Counted from the first letter of the stretch, positions 1-64,000 are shown. The stretch: DNA of 64,000 bases from Eutreptiella sp. 'Long Island Sound 2002' (GCA_964036045.1 OZ038378.1:173786001-173850000), one strand, 5' to 3'. A program made the numbers and translations. The notes: generated from the letters alone by a model not told the origin.

Positions 1-362
1 CACAAGGCGCACTGGTTGAGAAACTTGAAGCACCTCTGCAAGCCATGAGTTCTGCCTGGTTATTACTTGATCCAGGACACCACCGGGTGCTGCATCCTTG
101 TGCTATGGTTGTGGGCTCAAGGCCCCCGTAGAGAGCTCCACCTACCGATGGCGGACTTAAGCTGCGGTCCGGATGTCTGAGTCGCTGCGGGCTTTGATAC
201 CCCTAGCACCTAGTCCAGCTAGGCAGGCTGGACTATCAATCCTGACCTTGCCCGGGGAGGCTGTCGGCAGCCGGGGATGCATGGGCGGGCAGTGGGTGAG
301 GTGGCAGGGCACACGGTCATGCATGTGTGTCTTGGTGCTCCATGGGTGGGAACCAAGGGCAG

Positions 363-464
363 GAGCCGTGGTTTCGTTGACGGTTGATGGCTATTAATGT
401 CCTGGCCGCTCTTGCGACGGGGGGGTTAGGGGTTAGCGGGTTAGAGCCGTGGTTTCGTTGACGG
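363..464 (+). mobile_element. 60-bp insert ending in TTAGGG-variant repeats, between 21-bp direct repeats
   Basis: gagccgtggtttcgttgacgg at 363-383 and 444-464 flanks core 384-443 (...ggggttaggggttagcgggtta). The same core occurs inverted at 21418-21482. Confidence 0.45.
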
Positions 465-606
465 CACGCTGTCTATATGGAGATTGTAGACCCCAGCAGG
501 GTTGGCCTCTGTTGGGCGTTGGAACACGGAACACATGGTTATCTGCAGGTGGTAGGATGTAGGAATGTTGAACCTCGCAGTTTGCACATGAGTGAATGAT
601 GGCCTT

Positions 607-607
<1 letters not shown>

Positions 608-697
<90 letters not shown>

Positions 698-702
698 ACA
701 CA
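608..702. repeat. (CA)n microsatellite
   Basis: Uninterrupted AC run 608-692 plus short extension. Confidence 0.97.
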
Positions 703-877
703 CTGTTGAGTGCTATCTTCGGTATATTCTGCCAACAATGCGAACTTCAATTGCACACAGCATCATCCATGCACAAAGGGAGACCTCCTGCTGTTAACAA
801 TGAGATCTTGACTTCAACCATCATGGGACACTGTGTTGCATGTGCAAGTGGACTGCCGTTGTTGTCATCATGGTTGG

Positions 878-975
878 GGTTGTTGTTGTTGGTGTTGTTG
901 TTGTTGGTGTTGTTGTTGTTGGTGTTGTTGTAGTTTTGCTGCTGTAGTTGTTGTTGCTGCTGCTGCTGCTGCTGC
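878..975. repeat. (TTG/GGT)n and (CTG)n low-complexity trinucleotide tract
   Basis: gttgttgttgttggt repeats followed by (gct)n. Confidence 0.85.
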
Positions 976-1343
976 CGCCGCTGCTATGATCTGTGTTTGA
1001 TTTTGCTGCTGCCATTATTGTTGCTGCTGAGCTTGCTTGTGTTGAGGGCGCTACCCCTCCCCGCTGCTAAGGGCACTGTGCTTTTTGCTGCTTGCCCTTC
1101 CTGTGAGGCCAACAAGTAGTCTCCTATACAATGGTTTACGTTTGCAGCAGAGTATTATGTTGTGGTTTCAAAACTCTGATTGCTCTCCATACAAGAGCCG
1201 GAAAGGGTTGACAATGGTTCCCCTCTAGCCTGCCGCTGGGGGGGGGCAGGTAGAGATGCTTGCTGTCACCTTTGCTGCTGTTGGTGTTGCTGTTGAACTG
1301 GTGACGATTGAGAACTTTCACCTGCCGCTTGTTGCGCATTGTA

Positions 1344-2149
1344 GGGGGGTGTTGCCTGAACCGTGCGCGCACCGTGCGCGCACCGTGCGTCCTTTTGCGT
1401 ATTCTGTGTCCACCAGATCCACAATGCCTGAATCTGAGCTGCCCTGGCTTGTTGTCGCCGGACTGCCTGTGTACTACCCACCGCTCCAGCGGGGATAGGG
1501 TGTCGGCCACTGTCGTTGACCCTTCTCCAAGAGGTGGGCGTCGCGTCTCTATTCGGTACGAATAGGGTGGTGAAGAGGTCTTGTACGAGCATGCACCCGA
1601 GGAGCGGTTGGAGTTTGCAATTGTGACTGCTGAGAGCCCCGATCCCCCCAACCTGTGCACCATGAGGCGCCGATGGACGCTTTGCTGGAGCCCCAATTAC
1701 CTGAAGTGGAAGCTGAAGCCCCTAGAATTGATGATCATGAGCCAGAATGCTGTGGCGGATGAAATTGAAATTCCCGTAACCCAACCCAACCAGTGTTGTC
1801 GCTTGTGTTGTCGCCTGTGCATGGTTTGTTACGGAGGTGCGTGCAAGGTGCAGAAATTGGGAGCCTGGAACCTGTGACAAGCATCAGATTCAAAAAAAAA
1901 AAATTCCCGGTACGCCAATAGGGGCTGCAGGGTGCAGAAAATAGGACCCTGGAACCTTTGACAAGCATCAGACTAAAAATTGAAGAATCCTGGTATGCCA
2001 GTATGGACTGCAAGGTGCAGAAATCAGGACCCTGGGTGTGTTTCTATGGGGGCCATTCAACGGGGTACAAGTTGGGCAACCATCCCAAAAACATTGAACC
2101 GTGCACGCACCGTGCGCGCACCGTGCGCGCACCGTGCGACAACGCCCCC
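1344..2149. mobile_element. Non-autonomous TIR element, TA-flanked, with subterminal 11-mer arrays
   Basis: TA at 1342-43 and 2150-51. TIR ggggg(g)tgttgcc / gacaacgccccc. (accgtgcgcgc)x3 in the same orientation at ~1359-1389 and ~2099-2138. Internal ~83-bp tandem unit starting at 1843, 1927 and 2010. Confidence 0.7.
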
Positions 2150-2711
2150 TAGGCCAATGACATGGTTTGGCGAAAACCGCCGGCAGTGTCATGTCGGCCA
2201 TGGACCCGGAGGGCAGAGCTGGCCGCTCCCCGGAGCGAGGCCCCGGCAGGGCACGCGGCGCCGGCTGAGGTGGCGGGGGTTCCGGGGGGGGGGGGGGGCG
2301 TATGGGCGCGCGCAGGTGCCGTCTCGGTGGGGGGGGGGGCAAACAGGTCATCCCCCACCCCCATGGATTCCTCCTGGCATCCCTCCCCCCCCCCCAGGTC
2401 AAGGGAGGGGGCGGTACGCAGGCGCTTCAGGGGCTGGGGGTCACCAGCAGCCGGTGGCCGTGGGGGCGGAACCCCCAGCTTCCGTGGCGGGGCGGTGCAC
2501 CGCCGGTTGGCCGGGGGAACGCTGGTGGCAGCGCCTCTTACGCTAGGCGTGCCCGCCCCAGCGACGCTGACATGGCCGCCGCCCAGCACGCCATTCCTGC
2601 GGCGGCAGCACCTTGCGCCCTGGTGCAACTCTGGCCTGCATGCGGCTGACAAATCCCCTGCACTGCAATCCACCCGTTGAAACGCACTGGGACAAGGTCT
2701 AGCCCGGTCAT

Positions 2712-2721
2712 GACTCCACAG
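2712..2721 (+). promoter_or_regulatory. Putative splice/trans-splice acceptor before the peptidase ATG
   Basis: gactccaCAG ends 10 nt before ATG 2732. Confidence 0.4.
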
Positions 2722-2731
2722 GCCCTGCACA

Positions 2732-5700
2732 ATGTCCACGCCCGTGACCAAGCGCTACGGTGAATGGACGAGCCCCATCACGTCCGAGTGCATCACGTCA
2801 TCCTCAATCAAATTGGGGGCCCCCACTGTCTTAACAGACAACACCGGCGCCGCGCATCTGTTTTGGCTTGAAGGCCGGCCGCTGGAGAAGGGCCGGCAGG
2901 TACTCGTGCGCTACTCCGTCGCTGACGCTCGCGCGTGCGACGTCACTCCCGCAGGGGACTGGAACGTGCGCACGCGCGTGCACGAGTACGGCGGTGGGGA
3001 CTACCTCATTAGTGGCGGCAAAGTTTTTTTCTCCAACTTCGCGGACCAGCGGCTCTGGCAGCAGGACGCGTTCACCGCATCGGACCCGGTTCCGCTGACC
3101 CCCGCCGACGCTGCACTCCGCTTCGCAGACGCGACACTTGACGAGCGACGGTCACGGATCATCTGCGTCATGGAGGATCACTCCGAGTCTACTGCGCAGC
3201 CGCGAAACTGCATCGCGGCGGTCGCACTCGGTGGGTCTGGCTCGCCCGCCCCCCCTCAGGTCCCAGAGCGCGTGAGTCTCGAGAGTTGCTTAATTGGTGG
3301 GGTCTGCAACAGCATGGCCGGTCGACCAGGCTGGGATGGGTTTTGATATTGGGAGCACACACCTTGGCAGCTGACGCTGCCCGGCGCATTTCTTAGGCAC
3401 GGGCCTTCTGTCGCGTGGTTGGCAAGGCAACCGCCTCAGTGCTGACTGTTGCAGAAAGCGGCGAAACTCTGGTTTTTCCAGTCAAGGAGAGTCTCGGATC
3501 GCAGACTTGCTGCCAACGGTTGCTGATTTGCTGCATCAGATGGCTGTTAACAGTTGCCAGAGAGCAATTCTGGGTGAAACGCCCACTGGAATCCTTCTTT
3601 GGGGCCGCACAATTTCTGTGATGCCTTTCAAACAGCTTGTTACGGTTGCGGCGCTTGCCATGACTGCTGTTGTTAGCGTTGTGTAGTTGTGGGTGTGAGG
3701 TGCGGATGTGGAATGTGGACGGGCAAGGGGACTGTGGCGGGGGTTTGAAGGTTGCAAGGCAAATGCGGCAGATGGCAACGGGATGTGGGAGATGAAAAGT
3801 GGCATGAGGATGTGTGGCAGCACTTCCGCTCCTCTCGATTTTCCGGCCAACCCTCCATTGATGCTCAGCGAATGGTGGTTGAGGTCCGAAGTTTGAATGC
3901 GGTGACCACGCAAGACTCACACCCACTCCCCAAGATCGAGAACATTTCAGCTCTTGGCCCTTGCAGATGCTGTTTTGAGTGCCTGGTGTCTGAAGGTTCT
4001 GGTACAGCCACCCCAACAATGAGCGTGTGCGCAGCACAAGCACTGCAGCGGCATAAATACACCAAAGCCTTCCGTCGTGTGGCAGGCCACAACTGTTGTA
4101 AACATGCAGCGGGATGGCCTCTGCCTGAAGCCCCACGTGGAGTGTTTGTGCCCAAGCCCATTGTGCACCACATCATTGGAGCAGTGGTACAGGACCCCAG
4201 ACCCGGGAAGGGGCAGGGGTTATGGGGTCTAACCCGGGGGCTGGGCTGGGCTCGGGCGGGGCAGGGGCCCACATCTTCGGGGAAGGGGGGGGCTTTCCAG
4301 ACCTTGGGGGCCAGTTGGGGGGTTCGAGGGGTGGCAAAAGTGGGGGGCTGCCGGTGTTGATATGTAGCCCCCTCCCCCGGCCCGTTGCGCAGTCTGTTCT
4401 CGCTCTGACAGTGCGTTTTGGCAGCGTGTATTTCTCACACCAATTTGCATCGTTTCCCCCTCCCGCTCCTCCTGCAAGTTATGTGCCTTTCAGTGGTTGC
4501 AATCCAGTGGCTCTTGGTGGCTGTGTTGAACAGGGTATGTCCACCAAAGGTTCCACCTGCACCTCCGCTGAGCTCACCTTGAGTTACCCCCCCCCCCCCC
4601 CCCTGCCCTGCGCAACAATTACCCCCTGGTATTTTGTGACACCACTGTTCCCACGGGCATGTCCAACGACCAACGCCTGGTGAAACGTGCTTTTTTTTTT
4701 TTTGCTTTAAAACGTTGTCCAACGACCACCCGCCAATGAAAACGCCGCAACATTTGCTGGTCATTGCGCAACTTCTGTGCTTGTGCATTGTGGACAAAGG
4801 AATCCGTGCATTTCCGTTGTTGCTCTCAGGTGCTCGCAGGCGGCGGCGATTTCGTTGCAAACCCGACGCTCAGCCCGGACGGCCGCACCCTCGCGTGGTT
4901 CCGGTGGAGCCACCCGAACATGCCCTGGGACGGCACAGAGTTGTGCGTGGCTGCCGTAGACGACTCCGGGGCCCTGGGGGAGACGCGGGTCGTGTGTGGC
5001 GGTCCCTCGGAGTCCGTTCTGGAACCTCTGTTCGGTCCCGACGGGGCCTTGTACTTCATATCGGACCGCAGCGGCTGGTGGGGCCTGTACAAACAGCCCC
5101 CGGGCACCTCCGATGTCACGCCCGTCTTCTGCCGGGAGGTGGAGCTCGGGGGGCCTATGTGGCAATTCGGCAGGTCATTGTACCGACTGCTCCCCGACGG
5201 CACCGTCCTCTGCACTGTGTTCGACCCAAAGGTCCCTGCTCTTCCTTTGCCGTATTGCACAGTCAATGGGGGCCACGTGCGCCCCAAACTGTTGGTGCTA
5301 ACTCGCCCAGCCTGAGTACGCCTGCGTACGCTAGGACACAACAACAACCAGGTTGCCCTAATACATGCACCTCACTCAAGTGTTGGATATTATTTTATGG
5401 GGAGTTGGGGGACTGTAGGGTGTGTTTGGTGGCAAAATTTGCTGTTGCATGGTGAGAAAGCAGAGTACTGGAATACAAACCTGCTGGCCTAGCAGTCGAG
5501 GTTCCTAGCAGCCAACATGCCGATCAACCGGGGCGTGTAGCTCAGTGGTAGAGCGCCCGCTTTGCATGCGGGAAGTCCAGGGTTCGATCCCCTGCTCGTC
5601 CAATTTCTGGTGTGGCACATTTGCAACCGTTATGATAGGGCGGGAACGAGTGGCTCAACACCTTAGAGCACCAGAGCGAAAACCCTGGGGTTGGAGGTAT

Positions 5701-8700
5701 AAGGCCTTCCTCCGCCTCCTTTCGTTAGTTTTCGACGTGTATGTCATCACGTCTGTACTGTGATATGTTTGGGCCCATTCTCTGTACTGTGATATGTTTG
5801 GGCCCATTCTCTGTACTGTGATATGTTTGGGCCCATTCTTCCTTCCCAGGTTCACCACACACACCATCCTTTGGCATGACCCTATGCTGTTTGCGCTACA
5901 ACCACCTCTCCTCGGTCGGCGAACCGCAACCTACAGTTATGCTGAAACAGGTCAGCGATCAGCATAATACCACAAGAACAGAAAATTGCTGGCGTTAGGA
6001 TTTGCAGATGGTGGGAAGCGCCACGGTCCAGCGGTATTGGTGCTGTGGACGATGGTCAAGTAGCAAATGGAAGGCACCACCAGGTTATCAAGGTGCATGT
6101 CGCTCTTGTGGTCACACACATGGTCTGTTCCGATTCGTGATGTTTTTGTTCCGCGACCCGTCGGTATGGCTTAATGTCCTTCGTCAGGTTGGTACCCCTC
6201 AGCTGTGTGTTGCCGACCCCCGGAATTTCTCCCTTAAAGCGCTGAGCATTCCCATCTCCGAACGCGTCGGCCTAAGATGGGCGGAGGGGCCGCAGGGGCT
6301 CGTTGGCGCGTGTCTGACGGGCTCCCCGGTGGAGCCTTCGCAGATCCGGGTCGGGCACTTCCCGACGCTGGAGGCGCTCCTGGCGTCATCAGCGGATAAT
6401 TGGACGGCGGTTAAGTCCTCCGTAGCATCAGCCATCGACAAGGGCTACCTGTCGAATCCACGGCCCATCGAGTTCCCGACGGAGGCAGGGCGTAAGGCCT
6501 GGGCTATTGTGTATTCTCCGGCGAACAAGGATTTCGTAGCGCCCGAAGGAGGTGTGTGCGTTGTGGCCATCCCCCCCCCCCCGTTCGCGAAGGGGGGAGG
6601 GACACCGATGGGGAATTCGTCAGGTCCGCTCTGTTTGTCCTTGTGCGTGCGCGCGCTCCCGTGTCTGCCACATCTGGAATAGTGTTTTCAGTGTTTTCAG
6701 TGTTTCAACATGCTGCAGGTTGGATCCAAAAACTTGCCTGCTACAAACCCGCCGCATGGAGAAGCACGGTGGTGTCAAAAAAGACGGGTTGCAGTTCTTT
6801 GGCTCCCCCAGGACTGACTTCGACAAACATCACAAAAGACATCACACTGGATTTCGGGTGTACAACATGGTAAATGATCGGCCCACGGAACCACCCCTTA
6901 AGGACAGGTAAGGAGCGTCATGAATGTCACCAATTGTGCCAAGGGCGTCCCAGAAGCTGGTTCCAAACAGCCAAGTTTGATCGCCTGCTCCAATTTCTCG
7001 TGCACTGTGATTCAGCATCCTCTATTGGCTCTCTTGTGATTGGGCGTCGTTTTCCGCTCAGCAATTTGACAGGCCTCTCAATAATCTTTGTCTGAAAGAA
7101 ATTGTGCTGAAACTCTTGTTGTCCCTTTTGACAACGCCGCAATTTTGCAACACCTGTTTACAAGCCTCAAACCCTTGTCTCAGACCCTGCCCTCCATCGA
7201 AGCGGGCCTCCGAGCCCCCCGAGGCGATCCTCTGATGAGCACCAACGGTTGAAGCATGCCGCAGAACCTGTTTTGGGGGCCTGTCGGTGGGGGTCTTCGA
7301 AGCATGCCGCAGCATGCCGCATCACACTGAAAATTGGGTTGGGATTTTTTGGGAAAAAATATCGGACCAAAATATCAATCCCGTCCCTGAGCCCTCATGT
7401 GTCAGAGATGGCCAGCACTCTAGTGGTGAAATGCTGCATCTGTATTTGGGGGTCTCATTGAATTCCTGGTTCTCACAACATGTGGCAAACCTGCCAGGGG
7501 CAGGGCCCCATAGTCCAACCCAGGGTTGTTTTTTTTTTGCTGTGCTGTGCTTTTCTTCACCTCGTCTTCTGATGTCTACTGTTGAACGCACTGAGGAGGG
7601 GACAACGCAACCCAAGAGGAACAAGGAGACAACCAGGAGTACTACAGACTGTTTGCGGTGGGAGTGGAAGCACAAGTGTGACGAGGAATAACAACATGAC
7701 CACCCATGAATTGATTCTGTTGTGTTCATCTTTGCAGGATGTCAGGAGATGCATGCCTTTGTGTTTGGTTCTGGGTTTTGCCACCTTTTCAGCTTCTGGA
7801 AAATTTGGTTACCCCCCACCTACGGCTTGAAGCATGCCTCAGCACGACGCAGCACAGCAACTTTTTCCTGGGAACCGTTGGTGCTTGCTGAAGACGACAG
7901 TTGGGTGGGAGTGGGGCAGGCTCCTTGGATGTTCGGGCCACTGACAAGGAGGTCCTGCGCCTCCTTCTGAACCCACGTGACAATTTTTACGAGGTAGGCC
8001 CGCTGAGCCCCAGGCCTTAGGCAACAGAGATGATCTGACAGCCGACGCCAGCCGCACCCTTCAGTTCGCGCCCGTGCGTCCCGTCGGCACCGAACGAAAC
8101 CGAGGCACGATGAACGGCGCGTATCGGAAACACTGCACCGACAGGGCCCCGGCCGTCCGGAGGCATGCCTCCACTGACCGAAACCAGGTGCCTTGGACCG
8201 CAAATGTCATCTGGCGAACCTGCTCCACTTTTGCTGCCCCCCCCCCCCCGGTCAAGCCTCGTGTGGGGACCTCAAGGCAATGTTCGGTGCTAGTCTGGTT
8301 TGCGCTGCAAGGGCCGCAAGGCAAACCACTTTACGCAACAAAGAACAGCAGATTTGGAGTGAACTGCGTAAGTCTGGCATGGGGTCAGGATGATGCTGGT
8401 TTATCCGAAACCTGTGATCATGGCCCGGGTCAAGCCACTGCCCGTCCCACTCCTCGTGTCACAGCCAAGCCCCCGCTGCTGGTGAAGATCCACGGGGGCC
8501 CCACCTCCGCGGCCAGCACGGCCTACAACCTGCGTATCCAGTACTGGACCAGCCGCGGGTACACCGTCGCCGATGTTAACTACGGCGGGAGCACGGGGTA
8601 CGGGCGAGAGTACCGCGACCGGCTGAAGGGGAACTGGGGCGTAGTGGACGTGGACGACTGCACCAACATCGCGCTGCACCTCGTCGACATCGGCGAAGTG

Positions 8701-10869
8701 GACAAGGACATGCTCTGCATCGACGGCGGCAGCGCTGGCGGCTACACAACTCTTGCGTGCCTGGCCTTCAAGGACGTGTTCAAGGCGGGGGCCTCGCACT
8801 ACGGCGTCAGTGACCTTTGCGCCCTGGCGGCAGACACCCACAAGTTCGAGTCCAGGTGCATGTGCATGAGGATCGAGGGATTGGAATGAACACACCCCGT
8901 GACCCAGTGCCTCTCGGTGCCTGTGCCGCAATGCCTGTCGTTACAACGTGTCTGTCCAAATTTTCGGAATCTTGCGTGCTCGAAGGCGGTGTCAGCCACA
9001 ACCAGCAAACCTACTCCATTTTTGTGGTTCACCCTCCCATCCCCCCTCCCCCTCCCTGTATCCGATATGATATTGTCTGCATATTCCCTGTGTATGCCCA
9101 CACATACACACGTTTCTGATGAGGTTGCTAAACCTCATCAGGGGCATTTCTGGTTGTAGGTCGGGTCCGTGTCGCAGATTAGTGTCTAGTGTCTATGCAC
9201 GGTGGTCCACTGAACCGTCATTGTCACGTGCGCACCGGGTGCATAGACCCAACACATGCAAACCACAGGCTCATTTTGCGCACGATTTGGGTCGAGATCG
9301 GGTTGCAGTGTGCATTTCGCACGCGGACCGGGGCAATGGGTCTCCGAGAGGCGGCGTTCTGCCGCAATCCATCGCTGCAGGTATCTTGATACGCTGATCG
9401 GCCCATACCCGCAAGAGAAGGCGAAGTACGACCAGCGGTCCCCCATCAACGCTGTGGACGCCATCCGCTGCCCTGTAGCCTTTTTTCAGGGGATGGAAGA
9501 CAAGATTGTGCCCCCAAACCAGGCGGAGATGATGTTCGATGCGCTGAAGGCGAAGGTCCCAACTGCCCCTCAGCCCCTGCTCTGCAGCCCTGTTTGTGTG
9601 GTCAGTGCCCTTGGATCCTCACGAGGCCGTGTTGATGGGAACTTTGTTTTCGTTTGGGCGCCACGTCGTAGTCAAGTGATCGACTCCCTCTCGTGCGGCA
9701 GTGAAATGGACTAAAACCCTCCAGCGCCAGCCAAGCAAAGCTTCACACCGGCTTTTTTGCAGCAGAAACACGGTGAAAAGAAACCAGCGCAGTTCACCAA
9801 AATGGCTTCATCCCCCTTGTGGCAGAAAGCCTCTGGTTGCCCCCATGCTCTGGGACCCCGGTTTGGCATGGCATACCCAACACTTGAGAGGTGCCAAACA
9901 CCCGGCTCATTCCCTCCCCGGTTTGGGGGTGGGTCACAGTACAGCTGGTCCGCTCCCGCCTATTATCAACAACCTGATCCTGATGCCCTCTTTTCGCCCT
10001 GGTATCCTCATCCAAAGGAGGTTATGCAGTTGTCGCGTGATCGCACATGTCGCCTGCAGATTCAGAAGTGGCAGTGCGGCCATTTACACGTGTTTGTGCA
10101 GTGGGCGGGGTGGGAGGGGAGGATCACAAGCATGTGCCCCACTTTGGCTGTGACGGCACGCATGTTGTATCTTGGGTGCTCTACCTTTACCTCTGCCTCG
10201 CCCAAATGTCCACTTGTACTCCTTTTGTGCTCCATTGTCTTCCATCATTTACACAGGGACTCTTGGTTAATCTTGAACGTGTAGAGTTGAAGAACATCAT
10301 GGCACCATCTGTAAGACAAGCAAGGAAAAGGTTGGTCAAGAAAGGGATCAGGACACGCCACAATGTATACAAAAGGCCTCCAAACTAGCGTCTGAGCAGC
10401 TGCTGCGGGACCAAAATTTTGCACTACATCTGCACTATGTGTATTGCATGCGCATTGCATGAACATCCTTCTCCGAGTTTAATACCCTGACCCTGGGACT
10501 CTCTCACCTGGCACATATGGCCTGTTGGTAGCCAAGCTGCAAAGGGGGGCAAGAGATAGCCTGCCCCCTCTCTGCAAATCTTTTCCTGGTACATGGAGCC
10601 TCTACGTCCTCTCCTCGGTGCTCGTCTCCGTTTTAGCGCTTGCCCTGTTTTCTTGGCGTTGCTTTTTCTCTCAGCGACACTGGTGCTGCTTTGTGCAGGG
10701 GCTGCCCACAGCGCTAGTCTTGTTCGACGGCGAGCAGCACGGATTCCGTCAGGCCGCCAATATCCAGCGCTCTCTCGATGGCGAGCACCAGTTCTTTGCA
10801 AAAGTCTTCGGTTGGGATGTGCCCGTGGAGAAGGAAATAGTTGTAATGGGCCAGACGGCACGGTATTGA
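2732..10869 (+). CDS. Prolyl oligopeptidase family S9 peptidase (acylaminoacyl/dipeptidyl aminopeptidase type), 676 aa, 6 exons
   Basis: Exons 2732-3259, 4830-5231, 6188-6551, 8465-8855, 9381-9555, 10699-10869. All introns are GT-AG with matching phases (0,0,1,2,0); total 2031 nt. N-terminal YGEWTSPIT; IHGGP; NYGGSTGYG; catalytic triad GGSAGG (Ser), DKIVPP (Asp), EQHGF (His). Confidence 0.95.
5531..5602 (+). tRNA. trnA-UGC: tRNA-Ala(UGC) inside intron 2 of the peptidase
   Basis: 72-nt cloverleaf: acceptor GGGCGTG/CTCGTCC with the G3:U70 Ala determinant, D arm GCTC/GAGC, anticodon stem CCCGC/GCGGG with loop TTTGCAT, T arm CAGGG-TTCGATC-CCCTG, discriminator A. Confidence 0.95.
5753..5839. repeat. 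29-bp tandem repeat x3
   Basis: ctgtactgtgatatgtttgggcccattct three times with no spacers. Confidence 0.95.
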
Positions 10870-11330
10870 CCTGAGAGGCATCAGTCCCATCTGCTGGCGT
10901 GACGACGTTGTGGACTGCCTGCAGGCCGGGCCGGGTCTGCAGGCGGCTGCTCTGGAAGTGCCGCACGTCCGGTGGGACTCGATGCCGTGGCTGTGGAAGC
11001 GTGTGTTTTTTGATTGTGTGCCGGACTGCGGAGTATTGATGGCTCTGGTCTAAAGACTGTGAAGAGTGCCGCTTGATGCCGGCGGCTGTGCGTTCGCAAG
11101 CGTTGTCAAGGATCGGCACCACTGCCCATTGCGCGCGGTCCGAGGCCTGGTCAAGGGCAGCGGCGCGCAGGTTTACGCAGAAGTCACGCACAAGAGCAGC
11201 TGCCTACTCCAAATACTGTAGGCTTAGCCGAAGAAGGGCAGGGTCCCTGGGTGCGAGCACTGTGGCAGACACCCGGTGGCCATGCGGCGTCAGATTGCAC
11301 TGGACATAAGACGAGGAGGCGAGATGAGGT

Positions 11331-11380
11331 GAGGTGGGGTGAGGTGGGGTGAGGTGGGGTGAGGTGGGGTGAGGTGGGGT
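11331..11380. repeat. (GAGGTGGGGT)x5 minisatellite
   Basis: Direct reading of the 10-bp unit. Confidence 0.9.
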
Positions 11381-11400
11381 GGGGTGTACTGGGGAACCTC

Positions 11401-12304
11401 CAAGCCCCCCCCAAATCGGCGGCTGAATTCGGCCGACCTCGCCGATTTGTTCCGCCGATTTGTTGGGTTTCTGGATTTCGCCAATTTGTTTTGCCGATTC
11501 TTCGGGTTTCTGTGATTTTGCCCATTCGTTCTGCCGACTTGTTGGGGATTCTGGGATTGTAGGACACCAAATTTGGAGGTGTCAACCTAAGATGTGCATC
11601 ATTTACTGCGGGACACTGGATAATACTTTTTCTTTCTATATTGGTTCTTCAGATTGGCACTATGAAGTGTTTTTACTGCCCAGAGAAAGACGCATCTCTG
11701 GTCCCCTGGGATTCATTGTCCCCCAGTGATCAAACTTTTCTGCGGGACAAGTACCCTGATGCTGGTCAGGGGGCAGTTTGCAACTTATGTGTTCGCTCTG
11801 CATGCCCCAGTGCGTTCTTCAGCCGCCTGGTGCAGCCACGTCTTTGGCCACAGAGTCAGTGGAATCTGGGGTCGTGGAGCCTTCAGCGTCTGTTGCAGAG
11901 TCTGCTACTGCTGCCACAGGGTCTGCCACAGGGTCTGCAACAGACCCACCTAGCGCATCACAATCAGATGGTCAGAAGGTGTGCGCAAAACCTTCGCGCC
12001 CAGACACTTTGAAGAAGGCCAAAAAGCCCCGTGTGCTGAAAAACATTACAGTTGCACAGAGGGTTGAGAATTACGGTCAGTATGGTCTGTACGACAACAG
12101 AGACGAATTTTTTTTCCGAAAATTCAGAGATATTTTGGGTTTCCACATGACTCCAACTATTGAGCAACCATAAGGAAGGTGTGTTTGGGGCCTGGGACTG
12201 AGATCCAGGGCACTTGGAGCCTGTTTTGCCAAAAAATCGGTGCGCCGATTTGTTTGCCGATTTGTTGGGATTTCTTCGCCGATTTTGGGGGGGGGGGGGG
12301 GTTG
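11401..12304 (+). mobile_element. TIR element carrying a frameshifted CxxC...CxxC ORF
   Basis: IR caa(g)C8aaatcggcg / cgccgattttG15ttg; aacctc on both outer flanks; gccgatttgtt subterminal repeats at both ends. ORF from ATG 11662 (CFYC...CNLC) shifts frame to KKAKKPR...EQP* at 12173. Confidence 0.55.
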
Positions 12305-13239
12305 AACCTCCGAGTGCCCCTATCGGCCCCCCTCTGGGAGGCTGTTGCCAGCGGCAGCAGTATGGCGGCCTGCGTTAAGCATCAAGCTGCCTGTTGTTAT
12401 CATACTATCTACTGGAAGTCTGGTCCTGCCACTGGGAAGGGGTGTCGTTGGATTCCCCGGGTTGCCGCAGGGTGTCGGCCTCCCAGCAACCACCCCACGC
12501 ACCCGCGACATATTGGGGAATTTGTGTTCGCAGTTTTGATGTTTTGACAGATGGTCACTCCCGGACCCACAAGAAGAGAGTGCCCAAAGCGTTTTCGGGG
12601 AACTGTCACATGCTGATGGGTTCTTGCCAAGTGTTGTTAATTTACCACCCACCGCCGTCAACCACCAGCATTTGTTGGTTGACCAATCAACCGCCGTCAG
12701 TGACCAGCCAACTACTGTAGGTCCAGTGCCGTTGAAAACGACACTTTCCCATCAGAACCTCAGGGGCAATCCAACAGAGGTGGTCTGGCCCTGGCCAGAC
12801 CTGATGGTGAGGGCCCACGCTCATATCCTGCTGGTGGGCCTCAGATAGTCACGTTCGAGGGACATGGGTGAGGATACCATTGGATCCAGTACACCCACGT
12901 CTCTAAGCAGTGTTAGTTGCGAACCGAGAATCATGCAATCGCGACATTGCCTTCAAGAAAATGTTGCAGTGTGCATTTGGCCGCCGCCCATTCTGCGTTG
13001 TTGTTGTTGTTGTCACATGCTATGCTCATCCGTGGGACTTCTGCACTCAGCTAACCCAGTTTGGTAGTGATCTACCCTACGTACATGATGTGCAAGATGG
13101 TTTTGTGTGGGGCACACGAGGTGGGTGGGTGGTGGTGGGGGGGGGGCTGCAGTATGGGACTCGGCACCAAGGGAGCCGCCCCACCACCAACTTAGTTGGA
13201 CCCCTTGGCTTGGCTTTATGTAGCCATATTGATCTTTCC

Positions 13240-13640
13240 CTGCTGTAGAGACCCCTGGACGCTGAACGATGTCCGCTTTGCGCCCAAGTATGCGGATGAG
13301 GTGTACAAGTTGTTGTTGCTTGTGGACCAACTTGGGCAATATCGATGGGTTGGTGGATTGGCTTGTGGCGCCCGTAGTGACACACGAATTCTGAAGGAGT
13401 GTGGGCCACAGCCTAGCCACTTCGAGAAGGGTGAAGTCATGTTGCTAGATGATGGTTTCCCATGGCGATTACATAGGGCTATCCCATACCCGAAGCCAAA
13501 GAAAAAGCAACTTGCACGATGGTGCCCCAAGTACAACGATGGCCACTGATTCCTTTGTGGGCGTGGTGAACACCCATTTACCCAATTGTACGCATGGGCA
13601 ATTTGTCGCGATGTGTCCACAAAGCTTGGGCTCAATTGGG
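13240..13640 (+). pseudogene. Decayed PIF/Harbinger-like (DDE_Tnp_4-type) transposase
   Basis: FAPKYADEVYKLLLLVDQLGQYRWVGGLACGARSDTRIL...MLLDDGFP...IPYPKPKK...YNDGH*FLCGRGEHPFTQLYAW matches the Harbinger nuclease layout (KY..VYK, G..D..I, DxGY/F, PY, YN..H...R..E). In-frame TGA at 13547. Confidence 0.7.
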
Positions 13641-15972
13641 AGTTGTGGATTCAGTTTGTATCTCATGGTGCATGCGGTCGTACACGTGCAGCAGTTCATG
13701 AACAAGAGGAGCGATAGGTATCAACCACATGGTCCTTGGGGTCATTTCCCGATGAACATCTTCCGGACGAAAGCATGTACAATGGATTCCGACTCATCCA
13801 CATGCTCGTCCACCTCCTCGTCAAGTTTATCGTCGCTCACCCCGAGGAATACCTCGTGCAGTAGTGATGCGGTTGAGTCAGAAATCGATTACTCCCCAAA
13901 TGACGAATACAGTGGGAGTGGCCATGGAAGGCACCGAACCGACACATACATGGAATTGGGCACCCCATGTGGTGTAGCTCGAAACGCGAAACGATATGAA
14001 ACGCGAAACGAAATGAAACGCTCGTCGTGCGAGAATGGGCACCCCGTTCGGCGAGGGGGAGTCGTTGCAAGCAACTTCTCCTTGGTTTTCGCTAAGGGAG
14101 TAACGCCCCTCCTCCGCAACCACAATAGAAGGGTGTGATTCCGGACGACACTTTCCACATTGAGCCGGGGCCATAGTCTCTCCATTGTAGAGAGCGATGG
14201 TGTCAACAGATCAATGTGCCACCCCCCCGCCCCCTCTAGCCCAACCCCAACCCCCTCCCACTCAGTGGGTTTTGTATAGGCAGGTGCTCCAAATGGTCAT
14301 GGAATGGTGTTTTTTCCTTCTTGTTGCAACTTTCACTATTTTTGCCGTTTAAGAGGATTATTCGTGCCCTGCGGCGTGCCCCGCGGCACGCAGGTGTAGC
14401 CCTCAATGGGGGCAGGTGGGGGGGCACCCCCTTGGGGGGGGGGGGTTGGTGTTGGTGCTTTGGTGCTTTTAGATATCTCTTGGGGACACAAGAAATGCGC
14501 CAACATGGAGCCTTTTTCAGGGTCCATGTCACTATTGCCTCGTTCATGCCCGCTGAGTGCCCTGTAGGGGGGGGGGTATGTGGGGTATATTCATATAGCC
14601 CTTGAAGAGGGCTATTTCTAATACCCAAGTCTGCATGCTGAACGGACAATATGGTGGAGAATATGTGTATGTGTTTGAGAATATCAGCACCACCCCGGCA
14701 CACGCAGCACAAAAACACGTAGTGAAACAAAAACACACACAAAATCCTCAGCACATGACCCCGGGGGTCGTAAAGTGGGGGGGAGTCCCCCACAATGGTG
14801 GGTGATTGTGAATTGAAGGCAGAATAAAAGTAGAAGTCGTTGTGGACAGAAGGCAGTGGACTAAGGGTTGCTGTGCGCATGTTGTGAAGCACGACCATTC
14901 TCCAATTAGAGAATCAAACGCTAAGCCCTCACATTTGGTTCGAAGTGTGGTTTTGTGTGTCCCTGTCTTTGTTGATTAGTGGGAGCATGTCCATGGGCGT
15001 GCTTGCGCCCCAGCTTGAGAGGCCCGGGCACCTACTGGGTTCAAAAATGGAGTCTCAATAGTGAACACTTCCATTAGACAGCCAACAAGCCACTAACAAT
15101 TTCTGCGCCCGGGTGTCTCACCTGAGCCACCTTCATGACGATAATCACTCCTCCTGCGAAGTGTAAAAGGGTAATTGAGACAAACATGAGGCTAGAAGTT
15201 GACTTGGAATATCAGCTAGTGGAAACCCTGTCCTGCCCCTCTGACCAGGTGAAGGAGGGGAATGCTGGTCCAGTGGAAGCCCACAAATATGGAAAATACC
15301 ATGGCCCAGTGTTGCCTTTCAGGTGCACACGTTGGGTGGCGGCTGTTTTGGTCTTGCGGCTTCCTTGCTTGACCTCCAGAGGGTCTTGCTGTGGAAGACG
15401 AATGCGGGCAGGCTTGGTGGATGCCACATCAAATGGGCACTGTGCACGTTCTGTGCTTGTGCTGTGCACCAGCCGCTATGACCCATTTTGTGCACTGCAA
15501 CACCAGGGCCAAGGAGTGTGAACATTATTGGGATTGTGTTCGTCAGTGGACATTGGAAGTGTAGTGTTAACACTGCGCTTCAGAGGGGCTGGCAATTCTG
15601 ACAATTTTATTTTTGAGGGCATTTGAGGGTATTTGCAACACAGTGCAACACAGTACCCATAATGCCTCTACCAATGTGGAGGAGAAGGGCGGCAACAACA
15701 GTCGCAGTGCGGTGTCGCAAAGCCATTGAGGTTGTTGAATCCAATGTGCAGGCGCATGATGTAGCCACGCATACAATGCTCCGACAAGATCTGGCAATCC
15801 TTGAAATTGGCTGATGGCTCATCAGCAGTTCCTTTGCTGCACAAATTGTGCATTTCGGGCCATGTAGGAGGACTTTCTGGGAAGACACAATTGGCTTCCG
15901 GAAACATGCCATGTTTTTCGCCGTTGCAGCGCTGCTTGCCCCCTCCCTCAGCCGCTTACATTGAAAGCCCGT

Positions 15973-16000
15973 CCATCCCTCTCCTCTCTCCTCGTCGCAG
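15973..16000 (+). promoter_or_regulatory. Polypyrimidine tract plus CAG acceptor before ATG
   Basis: ccatccctctcctctctcctcgtcgCAG ends 8 nt before ATG 16009. Confidence 0.55.
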
Positions 16001-16008
16001 GCGACTCC

Positions 16009-18729
16009 ATGTCGTTCCACATTGATCCCCGGACGCAAACCGCCCTACAGTTGCTGGAGGATGGGTGCATGGAGGCAGCAGGAGCAATGCTGCAGGAGGC
16101 GGCCCAAGGGGGCTGCTGCGAAGCCCTGCTGCAGATCGCCATCATCCTGCAGGCGCAGGGCCTGGCCCCCGTCGCCACACAGTACGTCACGCAGGCTGCC
16201 GAGAAGGACTATCCAAAGGCCCAGCTGCAGCTGGCCTCCTGGCTCCATCACGCCGAACTCCCCAACCTCGAGGAGGCATGCTACTGGTACGAGCAGGTGG
16301 CCCAGAACTTGTACCAAGCGGTTGGCGCGCAGGAGCTTTGTGGTGCAGAGGACTTTGAAGTGTTGGTGCTCGGCTGTTGCGGGGTCGCCAAAGTCGCCAC
16401 AGACCTGGGACGGCCCGGGATGGCCCACGCATACCGCGGGATGATCAGTGACGTCAGCCGCCGCCATCCGGATGTCACCCGCAGTGAAGCCATCGCAGCC
16501 ATCATCGATGCGGCCAGCTCGCAGCTGAAGGAGACGGATGTGATCGCACCTACCCCTGTCGCTGCCCCTGCCCCTGCCCCTGCCCCTGCCCCTGCCCCTG
16601 CCCCTGCCCCCGTCTCTGCCCCAGTCCAGACCCAGGCCCATGTCCCTGACCTTGACTCGGACTCCAACCCGGATCTCTGCTCCAGTGCTGGCCTGAACGT
16701 TGTCTCTGCCTCTAACCCGAATGACAACCAGAACGCTACGCGGGAGACGGTCACCGACTCGTGCAGGGACATCCGCCTTTGCCCTTGCCCGCACCCCACT
16801 GACGACCTCTGTGACCACAGCGCAACCCGAACCCCCTCCCTTTGCCCCCCTAATCCCTCCGCCGTTGCTGCCCCTGAGCCCACCCACTGCGCCCCGGGTC
16901 CGGACGGGAACGCTGACGCTGACGGCGTCCCAACCCCCGGCACCGTTTCTCCTGCCGCTGGTCCCGCGCCGCCGCTGCCGCACCCGCGTCCTGACGCTTC
17001 CTGTGGCCTGCCGCCTTCCTTTGAGGGTGCCTCACAGGGCACGGCTCTGCCGGAGCTCAACTCCGGGATCGACCGCGAGGCCGCCGCAGACCAAACCCCA
17101 ACGCCTTTGCCGGGCCCCGCTCCTGCGACGACCCTTGACTCGACGCTCATGTCGGGTACAGACCGTGAGCCTGGCTCTACCGCCAGCGGTGGCCATTCGG
17201 TCCCGCTTCACTCTGATTCAAAGACCACCGCCGGTGGTGGCGTCGTAGGCGCCTGCGAAGGCGCTGCGGCGCCGCAGACTCTGCAGGCGCTGCAACTCAT
17301 TGAGGAGGGGGACTGCGAGGGGGGCGGGAGGCTCCTCGCGGCCGCGGCTTCCGAGGGCTGTCCGGAGGCGCTGCTGCAGATCGGGCGGCTACTGAAAATG
17401 CAGGGCCTCGCAAAACCGGCGGAGGACCACCTGCGCAAGGCTGCGCGCCTGGATCACGCGCACGCGCAGCTCGAGCTCGCGTGCCTGCTGCACCACGGCA
17501 CTGCGAGTGACGAGGCACGCGCGGAGGCGCACACGTGGTATGCCGCAGCGGCGGAGCGGCTGTGGGGATGCCTCAAGGGCTGTACGCGGCACTGCGACTC
17601 GGAAGCCCGGCAGTCGCGCGCGCGCATGTTTGCGCTTGCGGCGTACGGGGCGGCAACGCTGGCGCCGGCGGAGCGGCGGGGCGCGGAGGAGCTGTACCAG
17701 CGGGTTGTGGAGGTGGCGGATGCGATGCCGGGTTGCCTGGACTCCGGCCTGCTGCAGTCGGCGTGTGTGGGGCTGGCGCAGGCGCTGGCGGCGAGGGCCG
17801 ACGCCCCGGACGGGGCGGATGCTGCGGCGAAACTCGCACTGCACCAGCGCGCCCAGCACTACTTGGGCCGCGCCAAGGCGTGCGGGACGAGCCCCAATGC
17901 CTGCGGCCGTCCGACGCCGGCCGCTGTGGCAGTGGAGGCCGAACCGGTCGCGGCACGCCCGGAGACCTCGGTCACGCCCGGTTCTTCGTCCCAGCCCCAG
18001 CCCCCGTCCACATCGACGGAAGACGCGGGCTCCCCCAGCGGCGTTTGTGTGCATGCCCAGCCCACGCCCCTCGTGCCGCCGCCCTCACCCGCGCTGGCCG
18101 CAGAAGTGGCGTCGCTCCGGGCGCTGGTGCAGCAGCAGGCCAGCGCTCTGGAGGCGCTCGCGGCCCGCGTTCGGCATCTGGAGCAGGGCACGCGCGACCC
18201 GAGCGCGGTCCTTCGGCTCCCCGACGGGTACCTCATCAGCCCCGACCAGCGGACGGTGCTGAAGCCCAAGGCTGCGGCCAACGGCAGCGCCGTGTTCCTC
18301 ACGGCCCTCACCGCCGGCACCGCCTGCCATTGGGACGTCACGCTGCTGCCGCGTGATGCGCTGCTGGGCTGGGGCCTGTCGTGCGGAGTCGTGCCGGGGG
18401 ACCACCCGCTGGAGGCCGAGCCGGGGAAGGGCTCGTGCGGCTTCGCGATAACGCACAATCGAGAGCTGTGCTGCCCCGGCCCACAGCACCGGGCCTCCCT
18501 CCGAACGTCCTTCGAGGCCAATTGGCTGCGCCCCGGCAGCACCGTCCGCCTCGCGTTCAATGGGGCGGACGGCACGCTGACCTGCCGGCGTGTGAAACCG
18601 CCCGAGCGCCAGCCGCCGCTGGTGCTGCAGCGGCTGCCGGTCCGGGACGGTCCGCTTTTCCCCGTGGTGTGGCTGGCGGGCGGGCACAGCGATGTGGCAG
18701 TGCGCGTGACGGAGCCGATCTTGGACTGA
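16009..18729 (+). CDS. Intronless 906-aa protein: two SEL1/TPR-like modules, Pro/Ala linkers, coiled coil, C-terminal SPRY/B30.2-like domain
   Basis: Single GC3-rich ORF. Two 75-aa gapless paralogous helical blocks at 16027-16251 and 17272-17496 (EALLQI...AA..D...AQL.LA..LHH); (PA)n from (CCCCTG)n; heptad LAAEVASLRALVQQQASALEALAARVRHLEQ; beta-rich C-terminus (WDVTL...GLSCGVVP...PGSTVRL.F....TL...LFPVVWL). Confidence 0.85.
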   Translation: MSFHIDPRTQTALQLLEDGCMEAAGAMLQEAAQGGCCEALLQIAIILQAQGLAPVATQYVTQAAEKDYPKAQLQLASWLHHAELPNLEEACYWYEQVAQNLYQAVGAQELCGAEDFEVLVLGCCGVAKVATDLGRPGMAHAYRGMISDVSRRHPDVTRSEAIAAIIDAASSQLKETDVIAPTPVAAPAPAPAPAPAPAPAPVSAPVQTQAHVPDLDSDSNPDLCSSAGLNVVSASNPNDNQNATRETVTDSCRDIRLCPCPHPTDDLCDHSATRTPSLCPPNPSAVAAPEPTHCAPGPDGNADADGVPTPGTVSPAAGPAPPLPHPRPDASCGLPPSFEGASQGTALPELNSGIDREAAADQTPTPLPGPAPATTLDSTLMSGTDREPGSTASGGHSVPLHSDSKTTAGGGVVGACEGAAAPQTLQALQLIEEGDCEGGGRLLAAAASEGCPEALLQIGRLLKMQGLAKPAEDHLRKAARLDHAHAQLELACLLHHGTASDEARAEAHTWYAAAAERLWGCLKGCTRHCDSEARQSRARMFALAAYGAATLAPAERRGAEELYQRVVEVADAMPGCLDSGLLQSACVGLAQALAARADAPDGADAAAKLALHQRAQHYLGRAKACGTSPNACGRPTPAAVAVEAEPVAARPETSVTPGSSSQPQPPSTSTEDAGSPSGVCVHAQPTPLVPPPSPALAAEVASLRALVQQQASALEALAARVRHLEQGTRDPSAVLRLPDGYLISPDQRTVLKPKAAANGSAVFLTALTAGTACHWDVTLLPRDALLGWGLSCGVVPGDHPLEAEPGKGSCGFAITHNRELCCPGPQHRASLRTSFEANWLRPGSTVRLAFNGADGTLTCRRVKPPERQPPLVLQRLPVRDGPLFPVVWLAGGHSDVAVRVTEPILD

Positions 18730-20615
18730 GTCTCAGTTTGGGGGGCAGTCCTTGTGGCAGCGCAACCGGAAATCCCACGGTCTGTCTCTCGGCATCGGCC
18801 CCGCTGGAGAGCCACCAGCTTCTACCAGCACCAGAGCCACCCCAAACTCCCTTCTTATTTCTTGTTATTTCTTGGCCATCAGCCGTCCACAGAAGTGTCG
18901 TAATGGAAGCGCACAAAGTACCGGAGCTGTCAAGCGTTCCATTTTTCCGCCTCGAGGACCAGCCTGGGTCCTCGAGTATCTGCAGACAATTTGAACACAT
19001 GCGGAACCATGCAGCTCCAATGTGGTGCCGCTAATGGCGTGCGTTGTCGTCCAAAGGCGGGCGATGTCCCACGCTGGTCTGGCCCACTCTCGGAAATAGT
19101 GTTTAAAGCACTTCTCTGCGTGCGGGACTGGCCGAAGGAAATGATTAAGTGTATCATTGCGGGCAACGGCCTACCGATGATATGGGCATAACAACAAGAG
19201 ACCCCGGCAACCGCCAAAGCAAACACGGACCGAAAGAAAATGCAACGAACAGTACTGTGGACTTCGCCGTTTTCAGAACAACGTGGGTTGAATAATGGTG
19301 ATTTTGAGGCCACGTGGAGGATCGGCCCAAAGAAGCAGGAGGGAATCCCAGGCCGCCTTTGCATCTTGATCTCTTTCCTGATAACGTCCCATCGCTGTGC
19401 CCGACGTACAGCGAGCAGTCCCTTTGCTGCATCTCTCAGCATCGAACGCCCACAATTTGGAGGTTTTCCAGATTTCAATACCTACGCAATACTGGAAGCA
19501 GCCACAGGTCCATTCGTTTTAACCTTCTGGCCTCAGCCCCGCAACGCCCCCCCCCCCGCCCCCAGCCCATTGCAACGTCCCATCTTGCCTGAGGCACATT
19601 CCTTATCCTCTGCTCCCGAACATCGTACGCTTCAAAACACCGTGCATAGCCCTCCAAGTGCTGAACCATTCGCCCGAAGAGGAAGCTCCAACAGGTGTTT
19701 GCAAACATGAACAATCTTTTGTTGGATCCCTCCCTTTCATTCAAGTGCCCTCTCACCCGAGTACTTGAGCTTTTAGGAAAACACTGAATCAGTTGCCATG
19801 GTGGTTGCCCAACATGGCTTGGTTGTGACTGGCGTATCGTCTTAGGCTTGTCACGGTGTGTTCGACTCCCACTGTAGTCATTTTGGCAGCCGCATTTCTG
19901 CCGGAGACCAATGGCTGCTTTGCCCAACAGAGGCAGGTGTTGAGGAGATCACAAATGAGGCTGCGGAGCTGCAAACCAAACGGTGTTGCTTATAAATGAC
20001 CTGTTGGGCTGATGTGATCGGGCCGTAAGTGGACAAGCTTCTGGTTGGAGCCCATTGCTAAGCCAAAGGGGGTCTCTCGGCTGCCTGCCGAAGGCCATCC
20101 GGCATGAGAATTTGTTTGTGCACCTTCGTCTGCAGCCCCACTTGCTATGCTCAAAGGAATAGAGGCTTGGAGGCTTGGAGGCAAGACCGGATGTGGTGGC
20201 GTGGTGCGTATGCAGTGCGAACAAGAAAGCGCAACGGACCCCAGGCAGCCATTAGTTTGAGGGGTTTTGGCCAGTGCATTCTATGTTCAAGCCTTTTTAA
20301 CTCTATTTGAAGCTACTAGAGCCAATGAGGGCTCCGGATGTAGTGCTGTATGTTTCTCACCATTGAGAATGTTTAAGTGGCCAAGTGAGTCCTCTCCGCT
20401 TTGCAGACCGTACCAGGGGTCATGTAGCTCCGCTCCAGAGACCCTGGTGGGGCTCTTTTCACGCATGAGGAAAATGGGGTTGTTTCCCAGCGAAGTAGTT
20501 TGAAAGGCGGACGCTGTGCAGGTACCCCCTGTGGGTCCAAGCCAGCAGTATCTCTGCCTGTTTGGTGGGAACAGGGTGTGAGCCCCCCCCCCCTGCACGG
20601 TGTGGTCGGGGTCAG

Positions 20616-20616
<1 letters not shown>

Positions 20617-20648
<32 letters not shown>
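20617..20648. repeat. (CA)n microsatellite
   Basis: Direct reading. Confidence 0.95.
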
Positions 20649-20649
<1 letters not shown>

Positions 20650-20756
20650 CCCCGTCATATATATTAGACAACCAGGCAACGTTCGCAGCGCCGCCGGCGC
20701 CGCAAGCATGTGTGACAGCACTGGCACCACATACATGCGCACGGGCTCTCGACCTG

Positions 20757-20963
20757 TGCAGTACACACCAGCGCGCACCGTGCATCACATGCAAGCGTCT
20801 GCGCAAGTCAGGGGACGCGTGCTGTGCCCTCGGACATCACCGGCCAGGATATGTGGACAGGCTGCCCCTGTCCGTCACGTGTCGCCAGCATGGACTGCCG
20901 GCCTGCGCCAGATGCACCAGAATGCAACGAGGGGTCCGAAACTGCTGTGCCAGAGGGCACCAC
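20757..20963 (+). other. Two copies of a Cys/His motif (C-x2-H-x4-C-x2-C-x9-CC-A-x-GHH) in an open frame
   Basis: CSTHQRAPCITCKRLRKSGDACCALGHH (20757-20840) and CRQHGLPACARCTRMQRGVRNCCARGHH (20880-20963) in frame 20562-21248, followed by basic PVRKRL/PAKRLR. Confidence 0.55.
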
Positions 20964-21365
20964 AAAGTACACACGCCGGTGCGCAAGCGGCTAGCCGCGC
21001 CGGACACGCGACCAGCTAAACGGCTGCGCACTGCCCGCAGCCCCGCACGCACACACATGGAACATGCGCGCTCCCCGCACATACCGGCCACACCGCCCGC
21101 CCCAAAACAACGGAGACCCAAGTCACCATGCCCCCCCTCCCCCCCCGCCCCGCGGCCCTGCGAGATGATGGGAGAGGGAGAGCCAGAGCACGTCAGCCGA
21201 CTTCTGTTTGGTGCAGAGCACGGGAGAGCTTCCACGGAAATCACATAAGTATGACGGCGCAGAGGTTCTGACTTTTTGACCGCAGAGACCAGGCAGACCA
21301 ATAAGGTACACACTCAGGTATACACTTCGGCAAGCCAATCTCAGCACGCAGTCATACATGGGTCT

Positions 21366-21499
21366 CCCTCGTTAATAGCACAAGGGGCCGGGGGTGGGAT
21401 AGGGCAGGCTTCAGGCAGGCTCTAACCCGCTAACCCCTAACCCTCCCGTCGCAAGAGCGGCCAGGACATTAAAAGCCATCAACCCTCGTTAATAGCACA
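21366..21499 (-). mobile_element. Second copy of the telomere-like-tailed insert, between 17-bp direct repeats
   Basis: ccctcgttaatagcaca at 21366-21382 and 21483-21499. The enclosed 21418-21482 is the reverse complement of 384-448. Confidence 0.45.
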
Positions 21500-21500
21500 G

Positions 21501-21502
<2 letters not shown>

Positions 21503-21541
<39 letters not shown>

Positions 21542-21543
21542 AC
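21503..21543. repeat. (CA)n microsatellite
   Basis: Direct reading. Confidence 0.95.
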
Positions 21544-21792
21544 ACTCAATCATCTGAACAGTCATTGTTGTACCTGGGAGTGATCTCCCTTGTCTCAGAA
21601 ACTTCATATCACTATCCCCAGGGTACTGTCCTTGCCCTCTCAAGCTCCAGCCCCCCTGTACTCTAGGTTGCTGTCTACGCCGGAATCCCAGCACCCAAGC
21701 GCAGATTTCGAGATTTACCTTTTGCTGTCCTTCCCCCGATCCACCACTCTCATTCGTACCCCCCCCCCCCACCTCAACCAATTGCGTGGAAC

Positions 21793-21928
21793 CCGAAGTT
21801 TTCCATAAAAACTGAGGTTTTGGGAGGGGGGGGGTGCAGTGGCTGAGGCTAAGACTGAGGCAGACCCCCCCCCCCCCTGTACTGTACAGCTGATGTTATT
21901 TTGCTGAGTGTACCTCCTGGGGACTGCT
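21793..21928 (+). repeat. Split direct repeat A1
   Basis: ccgaagttttccataaaactgagg...gtacctc(c)tggggactgct, near-identical to 26525-26661. Confidence 0.92.
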
Positions 21929-21931
21929 TAA

Positions 21932-23052
21932 ATGCCGGAGGGTACCTCAAATGGATCAGCGGAGGCGGCCAGTGGGGAAAGCCGCGGGGCGAAGCGGGCC
22001 AGGCTGGCCTTCAATCGGGACGACATGGACCTGGACCCCGTCAAGACCCCCGAGTACGCGCGCTGGGAGCGGTGGCGCGACGTTGCTGCGGCTACCGCGT
22101 ACGGGTTCCTCGACAGCGCGGACACTGGCATCATGGCCGCCCAGTCCTAGGAGCGCCTGATGGAGGATGGCCTGTCCGTGGCGGGCGTTGATCGGGCTAT
22201 GGAGTGGGCTGGCGGCGGCCTTGACGCCCCCACGGCCCTGATATACATGGCCCTCTTTGAGCGCTCCTCAAACCTGCGGCTTGACGTCGAGGCGGCTGCG
22301 TGGAAGGCAGTACCCCAGCCCAGTCCGCCTGCCCGGGAGCAGCAGGAGGAGCCGCCGCGGGACCATCAGCCGAGCAGGCCGAGATACGACGGCTAGAGGC
22401 TCGCATCCGAGAGCTCCAGCTGCCAAAGGTACCGCCCCTGTCTCAGGGAAAGCTCACCAAAATAGCGTCTGGGCAGCACCCCTGGCTCTGGTAGCAGGAG
22501 CTCATCCAGGCCTTGAACACCTGGCTCAAAACGGAGGACCCCATTGGGAAGGGCAATGCGCTTGTGGAGGCGGTGTGGAAGGTGGTCTACAGGGACTGCC
22601 AGCCCGCGCCCACCCACCCCGCTGGGGCAGCGGCACGGCCAGCGCCGCAGGGATGGTACGCCCAGGCCCAGCAGCCTGCACAGCAACAGGCCCAGACGCA
22701 GCCATCACCTCAGGCGCAGACCCCGGCCCCTGCTCCGCCCGGGGCATGCTTCCGCTGTGGCATGCACGGGCACTGGGCCAGGGACTGTGCCAGTGGTGGG
22801 CAGGGGCGGGCCCCTTCCGTCGCAAGTTCCGTCGCCGGCTCGTACCGGGGGGGGTTCAGTACCGTAGGTAGCCAGAGCCTGTACACTGCGCACAGCACGG
22901 GCCGCACCTATGACGCGACTGGCCCCCCCCCGTACCCATGTTTTCGATGCGGCCGCAACCACTGGGCCGTGGGCGGCCCGTGCCCGGCACCGCCTGCCCC
23001 GCCCCCCCAGCCCTTTCCGGCCGGGCCGGCCCCAGCGCCGGCCAACTGCTGA
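21932..23052 (+). pseudogene. gag: gag-like ORF with two zinc knuckles (disrupted)
   Basis: CFRCGMHGHWARDC (CX2CX4HX4C) at 22747-22788 and CFRCGRNHWAVGGPC at 22939-22983. In-frame TAG at 22148 and 22492; a frame change around 22300-22390. Confidence 0.75.
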
Positions 23053-24613
23053 AGGGCCCAGTGCCCACGGTGGCGAGCAGCCCGCCAGCGAGGGGAGCGT
23101 CGATGACGAGGGGGGCGGAGCGCTCAACCTGCGATACGCGGGGTCGGCAGTGGACAGCCTATGGTGGGGCAATTACATGGAGGAGCCCCTCGCGCTGGCC
23201 ATCCGGCGGTGGTCCCCGGGTACCGTGGAGCGTTGGACCGCGATCCTCAGGGATGTGGGCCGGTTCGCGGCGCACTGGCCCGAGCTGGACGCAGCGGGGG
23301 CACTGTCCCGGTACCTCGTCAGGCGCGCCGCCATGGGCCAGCAGCCTGGGACGCTGCGAGGCGTCATATCCGCCCTCCGCCTGGCAGAGAAGCTGGGCTG
23401 CATACCACCCACAGTACGGCCCGTACACTGGCTCATGGCACGAGGCGCCGCGACCACCACTGCCGCGCCACGACCAACCCAAGTGTGGGCCGAGCTGGTC
23501 ACCCTCCGGCTCATGGCCCGGAACATCAGGACCACCCTCGACTGGTTCTGCTTGGGTCTTGCCGTCATCTCCTTTGCCACTCTCCTCAGGGTGGGTGAAG
23601 CAGCCAGCGTACGACCCGTGGACATCCGGACGCGGTGCACGTTGGGGTTCTTCGATGACAAAAAGGACGACGACTGGGTCACAGTACGACTGGGGGCATG
23701 GCCCGATGCATGGCGTGCGGCGATGGCAGCCCACCCGTGGGTCTCCAGCAGGCCCACATCGGTGCCGCTCATGGCTGCCGCGTTCGACCTTCAGGCGGCG
23801 ATCCATGGCTTGCTGGCTGCCACGGGATGGGAATCCATGGGATGGCACGCCTGGAGACGTGGAGGAGCTGCGGCCATGCGGGCGTTTGGAGCCGCCATCG
23901 CCAGCATCGCGGTGGCTGGGCGATGGGACAACGAGGCGGAGGCCAACAGGTACGCCAGCGCGCCCCCTGGGTGGGAATTCTTCCTGCCCGACAACGTGCC
24001 CTGGCCCACGGCGGGATTTGGCGTCGAAATCCGGCCGGTCCACGCGCACTAGCTCTGGGCGCTCGGCACGCTTGGGCCCCGTGGCCCCGACGGGACGGAC
24101 GCCGCCCCGGCCCCACCCGATGTCCGCGCTGGGAACCGTAGCAGCCAAGGGGCCGACCTGCGTGGCGATTCCGACATGCGGGACACCATCGTACTTGGCT
24201 CCTCTAGTGACGAGTCGCCCGACACGGTGGCACGCAGGGCCGCTCGGCACCCCCGCGAGAGCCAGCGCAGGGCCTATGTGCACCGAACCGTGGCCCGCGG
24301 CCGATCGGCACCCGCAGCGCGGGCGACGAGGGCTGCACCCGCCCCGAAGCCCCAGCCCAAGCAGGCCGCTGGTGGAGCAGCCGACCGCCAACCCGCAGCG
24401 GCTCCCCGTTCGACGACAGTGCCCCGGGTCACGCCGGCCCGAGCCAGCACCAGAGGCACCCAAGCACCCGGAGGGGCGCCGGCGAGACGGCGCAGCGGGG
24501 CGGCTGGAGATGCAGCTGGCGGTTGCCCGGTGCGCCAGGTGCGGCCTCGACTGGAACGACCACCTGGAGGCAGCAGCTCGCCACATGGGACGCAGCTTGA
24601 AGGCCCCCGCTGA
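22910..24613 (+). pseudogene. Tyrosine recombinase of the retrotransposon
   Basis: LLRVGE (R at 23588), HAWR (23846), GRW, RY (Y at 23951) give the R-HxxR-W-Y catalytic set. TAG at 24050, but the frame stays open to TGA 24613. Confidence 0.85.
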
Positions 24614-26395
24614 CAGTGTCCTATCCCTCCTGCAGGCGTGGTGGGCGGAGTCTATCAAGTGGGCTGTGGATCGCCCAGTGTGGAAGGAGCGGGCGGCGGC
24701 CGCAGACCTGGCGCTGGCTGAGGAGGCGCTGCACCTCCTGGCGGGGGGTGAGATCCCGCTCGATGGGGGATCCTCGACGCGCCTTAACGACCAGTCGCGC
24801 GTCACTGTGGAGCTCGCTGCGCGTGGGCTGGGCGACGCGGGCCGTGTGTCGGTCCCGGCGCACGTGTGGGAGGACTGGGCTGACCCCGAGTTTGGCGGGG
24901 CGGGGGGGCGTGTCCATCCCCTCCCCCCCTCCCGCTGCCCACGAGTGGCGGCCCTCCTGTCCAACCTAGCGTCCCAGGGCCTGGTCAGCGTGGTGGGGGG
25001 GGATGCAAATGCGGAGGTGTTCGTCAAGTGGAAGTCGGAGCGCAAATGCGCCCTCATTGTGAACATGAAGATGTTCAACAAGGGGTGCAAATACAAGGCC
25101 CGCCCATTTAAGCTCCCGTCGCTGGAGGGCTTGGCGGTCCTCCTCAGGGATCTGGGGAAAAGGGGGGGCGGGGCCGGGGGGGGGGGGGCTGTGGGGCACC
25201 AAACTGGACATAGCAAACTGCTATTGGAGTGTGGAGCTCCCCCCCCCCCCCTGGCGAGCACCATCCGGGTGGCAGCCCAGGGGCGAACGTACGCTTTTCT
25301 GCGGGTGCCTTTTGGCTGGCACCAGGTGCCTGGGCTGGTCCAGGCCCTCATTTCGGACCTGCTGGGGGATCTGGGGAGGGGGGGGGGGTGGTGGTACAGT
25401 ACCTGGATGATATCCTCTTTGTCGGACATGACCTGGGGGAAGTGGCCGCGGTCACCGACAGCGCGGCCCACCTCCTCCGACGTGCGGGCTTCATCATTAG
25501 TGAGAAGTCCGTGTTCACACCGCAGCGCTCCTTGCGGTGGATGGGCAAGGATGTAGATCTGCGTGGGCGCAGGGTGGCACCGGCGGCTTCGGCGGTGGCA
25601 GCAGTGGTGGCGGCATGGGTAAGGCTGGCACTTAACCCATACACCTATGTCGCCCTGAGGCGGCTACTAGGGAAGCTCGGGTGGTTGGGGAGGCCAGGGA
25701 ACCTGGGGGGGTGCTTTCTGGCGGGTGCCCGGTCCTGGCTGCGCTGGGGCCCACGCTGGGCCTGGCGCACACCACCGGCAGTGGTGCGCGGGCTCTGCGA
25801 GGCCATGGCCCAGTGCTACAGGGGCTGGGAGCCAGACACCGCGACCGCTGGCCCGGCAGTGCGCGTCTTTGTGGACGCCGCCAGGTATGCCCTGACCACA
25901 GGAGCTAACCCCTCCTACTGCGTCGGCTCTTGGGGACCGGGGGGGGCAGATCTGGCGCTATGTCCAGCGTGGGTGACAACCCAGCAAGCGGCTGAGCTAT
26001 GGGGGACGCTGGTGGCGCTGGACGATGCGCACGCGCGGCGAGCGCGGCGCCTCGTGCTCGTGGGGGACAACATGGGGGCGCTGGCCCAGCTGCTTTGGGG
26101 GAGGGCGGGGGCAGGCAGGGTCCAGCAGCAGCGCATCCTACGACGGATTGCGCACCGTCTCCGCTAGACGGGGCTGCAGGTGACCCTCTGCTGGGTGCAG
26201 TCCGAGCTCAACCCAGCGGACTCCATCGATAGAGCGTGGGACGGGAGGGGGGGCAGAGCAGCGGTGATCGAGGCGGCTGCCAAGGAGCGCCTGTGGGTCC
26301 ATTCGCCACAGTGGGCAGCTTGGGGAGCAATTGCCGACCGCGACAAGGCGGTCTGCCCGTGCACAGTCCCCCTCCCTGCCTGGATGGGTGGGTGA
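24510..26395 (+). pseudogene. pol: Reverse transcriptase-RNase H (pol) with homopolymer frameshifts
   Basis: KLDIANCYW (25201), FLRVPFGW, QYLDD (25397-25411); RNase H motifs VFVDA, QQAAEL, GDNMGAL, WVQSELNPAD. Frameshifts at G13 25176-88, C13 25239-51 and G11 25378-88; TAG at 26165; ends TGA 26395. Confidence 0.88.
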
Positions 26396-26411
26396 CAGTC
26401 AAAAATTTTTA

Positions 26412-26526
26412 CCCAAGGGGCTGCAAATACTGTGGTTGACTGTGGTACAGGAGTCCTGGAGTGCAGTGCAGGAGGGTGCAGGGCAGTGCAGGGCGGTGCA
26501 GGGCAGGGCGTGCACATGCCAAAACC
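26412..26526 (+). repeat. Split direct repeat B1
   Basis: cccaagggg(c)ctgcaaatactgtgg...gcacatgccaaaacc, repeated at 26728-26843. Confidence 0.92.
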
Positions 26527-26661
26527 GAAGTTTTCCATAAAAACTGAGGTTTTGGGAGGGGGGGGGGTGCAGTGGCTGAGGCTAAGACTGAGGCAGACCC
26601 CCCCCCCCCCCTGTACTGTACAGCTGATGTTATTTTGCTGAGTGTACCTCTGGGGACTGCT
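26525..26661 (+). repeat. Split direct repeat A2
   Basis: Copy of 21793-21928 abutting B1. Confidence 0.92.
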
Positions 26662-26727
26662 CGCCCGGGAGGGGTGGACATTGCACTATGTGGCGCTATA
26701 AGCGCGGCCGTGGGCCATCATCGTGCC

Positions 26728-26843
26728 CCCAAGGGGCCTGCAAATACTGTGGTTGACTGTGGTACAGGAGTCCTGGAGTGCAGTGCAGGAGGGTGCAGGG
26801 CAGTGCAGGGCGGTGCAGGGCAGGGCGTGCACATGCCAAAACC
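26728..26843 (+). repeat. Split direct repeat B2 (element right end)
   Basis: Copy of 26412-26526. Confidence 0.92.
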
Positions 26844-28511
26844 ACCAAAAGATTTGGCTGCCACCACACAAGCCGCCGTACAAAACAACGCGTCACTTAT
26901 TCCCTTAATTTTGCGCTTGAGGCTCACCGATTCAGCCATGGGTGACAGGTCAAGAGTGTGCATTAGTGTGCCAGTGCATCGGCCAGCAAGGCGACAGACA
27001 TTGCCACTCATGGTTTCGCTGATGCTGTATAAGAACTTAGGATGTTGAACCTCGCAGTTGGAGCATGGCACAAGGCACACTTCACTAGCAACACCACAAG
27101 CAAATTGCCTGAAACTGCAGCGCACTACTGATGTGGAACAGTTGGTGATCCGGAACCCCGTGGCCCTGTGCTACAATCTCCCACCTCAGTGGTGGACAGT
27201 AACCCTCCAAACTTCACAATCTGGACATTGATAATAATAATACTATATTTATCCAGGGACTGCATCTGCTCCCCTTGATGGCAGACCTAAACCACACTGC
27301 CGTTATCTTTTCCCAAAGTCCCTGCAACACGTGCTGTCCTTGCCTCATTTTGGGGCAAGTCAGCCTTTTGTATGGAGATAGGGATGGTGCGGCCCCTCTG
27401 TACCCAGAATGCACTGACCTTTTTTATAAGTCTGGTGCGGTGGTCGACGGCACCTTTGCCATCGGTCCGGGTGGCTTCACTGCTCTGACCACAGATTCAG
27501 ATGCCTTACAAACCATTGCATGGCTTCTCTTCAGTACAGCCTCCTTCTACCCAAACTGACTGTACCTGATGGTCAACCCTACCGCAATCTCCATAACCAG
27601 CATTTTTTCGGGGGGTTCAGGCTGTAGCACCCCGACAACTAACAGGGAGGGCTGAGTGTTGTGGGGGCTGCATAGAAGCTTGGAGGGCACGCAACACAAA
27701 GCCTGAGGCCTTGTCACCTGACAGCCATGCGTTACTGCTTAAAGGACTGAGGCGACGAGTGTAGTTTCGCTCTTTTGCTTTTCATTGTTGAGAATTTGTG
27801 TGCTTGTGTTAGCCAGAGACTGCAAATCTGCACAATAGTAGTTTCGCTTGAGACTCCATATGAGAGGGGCACAGTGATTTGCAGGGGGCAGGATTTTCTG
27901 GCTTTATAGTGTGGATAGGTGAGTTAGGGTGGGAACGTCTGTGCGAATGCCACCTCCACACTATGCACAGGGAGCATGGGGCAACTGCTTTTGTAGGCAA
28001 AGCGCTGGCACTTGGTGTAAGAGTGGTTCAAATGTGGGCACCAGTTGAAAAGGGGTTGGTGGGCAGCACAATTTGACCAAGTATGAGCTCGGGCCAGAAC
28101 ATGGGAGCATATTGGCACACAAATATACATTGATAAAGAATCAAAAAACTGTTGAATCCAACCTATTTCTTTGATATATTGCCAAGGTGAGATCTAATAA
28201 CCCTGGCCAAGCAGTCAACCATCACACAGAGTGGTCCGACATAAAACATTGCGCATGAGTCAGGTGCCCATTTGATTCCTTGAACACATTGGTTCGAATG
28301 AGTTGTATTGGCCATGATTGGTTGCTCAGGTGCACGTTGTGCATGGAGAAATCAATCTGATAGACAATGCCACTCACACGGGTGGCACCATGTGTTGTGC
28401 ACACATTTTAGCTATTCTGGGCCCCCAAGCAGAAGTAAATGCAGAATGATGGGAGCAAAGGCCACTATTCAGGGCACTGTTCTGGGGGAGGGGGGGGGGC
28501 ACGGGGGGGGG

Positions 28512-29186
28512 GGGGGATTGCGGTCCGCAATTTACCGCAAGTTTACCGCAATTTTTCAGTGATGCCTCTACCCAAGAATTTCATTTTTCTCCTGAGGAAA
28601 ATTCTTTCCCTCCCTTCGCTGTTACTAGGCACACTGTACATGTATGTGTTCTCATCTGTCCTGCATGTCATTTATGTGGCAGGACGCTTTTCTGTTTTTG
28701 TGTTCCCAAAATGTCATCTACTTCTGGGGACAGTGATTACGGCAATGGTAAAAGGCCAGTGAAACGTGGCAAAGGACAGGGTGGTCGAAAGGCACACTAT
28801 GCCACACAGCTTTCGCCTGCAGCACATGTCCACATTGTCCGCGATATGGAGTATGCTTCATCAACTGTACTTTGTATGAAAATTTCAAAATGCATTCGTG
28901 GCCCATTATAATGGTGACGTGGAAGGACGGTTGGGTTAACTGCTCGTGCTAAAAGCTTTGGTGCAGTTTGCATGCTATGTGCTGAAAGCCTCACTATCCT
29001 ACCATAATTGGTCAAAAAAACCTTTTTGCAAAAAGTCCTGTGCTCCAATGCTGCTCATGGCTGGTGTAGAGTCTGGGGACCAAAGAGAAATGTACCGCAG
29101 TTTTTACCGCAATTTACCACAATTTTACCGCAATTTTACTGCAATTTTACCGCAATTTTTTCAGGCGTGGGGGATCGCAATCCCCC
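28512..29186. mobile_element. Non-autonomous TIR element with (ttttaccgcaa)n subterminal arrays
   Basis: gggggattgcggtcc / ggatcgcaatccccc IR; taccgcaa repeats in the same orientation at ~28527-28556 and ~29092-29160; short ORF MSSTSGDSD...KRPVKRGK at 28711. Confidence 0.6.
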
Positions 29187-30189
29187 AGCACTGTTATACA
29201 TCAATATCCCTCCTTTTTCAATTGAGATGTTTTGATGGTTCGGGAGTATGTTTATTGGAGCATTTTTTTGACCACGTCATTTTATGTTCCCTATCTCTTT
29301 CTTCTCATACACACTCTAAATCTGGATGGCGGAGCAGCACAAACATTTCCAACCGGAGTATTTCCAAGATGGGGTGCAGGTGGAGAATGGGTAGTACCGT
29401 AGTTAGCAGAATACCCAGTGTTGTGACTGCAGGACTTTGACAACGGTCAACAAGCCTACATGATGATATTCATGCTAAAGGGCACCCGTGGAGCGCTTGT
29501 TCGCTTGCTTTTGGCTATGGAAGGTTGTGCATGACGTTTGGATGGGGACAAGAATGCTTTAGTGCTTTGTGATATTCGGGTGTGGCTTTTGACCTTTAGG
29601 TTTGAGTGGTTTTGGTTGGTGGTTTGGGCGGTTTTGCGGTTGGTTTGGGCAAAGCCACCCCAATTGCAGGTGTTGTGTGTGCATGAGGAAAAAACAAGTC
29701 ACTTGCATTTTCACACAGTTGCAAGTGCGTGTACCCACCTTGCTTTGATTGTCTGCTACCAAATGACTGCGACACTACCCTGTTTGTTAGTCCCATCAAA
29801 GAGGTTCACAAAGAATGCTTTGTTGAGTGAACGGTTGCAGCATATGATGCAGCCACTCTTGGAATGTGGTACAGTGCTATGCATGCACAACCATGCAGGA
29901 TGTTTCACCGATTTGGCGCCCCTACCCTAACACCACAGAACAGGCTACCCAGCCCAATATCACCTGCTGCGGCAGGCTTTGACGTGCACTAGTTACGACT
30001 GCGGGAGAGCACACAGCGCGGAGGCGCCTGCGGCGCCTCTGCCACTTCTAACAGCCCACACTACCACACTAGCATACCCCAGTGTCCTGCAATCCAGCAA
30101 GAGTGGCCTGTGTGGAAGGCATTAAGCATCACCGAAGCAACCATAACCTCATACCCCCTATGTGAGGATGGCGGGTAGGTGACAAGGTA

Positions 30190-31025
30190 CCCCCCCCCCC
30201 CCCCGTGTCCAACGAACACTGTGTCCAACGAACACTACCCGTTCGAACCGTATTTTTTGTGTACCTAATTAATTCGGTACATAATTAGGTACGAGACATC
30301 AGAATTGAGGTTTCAGGCCAAAGGTGCGGGGAAATGAGGGGCTGTTGCAATGTATGTTGCAGAAAACTCTAAAGCACTTAGGTAGCCATTACGGATGATG
30401 CCATTCGTGAGGTATGCCGCACCGCGTATTTTCCGAGTGGTTTGAAGTTGTCCCAATTGGAGGACACAGAATTTTTCAAGAAGCATGATCCTGAGTCCGA
30501 CTCTGATGATGGGTCACAAACTGATACGGATGACTCAGGTGACTCCGATGATAGTAGTGGTGTTGATGACTCTGATAGTGACGATGATCGTGAGTGTGAC
30601 GTGGTTTGGGCCAAGTCAGGGCGTGGGGTGTGGGGTTTGTGCCATGTTTTTGAGGACACCCTGTACCTAACCCGTGATTTGATGGAGGACAGTGCTGTCC
30701 CATCAAATCTGTCCGTCCCCAAGGTGAGCGACTCGGATGGGGCTGCCACTTCTGCCCGTGCCAAGAAAAGCCCCAAGCTCGGGGAGCACATTCAGCTTTT
30801 CCGCATGAAGCGGGACCGCAACAAGGGCTTCTACTCGGAAAAGTGTTAAGTGGAAGTCTCCAGCGCATTGTGCTTTGCATGGGCTGGGTATCTCGTGCAC
30901 AGGGATGTGTTACCGCCGGTTCACAACATTGTCGCGCGCAACGAACACTGTGTCCAATGAACACTACCTGTTCGAACCGTATTTTTTGTGTACATAATTA
31001 TTCGTTGGACACGGGGGGGGGGGGG
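30190..31025 (+). mobile_element. TA-flanked C-run TIR element A with an acidic ORF
   Basis: TA|C15-gtgtccaacgaa ... ttcgttggacac-G13|TA; ~45-bp subterminal direct repeat at both ends; frame open 30382-30849, ending HIQLFRMKRDRNKGFYSEKC. Confidence 0.8.
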
Positions 31026-31282
31026 TATGGTAATGAACTGTCTCAGACCATGAGTCTGAAGAGCCGGCACACTCTCGCACAATCTCGAACAATCGTCAAT
31101 GGCACCGGACAGTTTATATGAAAAAAAGATGTTTCACCGAGTTGTCTGTGGGAAGACAAATTTTGCATTCAATGCCTTGCAATCAATGACCATTAATGAA
31201 AATTCATGCCTTGTAATGTCTAGAGCCGCCTTTGGCGAGGCTTGTGTTTCTTACCTGATCCGTATTTTCTAATAATGTGGCC

Positions 31283-31454
31283 GCAAAGAGTCCCCATGCC
31301 CATACAGAGGATCCTTTTTGCCAATGCAAAGTGTCCCCATGCCCATATATAGGGGCCTTTTTGCCAGTGCAAAGTGTCCCCATGCCCATATATAGGGGCC
31401 TTTTTGCTAGTGCAAAGTGTCCCCATGCCCATATATAGGGGCCTTTTTGCCACG
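31283..31454. repeat. 43-bp tandem repeat x4
   Basis: gcaaagtgtccccatgcccatatataggggcctttttgccagt units start at 31283, 31326, 31369 and 31412. Confidence 0.92.
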
Positions 31455-32446
31455 GCAAGTCCATTTTTGGGCACTCTTTTGCATACTCTTTTTCAGGGGG
31501 ATGGTAGATGGAATGGCCACACATGAGCAAAAGCAACGAGCACAGGCGCAATTGAACACAAAATACACTGGAATAATCCATGGACCATCGTGAGTGCTTT
31601 GGATAAGGCTACGTCAATACTTGTGGTACGGCCACCAAGGTTTCCGGGCACATCATCACTTTCCTCCTCTGCAACCTATACCTTCCTAAAAAGGTACTTC
31701 TTTTTGGCAATGGGCAATTCAAAAGGTGAGAGTATTGAGCTGCACCGCTCAAAGTCTCAATTCCAGAATTGTTGGTTGTTTGTGCAGCGGGTACCAAAGG
31801 GTGTGTGTGCGTTGGCAGTAGGCGGGAACACATATCACAGCATATGGTTTTGTATTCATTGTGTGCATCCTATGCGCTCGCTTTGTACACCGTTTTCATT
31901 TGTGCCCTGCGTCCGTTGTTCATCCACCAAGGACTTGGGACAGTGGTGCTGAGGCCATTTCTGCCCTGGTTGGCAGTCGACCCCCCAGAGGGCTTCAGTA
32001 CCCTGAGGCAGGCAGCTCTTGCCCAGCCCAACCTAGCGCCAGAAGCCAAGCCTCAAGGCCTCACAGCTCCCCCATTAGCAGCAGGCTGTTGGCAGCCAGC
32101 AGGTGAGGCTGGAAGAGGGCATTGACTGATTGCAAAAATAGGTTAGAGGATCGTAGAGGGCGCACTTGTGTGCCTGCCGTAAGCGGACGCCTCTAACAAT
32201 TGCTGGCTGCTGGCGTTCAGCAACGCCATCGACATGCATGCCACACTTTGAATATTGCACACGGCATGTGATGATGCTTCAAATGGGTGGACACCACAAA
32301 TGAACTGAAACTACGTGCAGCCAAATCGGAGCATTCAAAAACAACCAATTGGCCTCTGATGGGGGCACAAAAATTGTTGCCAGAATAATTTTGGTGCCAA
32401 CGTCATGCCTTTGCCCAGCAAACCCGTCAGTCCTGTTCTCAGGGTC

Positions 32447-32467
32447 CTCATTTCGCCCCTGCCACAG
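32447..32467 (+). promoter_or_regulatory. Pyrimidine-rich tract plus CAG acceptor before the PDAT ATG
   Basis: tcatttcgcccctgccaCAG ends 8 nt before ATG 32476. Confidence 0.5.
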
Positions 32468-32475
32468 ACCCTTTT

Positions 32476-35400
32476 ATGACCCGCCGGAGGACCAAGAAGC
32501 ACCCGGAACCGCAGGAAAAAGCCGCCGCTGTTGATCACGATGCCTCCGTCAGCACTGTGCAGCCGGAGTCGCTCGCACCAGCTCCAGGGCCTATGAACTC
32601 CAGCTTCATTCTCCGCTCACCGAAGTCCCCTGCCCCCAGCCCCAACTCCAGCTTCGCTCCTGGCTCCACCAGGTCCAGCTTTGCGGCCCCCAGCTCTATG
32701 TCGGCCAGGTCCAGCTTCATTTGGGTCCGCAACCAGGAGCCGTTGAAGTACATCAAAAAGCGCCGCAAGAAGCTTGCAGAGGCCATGGACCGGGAGCGGT
32801 CCCGGTTCACCAACAGGTTCGCGCAGCTACTGTGCGTCGGACGCAAGAGGTGTGTGGCGTCAACAGGGCCTTCCCCCATGGGCCTCGGTCGGGTACAGTC
32901 GACAGCCGCGGCTGCATTTATGCGACAGCCACGGGTGCAGTTCGGTTGTGTCAGACAGCCACGGGCTCCATCTGGTTGTCCTCCACACATTGTACCAACC
33001 GAGCCTCGATTCCCCCAACCGATGCCCTCTGCACCTCCTGCACCTCTGGCTTTTGCCAGCTCCAACATGACTTGCCACTAGTGTCCGCCAGGTCAGGCGT
33101 GATCCGCAGGAGTTGGATCCTACCGATTCGGACATGGGATGCAGTTCCTGTTGAGTTGCAGGTGCGACCAGAACAGATATGACGGAGTGGCACATGGTGC
33201 GGGCTGATTCCTAACGAAATTTCATTACCCTCCCGGACACTAGTGGCGTGTCTGGTCCTACTGAGTTGTGTGCAGGATGCAGCTGTTTCCTACTATGTTC
33301 TGGGTGTGACAGGATCAGGTATTACCGAATAGAATGAAACTCAGTGCCCTGCCGGACACCAGTGAACAATCTTTGTCCACCACCGCCAGCCTGTCCGCCA
33401 CAGACCCCTTCCCATCGCAAAGGCTCCCTCCGTTTCTGCAGATTTCTGGCATACGGACTCCTCCTGGGGCTCCTCATCGGGGCCGGGGGGATGGTCATGT
33501 GTCAACCGGCGGTGCTGCCGGCGGGGGACTTCATGCAACAGCTCTCCACCAGCACGAGGCTGAAGTTCGGGGTGGAGCTGGAGTTCCGCGCCATGGCCAC
33601 GCTCGCCAGCCTCAAGGGGTTTGTGCCGGAGATGCCGTCGTTCCCTTCCAATTTCACGTGGTTTGGCCAGGAGGCGAAGCCTGGGCAGGTCTGTACGGAG
33701 GCACGGTGCACAGTCGTATGGTGTCGTGGTGCCGACACTTGGAGCCGCGTATGGCTGCACACCGCCGAACAAGGCGGCGGCACAGTACTGCAGCAGGCGC
33801 ACCGCGAAGGGGGACGGTCGCCTCGCGGCGTCCCCCCCCCCCCCCCTCCCTCCCCCGCGGCACACCGCACCGAAGGCCCGCAGGGGCACTCGCACGTTCC
33901 CCGCTGCCCACGCCCGTTGCCCGTGTCCCATGTCTCCGTCTGCTGTGTCCGTCCGATGTCTATCCGCGATGTCAGGCCTGTGTCGCTCGTTTGGGCCCTG
34001 TGTCGGTCCCCTTGTCCATGGCCCATGACCATGCTCTCCACGTGGGGGGCACGTTGACTGAACCGAACCGCCGCATGAGACATGCACCCGGTCCCACAAC
34101 AACAGTCTACAGGAGGGGGGGGGGCGGGATGAAATTGACATCGACACCACTTGTGCCAGGACCCGGCCGCTTCGGGGGACAGGGACAGGCCCCAGACCCC
34201 TTCCCCTCCAGGGACGCACTTGAAGGGGGAGGGGGGCTACAGAGGGGGTTGCAAGAGCGGTGGCAAAAGCGATCGCCGCAAAGGCGCAACATACGCTTCC
34301 ATGGGCCATGGCGTTGGGGAATGGTAGACTGTGCGTGTGCTGGGGTTACTAGGGGTCACCTGGGGTCAAAAAATGGCGACAAAGGATGAATTCCAGACCT
34401 GATTGGGGACGACCTGCAATGACACAAATTGTGTTCTTGAACCATGGACGCCCATTTTGTCCCGGTACTTCCGGCAGATTGCTCTTGCTAGAGCACCCTG
34501 AAGATGGTGCATTTCGAACGGTTGGGCAACCGGTCGGGAGCCCCCGCTCAAAAGACGCCCTGCCCCTCCGTCTTCAAGCGCATGCCCTCCGGCAGCAAAA
34601 GTGGGTGACTGTTCTGGGGACGGACAAAATGTCTTGAAGGNNNNNNNNNNNNNNNNNNNNNNNNNNNNNNNNNNNNNNNNNNNNNNNNNNNNNNNNNNNN
34701 NNNNNNNNNNNNNNNNNNNNNNNNNNNNNNNNNNNNNNNNNNNNNNNNNNNNNNNNNNNNNNNNNNNNNNNNNNNNNNNNNNNNNNNNNNNNNNNNNNNN
34801 NNNNNNNNNNNNNNNNNNNNNNNNNNNNNNNNNNNNNNNNCTTCTCCAGTGCAGCCCTTCTGGAACGTCAACTGTTTCCCAAACCCCCCATCGCCCCCAA
34901 CAGCGCCGTTTCGGCGGGATACATATTTACAGGCATTCATTTGTCATGGCAATCCTCCTCCTCCTTGTGTCCGAATGGGATGGGGCGCGGCGATTGCCGT
35001 GCTGGACCTGCATTTGGGGTACGGGGCGCAGTGATTGCAATGGGAATGCGGTGCAAGGGATGGGATGCAGTGGTTGCAGTGGGGATGGGGGACGGCATCT
35101 GCCGTGCCGCATTGCAGTGATAGACCTACGTTGCAGACCAGAGTGCATTTGGCGGGCCATTTTGTGAAGCAAAGGGCAGTGCAGGCGCTGCTGGCGCCAC
35201 ATTTGACAGTTTCTGAACCCTTGTTCAAGGCGTGCCACTGCACACAGTCTGGCACTTCTACCGGCACTCCTGTCTCAGAGGGAACGTTAGCGCGCCCGGC
35301 ACGCCGGGCAAAGTTTCAACGGTCACCGTCCCATCTCCAACTGTTTGGGGGTCAGCCCAACACAATGGGATTCGGGCACTTATTCCAGTGCCCAACAGAG

Positions 35401-38400
35401 CAATCAACGATTCCTCGCCACCACTTCTTCCGCTCATGCCTGGTTGAGTTCTGCTTTTGTCGGTATGACGGGGATAAACCATTGGGATAGGGCCGGAGCA
35501 TCGATTTGGATGGCTCCGGGTGCGCGCTGGGCAAACGTTCCCCCTCAAAACAGAACAGTAATGTGGAGTGCGCTGTGCAGCACTTCCGGCCCTTTGCACA
35601 GCTCTGCCTCATGTGTCAGGGGATGAGTGCGCCATGAAGTACTTCCGGCAGCGGATGTGGGGCACATTCACGATGCTCCAGACGATGTTGATGGACCCCG
35701 AGTGCTGGATGAATCACATCTCTTTGAATCTGACGACTGGTGTGTGCTGCCCTGCGTGTCCACGTGATAGGCCTTGGGCCCCCGTTGCGCCAGGCCACTC
35801 CGTGACAAACCGTTCACCTCAGGGAAGTATTAGAATGGCTGTACACCACCGGAGGGGGGGGTCCCCCCCCCTGAACCCCCCGTTAAAGACGTTGAAGAAC
35901 AAAGACATGAACATGAACGGTGCTGCAGTGCAGCGGAACATTCGTGAGCTGCGACCGGTCGCCTGTGACACGGGGGGGGGATCCCCCCCCCCAGACCAAA
36001 GTGACCATCGTGCGAAAAAACGAAATGCACAAATGGGAAAATCTGGTCGGGGCATTTTTGATACACAATTTTTTTGGGTCCCATCCCCCCCCCTCCCCCC
36101 CCCTGCTGATACTTCCCTGATTCACCGTGAGGCACTTCGTCCACTGACCTACGTGGCCAGACCTGTGCCAAGGATGGGTCCCACTGGAGTGGGTGGGGGC
36201 TCAGGGGCCTGGGTTGGTTGGTGGTCCAGGCGGGACACAGGGCCGGCGCTTTGGTCAGTGATTTTTGCTGCTTGGAAATTGGCTGATGTGGTAGGTTCGT
36301 GGGTCGATTCAGGTCAGCCACAGCCCAAAAATGATCTCCCCCTTCCCTGCCCCTGCCCTCCAGAAAACGAAACAAAACAAAAGCGGATCCACTGGCCATT
36401 GCCTCCAGAATCCCAACGCCCCTTCCCACACAACAGGCATACAAGTGTGGCGATCCAGAAGGAGTCAGCTTACCTCCAGCATGGGCGATTCCTTAGGGGT
36501 GGGCCAATTTTACATAGGGCGGGGGGGGCGTCCTACACCACCCGCTTAGAGGGGGGAGGGCCTTTATAGAAGCGGGTGGTTTGCGATGGGATGGGATGGC
36601 ATGCCTCAGCTTTGTGATTTTGATTTTGGTTGGTTTGGTGGAGGATGGGACCCGAGGGCATGGCACAACACACCATGTATCATTCCAGGTTGCACTGCGG
36701 GCAACGTTGCCATCTCTGTGACAAACTGAAGTTGGAACAAACCACTTATGTCTCGCCCCCATCGTACGACGTTGCACGCATTCATCGTCTTTCAGTCTGT
36801 GTCTCTCGTGTTCTCGCATGTTTGTGCAGTTGCTCAAGCACTTTTTCGTTGAGCCCATCCCCTTAGGCTCTCGCTCACTCAGCAGTTGAACTTTGGCGTC
36901 TTTGGCTGCTGCCGCCGCCTCCATGTTTTGTGCTGCTCAAGCCGCTATCCACTGCCTCTGTTCTCGGGGTGCGTCCTGCACTTCGCTTGGCTCCCCAAGA
37001 CCGGCAACTCCTGCTCTGTCTTTGTCTCTCCAAAGCGCTGTGCGGTCCCGTTTCTCAGGGTTGGACCCGAAGGGTCGAAAGCTGAGGCCTGCCCAGGGGT
37101 TTGAGGCGGCAGACTACTTCTTTCCCGGGTACTGGGTCTGGAACAAGGTGATAGAGAACCTGGCGTACTTGGGCTATGACAACAACAACATGTTGATGAT
37201 GAGTATGTGCCGTGCGCTTGTGCAGTCGACATGGGCGGGGGGCGCTGCGTGTTGGGCCGGACCCCCCCCCCCCCCCTCTGGAACCGCCACCCACACCAAA
37301 TGGCGGCAATAGGGAGCAGCCAACTTGGAGAACGGGGGTGACGGTGGTCGCGGCACGAACGCGGCCAGCGCCGTGGTGGTGGGGCGCCCCCCCCCCCCCC
37401 CCCCCCGGGCACCGCGCCGAGCCGGTGGGTGTTGTCTCCTTCGGGTGGGTCGCAATGGCCGAACGGTCAGTGTGTTTACTGAATGTCCCTGAACCCCAAG
37501 TTGTTTGCTGCGTTGAGTTGTGACAAGTGCCCGACAGTCCCGAGTGCAAACCCCAGGCCCGGGAGGAGGGAGGTGACGATCATTGAAGCGACAATCGCTA
37601 CCAGTCCCCTGCGGCTGATCGAGGGTGCAGGTCCCTTGAAGGTGCTTGCCAGCGGGTTTTCATTTGTGCGGGTCATGTATGGGCGCACCGGACGTTCTGC
37701 CATTCCGCAGGTTACGATTGGCGCTTGTCTCCGGAGAATATGGAATTGCGGGACAAGTACTTCACGAGGCTGAAGCAGATGATCGAGATCATGGTCAACA
37801 ACAAAGCGAAGGCCAAGGCTGTGGTCTTGGGCCATTCCATGGGGGCCAACGTGTTCTACTATTTCCTGAAGTGGGTGGAGAGCGATAAGGTACCGCTGGA
37901 CGTTTCCGCGCCTCCACAAAGGGCAGCCGCATGGGACATGTCGATATTGCCGGTTGTAGTTGGCAAAGGCCAATCTTTCTGGCCATCCGAACACCCCCAT
38001 CCAAACGATTTGCGTCTCATTCGTCATGAGAAGGTCGTGGGTTTGAAACCCACCGCGGGTTTCCATACCACACATCACATGACATGAGCTGCTCCATGTC
38101 CCTGGATGTGCCCCATCGCCCTTCCGTTTCTTGGGATGTGGCGTTCTGGTGTTCTGAGGAGAGGGTGTGTCCCGTCCAGGCGCCTTGCCCTCCGTTCGGC
38201 TGATGGACGGTGGAAGCTGAGCTGGTGCGACCTGACCTGAGCTCTTCTGCGTGTTGTGCGCTCAACCAATGCCCCGCTCTTTGTGCCTGTGGTGTTAGGG
38301 CGGCAACGGCGGCCCCGAGTGGGTGGAGACATATATCGAGGCCTTTGTGAACATCGCCGGCCCAATGCTCGGGACCTCCGTGTCGCTTACGTCGCTGCTG

Positions 38401-41400
38401 TCGGGGGAGATGAAGGACACGGCGCAGTTGGGGGCCTTTGAGCCGTATCTCATGGGGGAGACCTTTGGAGCGTATCGGCGTGCGCAGCTCTTCAGGTGGT
38501 GGGTCCTGCTCCAGGGCGCCGGGCGTGTGCGGGTACGGAACGGGTCTATGGTACGTGTGTGGTAGGCCATTGCTTACGGACCGCGGGGGGGGGGGGGGAC
38601 TTGGGCCCTGACTAGCGGCGGCCGACCGGCCCCACCCCCCCACATCAGAAAAATTTTCCTCAGGAAAGAAAGAGATTTACGGAAGAGCTCCGAAATTGGA
38701 GGCCGATTTCAGGCACACAAAATTGTTTTGGCGTCCGAACGCACCCCCACCGCCACGGCACAATGCCCCGGCCCCGGGCTGTAGCTGCCTCCCCCGGGGC
38801 CGAACAGAGCCTGAGCGTCCGGGTCCAAGGCCCGCACGGACCGCAGGCAGGCCCCATGAACCCCCGCCGAGGCGTTGGCGGGAGGTCGGCGGGTGGGGGT
38901 TGTGCCCGTGTGTTTGGGCGGGCATCGGGGCCTGCCGCCCCCTCAGGCACGTCAGGCCTCAGGGACGCGCCTGGTCACTGTGGGGGGGCTAGCGGGAGGT
39001 GGGGGGAGGCGGGGGGGGGGTACTCAGGGGGGCCGGACGCCCGTCATGCAGCACAAGCCTGGCGACGTCTGCACCGGAGGACACGGTGCTTTTCACTCCG
39101 CCTGCAAGGCCCTGTCCCCACCCAACCCCCTCCCCCCGCCATACAAAACGCCTCAGGCCAGAACAGGCGTACGCAGTTTCCGTTTTCATTTTGACTGCAA
39201 AGTGCCATCCCCCACCAGCGGACAACGTGCACTGCCATCCCCTGATCCGCAGCAATGGCACGCCAAAAATGGTCTCGCACACTTCGCAGAGCATCCACGT
39301 CAAACCGTGACGGATGCCACACAAATGTGGGACATTTGTGCGCATCAAAGAGAAACTCTCGCATTCTTCGGATGGGGGTTTCTCCGCTTTGTAGAAGGCG
39401 ATGGTGTCACCAGATCAATGTGCACATTTTTTGGGCAGCCTCTCCTGACTGCAATCAGTCCTCCTCACCCTGCGGCGCCTACGGCACACGAAGAACGTTT
39501 TCAGAGGCACGTTGAACGGATTTAAGAGGAGCCGTTTTGGCTCCCTCTGTTGCCAACATCAAAGTTCTGGGCCCGGAAAAGTACGTCCGTGATCCGAAAT
39601 CTCGTGTTCAGGGAATGAGACAGGAACACAAGCGCGGCACCACGGGTGCAAAGGTGCAAGGGGGCAAAGGGGATTTGTAGTAGTCCACTCACTTTGCACT
39701 TGGGTTTGCTCCCTTGTTTTGTTGTGTTGTGAACAGGATTCTTGGGCACAAAGTCACAAACACGAGGGATGGCGAAGGGATAGAGTCGTCGTGTTTTCGT
39801 ACACCAATAATCACAACGACACCTATGACACTTAGGGTTCATGTAGTCGTCCTCAAATGCGATGATAATATGTGCAAGGGGAGAGGTGGGTGGTAGCAAC
39901 GGAGAAACGGAGCATGAGAAACCACGCGACAACAACGTGGCACCGCCCTGTGTTGTTTTCGGGTTGTCACCAAGTCCGAAGCAAAGCATGGTGACGGAAG
40001 AACTAGAGTGATTTTGTCGGGATGGCTTTTGTGGGTTTCCGGGCTTGCATTGAGTATTGGTGGTGCAGGCACGTGCCGAAGCCCTATATTCCCACTTGAT
40101 GCAACCCCACCTGGGGCTACGGGGTTCTGAACAGGTCAGGATGTGCATGATGTGTTTTGTTGCAATTACAGCTCGGTGCTCATGCAATTTGGGTTCCTGA
40201 TTGCCATGCGTCGAACGCCACGCTCAACTTCACATCTTTGATTTGTACTGTGCGAGCACAGGATGGTCCCGGCCAGCACCTTAAATCCCTAACCCTCTCC
40301 AAGAGGGTGAGGGTCTCTGGGGGTGCGTGCTGAGGACCGGCGGTGATTGCAAAGGGCGGCGGTCAAAGCGGCCGCATGGCACGTGGCGGCAGAACTTGCA
40401 CACCGCGCTCCGAGGCAGGGTCAGCGTGCGGCAGACAGCAGTACACCGGGCATGGCGCCCGCACTAGGGGCGTGCACCGTGCCCACACCCTCTGCGCGCC
40501 CCATGCCACGCCCGTGTCCGTGTTGCTGTCAGGACGTGGTACAGTGTACTCTGGTTGGCCCCCAAGGGCGACACGGCAGTCTGGGGCTCCAAGCACAGTG
40601 CACCGGACGACGGGGCCGACGGGTGTGGCGATGACCCGCTCCCTGGCAACGCAACCCGTGCGGAGCCGGTGGCACCTTCCGATGGGCTGCGGGAGTGCGG
40701 GACGTTTGGATGTGTTGTGCGCTTTACAGGTATGTCTCGTTCCCCACTCGGCGGGGGCCGCACCCGCCTACAGGGCCGAAGGGCATTGTACCCCGCCTCC
40801 ACAGGGGGTGGGGGGTGGCCACCAACGGCTGAAGGGGCCAGGAAGCGTGCCCCACGGACACTGTGCACTGCGTCACCCGAACTATCCGAAGGGGCAGCCC
40901 CGCGTGAAGTGATCCGATGGATCCGGTCGCCGGGGGTTGATCCACATCCGCAAGTGCCGTGGGGCCAGCGCTCTGTGGGCGTCCATCCCCCGTGCGATGG
41001 AGTCACAGGGTTCTCGTGGCTCGGGGCTCTGAGGCCGGGGTGGTCAGACGCATCACGTGGAGCGGGGCAGGGATGCATTGGACGGGGGGATTGCCCCCCC
41101 CCCCCCCCCTCCCCCCTCCAGGGCTCCCAGCCTATGCCTAGCCACTGTCTCCCTGCCTGGCCAGTGCCAGGCTCAATGGCATTTGTAACCGACAGTAACC
41201 GCCCCCAACCGCTTCGACAACCTCCTCCAACCGCCTATCTAACGGCTTCAGGTGCCGCCTCTGAGGTCAGTGACGCCCAGGGCCCAGGGTTCAGGCCATT
41301 TCGAGCAGGTCACACGCACCGCCACTGTCTGGCAACTTTGCCACTTTCCTCACTGCCCCCTGAATTGCCGTGCAGGAGGGAGGCGCTGCTGCTGCGGCGG

Positions 41401-44400
41401 CAGCTACGTGCTTCAAGAGGCAACGGTGAAGCAGAACTGGCAGCGTGTGTTGTTTAACTGCCTGCTGATGAGCACCGATGGTCTCATACTTGCACACAGC
41501 CTGATCAGTAGTTCCCAGGATGGCACTGAAGCACATTCCCCACCTAAAAATGCAACACGAGGGGGTGGGGGGCAGGAAACAAAGATGTTGAAATGGTTTC
41601 TCAAACCTCAGACCCGGAGCAGGCAACACCCCGACCCCCCGCCCCAGGGATGAGAAACTGCCTGGTCTGCATTCATTGGGTCACCCCACCCCACCCCACG
41701 AGGTGTTGATTGGCTGAGTTGGTGGGTGAATGGGGGGATCTTGTGGATTTGCTTGGGTCCCGTTCTGTGGAGTCTAACTTGATCATGTGCTTGCTATTGT
41801 ATCGGCGGCATACACCAGCTTCCCTCCGTAACCCCAAGCCCCCCGGTTGGGAAGAAATCCCATCGATGTGGTGGAGCAGCTGAAAAAATCATTTGCGGGG
41901 GAGGGGATCGTTGGAGCGACCCAAAAAATGAAGGGGGGGGCCTTGTGACCGAAGGCTTGTTTTAGCCTGCAAAACCAGCCTTGTTTAGGACGAGCAGTGG
42001 CTTGAAGTCGGGCTGTAAAGTTGCCTGGGCGGAAGATATTCCCACCATGATAAACACCTCAAAATGATCCGCGCGTCGGGCGGATCATTTTGATTTGTCC
42101 CCCCCCCCCCCACAGGGGTGGGGGGGGAGGCCGCGGACTCCTCCCTCGCCCCAACTGCGGGGACGCGTACGAAGGGGAACCAGCCCCGATCCCGAACCCT
42201 TAGACTGACGGCGTGCGCTACGTGCATGGTCTACCACCGCTAAGGCCAACATGGCATCAAACAGCATGCAACTACGCCCAGGACAGACTGGGATATGTGG
42301 GCCAGCAGAAGCAAGTCGCCAAAACCACCAACACCAAGCACACCAACACCAACAAGGAGCCCCCTTGAGCCAAGATCTTCCTCCTCAAGGGGAAGAAGGG
42401 GACAGGGTGCGACGACCCCCCTCCCCCTCCCCCTCCCCTGCCCCCTCCCCACAGCAACACGCTCCCCGCCACCCGCTGCCCCCCAGGGCAGAAAGAATAG
42501 GGAGGGCCCAGAGGAAACTGGGCACGGGGAAAGGGACGAACAAGGGGAGACAACAGGGCAGGGCAGACCGCGCTCGCTGAAAACGGTGCAGTGCGCAGAA
42601 GGAGGAGAAGGAGAGGACAAAAGGGAAAGAATCATTGTGGTTGTTAGAAGCCCCTGTCAGGACAATTATCCTGCAGATGCACACCCCAGCGCGCACAAGT
42701 CAGTGCTGGAGTCAGCAAACCCAGCATGAACTCGGAGTGTGCATCTGGATGCACCTGGTCAATGGCACGGGCAACAGCCCATCTCCGGGACAGCCGACCC
42801 TGGAGTAGTCAAACAGGACAAGTCATCCAGGGGCTTAGTTGACACAACCAAAACATGTTCGGACCCACAGAGGGTCAGAATGAGCAGTGGTGAGAGGCCA
42901 ATAGGCACCGCCGAAGGCAAACGACCTAATACCGAGGCCTTGTGCCAACCCCCCCCCCCCCCCCAATTTCTGCAACAGCTCAAGTTCGGCGGGGCAAACA
43001 GCCCCGGAGGAAGCGCCACCAAGTGCCAAAAACCCAGAAACGGAGGGCGATGGAGAGGGTTTTTGGTCTTTCTTGTGGGGAAGCAAAAGGGCCGGTCGTT
43101 CCGAACATGCGAGTGGAATGGGGGCTAGCCACGGTGAGGGTACACCGAAGGGCGCACCGCCACCGGGGTCGGGACCGCAACGGACCCGCCGCCTCTTGTT
43201 CCATGAGAAGTTCCGGTGGCACACGCACCACGTCCGTGCCATCCAAGCGGACAGGATCCTCGCTGAGAAAAGGAGGAGAGGGTGGTTCTCCGACTACCCC
43301 GAGGCAGGAAGCAACATGTACTTATTGGCACCAGACCAGGTGTACAAAGTGCGAGTGCTAGCCTCAACGGTATGGGTGCCGGAGGTGAGACGTTGGGAGC
43401 CGGAGGTGTTCATCATCGGGGAGGGCATCAACTTCACAGTGGAGGACACAACCAGGTTGATGCAAAACTTGCACAGGGCAAACGTGATTGCCGAGCAAGT
43501 AGGCATCCGGCTGTACAAGGAGTAGAAGATGGAAGCCAAGTGAGAAGCGGACAAGCCCCACCCGCGGGTGACAAGAGGTCGTGGAAGCGCACGGTCCCAC
43601 AGTTCCGACGGCGTCAAGGTGACGGGGTGCAAATTGATCAGCGCAGTGCCGAGCACAAAGGCGCGACCCGGAACGCACCATGGCATGGCCTAGGCCTTGA
43701 AGCAAGAGGGACTGAGACCGGGTGCCAAGCGACCCAGGAACCCAAGGGACGGGCAACCCGGCGCCGGGAGGAGAAAGAAGAACAATGAAAGCAAAAAGCC
43801 TGATGGAAAGGAGAGTCTCACACCATCAACATGGCTCTGCTGGGGAGGAGAAGATCCTCCAGCCACCGAGACTCACACTGGGGAGCCGCGGCCCCCAGTG
43901 ATACAGCAACAAGGCACAACGATGTGGTCTGAGGTACGGCCGTGGACGGGCCTCGGGACCCATGCCCAATGGAGACGGCGCCGCAGTCTCCATTGGATGC
44001 GCCCCGGCTACCACAACGCGCAGCGAGCTTTCTCGCCGGCGGAGTAGGGGGCAAGGCCAAACAACAGGCAGGGGGAAGGCAACCCCCGCACTTTTTTAGC
44101 CAGGGTGGTGACCAACACCAACCACAACAAAACAATGAACTCTACACGTGCACCGAGTTCTTCTCGGGGGGTCCAATGGGGCCTCAGCGAGATGCCCGAT
44201 GTGGCAACGCAAGCCCACCGGGGGCCGCGCTCTCAAGGGAGTGACCACGGCAGTAAGTCCCAGCGTGCTGGCACTGAGAAGCGAGCAGGGGAGAGACTCC
44301 TTCCCTCGCGTAGCAACTCAACCAGAAAAGGGACGCACCACGTCGTCAAGCGCCCGGACCAAGCCGGGAGAAGGGGGCCAGCAAGGGGCCCTACGCACCT

Positions 44401-46271
44401 CCACCCAACACGGGACACCACCGTCAACCCAACAACAACTCGCTCCTATGTTGAGGTGGTCCGGGGAGTCGCGCAACGAAGTGGGCGGCCAGCGACGGTA
44501 AGAGGCCCACCCCACGTCACCCGCTACATCCTACTCCCCCGTGCACCCACGCATCCCCCACAACCCCCGTCCGCGCAGCAAAGGCATGAAGGAGAGGGTA
44601 GGGGGTTTGTGTTGCGCTCGCCAAAGGATGGACTGAGCGCGGGAACTTGGAGGAGAAAGGTTGTTATGTGCCCCCGTCGGGGAAACGACCCCGCAAGTGG
44701 CCATCCCAGGGCCCACCAGCCGCCGTTGGGGAGAGGTACCTCACCGCCGGCTTGGGATGGCCGCTTGGACGCACCTGGCCAACGGCGAAGGCATTTGCCT
44801 TCCTCTGCGTGGACTCGACGCAGAGAAGTGAAACAGGGCAAGTCCGGGGGCTCCGTTGGCACAACCGACCAAGGGAAAGGGAAGGGAAGGAGTGTGGTGA
44901 GGCCGATGGGCACGGTGGCCTACAGAGGGAAAGGCCAAGGGAAGGGAAAGGGGAGGGGAGAGGGAAGGTTAGGGCAAGGAGGAAGAGGAAGGTCAAAGGG
45001 TGGTGAGAAGCTGATGGGCACCACCGCCTATGGAGGGAAAGGGTCCAAGGGAAGGGCAGCGAATGGCGATCGGCCAGTAGGCGCCGCCAGCTGCAGACGA
45101 GATCATCACACCATGGCGTCGTGCCAAAACCCCCCCCCCCAAACCCCCTACCCCAAAACCCCATTTATGGACCCCGTTGGCGGCTGGGTGAGGGCCTTGG
45201 TCACAGGAGCCCATTGAACGGGGCGGGGGGGGTCTGGCAAGCGGGTTTGAAGGGCCCCCGTCGCGCCCAAATTGATTTTGCGCATGCCGAGGGATGGCAC
45301 GGTGCTTACACAATGTCGGCATTGGTTTCGGGCCAGAGCTCCAGTTGCCCTGCATTTGCCCTGCAGATGGTACGCATCAGAATCTCACGGTTGGTGACGT
45401 CCTGAAGCTGCTCATGGACAATATTACAGAGCCTGACTTCGGCAAGAATCTCCAAAAGTGGTTCAGCTTCGGCGTATCCGAATCGCCTGCGAAGCTGCGC
45501 CCAGAATCGAAGTATTGGACCAACCCACTGGAAAGGTACGCATGGCCCCTCGTGGAGGAAGGGCGCTAAGGCGAGAGACGGGGCCATTAACAAGCCGAAA
45601 GAGCATGTACACCCGTGCACTCCACCCCCACATTGGAAACCTCCGATGCTCTGCGGCTGGGGTTGCCACGGTGGCTGCTTCCCCCACAGCCTTCGCTGTG
45701 CGAGTGTCTGTGGCCTGCGGTGCAGCGTAGCTTATGCTCATGCAGACATGTGCACACTGGCCTTGACCTGTAGACCAGCCGTCCTCCTCACAGCGTTGGC
45801 AAGTCAGCGACCTCCTATTCCGAACTCTTGAGTCTATAGAACTGCACACGTACTCATCATGGGCACGGCCGTGACCAGCTCTGACCCTGGCATCAAGTAC
45901 CCTCTTGTAGAGTCGAATGAGTTGAATTACCACCCAACCAGAAGCACACCACCACACTTTGTGGTGAATGTGTGAAAATGGTTGCACAGAGTGTATTGAT
46001 GCACGAAATTCTGGGAACAAAACTGTTGATGAGGCATATCACATTTGTTATGCAACGGGAATTCACAGATTGGGTATTATGTTGACCATTGCACGCCAGG
46101 GACAAGGGAGGACAAGACCCGGAGCAACAGCACAAACGCGGGGCTGGGGTGGCGATGGGAGGGCGGTGTGTGTGTAATGGCCTGATGAGGTGTTTTGAAG
46201 CCAGAGCCTTTTGACTGCCTGCCTGTGCTCGTCCACATTGGTCGTCGGTTCGTTGGTTTCTCTCACAAAGT

Positions 46272-46314
<43 letters not shown>

Positions 46315-47131
46315 TGGGTTGCGTCTGGAGGAGGGCAAGAGGGAGTTGCACCCGCAATGCACTCCATCCATCTTCATCAGACCGAAAGACGCCTAGGGCT
46401 GCTCTGCAGCTCCTGAGAAGTTCACTCCAACCGCTTTTCTTGTGCTTTTGCTCTTGTTTCTGCGGTTCCCAACAGTGTTTATGTGTGTGACAGGGGCCCC
46501 GGTATGGTATCCATTTCACCCGTCTTGTGGCTGAGCGGCAGTGACGGACCCCCAGCAAGTCAGAGAGGCACCCGCCAGACAGGTCCAGAGACGACAAGGA
46601 CCAGAGTCAGTGGCAGAAGGGCTCCATCCAACTGATATGCATACCCGTACGCCCCCTGCACACACGCGCGCGCGTGCACGCGTGCTCTCCTCCTTTACGT
46701 TGGTTTGCTGTTTAACAGCCATGCTGACACTGTGCACCCTCAACTGTGGTTGGATGGCTAGTCCTGGACACAGGGCTGCAGGGTACATATGAATAGACGC
46801 CCATGTCTGCCCTTCGTTAGTGATGAGGACCCATTTCTTCGAGCTTTAAAGACTACCGCCGGCGACCTCCCAGCCCGCAGCTGCCACCCCCCCCCCCCCC
46901 TCTTATGCAGGAATGCATGGGATGCATGGGCTGGGCAGTGGGGCGCTGTAGGGGCTGGTTGAAACAAGGGAAGGAGCCGTGGTGCATTGTCGGCGACCTG
47001 TACATATTGGGTAGCTCAGAGCCCTCAGGGCGGCCCAGCTGCAGGGCGTGAACATGGAACACACAGTTTGCAGAGCTTATGAATGTAGGGCTGACTCGCA
47101 GTTTGAGCATGTCTGCAATACGTCCCTTGGC

Positions 47132-47187
<56 letters not shown>

Positions 47188-50100
47188 ACTTACCCAGCCT
47201 TTGTCCCCCCCCCCCCCCCGCCACCGCAATCCGGTCAGTGTGCCGGGGATTCTGCGCACAAGCCCAATTTTGGGCAAAAATCCCCGGCATAAAATTCCCT
47301 GGTTGGCTGACCGGACAAGGGATGTGTGGGATGTGTGCGCACAAAATTCCTGGCACACTGACCGGACAGCGGAGGTGCGCGCACAAATCCGTCCTCCCTT
47401 CTTGCGCCCTTCCCTTTCACCCTTTCCTCCCTCCTCCCCGTCCCTCCCCCACCCCTGGGTTTTGAAGGAAGGGAAAAGAAGCCAAAACTGATAAAGTCCA
47501 TCATGCCGAACCCCAAGAGAGCGAGGCCTCACCCCTAAATATACGCTTTTGGCTTTGGCTTCCCAAACCCGGTCTAGCCAGGGGTCGTCAGGCGTCTGGG
47601 CTGGGCTGCTGTGGAGCACTGCCTGAACCGTTGCCCACAAAGGTGGAGGCACAAGCTGTCTACCGCCTGGACGGGGTGGGGGAAGGCCGGGGGTGGGTTG
47701 CATGTTCGGTGCCCCCCACCTCTTCACGTGCCTGTGACTGAATGTGAAGCCTGCCTGACATGCACACCAGTTGCACTGTCGGTCGCCAACCAGCCTGCAT
47801 GGCAACCCGGCCACCCCCAGGGCTGTCCTTTTTTTTTTGTTAAGGATGGCCCTTAAAAACAGCCCCTAGGGACCACCAACCGACAACCGCCGCCAACCGA
47901 CAACCGCCGCCAACCGCCAACCATTGTTCAATAATGCTTCTATGGTCTTGTGTCTTGTCCATGTCTTGACCACGAAGCAAAGAGCGTCCCTGTGAAGGTT
48001 CGTTTCTGTTGGCATTACGAAACCACCCTTTGTTCCCTTAAGGACAGCCCCGTCCACCCCATTCACCACCCGAGTGTCCCATTCGCAGGACCGCCTATTC
48101 AGGGGTACCACGGGAACAAGGTGAGCAGGAGGGGAGGAGGGAGGGACAGCACGGACCCCGCGACACTCCACTCATGCAAAGGTAAGCTTGGGCAAGCGGC
48201 ACCCCAGGCAACATGCAGCGCACCACCGATGTGTGACGCTTGGTGGTCCCCTGGGCCTGTGTTACACCTTCCCACATCATTTGTGGTGGAGAGCACCCGG
48301 TCTGAGAGCAACTGAAGGCGAAGCCTGTCGCCGCTGGTGTGGGAGTGTGCGCCACGGTGGGCAGAATGCGCCCCACGTGTCGGAGCTTGTCCAAGTCCCA
48401 TGTGCCCGTTGCGGTGTCCCCTCCGCTGTCCGTGCTCGCCTGTCATTCAGTGCACTGCCCCGGGCCCCCAGCATGAAGATCTACTGTCTGTATGGCGTGG
48501 GCATCGAGACGGAGAGGGCTTACTACTACACCGCAGTTCCGAACTCCACGAAGTTCGCCATTGACAAAAGCTTCAACAGAGGCACGTCCCCTGTCCCTTC
48601 CCCACCCCCTTTCCATGAGTTTGCTGCACTGCCATACATGCACATGTGCCCCCAAAACACGTTCGGACCCACAGAGGGTCGGAATGTGCAAGGGCGAGAG
48701 GCCAATAGGCGCCGCCAAAGGCAAACAAACCAACACCATGGCCTCGTCCCCCCCCCCCCCCAAGCCCCGAATTCGGCAGGTGTGGGGCATTGGGACCAAA
48801 AAGTTGGCGCCCAATGCCAATACGCTGCGATTTCAGATCCCTGTGGCCTATACATGCAATTTCATGCCCGTCTCCTCAATCCATTTCCTCCCAGTCTTTG
48901 ACACCGGTGTTTGTACGGCATGCCATTGGTGTATCAGTGTCTACTTCATCCTATGCAGCCACTTGCATGGGGCCCCAGAATGTGGCATCTGGAACGGCAT
49001 CGCCTGAGTGCAAGGGGACACCAGGAACCCGGCTGTCCAGGATCGTGCGGTATTGAGGGCATTTGTGGATTGTCTAGGGTCGTTGATGGTTTTTGAGGGT
49101 TGTGGATTGTTGTGGCGAGTTGTCGAGGGTTTTGGACTGTTGTGGTGGGTTGAGGGCCGCTGATTGTTGTGGAGGCTCATTCATGTCTGTTCAGTGCTGT
49201 GAGAGAGGTGGTGAGTCTTGCAGGGTCGCAATACGGTTGGCTTGTGGCGGTGTTCGGGGTCAGGTCGAGATGGGGCCAGGCTGTTGGTTTGGTGGGGGGG
49301 CATGTTTAGAGGGGGGTTGTCGGGGCGGGCAGGCTGTAGGTGTCGGGAATGTGGGCAGATTTGGGGGCGAAGCTGCAGGGTAGGGCTCCTTTTGGGGGGG
49401 GTAGCCCCCCCCCCCCCCACAGCAGTGCTGAGTTATTAAAAGGAGCCCTAGGGTGCAGGCCTACGTCTGCAATGGAAACCCACCACAGCACTGCAGTAAT
49501 GGCGCAGGAGGGTACAGAACGGGGTCAGCAGGGGCACAGAGCCCCGTGCGACACTGTCGCGGTCCCTCGGGCCACTGGGGCAGAGAGGGTGCAGGAGGAG
49601 TGGTGCGTGGGGCCGGCTGGTCCACAGCACTGCGATTGTGGGGCCGGTGCGGGCCTCACTAGCGTGGGGCCAACGGCTGTCGCCCACGGACTGGCACCGG
49701 CAGGGCCTGCACTCTCGCACGGCCGCACCCGCGCGGCACTGTGGCGAGGGCCTAGCGATACGAGACGGGCAGGTCCTCATCTACGACATCGAATTGTTGC
49801 CCCGGAGCCTTGAGCAAGGGGTGCGCCGGCAGCCCCCCCCCCCCCCCCGTGTGCGCGAGCCGGCGCGGATGGGGGCACTACGATGAGCCGTGGGGCGCAC
49901 GCGGCAGCCTTGCGCAAGCACAGCGCCGCCCACACACATGTTCGCTTCCCTTTACACCTGCCACCTTGCTTCACCCCCCGTGTGATGTACCCCGCCATGT
50001 CCGCCGAGTGCTTGCCCGTGCGTCTTTCCCCGGGCCTCTGGAATACGGCCCCGTGGGGGCTTTGTGGTCCCTGGCACACGGGGAATGTGCGGATTGGACA

Positions 50101-53100
50101 AGCCAATGTCATTGTTAGGCCCGAGGGGCCCGTCGCTGGCACCGTGTCCCGGTGTCCGGTGGGCCAGCCCCGACTGCCTGCCTGCGCCGCTTTGGTGCCC
50201 GCCGACGAGGAAAGAAGACCTCAGTCCCCCCCCCACCGCGCGCCCAATCCCGTGAGGCACCCCCTCCCTCCCCTTTTGCTCAGCCTTTCTGGCAAACCCC
50301 TCATTTTGCTGTGAAACCCCCCGCTGGCCGTCGAGAGTTGAGGGTTCACTGTGAGCCGCGTCCCTGCGGGGGACAAAGCAGGGGCAGAGGCAGAGAGGGG
50401 CCGAGGAGCAAAACAGACAGAGCAAAGCGGAAGGCTGCAGAGTGGCATGTGGGGGCCTGCGGCCTTTTGCCAGCTGAGGAGCGGGGGAAAGGAAGGGCGG
50501 TTTGCCGACGCCTGCCTCGCCTTCCCCCCCCCCCCCCCCCCGCGTCTCTGACACGCTCACCCTCTCCGGTCTCTGGTACAGGGCGTCCAGCGCGGGCCAG
50601 GCCAGCCTGACGCCCGCAGCCCGGCGCCGTGCCACTGAGGCGGTCGTAAGCACCCTAGCCCTACCTTCCCTGTCCTTTGGTGATGTGTATGCCCTATGGG
50701 CATCACTGCCGTACCTGCACAGCCTTCAAGACCAGCCCCCCCCCCCCGCAACCCCCAGCGGTCGCCGTACAGGACCCCCAGGTATACGTGCCAGGGTCCT
50801 ACACCCTGGCGGCGTCACATTTGGTGCGGGGGCTCGCGTCCTAGCAGGTGTGCAGTGCAGGGCCCCTACATATTTCACTCCCAGTGGAGCCTAGCTGGCA
50901 CCCAGGAGCTCCGGTACTACTCATTATATGTCCGCCTGCGGCCGTGTGCTGGGCGCTTGCCCTACTTGCAGAGGCGGAAGCGCGTCCCTCGTGGGCTGGC
51001 GTGGCCTTGCTTACGGCTGTGCCTCCGGGTGACGGCGCCCTGCCCCTGCCTGCGCCTATGACACCCTATGCCTGCGGGCCATTGTGGCTTTACACCACAG
51101 CCGGTGTGGCCCAGCGGTGGGCCCTCACGCCGGCAGCCGCTCCCACGCACTAACTGTGAAGGAGTACGACTAGCAATGACCCAGGCTTGTGCGCGTTGTC
51201 AGGGAGGCTGAGGTAAGACGAGGTCCCCTCCTGCCCCCGACCCCCCGGCGCCGGTGACAGCACCGGGTCCATACAGGACAGCGCGCAGGAGACGGACGCA
51301 GCCAACGTAAAGGTAGCACCCCCCCCCCCCCCCGGGGCCCACCAACAGACCGTGACGGGGCCAGGCGCGGCCCAGCCGTGTGACCCGACGTGCCTCGCAG
51401 CCCCGCGCCACGCGTGCACCACACACACTAACGCGCGCGCCCACACACACATAGGCACAACGGCATCTCCCTCCCGCGTGTGCGGTACGGGGGCCGTCAG
51501 CAGTCCGGTAGGCCTTGTGACCGGACAGCCGGGAGTTGTCCAGCCCAATCACGCGGCGCAGGGAAGGACGCACGCGGTGGGTCTGGCCGTCCGGGGGAGC
51601 CCTTCACCCAACCCAACCCAACCCAACCCCCCCTCCCCCCGTCCTGGTGCCCCTCGGACTGGGGGGTCCAGTGCGCTGCTGCGCCTGCGGACCCCCCACG
51701 ATATGCACCGACTGCCACCATCTGACACGCACCCGACAGCGCCTTGCAGCGCTCAACACGCACCCAACAGCGCAGGTGCGTGTCGTGTGCTGTTGAGTGC
51801 GTCTCGAACATGAGATGGGGTGTAGAGCCATGTTCATGTGGGGAATTGGGGGCGCCCAAAGATCTGAGCAGTGGGCTGGGTCCCCCCCCCCTGGCCCAGG
51901 GATACATTGGAAGGGGCGGAGGTCCCCCCCCCCCCCCACACCTCCGGGTTGTCCAGCCTATGCCAAGATACCATCTCCCTGACGGCACGTGCCAGCTTCA
52001 ATGGCATTTGCAACCGACAGCAACCGCCTCCAACCGCTTTGGCAGCGGCATCCAACCGCCTGTCTAACCGCTTCTGAGGCCCCTTACCTTCTAATGCATC
52101 CCTGCCCCCGCCCCCCAGTCCCACTCTCACCTACCAACGGATTGTGGACAATTTCCTCCTGAAAACTCGAAGCAGTGCGTGCACTCGGAAGTACCGACCG
52201 GCACACTTGCTGAGCCTTCATGGCAACCCCCCCCCCCCCCCCGCCCCCATTGCCAAGTCCATGTCATCCAATCATTGCACTGCCCCATCTCACGACAGGG
52301 GGCGCCACCAAAGGGGTGATGATGACGAATGGGGACGGCACGGTGCCCTTGGTGAGCCTGGGGTACATGTGCTCCAAAGGCTGGCAGTCCCGGCGGTACA
52401 ATCCCCACGGCATTCAGGTCCGCACGCGGGAATACTCGCATCAGACCACGGGCCTGGGCCTGCTCCCGTCGCGCGGGGAACGGACCGGGGACCATGTGGA
52501 TGTGCTGGGGAACACGGAGATGATTACGGATATGCTGAAGATTGCGGCAGGTGCTCAGGGGTGTCGTCTGTGCGTCGGCGTCATGCCCGGAGGCGGATTG
52601 CTGAGGCAGGGGTGGCACTTCATGCCATCGTAGATATGCAGTAGTTCATTGGATATTGAGGGGGCACTCTGGGCCAGGGGGGTGCGGTGGTGTCGGGGTG
52701 TGCTGTTTTATCTGCAAAAAATAGTCAACACGCACGATCGCTGCCGGTTTGGTGGCAGTGGTGGCCATCACCAGCTTGGTGGCCTTGTGCATTCTGCAGT
52801 GAAACACATATTGTCTCTCTTAAGGACGCTCGTTTGGCTGTGGCAGTGAAAGTTGGCGCCGAGACCAAGGAAATTGTCGACCTAAGCCCATGCACCAGCA
52901 ATGTGAAGAGCAAGGTCTCATCGTACGCCTAGCGAATCAAGACCACGTGAAACTCTTTTTTTCCCCTTCAGCTTAGACCAATTTTGCTGTGAAAATTCGT
53001 GCGAAAGGAATTTTGTTTTGTACTGTGAGACAGGGGTCATGGGAATGATCTGCGCACCCGCTGCAAATAATAGTGACATTATGGGAAACGGAGCCATTTG

Positions 53101-54646
53101 ATGAGAAACAATATCCACACCCTCAAACGGCAAGCAATCGCATCAAAGCAAACGGCAATCATTGCATAAAGGATGCATCGGGCGCCCCGAACAAAAGGGC
53201 CGTGTCACACAAACCCGCCAAACGCCCCGGTCGGTGCTTTGTGCCCCGTTGCCATGTGCTGCTTTTTGCTTTTCTGTCTGTGCATTTGGTGTGCCGTTTG
53301 CTCTCGCTAGTTGAGAGAGGGCCCACCCAAAGCCGAGCACATGTATCGAGGGGGGTAGTGAATTGGTTGCTTCTTTCAACCGCTCCGTTTGTGGGAGCTC
53401 CATCAATCCCTTCCGGCGCAAACTTGGGGCATCGTGGTGCGCTGGGGATTCCCCGATACCGTTGAGTGGTGCGGTCCATCATGTGTGATGAGCATGACAC
53501 GACATGACCTGTGACCGATGGGCCACAGCCCACACTGGCGGTACAAACTATGGACTGCATCCCAAAGGGCCCACATCTTGTCTCTAAAGGGGGCTCCTTG
53601 CCGCAGGGGGTGTGTTGTGACTGTCGCTGGGGAGTCCCCCACTGTGGCTGACTTGTCGGAAAGAGCAATGCTATCTGACACATTCTTTTAGTCTTGCATG
53701 CCTCACACAGCGGGGGTCGTGTTGTGCAGTTCACTGCTTACAGTCAGACCAAAAATTACCAGGGACAAAAATTAGCAGAGGTGGCCTTTTGTTTTGACAA
53801 TTTTTTCCTTGGTAATTTTTTCCCACTGTTGATGCACTGACGCACCACCAATGATGCCGCCTTGTGTGAGTGTGTGAATGTTGTAGTCATTCTTTCCACT
53901 TGTTGTCCACCACTATGCAGCCCCTTCCCATAATGCAACAATATGTACTGGTGGTGGATGCGTTTCCGATCACTGCTTTGCATCGTTCTCTGGGTCAGAT
54001 CCACTGTGGCTAAGTACCAGAACCAACACAATTGTTTGGTAATTTTTAGTCGGACTGTAATATACCAATGCTAATTGTGTGCACCATCTGTTGTGTATTT
54101 GTGTGTGTCTTCACACCCGGAATGTGCATCCATCTCTGTATCATGCACTGTGCACGCACGATGGGGCGCAGAAACACGCAATGAAGGTCATCAGAATTTG
54201 GCGTATTGAACATGTGTGACCATCACAGTGCACATGCCGCTGGACCATGTCGGATCATGACAATGGTATGATGAGCAGCAGAAATGCATGGTCTCAACAC
54301 ACGTGCCGGGGTCTGCCTTCCGCGTCACTACTGTACTGTGGCACGGTGTGTGCACACTCACACCCATGAACCTTTCTGAGCCCGGACCATTGCATATCAT
54401 ATTTCAAATCTGACGCAATGCAACTCAAGAGAGCGCGATACTGACAATACGCGGGCTGTGTGCAATCTGTACCCCAGGTCAAATGGAGCAACCACCGTTC
54501 TTTGCGGGCACATGGGACGGGTGGTCGGAGTGTCCTGCAGCCATCTCAGAACTGCTTGCCCGCCACTCACCACAGGGCACGGGACGGCGCTCGAGGACCG
54601 CATCGAGTCCAACATTTTGCAGATGGTCGAGAAGATCAAAGTGTGA
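32476..54646 (+). CDS. PDAT: Phospholipid:diacylglycerol acyltransferase (LCAT/LRO1 family), 11 visible exons plus at least one missing
   Basis: Exons 32476-32816, 33442-33688, [missing], 35620-35739, 37059-37202, 37711-37889, 38299-38495, 40533-40729, 45367-45535, 48451-48581, 52299-52550, 54576-54646. Basic N-terminus plus TM helix; YFRQRMW..CWMNHI, GLDP..KLRPAQG, GYWVW, YDWRL, GHSMG (Ser), WTNPLE..LP.AP.MKIYCLYGVG, GDGTVP (Asp), DHVDVLG (His). Phases agree except across the N gap. Confidence 0.93.
34641..34840. other. Assembly gap (200 N)
   Basis: Run of N. Confidence 1.
41068..41267. mobile_element. MITE copy, truncated on the right; same family as 51897-52104
   Basis: cagggatgcattgga...ccagcctatgcc...tcaatggcatttgtaaccgacagtaaccgcc shared with 51897-52104. 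Confidence 0.7.
42745..42964 (+). mobile_element. Poly(C)-ended interspersed repeat, copy 1
   Basis: gcacctggtcaatggc...ttcggacccacagagggtc...ggccaataggcaccgcc...gtgccaa(C)16. Confidence 0.65.
44765..45140 (+). mobile_element. Poly(C)-ended interspersed repeat, copy 2 (diverged, longer)
   Basis: gcacctggccaacggc...ggccagtaggcgccgcc...acaccatggcgtcgtgccaaaa(C)11. Confidence 0.55.
46270..46313. repeat. (GT)n microsatellite
   Basis: Direct reading. Confidence 0.95.
47131..47189. repeat. (CA)n microsatellite
   Basis: Direct reading. Confidence 0.95.
47231..47365. mobile_element. 135-bp hairpin MITE
   Basis: ccggtcagtgtgccggggatt / aattcctggcacactgaccgg, a 21-bp IR with 2 mismatches. Confidence 0.6.
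48653..48761 (+). mobile_element. Poly(C)-ended interspersed repeat, copy 3 (short)
   Basis: aaaacacgttcggacccacagagggtc...ggccaataggcgccgcc...acaccatggcctcgt(C)14. Confidence 0.65.
51897..52104. mobile_element. 208-bp MITE with 18-bp TIR
   Basis: cagggatacattggaagg / ccttctaatgcatccctg (2 mismatches). Confidence 0.75.
53741..54057. mobile_element. Tc1/mariner-type MITE
   Basis: TA|cagtcagaccaaaaattacca ... tggtaatttttagtcggactg|TA; CAGT termini with a TA duplication. Confidence 0.8.
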
Positions 54647-57506
54647 GGCGTGTGGCTGCGACGGTGTGGACCGCTCAGCGGCTGCGGCGCTGTAGTCCGC
54701 TGTCTTTGAAAATCCCTCCCACAGGCCCTCGGGGCTTGTGCGTGTCCCCGTGGGGAAGGGGGCGGGCAGGGGTCCGCGGTGGCCCCGCGAGCGGACCAAG
54801 AATGCCCCAATGGGACCGAAAATGATGGTTCGCCTGTGGCCATCGCCCGCACGCTCTGCCTCTACCCCGACCCAGTGTATCGGTATCCCGCGTCGTGGGT
54901 GTTTGCCCCCCCCACGACCTCGTGCCCCACACAAAGCACACCCATGCGGCAAACCTACTCCACCCTTGTGGACCCCCCCCCCCCCACCCCCACACCGCTT
55001 CACCCATGTCACATTCTGCAGTTCAGGCAATTCACGCATTGGGGCACGGTCGGGCTGTGTTTGGGGCGCCAGAGGGTGGGTTTGGTGGTCGCGCGCGCCG
55101 GAAGGGATACCCAAGGTGCGCAGGTGCCCCCTCGACCTCTTTTCCACCGCATTATATTATACTATACAGTGGATGGCAGTCTGGTGACTACACCTTTGTG
55201 TAAATGAACATCAATATCTCAATCAGTTATAGATCAGCGGTTCTTGCTTTCGCCTGCAATTATGCGGCCATTCTCAACTGAAATTGTCATGTACAGTGAT
55301 CCTTACCTTACATTGTCATTCTGCCACCACTGTGTGCATCTGGACCATCTACTGGAGCAAACAAAAAAACACACTGTGATGGCGGACATCCTGTCCTTTG
55401 ATTGAGCACATCAAGTGCCACAGGGTCAGGGTTTTAAGAAACAGCTTTCCTTGTCAAATGTGAGCATAGCTGAACGCCATGTGCTGCTGTGTTCCAGAGA
55501 TGACAACCTCCGAAGTCATCGCTTGGAATTTTGAATGCTATGCCCTGTGAGTTGACGGGACGGACGTTCTGTCTTCCACGCATTCGGAGCTGTGCACTTT
55601 CCACCAGTGCTTTTACCGTCGTTCTTGTTAGGGGGGGCTACTACCCCAGCCCGAGCCTTGTCCCAGCCATACCTCGAAATCCAGCATCTCAGGCTGAGCC
55701 CGAATGAGGCAGTGGGTGCAGTCCGGTGGGGCGACAGAGTGCCGCATGCGCAGGTGGGCCGGGCCGCAATATTGGGCAAAGGCGGTGTACGGCTCCCCAA
55801 ATGGAGCCCTGCTTGCTCGAGGACAGCGCGGGGCTTTCAGGCCCATGAGAGCACCTCGGTCGCACCGCGCGCACCGCGCGTGAGGCACTCTCCATGCGCA
55901 AGGTCGATGCTGCTGGACGTTGCACCACCGCCGTACACAAGGGAGGTGCCGTGCAGCCATTGGGCTCGCCGCTGGTGGTGATCCCCCTTGGGGTGGGGTG
56001 AGGGGCAGGCCTGTGGGCAGTCATGCCAGACCGGCGCCGTGTTAGTTTGTCTCCGACTCTAGACATGCCAAACGAACTCTACTTGAGTCTCATCCCCAGA
56101 CCTTCGGACGCATTGCAGTCAAACCACGTTGACCAGTGCGTCCACGGCTCTCCGTACGGCCCTCCGTGCCATTCTGGTGCACCCTCCGCCCCGGCCGGTC
56201 CTCCCGCTGCTTCTGGAGGCTGTTGCCCTCCCGCCGCCATCCGCCGGCACAGTCTGGGCCGTGTCTCCTGCACACTGCAGCAGCACCCCCTTGTCGGCCT
56301 GGAGTGAATGTGACAGGGAGGGGCCGTGTTTGCCTGCTTCCACGCGGTGGGTGGCCTTATGCGACTGCCGGCAAGTCCCTCGGCGCATGGGCGTGGCTTA
56401 AGCGCCTTCGTGATGCTGCACCGTTTATAAACCCATTCATTTCCGCCGTCCCCCCGGGCCTCAGCTCTCAGGGACACGGCACTCCTGCCCATCGCCACCC
56501 CCCGTGCCCTGCCGTACGTGCCAGCGGCTGCACGGGGCGCGCGCGGCACTGGGGCCGACGCCAACCGCCACAAAGGTGCGGCGGGGTCCACAAACGGCGA
56601 GCTTCGCGATCGAAGTCGCGAATGCAAAGCATCCGATGGGCACGTCTGGATTAGTTTTACCGACAGCAGCTGAAGATGCAGGATCCCTCCAGCACCGCGC
56701 GCGCACCGTGCAGCCCCCCCCCCCCCCGCCCCCCCGCCCCCCCGCCCCCCGAAACAAAACAAACAAGGCCCTTCCTCGTCACCGCCTGTTCCCCTGACCG
56801 ACCCTGTCTGACTTCCGAACCCCCGAAAAGACGTGGGCTGATGAGTGTTCCGCTGTTTTCTTTCGTTTGGGGGGGCAACCAAAGGACTGGCGGGGGGTCA
56901 TTCGGTGGACTTTGTCCTGGAACCCACTGCCCACTCCCGCTGTGGCAGGAAACAGCCCGATTTCAGCGAATGTTATTGTAATTGAACTCCTTGCCTTTGG
57001 GCCAGGCATCAGCACAGCCTTGCCTAGCAACAGCATCCCCATCTGACCGTCAGTTTTCCCCGACTTCAGCTGTGCTTTTGCAAGGCGGGGGCTTACCTTT
57101 ACCCTCCAACCCCCAGCCAGGGCACGCCACGCTTTGTCAAAGCCACCCCTGCCCCTGCACAGATAACGCGTTGTCCCAACAAACACACAGATGTTGTTTA
57201 GGCCAAGGTTTGACGGATTGGATTTTGCAGTTCCTTTTTTTTGGTTGCATCAGAGCTGCCTGTGTTTGCTGTGGGTTGTAGCACGATTCGCTGCAGTGCT
57301 ACTGCTTCCCCCGAGATGGTTTGCAGTTGTGCTCAAGGTCATCAGTGAAGTCTGCCTGATCTTGCAGGCAAACGGCCGTGTTCAGGCATTGCATTTGCTG
57401 CTGTTCTGGATTCTCTTCGTGGTTTGTCTGCGCAAATGGTGCGGGCCATATTAATTTTGCACTGAATTTCATAAAGCCGGATGTCGTAGAGAGTCAAATC
57501 AAAGTA

Positions 57507-58097
57507 CCCCCCCTCCCCCTTGCGCAAGCACGGCCTTGTCTAAGCACGAAGACCCCGTGTGACCGTTGTTTTGATGGGTTTTTCTGACCACGGTTTTTAT
57601 GGTCAGAAATTCATTGTTTCGTGATTGTGCACTGATTGTACAGGGAAAGAAGGGCTGGGTCATGTTTGTGATGGTTCCTCTTGCTCACAACAACATTCTG
57701 ATTGGTACTGCAACCCAATGGAACCTGATTCTGATTCTGATTCTAGTCATGATAGTGGCACTGATTCCGAGCTCCTCACTTCTGCTCCAAAGCCTGCCCC
57801 GAAGGGGAAACATGTACAACTATTTCAGATGAAGCGCAAGGTTGGAAAGGGTTTCTATTCCGTACCCGTTGATGGGCAGTAAGGACACGAGGACCATGCT
57901 GAATTTTGCCTACACGTTGTGTTCTAGTGCCATGTTTGTGAGTGATGTGCTTGGTGTGGGGTACGGGCAGGTTTTCTGTGTGTAGTGTCTCTTTGTGTTG
58001 CGCGTCACGCGCAAGCACGGGCTTGTCTAAGCACGGGGACCCCGTGTGACCGTTGTTTTTCTGACCTTGGCCGTGCTTGCGCAAGGGGGGGGGAGGG
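57507..58097 (+). mobile_element. TA-flanked C-run TIR element B
   Basis: TA|C-run-ttgcgcaagcacggcc ... ggccgtgcttgcgcaa-G-run|TA; ~50-bp subterminal direct repeat; ORF ending HVQLFQMKRKVGKGFYSVPVDGQ* at 57882. Confidence 0.8.
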
Positions 58098-59163
58098 TAG
58101 GCCTTTTGGTGTGCAACGCGGTGCGTTGCTGTGTTGCAAGTGGCTGCCCAATGGTCCAAGGGCACTTCAGTGTGCACGCAAAGTGTTGGCACTGCGGCAG
58201 CTGCCGAGACCCTTGTGTGAAGGCATGTCACACATCTTTGCAGCGTATCCTAATCCCCTTCTTGACCAACCCCTTCTTTTATTTCCTCTTTTCGTTGTCA
58301 TAATGTTCTGGTCTACAAGTCTTAGACTACCGCAAGGGCGGCTGCGAGTGTAAATGATGGAGACAATGGATGTGCATGACAGTGCGCATGTGGTGCCCCC
58401 TGACCAGCCAGTCTGGCCAGTCTCTGAATCCAATGTGAACCAGAACCGATGCTGCATGTCATGCCACATTACAACGATGTATCACACACACAGCAAAGTG
58501 CTGGACTACGCACTCAAAATAAAATGATGTAAAGCAAAGGCAGTGTCCGACTTCTGCAAAACGGTGCAGGAAGCCCTGAAGCACCACATTTTACCCTGAA
58601 TCTAGTGTTTAGCAATAATATTTACGGGTCTGAGCGGACGGGAGTGAGCTGATCTGAACCGGACGGGGGGGGGATCATCCTCTCTTTTGTACATAGTTTG
58701 ATGATTCGAGCCGCCAGTCGGCCATTTCAGTTTGAGCTGGTCGCTATCTGGTCACGTGGCACCACGCGTTTGTTTTGGGGTGATGAGGCAGGACAGGACA
58801 AGGGGGGGGGGTCACAAGCAAAATTTTGCTTTACACAGCTCACACACCATCTGCGAGCCCTTTTTCGAGCGTCGTACAATGGAAGTGGTGCGTTCGCTGC
58901 TGCAAACAGCCCCTGTTCTGCTCATGCTCGATGTACAAGACTGTCTGTGGCCTGTGGAGTTGAGTCTGCTGCCTCGTGATACCGCCACCCCACCACTTTG
59001 AGATCTTTGAGCGCTTCCTAGTGATTGAGCGGTCAACATGCTTTGCCATGTATCCAGGAGCACAGTTTGTACCACGTTGGTTCTGTGGTGCATGCCAGAA
59101 AGCCCCAAGTACAAACCCTGTCGTATGGGAGGGGGGAGGTGACAAGTCCCCCGCCCCCCCCCG

Positions 59164-59230
59164 CCTTGTCCAAACAACGCGAGGTGTTGTTTCTGCAACT
59201 TTTTGGAACTTTTCCGTTGTTTGGACAAGG
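59164..59230. mobile_element. 67-bp minimal MITE related to element C
   Basis: Perfect 16-bp IR ccttgtccaaacaacg / cgttgtttggacaagg. Confidence 0.55.
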
Positions 59231-59480
59231 TGGTGGGCCGGGTGGGTAACCATTATGAGGAGCCTGTGCACACTGCCAGGCACACTTACACCATCGCTAT
59301 CTTGGAGATCTCCTCCTCCTCAATATTCCTTTGGGGCCGGGAGATGGGTGACGGAACCGTGGACTGGACATCTTTGTCGGGAATGAACAATGATAACATT
59401 GTGGGGCTGTAAGCCCCCCCCCCCCCCGCTCAAGCAAGCCCTTGGAGGCAGCCCCTGTACCATGTGCCACTCACTAATTA

Positions 59481-60212
59481 CCCCCCCCCCCCCCGTGTCC
59501 AAGCAACGCCCATGTCCAAGCAACACTAGGCGTTGGGGGTCCGTCAATTTTTGCACTGTTGATTTTGGCGGTGTGTTTTTCAATTTGTTCTACTGTGTGC
59601 CATGTGTGCTTCGTGATACCTTGGTTTTGAGATGCACTTTGTTCATATTTTGTGTCAAGGCAGCTCTGTTGGCCAAGAGGACTGCCGCATGTGACAAGGT
59701 TGAGATAAGTGGTAACTTCGACAGGTGGATGTCGCAACAATATTGTGAATGGATTAGTGACAAAGTTGATGAGCGGAACCTGTCCGACAAGAGTCCCATC
59801 CCTTGCCCAGACCATCGGGAGTTTGCAAACGTGGTGGCTGCAGTTTGTGCCCAAACCTGCACCCAAACCTCCAGCAAAGCGTGATGCACAGGGCAAGAAG
59901 AAGAAGCACGTCCAACAGTTCACAAAGCGGTATAGCTTGACCAAGAAGGGCTTCATTTCCGAGCCTGTGGACGTGTAACGTTCAATGTTTTCAAGCTGCA
60001 TGTGCCAGTGCTTGGTCTGCAATGCGCAGTGTTTTGTTGCATATGTCAACCCTTTGCTTGTGTACCACCATCTCCGCTTCAAGCCCCCTGAGGACGGGCT
60101 ACACATGTATCACGCAAGTTGCGGCGCATAAGCAACACACGTATCCAAGCAACACTAGGCATTGGTTCTGTCAATGTCTGGTCATTTACCGTTGCTTGGA
60201 CAAGGGGGGGGG
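59481..60212 (+). mobile_element. C-run TIR element C
   Basis: TA|C14-gtgtccaagcaacg ... cgttgcttggacaa-G9|TG; tccaagcaacactaggc repeated at 59515 and 60144; ORF ending HVQQFTKRYSLTKKGFISEPVDV* at 59978. Confidence 0.75.
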
Positions 60213-60823
60213 TGCCTGCCCACTTCACGCACAGAACTAAGTAAGACCCATGTTCATTGCATGACCCATTAAGGCCCAGTCATGCGGATGCTGGTCGCAG
60301 GTCTGGGGATCACTTTCCCAACGTTCGCCCATGTTTGGCCAGGGAGGGGGAGGGGGGTTACCCGGTCCATGCAAAACCCGAGGCCGGTCCTCGCCATCTT
60401 TGGTGCTCGCGGACCGAGGACCAGCGGAACTCGCTGCAGAGTACGTCAAGCGCTGGCCCGGCGGCGCGCGCCTGTGCGCTCTGTGGTCATCTGCCCCTCG
60501 CACTACCGGTCTCCCGACCCATGTCCTTTCCCTGACGGGGCTGGGGTGGTAGGCACCCCCAGGGGGCGTACCGTGCGCTGTGCGCGCGCTGTGCGAAAAG
60601 TAGGCCATTCTCCACCACCGGTAGGCAGTTTTTTGGGTGTAGGATCGCCGGAGGGTACTATTGCCATTGTGTATCCTTGTAGCATCAACCCTCCCCCTTC
60701 TTGCGTGTATGTACCCTTGCAAACGGGCACCCTGAGGCCGGTATATGGTGATACATTCTCAGGGTGTCGGTCGCGGGGCATCATCTTTTGCTCTCATTTC
60801 TCAGACCCTCTATTGCATTCACC

Positions 60824-61230
60824 ATGGACTTTAATGTTGGAGATATGGTGTTCTACACTCGCTCCAATGGGGTGCGAGTTCCTGCCACAGTGGTGGGGTT
60901 TGCGCCCGACGGATTAGTCCACTTGGAGTATTTCCGAGACGCGGTGAAGGTGGTGAATCGGCAGTGCAAAGTTAAGTCCATCTCCTTTGCCATCCCGAGT
61001 GCCGACTCACCGCCCCCTCATTTCCCGTATCTTGTGACCCATTTCACTGATGCCATGCCAATCAGTTCTATTGGTGGTGCTCTTTCCGATATACTATTCA
61101 ACCCCAAGTATACGGGTTGTGTGTAGAAGATTACCGTGGCCGTGGACCACTTGGGTAACATTGTGTGGATATGCCGTGTCCTACCCTAGTGCCCATGTTA
61201 AGATCCGGGACACCGTAATAACTGGCGCTG
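60824..61230 (+). pseudogene. SH3/Tudor-like N-terminus joined to a second decayed Harbinger-like DDE transposase fragment
   Basis: MDFNVGDMVFYTRSNGVRVPATVVGFAPDGLVHLEY...TDAMPISSIGGALSDILFNPKYTGCV*KITVAVDHLGNIVWIC, then a frameshift to SAHVKIRD. Aligns by eye with FAPKYADEVYKLLLLVDQLG at 13270-13335. Confidence 0.6.
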
Positions 61231-61471
61231 TGCGAAAACGCCCCCCCAGTCAGGGATTAACTGTGATTGTTGCCGCTGCTGCTGTGCCTCGACCCATGCC
61301 CCCCTTGCATACCTGATGCAGGACGGCATTCATGGGGCATGGCAAGCGGGGCTCGTTTTGGACCGCGAGTCCGTGACACTCGGGAAGGTACAACCCTCCG
61401 CATTCGAGTGCTTGTTATACTATACCCCGTCCTATTTCCACAGGAGGTGCACGTGCATAGACGCACGGCTA

Positions 61472-61578
61472 AGTGGCCGGCATTGCTCCGTGCTGTTCTT
61501 TACGTCTGCGGGGCACACACACGGTACAGTGGCCGGCATTGCTCGGTGCTGTTCTTTACGTCTGCGGGGCACACACAC
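61472..61578. repeat. 56-bp tandem duplication
   Basis: agtggccggcattgctc(c/g)gtgctgttctttacgtctgcggggcacacacac at 61472 and 61528. Confidence 0.9.
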
Positions 61579-63392
61579 TGCACCGTGCTGAGGCGGAGGC
61601 GGAGGGAGACAGCCTGACCTTCCCTTCCCGGCGGCTGAGACTGCGGGCCATCGCCGATCGCACCGAGATGACCTGAGCCCAGGTGGGGAAGCCCTTTGCC
61701 CGACAGATCAGGTGGGCCAAACCAGCTCTGGAAGCCTGGAAGGTTCGGTATAACGACCACTGCAAACACCAGATCCATCAACGCTCTATTGCGTGCTTCT
61801 TTTCCTTCGCTCAGTGCTGTTCCCCAATCCTTGTTTCCAAAAGTGTGCATGGGTGACCCCCCCTTCCGCGTTGCACAAAATTTCTGCTGCCAGGTAGTCA
61901 ATACAGAAGAATAGCCCCAATGCCGATGTCTGCGCAGATGAACGACTCAGCCACTGAGGTGCGTGCACAGGCAACAGGGGGTCGCAAGGCCCTGCCCACC
62001 GCCTTCCCTCCAGTTGGACCACGGGAGTAACTATAATGTTACAGCACGAGTGATCCCCCCCCCCCCCCCCTGCTCCTCCGTGTGCCCTGCTTCATGGAAG
62101 AATCTGAACGCTGAACAATGGTTTGGGTTGGAAACCCGCCTGCACATTGGCGCATCGCACGCACTCAGCCAAAGCGGCTTTCGATGGTTTCCAGTATACT
62201 TCAGAAGCATCGCCCTGTCCAACGGACGGTTATGCATCCATATTAGGCAGAATGACGCAACGGTGCGATCCTTCGCCTTGCCTGACCATACCCTGCAATG
62301 ACGTCCCGTCTGTAGCAGCACTTCTACCCTGCAAACAGCAATACCAAGAAGCAGCAATGGTGGTGGCTACAGTTGTGTCGAAGCCACACTGGACCAGATT
62401 TTCAAAGCCTGTGAATTTGGGACCCAATCTGATTGATACTGGAATTGAGAGGAGAGTGTTTGGTGAGAGTGGTGTGAAATGGAGCAAGGATATAATACAT
62501 TTGGGGAACAATCATTGTGTAAGTATAAATAATATGTAGTGTGAGGCACCAAACACCTCTCACTTGCAGGGCCTCTTGCAAGATATGAATGAATTGACAA
62601 AGAGGGACCACAAACATGGGACAAGACACAAATCTACAAATGGCCCAAACAAGCCCCAAAGGAATCCATTGCCTGGGGCACTGACATTCTTCAGGTGCAA
62701 GCCCCTGTCTTTCACTACCTGGGACACCTAGTTGCACACTTGGGGTGGCTTGGTAGAGCAAGGGACGAGATGCTCACACTGGTCACCTTTGATCCATGCA
62801 CGGAATTTTGTTACCATTGCTAAGAAGATCGAAATCACACATGATACCACGCATGTGCATGCCCTTGTTTCTGAAGAGGGAATCAGACTCAAGCAGATTT
62901 ATCGGAGCCATTGAGCCCAATACATTACTATGTTGCAGACTGCCCTTCAACACCCACCGGCATTCATGAGTCGCCTCCTCAGTACACTAGTCTGAATGAA
63001 TATTGCCCGATACATGATTTTGTCCAGCTACTAAAACAGAGGGGGGCCCTCACAACCATGACCATGGATCAGTGTGTGCGCCCTCAGGCAGGGCCAAATC
63101 ACCTCGAAGAGAGGTTGTTCGATCAAGCGCAGGCGCGGGCGTCGTATACCCCCCTTTTTTGGGGTCATTCGCGAAGCATACCCCAAGGCATGATATTTGA
63201 TGTCCAACCCCTTGTAAAATCATTATTTTGCCCAATATGACCATCCCCCAATGGATTTTTTGATTCTGAGGCCTCTATCCCCTAAAACTGGATATCACTT
63301 TTTTGAGGGGGTGGGGGGTGGGGGGTGGGGGGGGGGGTCAAAAGTTTTCGCTGAAAAGGCTCCAAGCAGTGGGGAAGCATGTCGCTAACACA

Positions 63393-63470
63393 CAACTGCT
63401 GGTCGAATGGTAACACAGCGAAACACAGGCATAATGGTCGGCGTTTCAAATCCTGGCCGGCCCAATTTTT
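63393..63470 (+). ncRNA. tRNA-derived (SINE-like) sequence, no intact cloverleaf
   Basis: A-box tggtcgaatgg 63400-10; B-box-like gtttcaaatcc 63443-53; T5 at 63466-70. Confidence 0.45.
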
Positions 63471-63494
63471 GTGGCGGCGGCGGCGGCGGCATAT

Positions 63495-63566
63495 TCACCC
63501 GACCGGGGTTCGAACCGCCGACCAAAAAGTCCGCGGTTGGCTGCATTACCATTCGGCCACTGCTTG
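63495..63566 (-). ncRNA. tRNA-derived (SINE-like) sequence, paralog of 63393-63470
   Basis: Minus strand reads TGGCCGAATGG (A box)...GGTTCGAACCC (B box); the acceptor stem does not pair. Confidence 0.5.
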
Positions 63567-64000
63567 ATTATCAGCGTAACGAGTCCCCACTGCTTGGGGC
63601 CGTGTCTGCCACTCTCAAAAAACCCAACTTGTGTGTTTCTCTGTCTGACTGACTGCTGGCCTGGCTCAGGGACTGCTTGGCTGACTGTCAACCTCTCTTC
63701 GAGGTGCACTGCCGAAGGCAATAGAATTTGTTTGATTAGTCAGAGGACGAGGATGGGATTTTATTTCCAGCCCAAAATAGCAAGTGGGCTTGGATGAATT
63801 CCGTCACTTTTACTTTTCACAACCCCCCCCCCCCCCTTGGATCAAGGGGTTGGCAAGGTGCCCGAGCGATTTTTTCCCGCTGTTGTTGCACGCCTGCCAT
63901 GCTGTACCACAAAAACATGCTGGACCACAAAAACGGGACAAGACACAAATCTAAAGATGAGCGCAAGCAGGAGCTAGCGACAGTTGCGTTGCAACAGATA

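Follow-up and report, generated by a model that had tools for sequence, protein, structure and literature searches.

Short C-capped elements in a Eutreptiella genome as probable deletion derivatives of a euglenid pogo-like transposon family

Three short elements (A, B and C) within a 64,000-nucleotide window of the genome of Eutreptiella sp. 'Long Island Sound 2002' (GCA_964036045.1 OZ038378.1:173786001-173850000) have dissimilar DNA, yet their + strand reading frames end in related peptides. This raises the question of why elements that encode no transposase carry a common peptide. The first-pass annotation proposed that they were kept under selection for a small protein. The longer copies described below indicate that A, B and C are very probably non-autonomous copies with internal deletions, belonging to three diverged lineages of a single euglenid pogo-like family (IS630-Tc1-mariner, DDE_1, DD35D). 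Numbered from the first nucleotide of the window, the elements and the ends of A are:

30190..31025, + strand: element A, 836 bp, probable internal-deletion derivative of a ~2.9-kb pogo-like transposon
30190..30271, + strand: left end of A, with a run of 15 C, a terminal inverted 15-mer and a 62-nt subterminal repeat (30210-30271, repeat search)
30939..31025, + strand: right end of A, with the direct repeat copy (30939-31000), the inverted 15-mer and a run of 13 G
57507..58097, + strand: element B, 591 bp, probable derivative joining three segments of a longer element, with TA on both flanks
59481..60212, + strand: element C, 732 bp, member of an older family of elements of ~750 bp with 82-89% identity between copies

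Direct reading and a repeat search confirmed the common layout first attributed to the three elements: TA, a C-run, a short inverted end and a subterminal direct repeat, followed by the mirror image. Element A is flanked by TA at 30188-30189 and 31026-31027. Its inverted arms (30192-30216 and 31001-31025) are 25 nt long and 100% complementary, and its direct repeats (30210-30271 and 30939-31000) match over 62 nt with 95% identity. The arms of B (57505-57535 and 58069-58099) span 31 nt, including the TA, with 94% complementarity, and its direct repeats (57522-57572 and 58009-58059) are 94% identical. Element C has 23-nt arms (59486-59508 and 60190-60212; 96% complementary) and direct repeats (59501-59536 and 60130-60165) with 86% identity; it is flanked by TA on the left but by TG on the right. 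Related copies with the same ends number hundreds to thousands per element, with 1,704 first-look candidates for the C family, and the form of B is present in at least 10 genomic copies with 89-98% identity. The description of the elements as non-autonomous, TA-flanked transposons with terminal inverted repeats (TIRs) and no transposase was also borne out. An N gap (34641-34840) falls between elements and no claim relies on continuity across it.

We also scanned the window systematically by pairing every C-run with every G-run (57 x 44) and searching for inverted 14-mers. The scan returned A, B, C, a mini-element and three low-complexity G/C-rich pairings, and nothing else. The mini-element and a proposed solo left end are:

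59157..59237, + strand: mini-element with 23-nt inverted arms (59157-59179 and 59215-59237) 35 nt apart and no ORF
4587..4603, + strand: proposed solo left end, a run of 17 C after TTA, not confirmed

The mini-element is flanked by degenerate C-rich and G-rich runs and belongs to a multi-copy family of 70-85 bp with 269 first-look candidates in the genome. The 67-bp derivative originally placed at 59164-59230 is real. The solo left end proposed at ~4587 was not upheld, as it has no partner within 12 kb and only 7 weak genome matches. We rejected the poly-C run as a family marker: of the 65 C/G runs of at least 9 nt in the window, only the end runs of A, B, C and the mini-element belong to the family.

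The homopolymer caps are inherited with the elements. For example, an interrupted run (C7-T-C5) is common to seven of the eight B copies having an intact left end, which also led us to reject untemplated end tailing at each insertion as the source of the B cap. TA was present on both sides of 25 of the 39 detected elements, with unrelated flanking DNA. By analogy with pogo elements, the TA would be a target duplication rather than the terminal bases of the element. A search for an empty site for C found none; both of its flanks are single-copy in the genome.

Longer copies with the same ends were found elsewhere in the 2.28-Gb genome and encode transposases of 477-682 aa. Two A-type copies (L035:3252-6188 and L037:879-3729) carry a frame of 505-510 aa, and the frame of the window's A corresponds to its last 155 codons. 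A B-like copy (L053:1757-4691) has a 477-aa frame ending in the B peptide. A further copy (L051:1624-4164; 2,541 bp, TA flanks), from a lineage with 6,956 candidate short derivatives, has a single intact 682-aa frame that terminates in G-E-H-V-Q-L-F-R-M ... K-K-G-F, and the long-copy transposases end in the motif G-x-H-x-Q-x-F ... K-G-F. Full-length elements are 2.5-2.9 kb long and TA-flanked. At both ends, a lineage-specific inverted 15-mer lies inside a C/G homopolymer cap, and a 36-62-bp subterminal segment is present in direct orientation. No autonomous partner for the C lineage was found among the scored genome matches, only the related lineages L064 and L051. The candidates L062, L063, L064 and L065 were rejected, as they proved to be a LINE fusion, frames open by read-through, or a deletion derivative of another lineage.

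Several lines of evidence place these transposases in the pogo group. The Pfam DDE_1 profile (PF03184; cut-off 22 bits) matched L053 with 32.9 bits and L052 with 23.0 bits. The matches to L051 (18.2 bits) and A (15.1 bits) were below the cut-off and each spanned profile positions 16/17-175 of 177. Every long copy retains the motifs N-G-D-E-T, D-G-A-P-x-H and Q-A-C-D. Furthermore, the second and third catalytic Asp align gap-free to D-G-S-K-T-H and Q-P-L-D in a canonical DDE_1 frame of the same genome. The predicted catalytic triad has a counted DD35D spacing of 35, and pogo triads have 29-56 residues between the last two Asp (PMC7386202). In the A lineage only, and at the expected N-terminal position, HTH_Tnp_Tc5 matched below its 22.2 cut-off (19.8 bits, E = 7.7e-4); AlphaFold predicted helices in this region with low confidence. 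In a Foldseek search with the AlphaFold core (pLDDT 60-90), the top matches were the Mos1 (E = 1.4e-3, probability 0.96) and Sleeping Beauty (probability 1.00, TM 0.50 on target) catalytic domains, with no match at E <=0.001. The arms of 23-31 nt with 94-100% complementarity are terminal inverted repeats, and the 2.5-2.9-kb copies have the same ends.

The N-terminal half of the transposase comprises a beta-barrel, a WW domain in some lineages and a putative helix-turn-helix region, and leads into the DDE_1 core. The core is followed by an acidic Ser/Asp tract, a beta-rich module (V-V-W-A-K ... G-V-W-G ... H-V-F ... L-Y), a Pro/Lys-rich linker and the terminal motif. The canonical DDE_1 elements of the same genome (L023-L034) are without this tail. 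A word-based search of 5.8 billion proteins recovered the C-terminal module and tail in only three proteins from one source. The C-terminal 96 residues had no usable match in the ESM Atlas, and a phmmer search of the 682-aa protein against PDB sequences returned only low-complexity matches to the acidic tract. Confidence in the models of the entire protein (pLDDT 51) and its last 91 residues (pLDDT 48) was too low to support a fold search with the tail, and the five predicted strands are only a hint. We can only guess that the C-terminal module acts in chromatin tethering or nuclear import.

The frames of A, B and C do end in the peptides originally quoted, which align column for column with each other and with the transposase C-termini. 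Seven columns hardly vary (G, H, Q, F, K, G and F) and, as first noted, the likeness is in the protein and not in the DNA. The remnants in the window are:

30377..30384, + strand: 8-nt filler at the deletion junction of A, holding an in-frame TAG
30382..30849, + strand: A transposase remnant, last 155 codons and stop of the A-lineage transposase
57775..57882, + strand: B transposase remnant, with Pro/Lys patch, terminal motif and stop
59687..59836, + strand: C remnant 1, transposase stretch from the third catalytic Asp motif A-C-D-K-V-E-I-x-G-N-F
59850..59978, + strand: C tail, with Pro/Lys patch, terminal motif and stop

The A remnant contains the end of the DDE_1 region, the acidic Ser/Asp tract, the VVWAK beta module, the Lys/Pro patch and the terminal motif, which has two private amino-acid changes. 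A piece of the acidic tract (57718-57774) lies upstream of the B remnant, whose end is the same as that of the 409-aa (L050) and 477-aa (L053) frames. L064 and L051 contain the corresponding stretch, to which C remnant 1 can be aligned. In the consensus of the C family, remnant 1 is out of frame with the tail, and the 76-codon tail frame lacks an ATG ahead of the motif; a 25-nt deletion peculiar to the window's C is the sole reason for the 89-aa frame of that copy. The short A, B and C frames alone matched nothing in a Pfam search, and the family surfaced only through the long copies.

Element A is composed of positions 1-187 and 2212-2852 of the 2,851-bp full-length copy L037:879-3729. Consistent with this, positions 1-189 and 198-840 of an A query map about 2 kb apart in full-length copies. 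The ttag before 30382, first interpreted as an acceptor, is part of the 8-nt junction filler. Many independent deletion breakpoints were identified within the A family, and the window's A is a one-off derivative whose structure is in no other scored copy. Both A and B have ends in common with longer, transposase-bearing elements. The internal deletions would most likely arise by interrupted repair of the excision gap, losing the middle and keeping both ends, a process known for other cut-and-paste elements. The short copies would then be moved in trans by the transposase of full-length relatives. The stop codon is only 180-235 bp from the 3' end of the element, and for this reason the C-terminal 31-155 codons are kept. 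Passive carriage of the transposase end would thus give A, B and C a common C-terminal peptide despite their dissimilar DNA.

These results argue against short elements kept for a small protein, because in longer copies the family's own pogo-like DDE_1 transposase ends in this very peptide. The motif is, indeed, the transposase remnant that the first-pass annotation had named as evidence against its own proposal. Neither the one-off A, with its private motif changes, nor the C consensus tail, without an ATG, fits the proposal, and the 89-aa frame of the window's C is copy-specific. Furthermore, the non-coding relative of 70-85 bp is also multi-copy.

The alternative argument against the proposal, a lack of purifying selection among short copies, finds no support in the C tail (dN/dS 0.18); dN/dS within the young A family was about 1. 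The young A family appears to diverge neutrally: dN/dS between two full-length A copies was 0.98, and the A singleton substitutions were even over codon positions, with a pN/pS (0.52; p = 0.01 versus neutral) slightly below 1. Between subfamilies and lineages, dN/dS was 0.07-0.19. In the last 31 codons of the C tail (26 copies), shared variants numbered 14, 15 and 66 by codon position, and the dN/dS was 0.18, compared with 1.4-1.5 in the remaining two frames. On internal branches, parsimony changes also favored the third position (2, 1 and 13), whereas shared variants in remnant 1 of the same elements were flat (45, 37 and 39). No third-position excess was found in A and B. The excess in the C tail is not predicted by passive carriage alone and needs an added assumption, for example that functional elements repeatedly served as templates for the 3' end.

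The same pattern raises the alternative that, at least in the old C family, short elements are favored if they keep a translatable tail peptide, which may regulate or assist transposition. The last 31 codons are open in 20 of 26 C copies, and all sampled C copies have one deletion architecture, which suggests one short ancestor. In-frame derivatives that join N- and C-terminal parts also exist (L050, 409 aa; P0002, 375 aa). However, the consensus tail has neither an ATG before the motif nor a common frame with remnant 1, tail singletons are neutral (14, 19 and 20; pN/pS 0.74), A and B have no such signal of selection on the peptide, and the non-coding mini-element also spreads. Moreover, the signal is importable: a functional element can act as template for the tail in repair synthesis that begins at the 3' end, but such synthesis cannot reach remnant 1, which is beyond about 350 bp absent from C. 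A tail-specific tree-incongruence test was uninformative, with consistency indices of 0.33-0.43 in every block; such high homoplasy is as expected with frequent exchange between copies. We regard the alternative as unlikely. It is similarly doubtful that the tail (terminal 30-45 residues), or a truncated protein ending in it, acts in trans on transposition or chromatin, a role for which C offers the clearest case; if true, the transposon would encode a type of cofactor or inhibitor that has no description among pogo elements. Finally, C/G runs of at least 9 nt are very common and mostly unrelated to the elements, but chance or low-complexity likeness of ends and peptides in a C-run-rich genome is extremely improbable given the hundreds to thousands of copies per element with the same ends, the seven nearly invariant peptide columns and the DDE_1 match in longer copies.

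Deletion from a pogo-like parent has parallels in known systems. MITEs and deleted elements (Stowaway-type of Tc1/mariner, Ds of Ac, deleted P) likewise kept their ends, lost the transposase and reached high copy numbers, and also have varied breakpoints and junction filler. Unlike them, most derivatives here keep a long 3' piece readable as the transposase C-terminus, and this piece has codon-structured variation in the C family. P-element repressors (KP, 66-kDa) are the nearest analogue of a functional tail peptide only. They, too, are deletion derivatives possibly encoding part of the transposase, as L050 and P0002 could do in frame. However, P-element repressors retain the N-terminal DNA-binding part and not the C-terminus, and the C consensus tail is without a start codon.

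The parent family has the TA flanks, short TIRs, DDE_1 domain and Asp triad common to the pogo superfamily (Tigger, Fot/Fot-like and Passer; Gao et al., 2020), together with a putative Tc5-type helix-turn-helix in the N-terminal half (match below cut-off). The 35-residue spacing counted here equals that of Passer and Fot/Fot-like (PMC7386202), and the element (2.5-2.9 kb) and transposase (about 500-680 aa) sizes are inside the published pogo ranges (PMC7386202). In contrast to pogo elements, the family has a heritable homopolymer (9-17 C) at the start of its ends instead of a fixed terminal sequence, and its 36-62-bp subterminal segments are in direct rather than inverted orientation. The third Asp is in Q-A-C-D, not Q-P-L-D, some lineages have a WW domain, all have the C-terminal module and tail, and two are below the Pfam DDE_1 cut-off. 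Our literature search found no paper linking pogo with Euglena.

The parent family is thus an unusual pogo variant with heritable poly-C caps, a WW domain and a lineage-restricted C-terminal module. It extends pogo to euglenids; a 2020 survey of pogo-like elements reported few Tc1/mariner elements in early-branching eukaryotes (PMC7325037). The variable-length heritable homopolymer ends raise the question of how the distance from binding site to cleavage site is measured. The WW domain, two small beta modules and conserved tail resemble protein-docking add-ons, which suggests tethering to host factors. For annotation, the short frames ending in the motif, hundreds to thousands in the 2.28-Gb genome, should be masked as transposon remnants and not called as genes. 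Furthermore, the codon-structured variation of the C tail bears on sequence exchange between deleted elements and their autonomous relatives.

Direct reading and a repeat search recovered the architecture described for elements A, B and C in the first-pass annotation, and the peptides quoted there are the ends of + strand frames in all three. The source assembly comprises 2.28 Gb in 2,317 contigs.

Ends and coding remnants of elements A, B and C
30190-31025, element A, frame on + strand: TA, 15 C, a 25-nt perfect inverted arm (which takes in part of the run) ... 13 G, TA
30210-30271 and 30939-31000, subterminal segment of A: 62 nt, direct orientation, 95% identical
57507-58097, element B, frame on + strand: arms of 31 nt (94%), direct repeat of 51 nt (94%), TA on both sides
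59481-60212, element C, frame on + strand: arms of 23 nt (96%), direct repeat of 36 nt (86%), TA on the left, TG on the right
59687-59836, transposase remnant 1 in C: from the third catalytic Asp motif onward
59850-59978, transposase remnant 2 in C: the tail

Pairing every C-run with every G-run in the window returned A, B, C, a mini-element and three low-complexity G/C-rich pairings. The mini-element, noticed earlier as a 67-bp derivative near C, is genuine, multi-copy and non-coding; neither the pairing nor a genome search confirmed the solo left end proposed near 4587. An N gap (34641-34840) separates A from B and C and is spanned by no element or claim.

The shared peptide had been proposed to be a small protein of its own, with a transposase C-terminus in longer copies named as the observation against that reading. 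This is what we found: aligned with long frames from the same genome, the window frames of A, B and C fall at the transposase C-terminus, where the residues G, H, Q, F, K, G and F hardly vary. The distance from the stop codon to the 3' end is 176 bp (A), 215 bp (B) or 234 bp (C), so deletions that spare this end easily spare the last codons. Residues 585-680 of a 682-aa family protein, used as the query in a word-based search of 5.8 billion proteins, matched three proteins from one source, all of the same transposase family; one of them, which belongs to an additional lineage, is an in-frame deletion derivative with the motif E-H-V-Q-Q-F ... K-F-F. A model of the last 91 residues (pLDDT 48, low confidence) predicts five strands, the final two formed by the motif, and is no more than a hint of structure.

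First-look candidate counts, which are not censuses, were 1,944 for A, 4,685 for B and 1,704 for C. Most A copies match window A at 1-189 and 198-840 only, with extra DNA between, and in longer copies the frame extends upstream through D-G-A-P-x-H and Q-A-C-D motifs. Complete A-type elements of 2,851-2,937 bp (L037:879-3729 and L035:3252-6188, loci elsewhere in the genome) carry a 505-510-aa frame, and further upstream another frame in which Pfam finds a WW domain (E = 3.5e-12 and 2.7e-13). Window A corresponds to positions 1-187 and 2212-2852 of the 2,851-bp L037 element, with an 8-nt filler (30377-30384) at the join, a structure found in no other scored copy. The 'ttag' before 30382, formerly taken for a splice acceptor, is part of this filler, as is an in-frame TAG. 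Element B is assembled from three segments of a longer element, namely 217 bp of its 5' part, a stretch of 65 bp and 318 bp of its 3' part; the B-like full-length element L053:1757-4691 encodes a 477-aa frame ending K-H-V-Q-L-F-K-M-K-R-K-V-G-K-G-F-Y-S-V-P-V. A third lineage (L051:1624-4164, 2,541 bp, TA flanks) has one intact 682-aa frame ending G-E-H-V-Q-L-F-R-M ... K-K-G-F. In the C family consensus, remnant 1 and the tail are in different frames.

Pfam DDE_1 scored above its curated cut-off in L053 (32.9 bits) and in a further locus, L052 (23.0 bits); L051 and A stayed under the cut-off, with matches that cover the same part of the profile. An HTH_Tnp_Tc5 match fell slightly below cut-off at the expected position. 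The second and third catalytic Asp, spaced 35 residues apart, match their counterparts in a canonical DDE_1 frame from the same genome in a gap-free alignment. The best PDB matches of an AlphaFold model (pLDDT poor overall, 51; fair in the core, 60-90) were the catalytic domains of Mos1 and Sleeping Beauty, and 25 of 39 detected elements have TA at both ends. The DDE_1 matches and the Asp spacing, together with the more tentative HTH, fold and TA evidence, agree with how PMC7386202 defines the pogo superfamily. A literature search, incomplete in coverage, found no paper linking pogo with Euglena.

Residues 11-54 of the L051 transposase (L051:1876-3915) are predicted to form a small four-stranded beta-barrel at the N-terminus (pLDDT 60-76); the region has no Pfam match and is conserved in the B and A lineages. 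L050:3950-5176 (409 aa) and P0002 (375 aa), a protein from the protein search, are in-frame deletion derivatives that join this barrel to post-catalytic and C-terminal parts, with a WW domain in L050. The first catalytic Asp is missing from both, and P0002 is without the second as well; truncated transposase-like proteins could be encoded by such derivatives. An A-type element at L036:2469-7755 has grown to 5.3 kb through an internal tandem-repeat array, and its 1,625-aa open frame still ends in the transposase tail. RNase H-bearing retroelement frames directly adjoin copies of these elements or are fused to them in frame (L022:2137-3015 and L062:1208-2911); in L062 the retroelement interrupts a C-type tail after K-K.

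The terminal C-run lies inside the TA and is 9-17 nt long. In B, 7 of the 8 left ends that are intact share one interruption of the run (C7-T-C5), which indicates that the run is inherited rather than newly added at each insertion. C/G runs of at least 9 nt number 65 in the window, and the elements studied own only those at the ends of A, B, C and the mini-element. Some C/G runs sit inside other transposons (L028, L032). C/G runs must be generated by some genome-wide process or by several repeat families. In the repeat search, a motif resembling G-C-C-T-T-G-T-G-C-C-A-A directly precedes a 13-16-C run at five window sites:

42925-42964, motif and C-run
47186-47221, motif and C-run
48729-48764, motif and C-run
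52203-52242, motif and C-run
54951-54986, motif and C-run

The motif also adjoins elements in L057 and L065, and with its C-run is probably the end of another poly-C-terminated repeat family. Just upstream of C, 59414-59446 (TAAG, 14 C, then G-C-T-C-A-A-G-C-A-A-G-C-C) resembles the left end of a further C-capped element; a genome search with the 40 nt that follow the run gave 7 weak matches. On the downstream side of A, 260 bp away, is a tandem array of ~43-bp units (31283-31497; 4-5 copies at 90-92% identity).

Between subfamilies and lineages, dN/dS is 0.07-0.19; between two full-length A copies it is 0.98. Singleton substitutions show no preference for any codon position (28, 21, 26 in A; 14, 19, 20 in the C tail), and window A has two private amino-acid changes in the motif. 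The 89-aa frame of window C results from a 25-nt deletion specific to that copy and is absent from 21 of 26 copies; the consensus C tail frame has no ATG upstream of the motif.

Variants present in at least two of 26 C copies over the last 31 codons, which are open in 20 of them, number 14, 15 and 66 by codon position. The tail dN/dS is 0.18 (1.5 and 1.4 in the two other frames), and changes on internal branches of a tree made without the tail number 2, 1 and 13. About half of the third-position counts can be put down to CpG sites, which do not account for the shortage at the first two positions. Neither remnant 1 nor the non-coding parts show such a bias, and homoplasy is equally high across all blocks of the C copies. 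Repair synthesis from the 3' end could copy the tail off an autonomous template and would not reach remnant 1, because ~350 bp absent from C precede it, counted from the 3' end, in the full-length element. The reading we tentatively favour is that the third-position pattern of the C tail was imported from functional elements.
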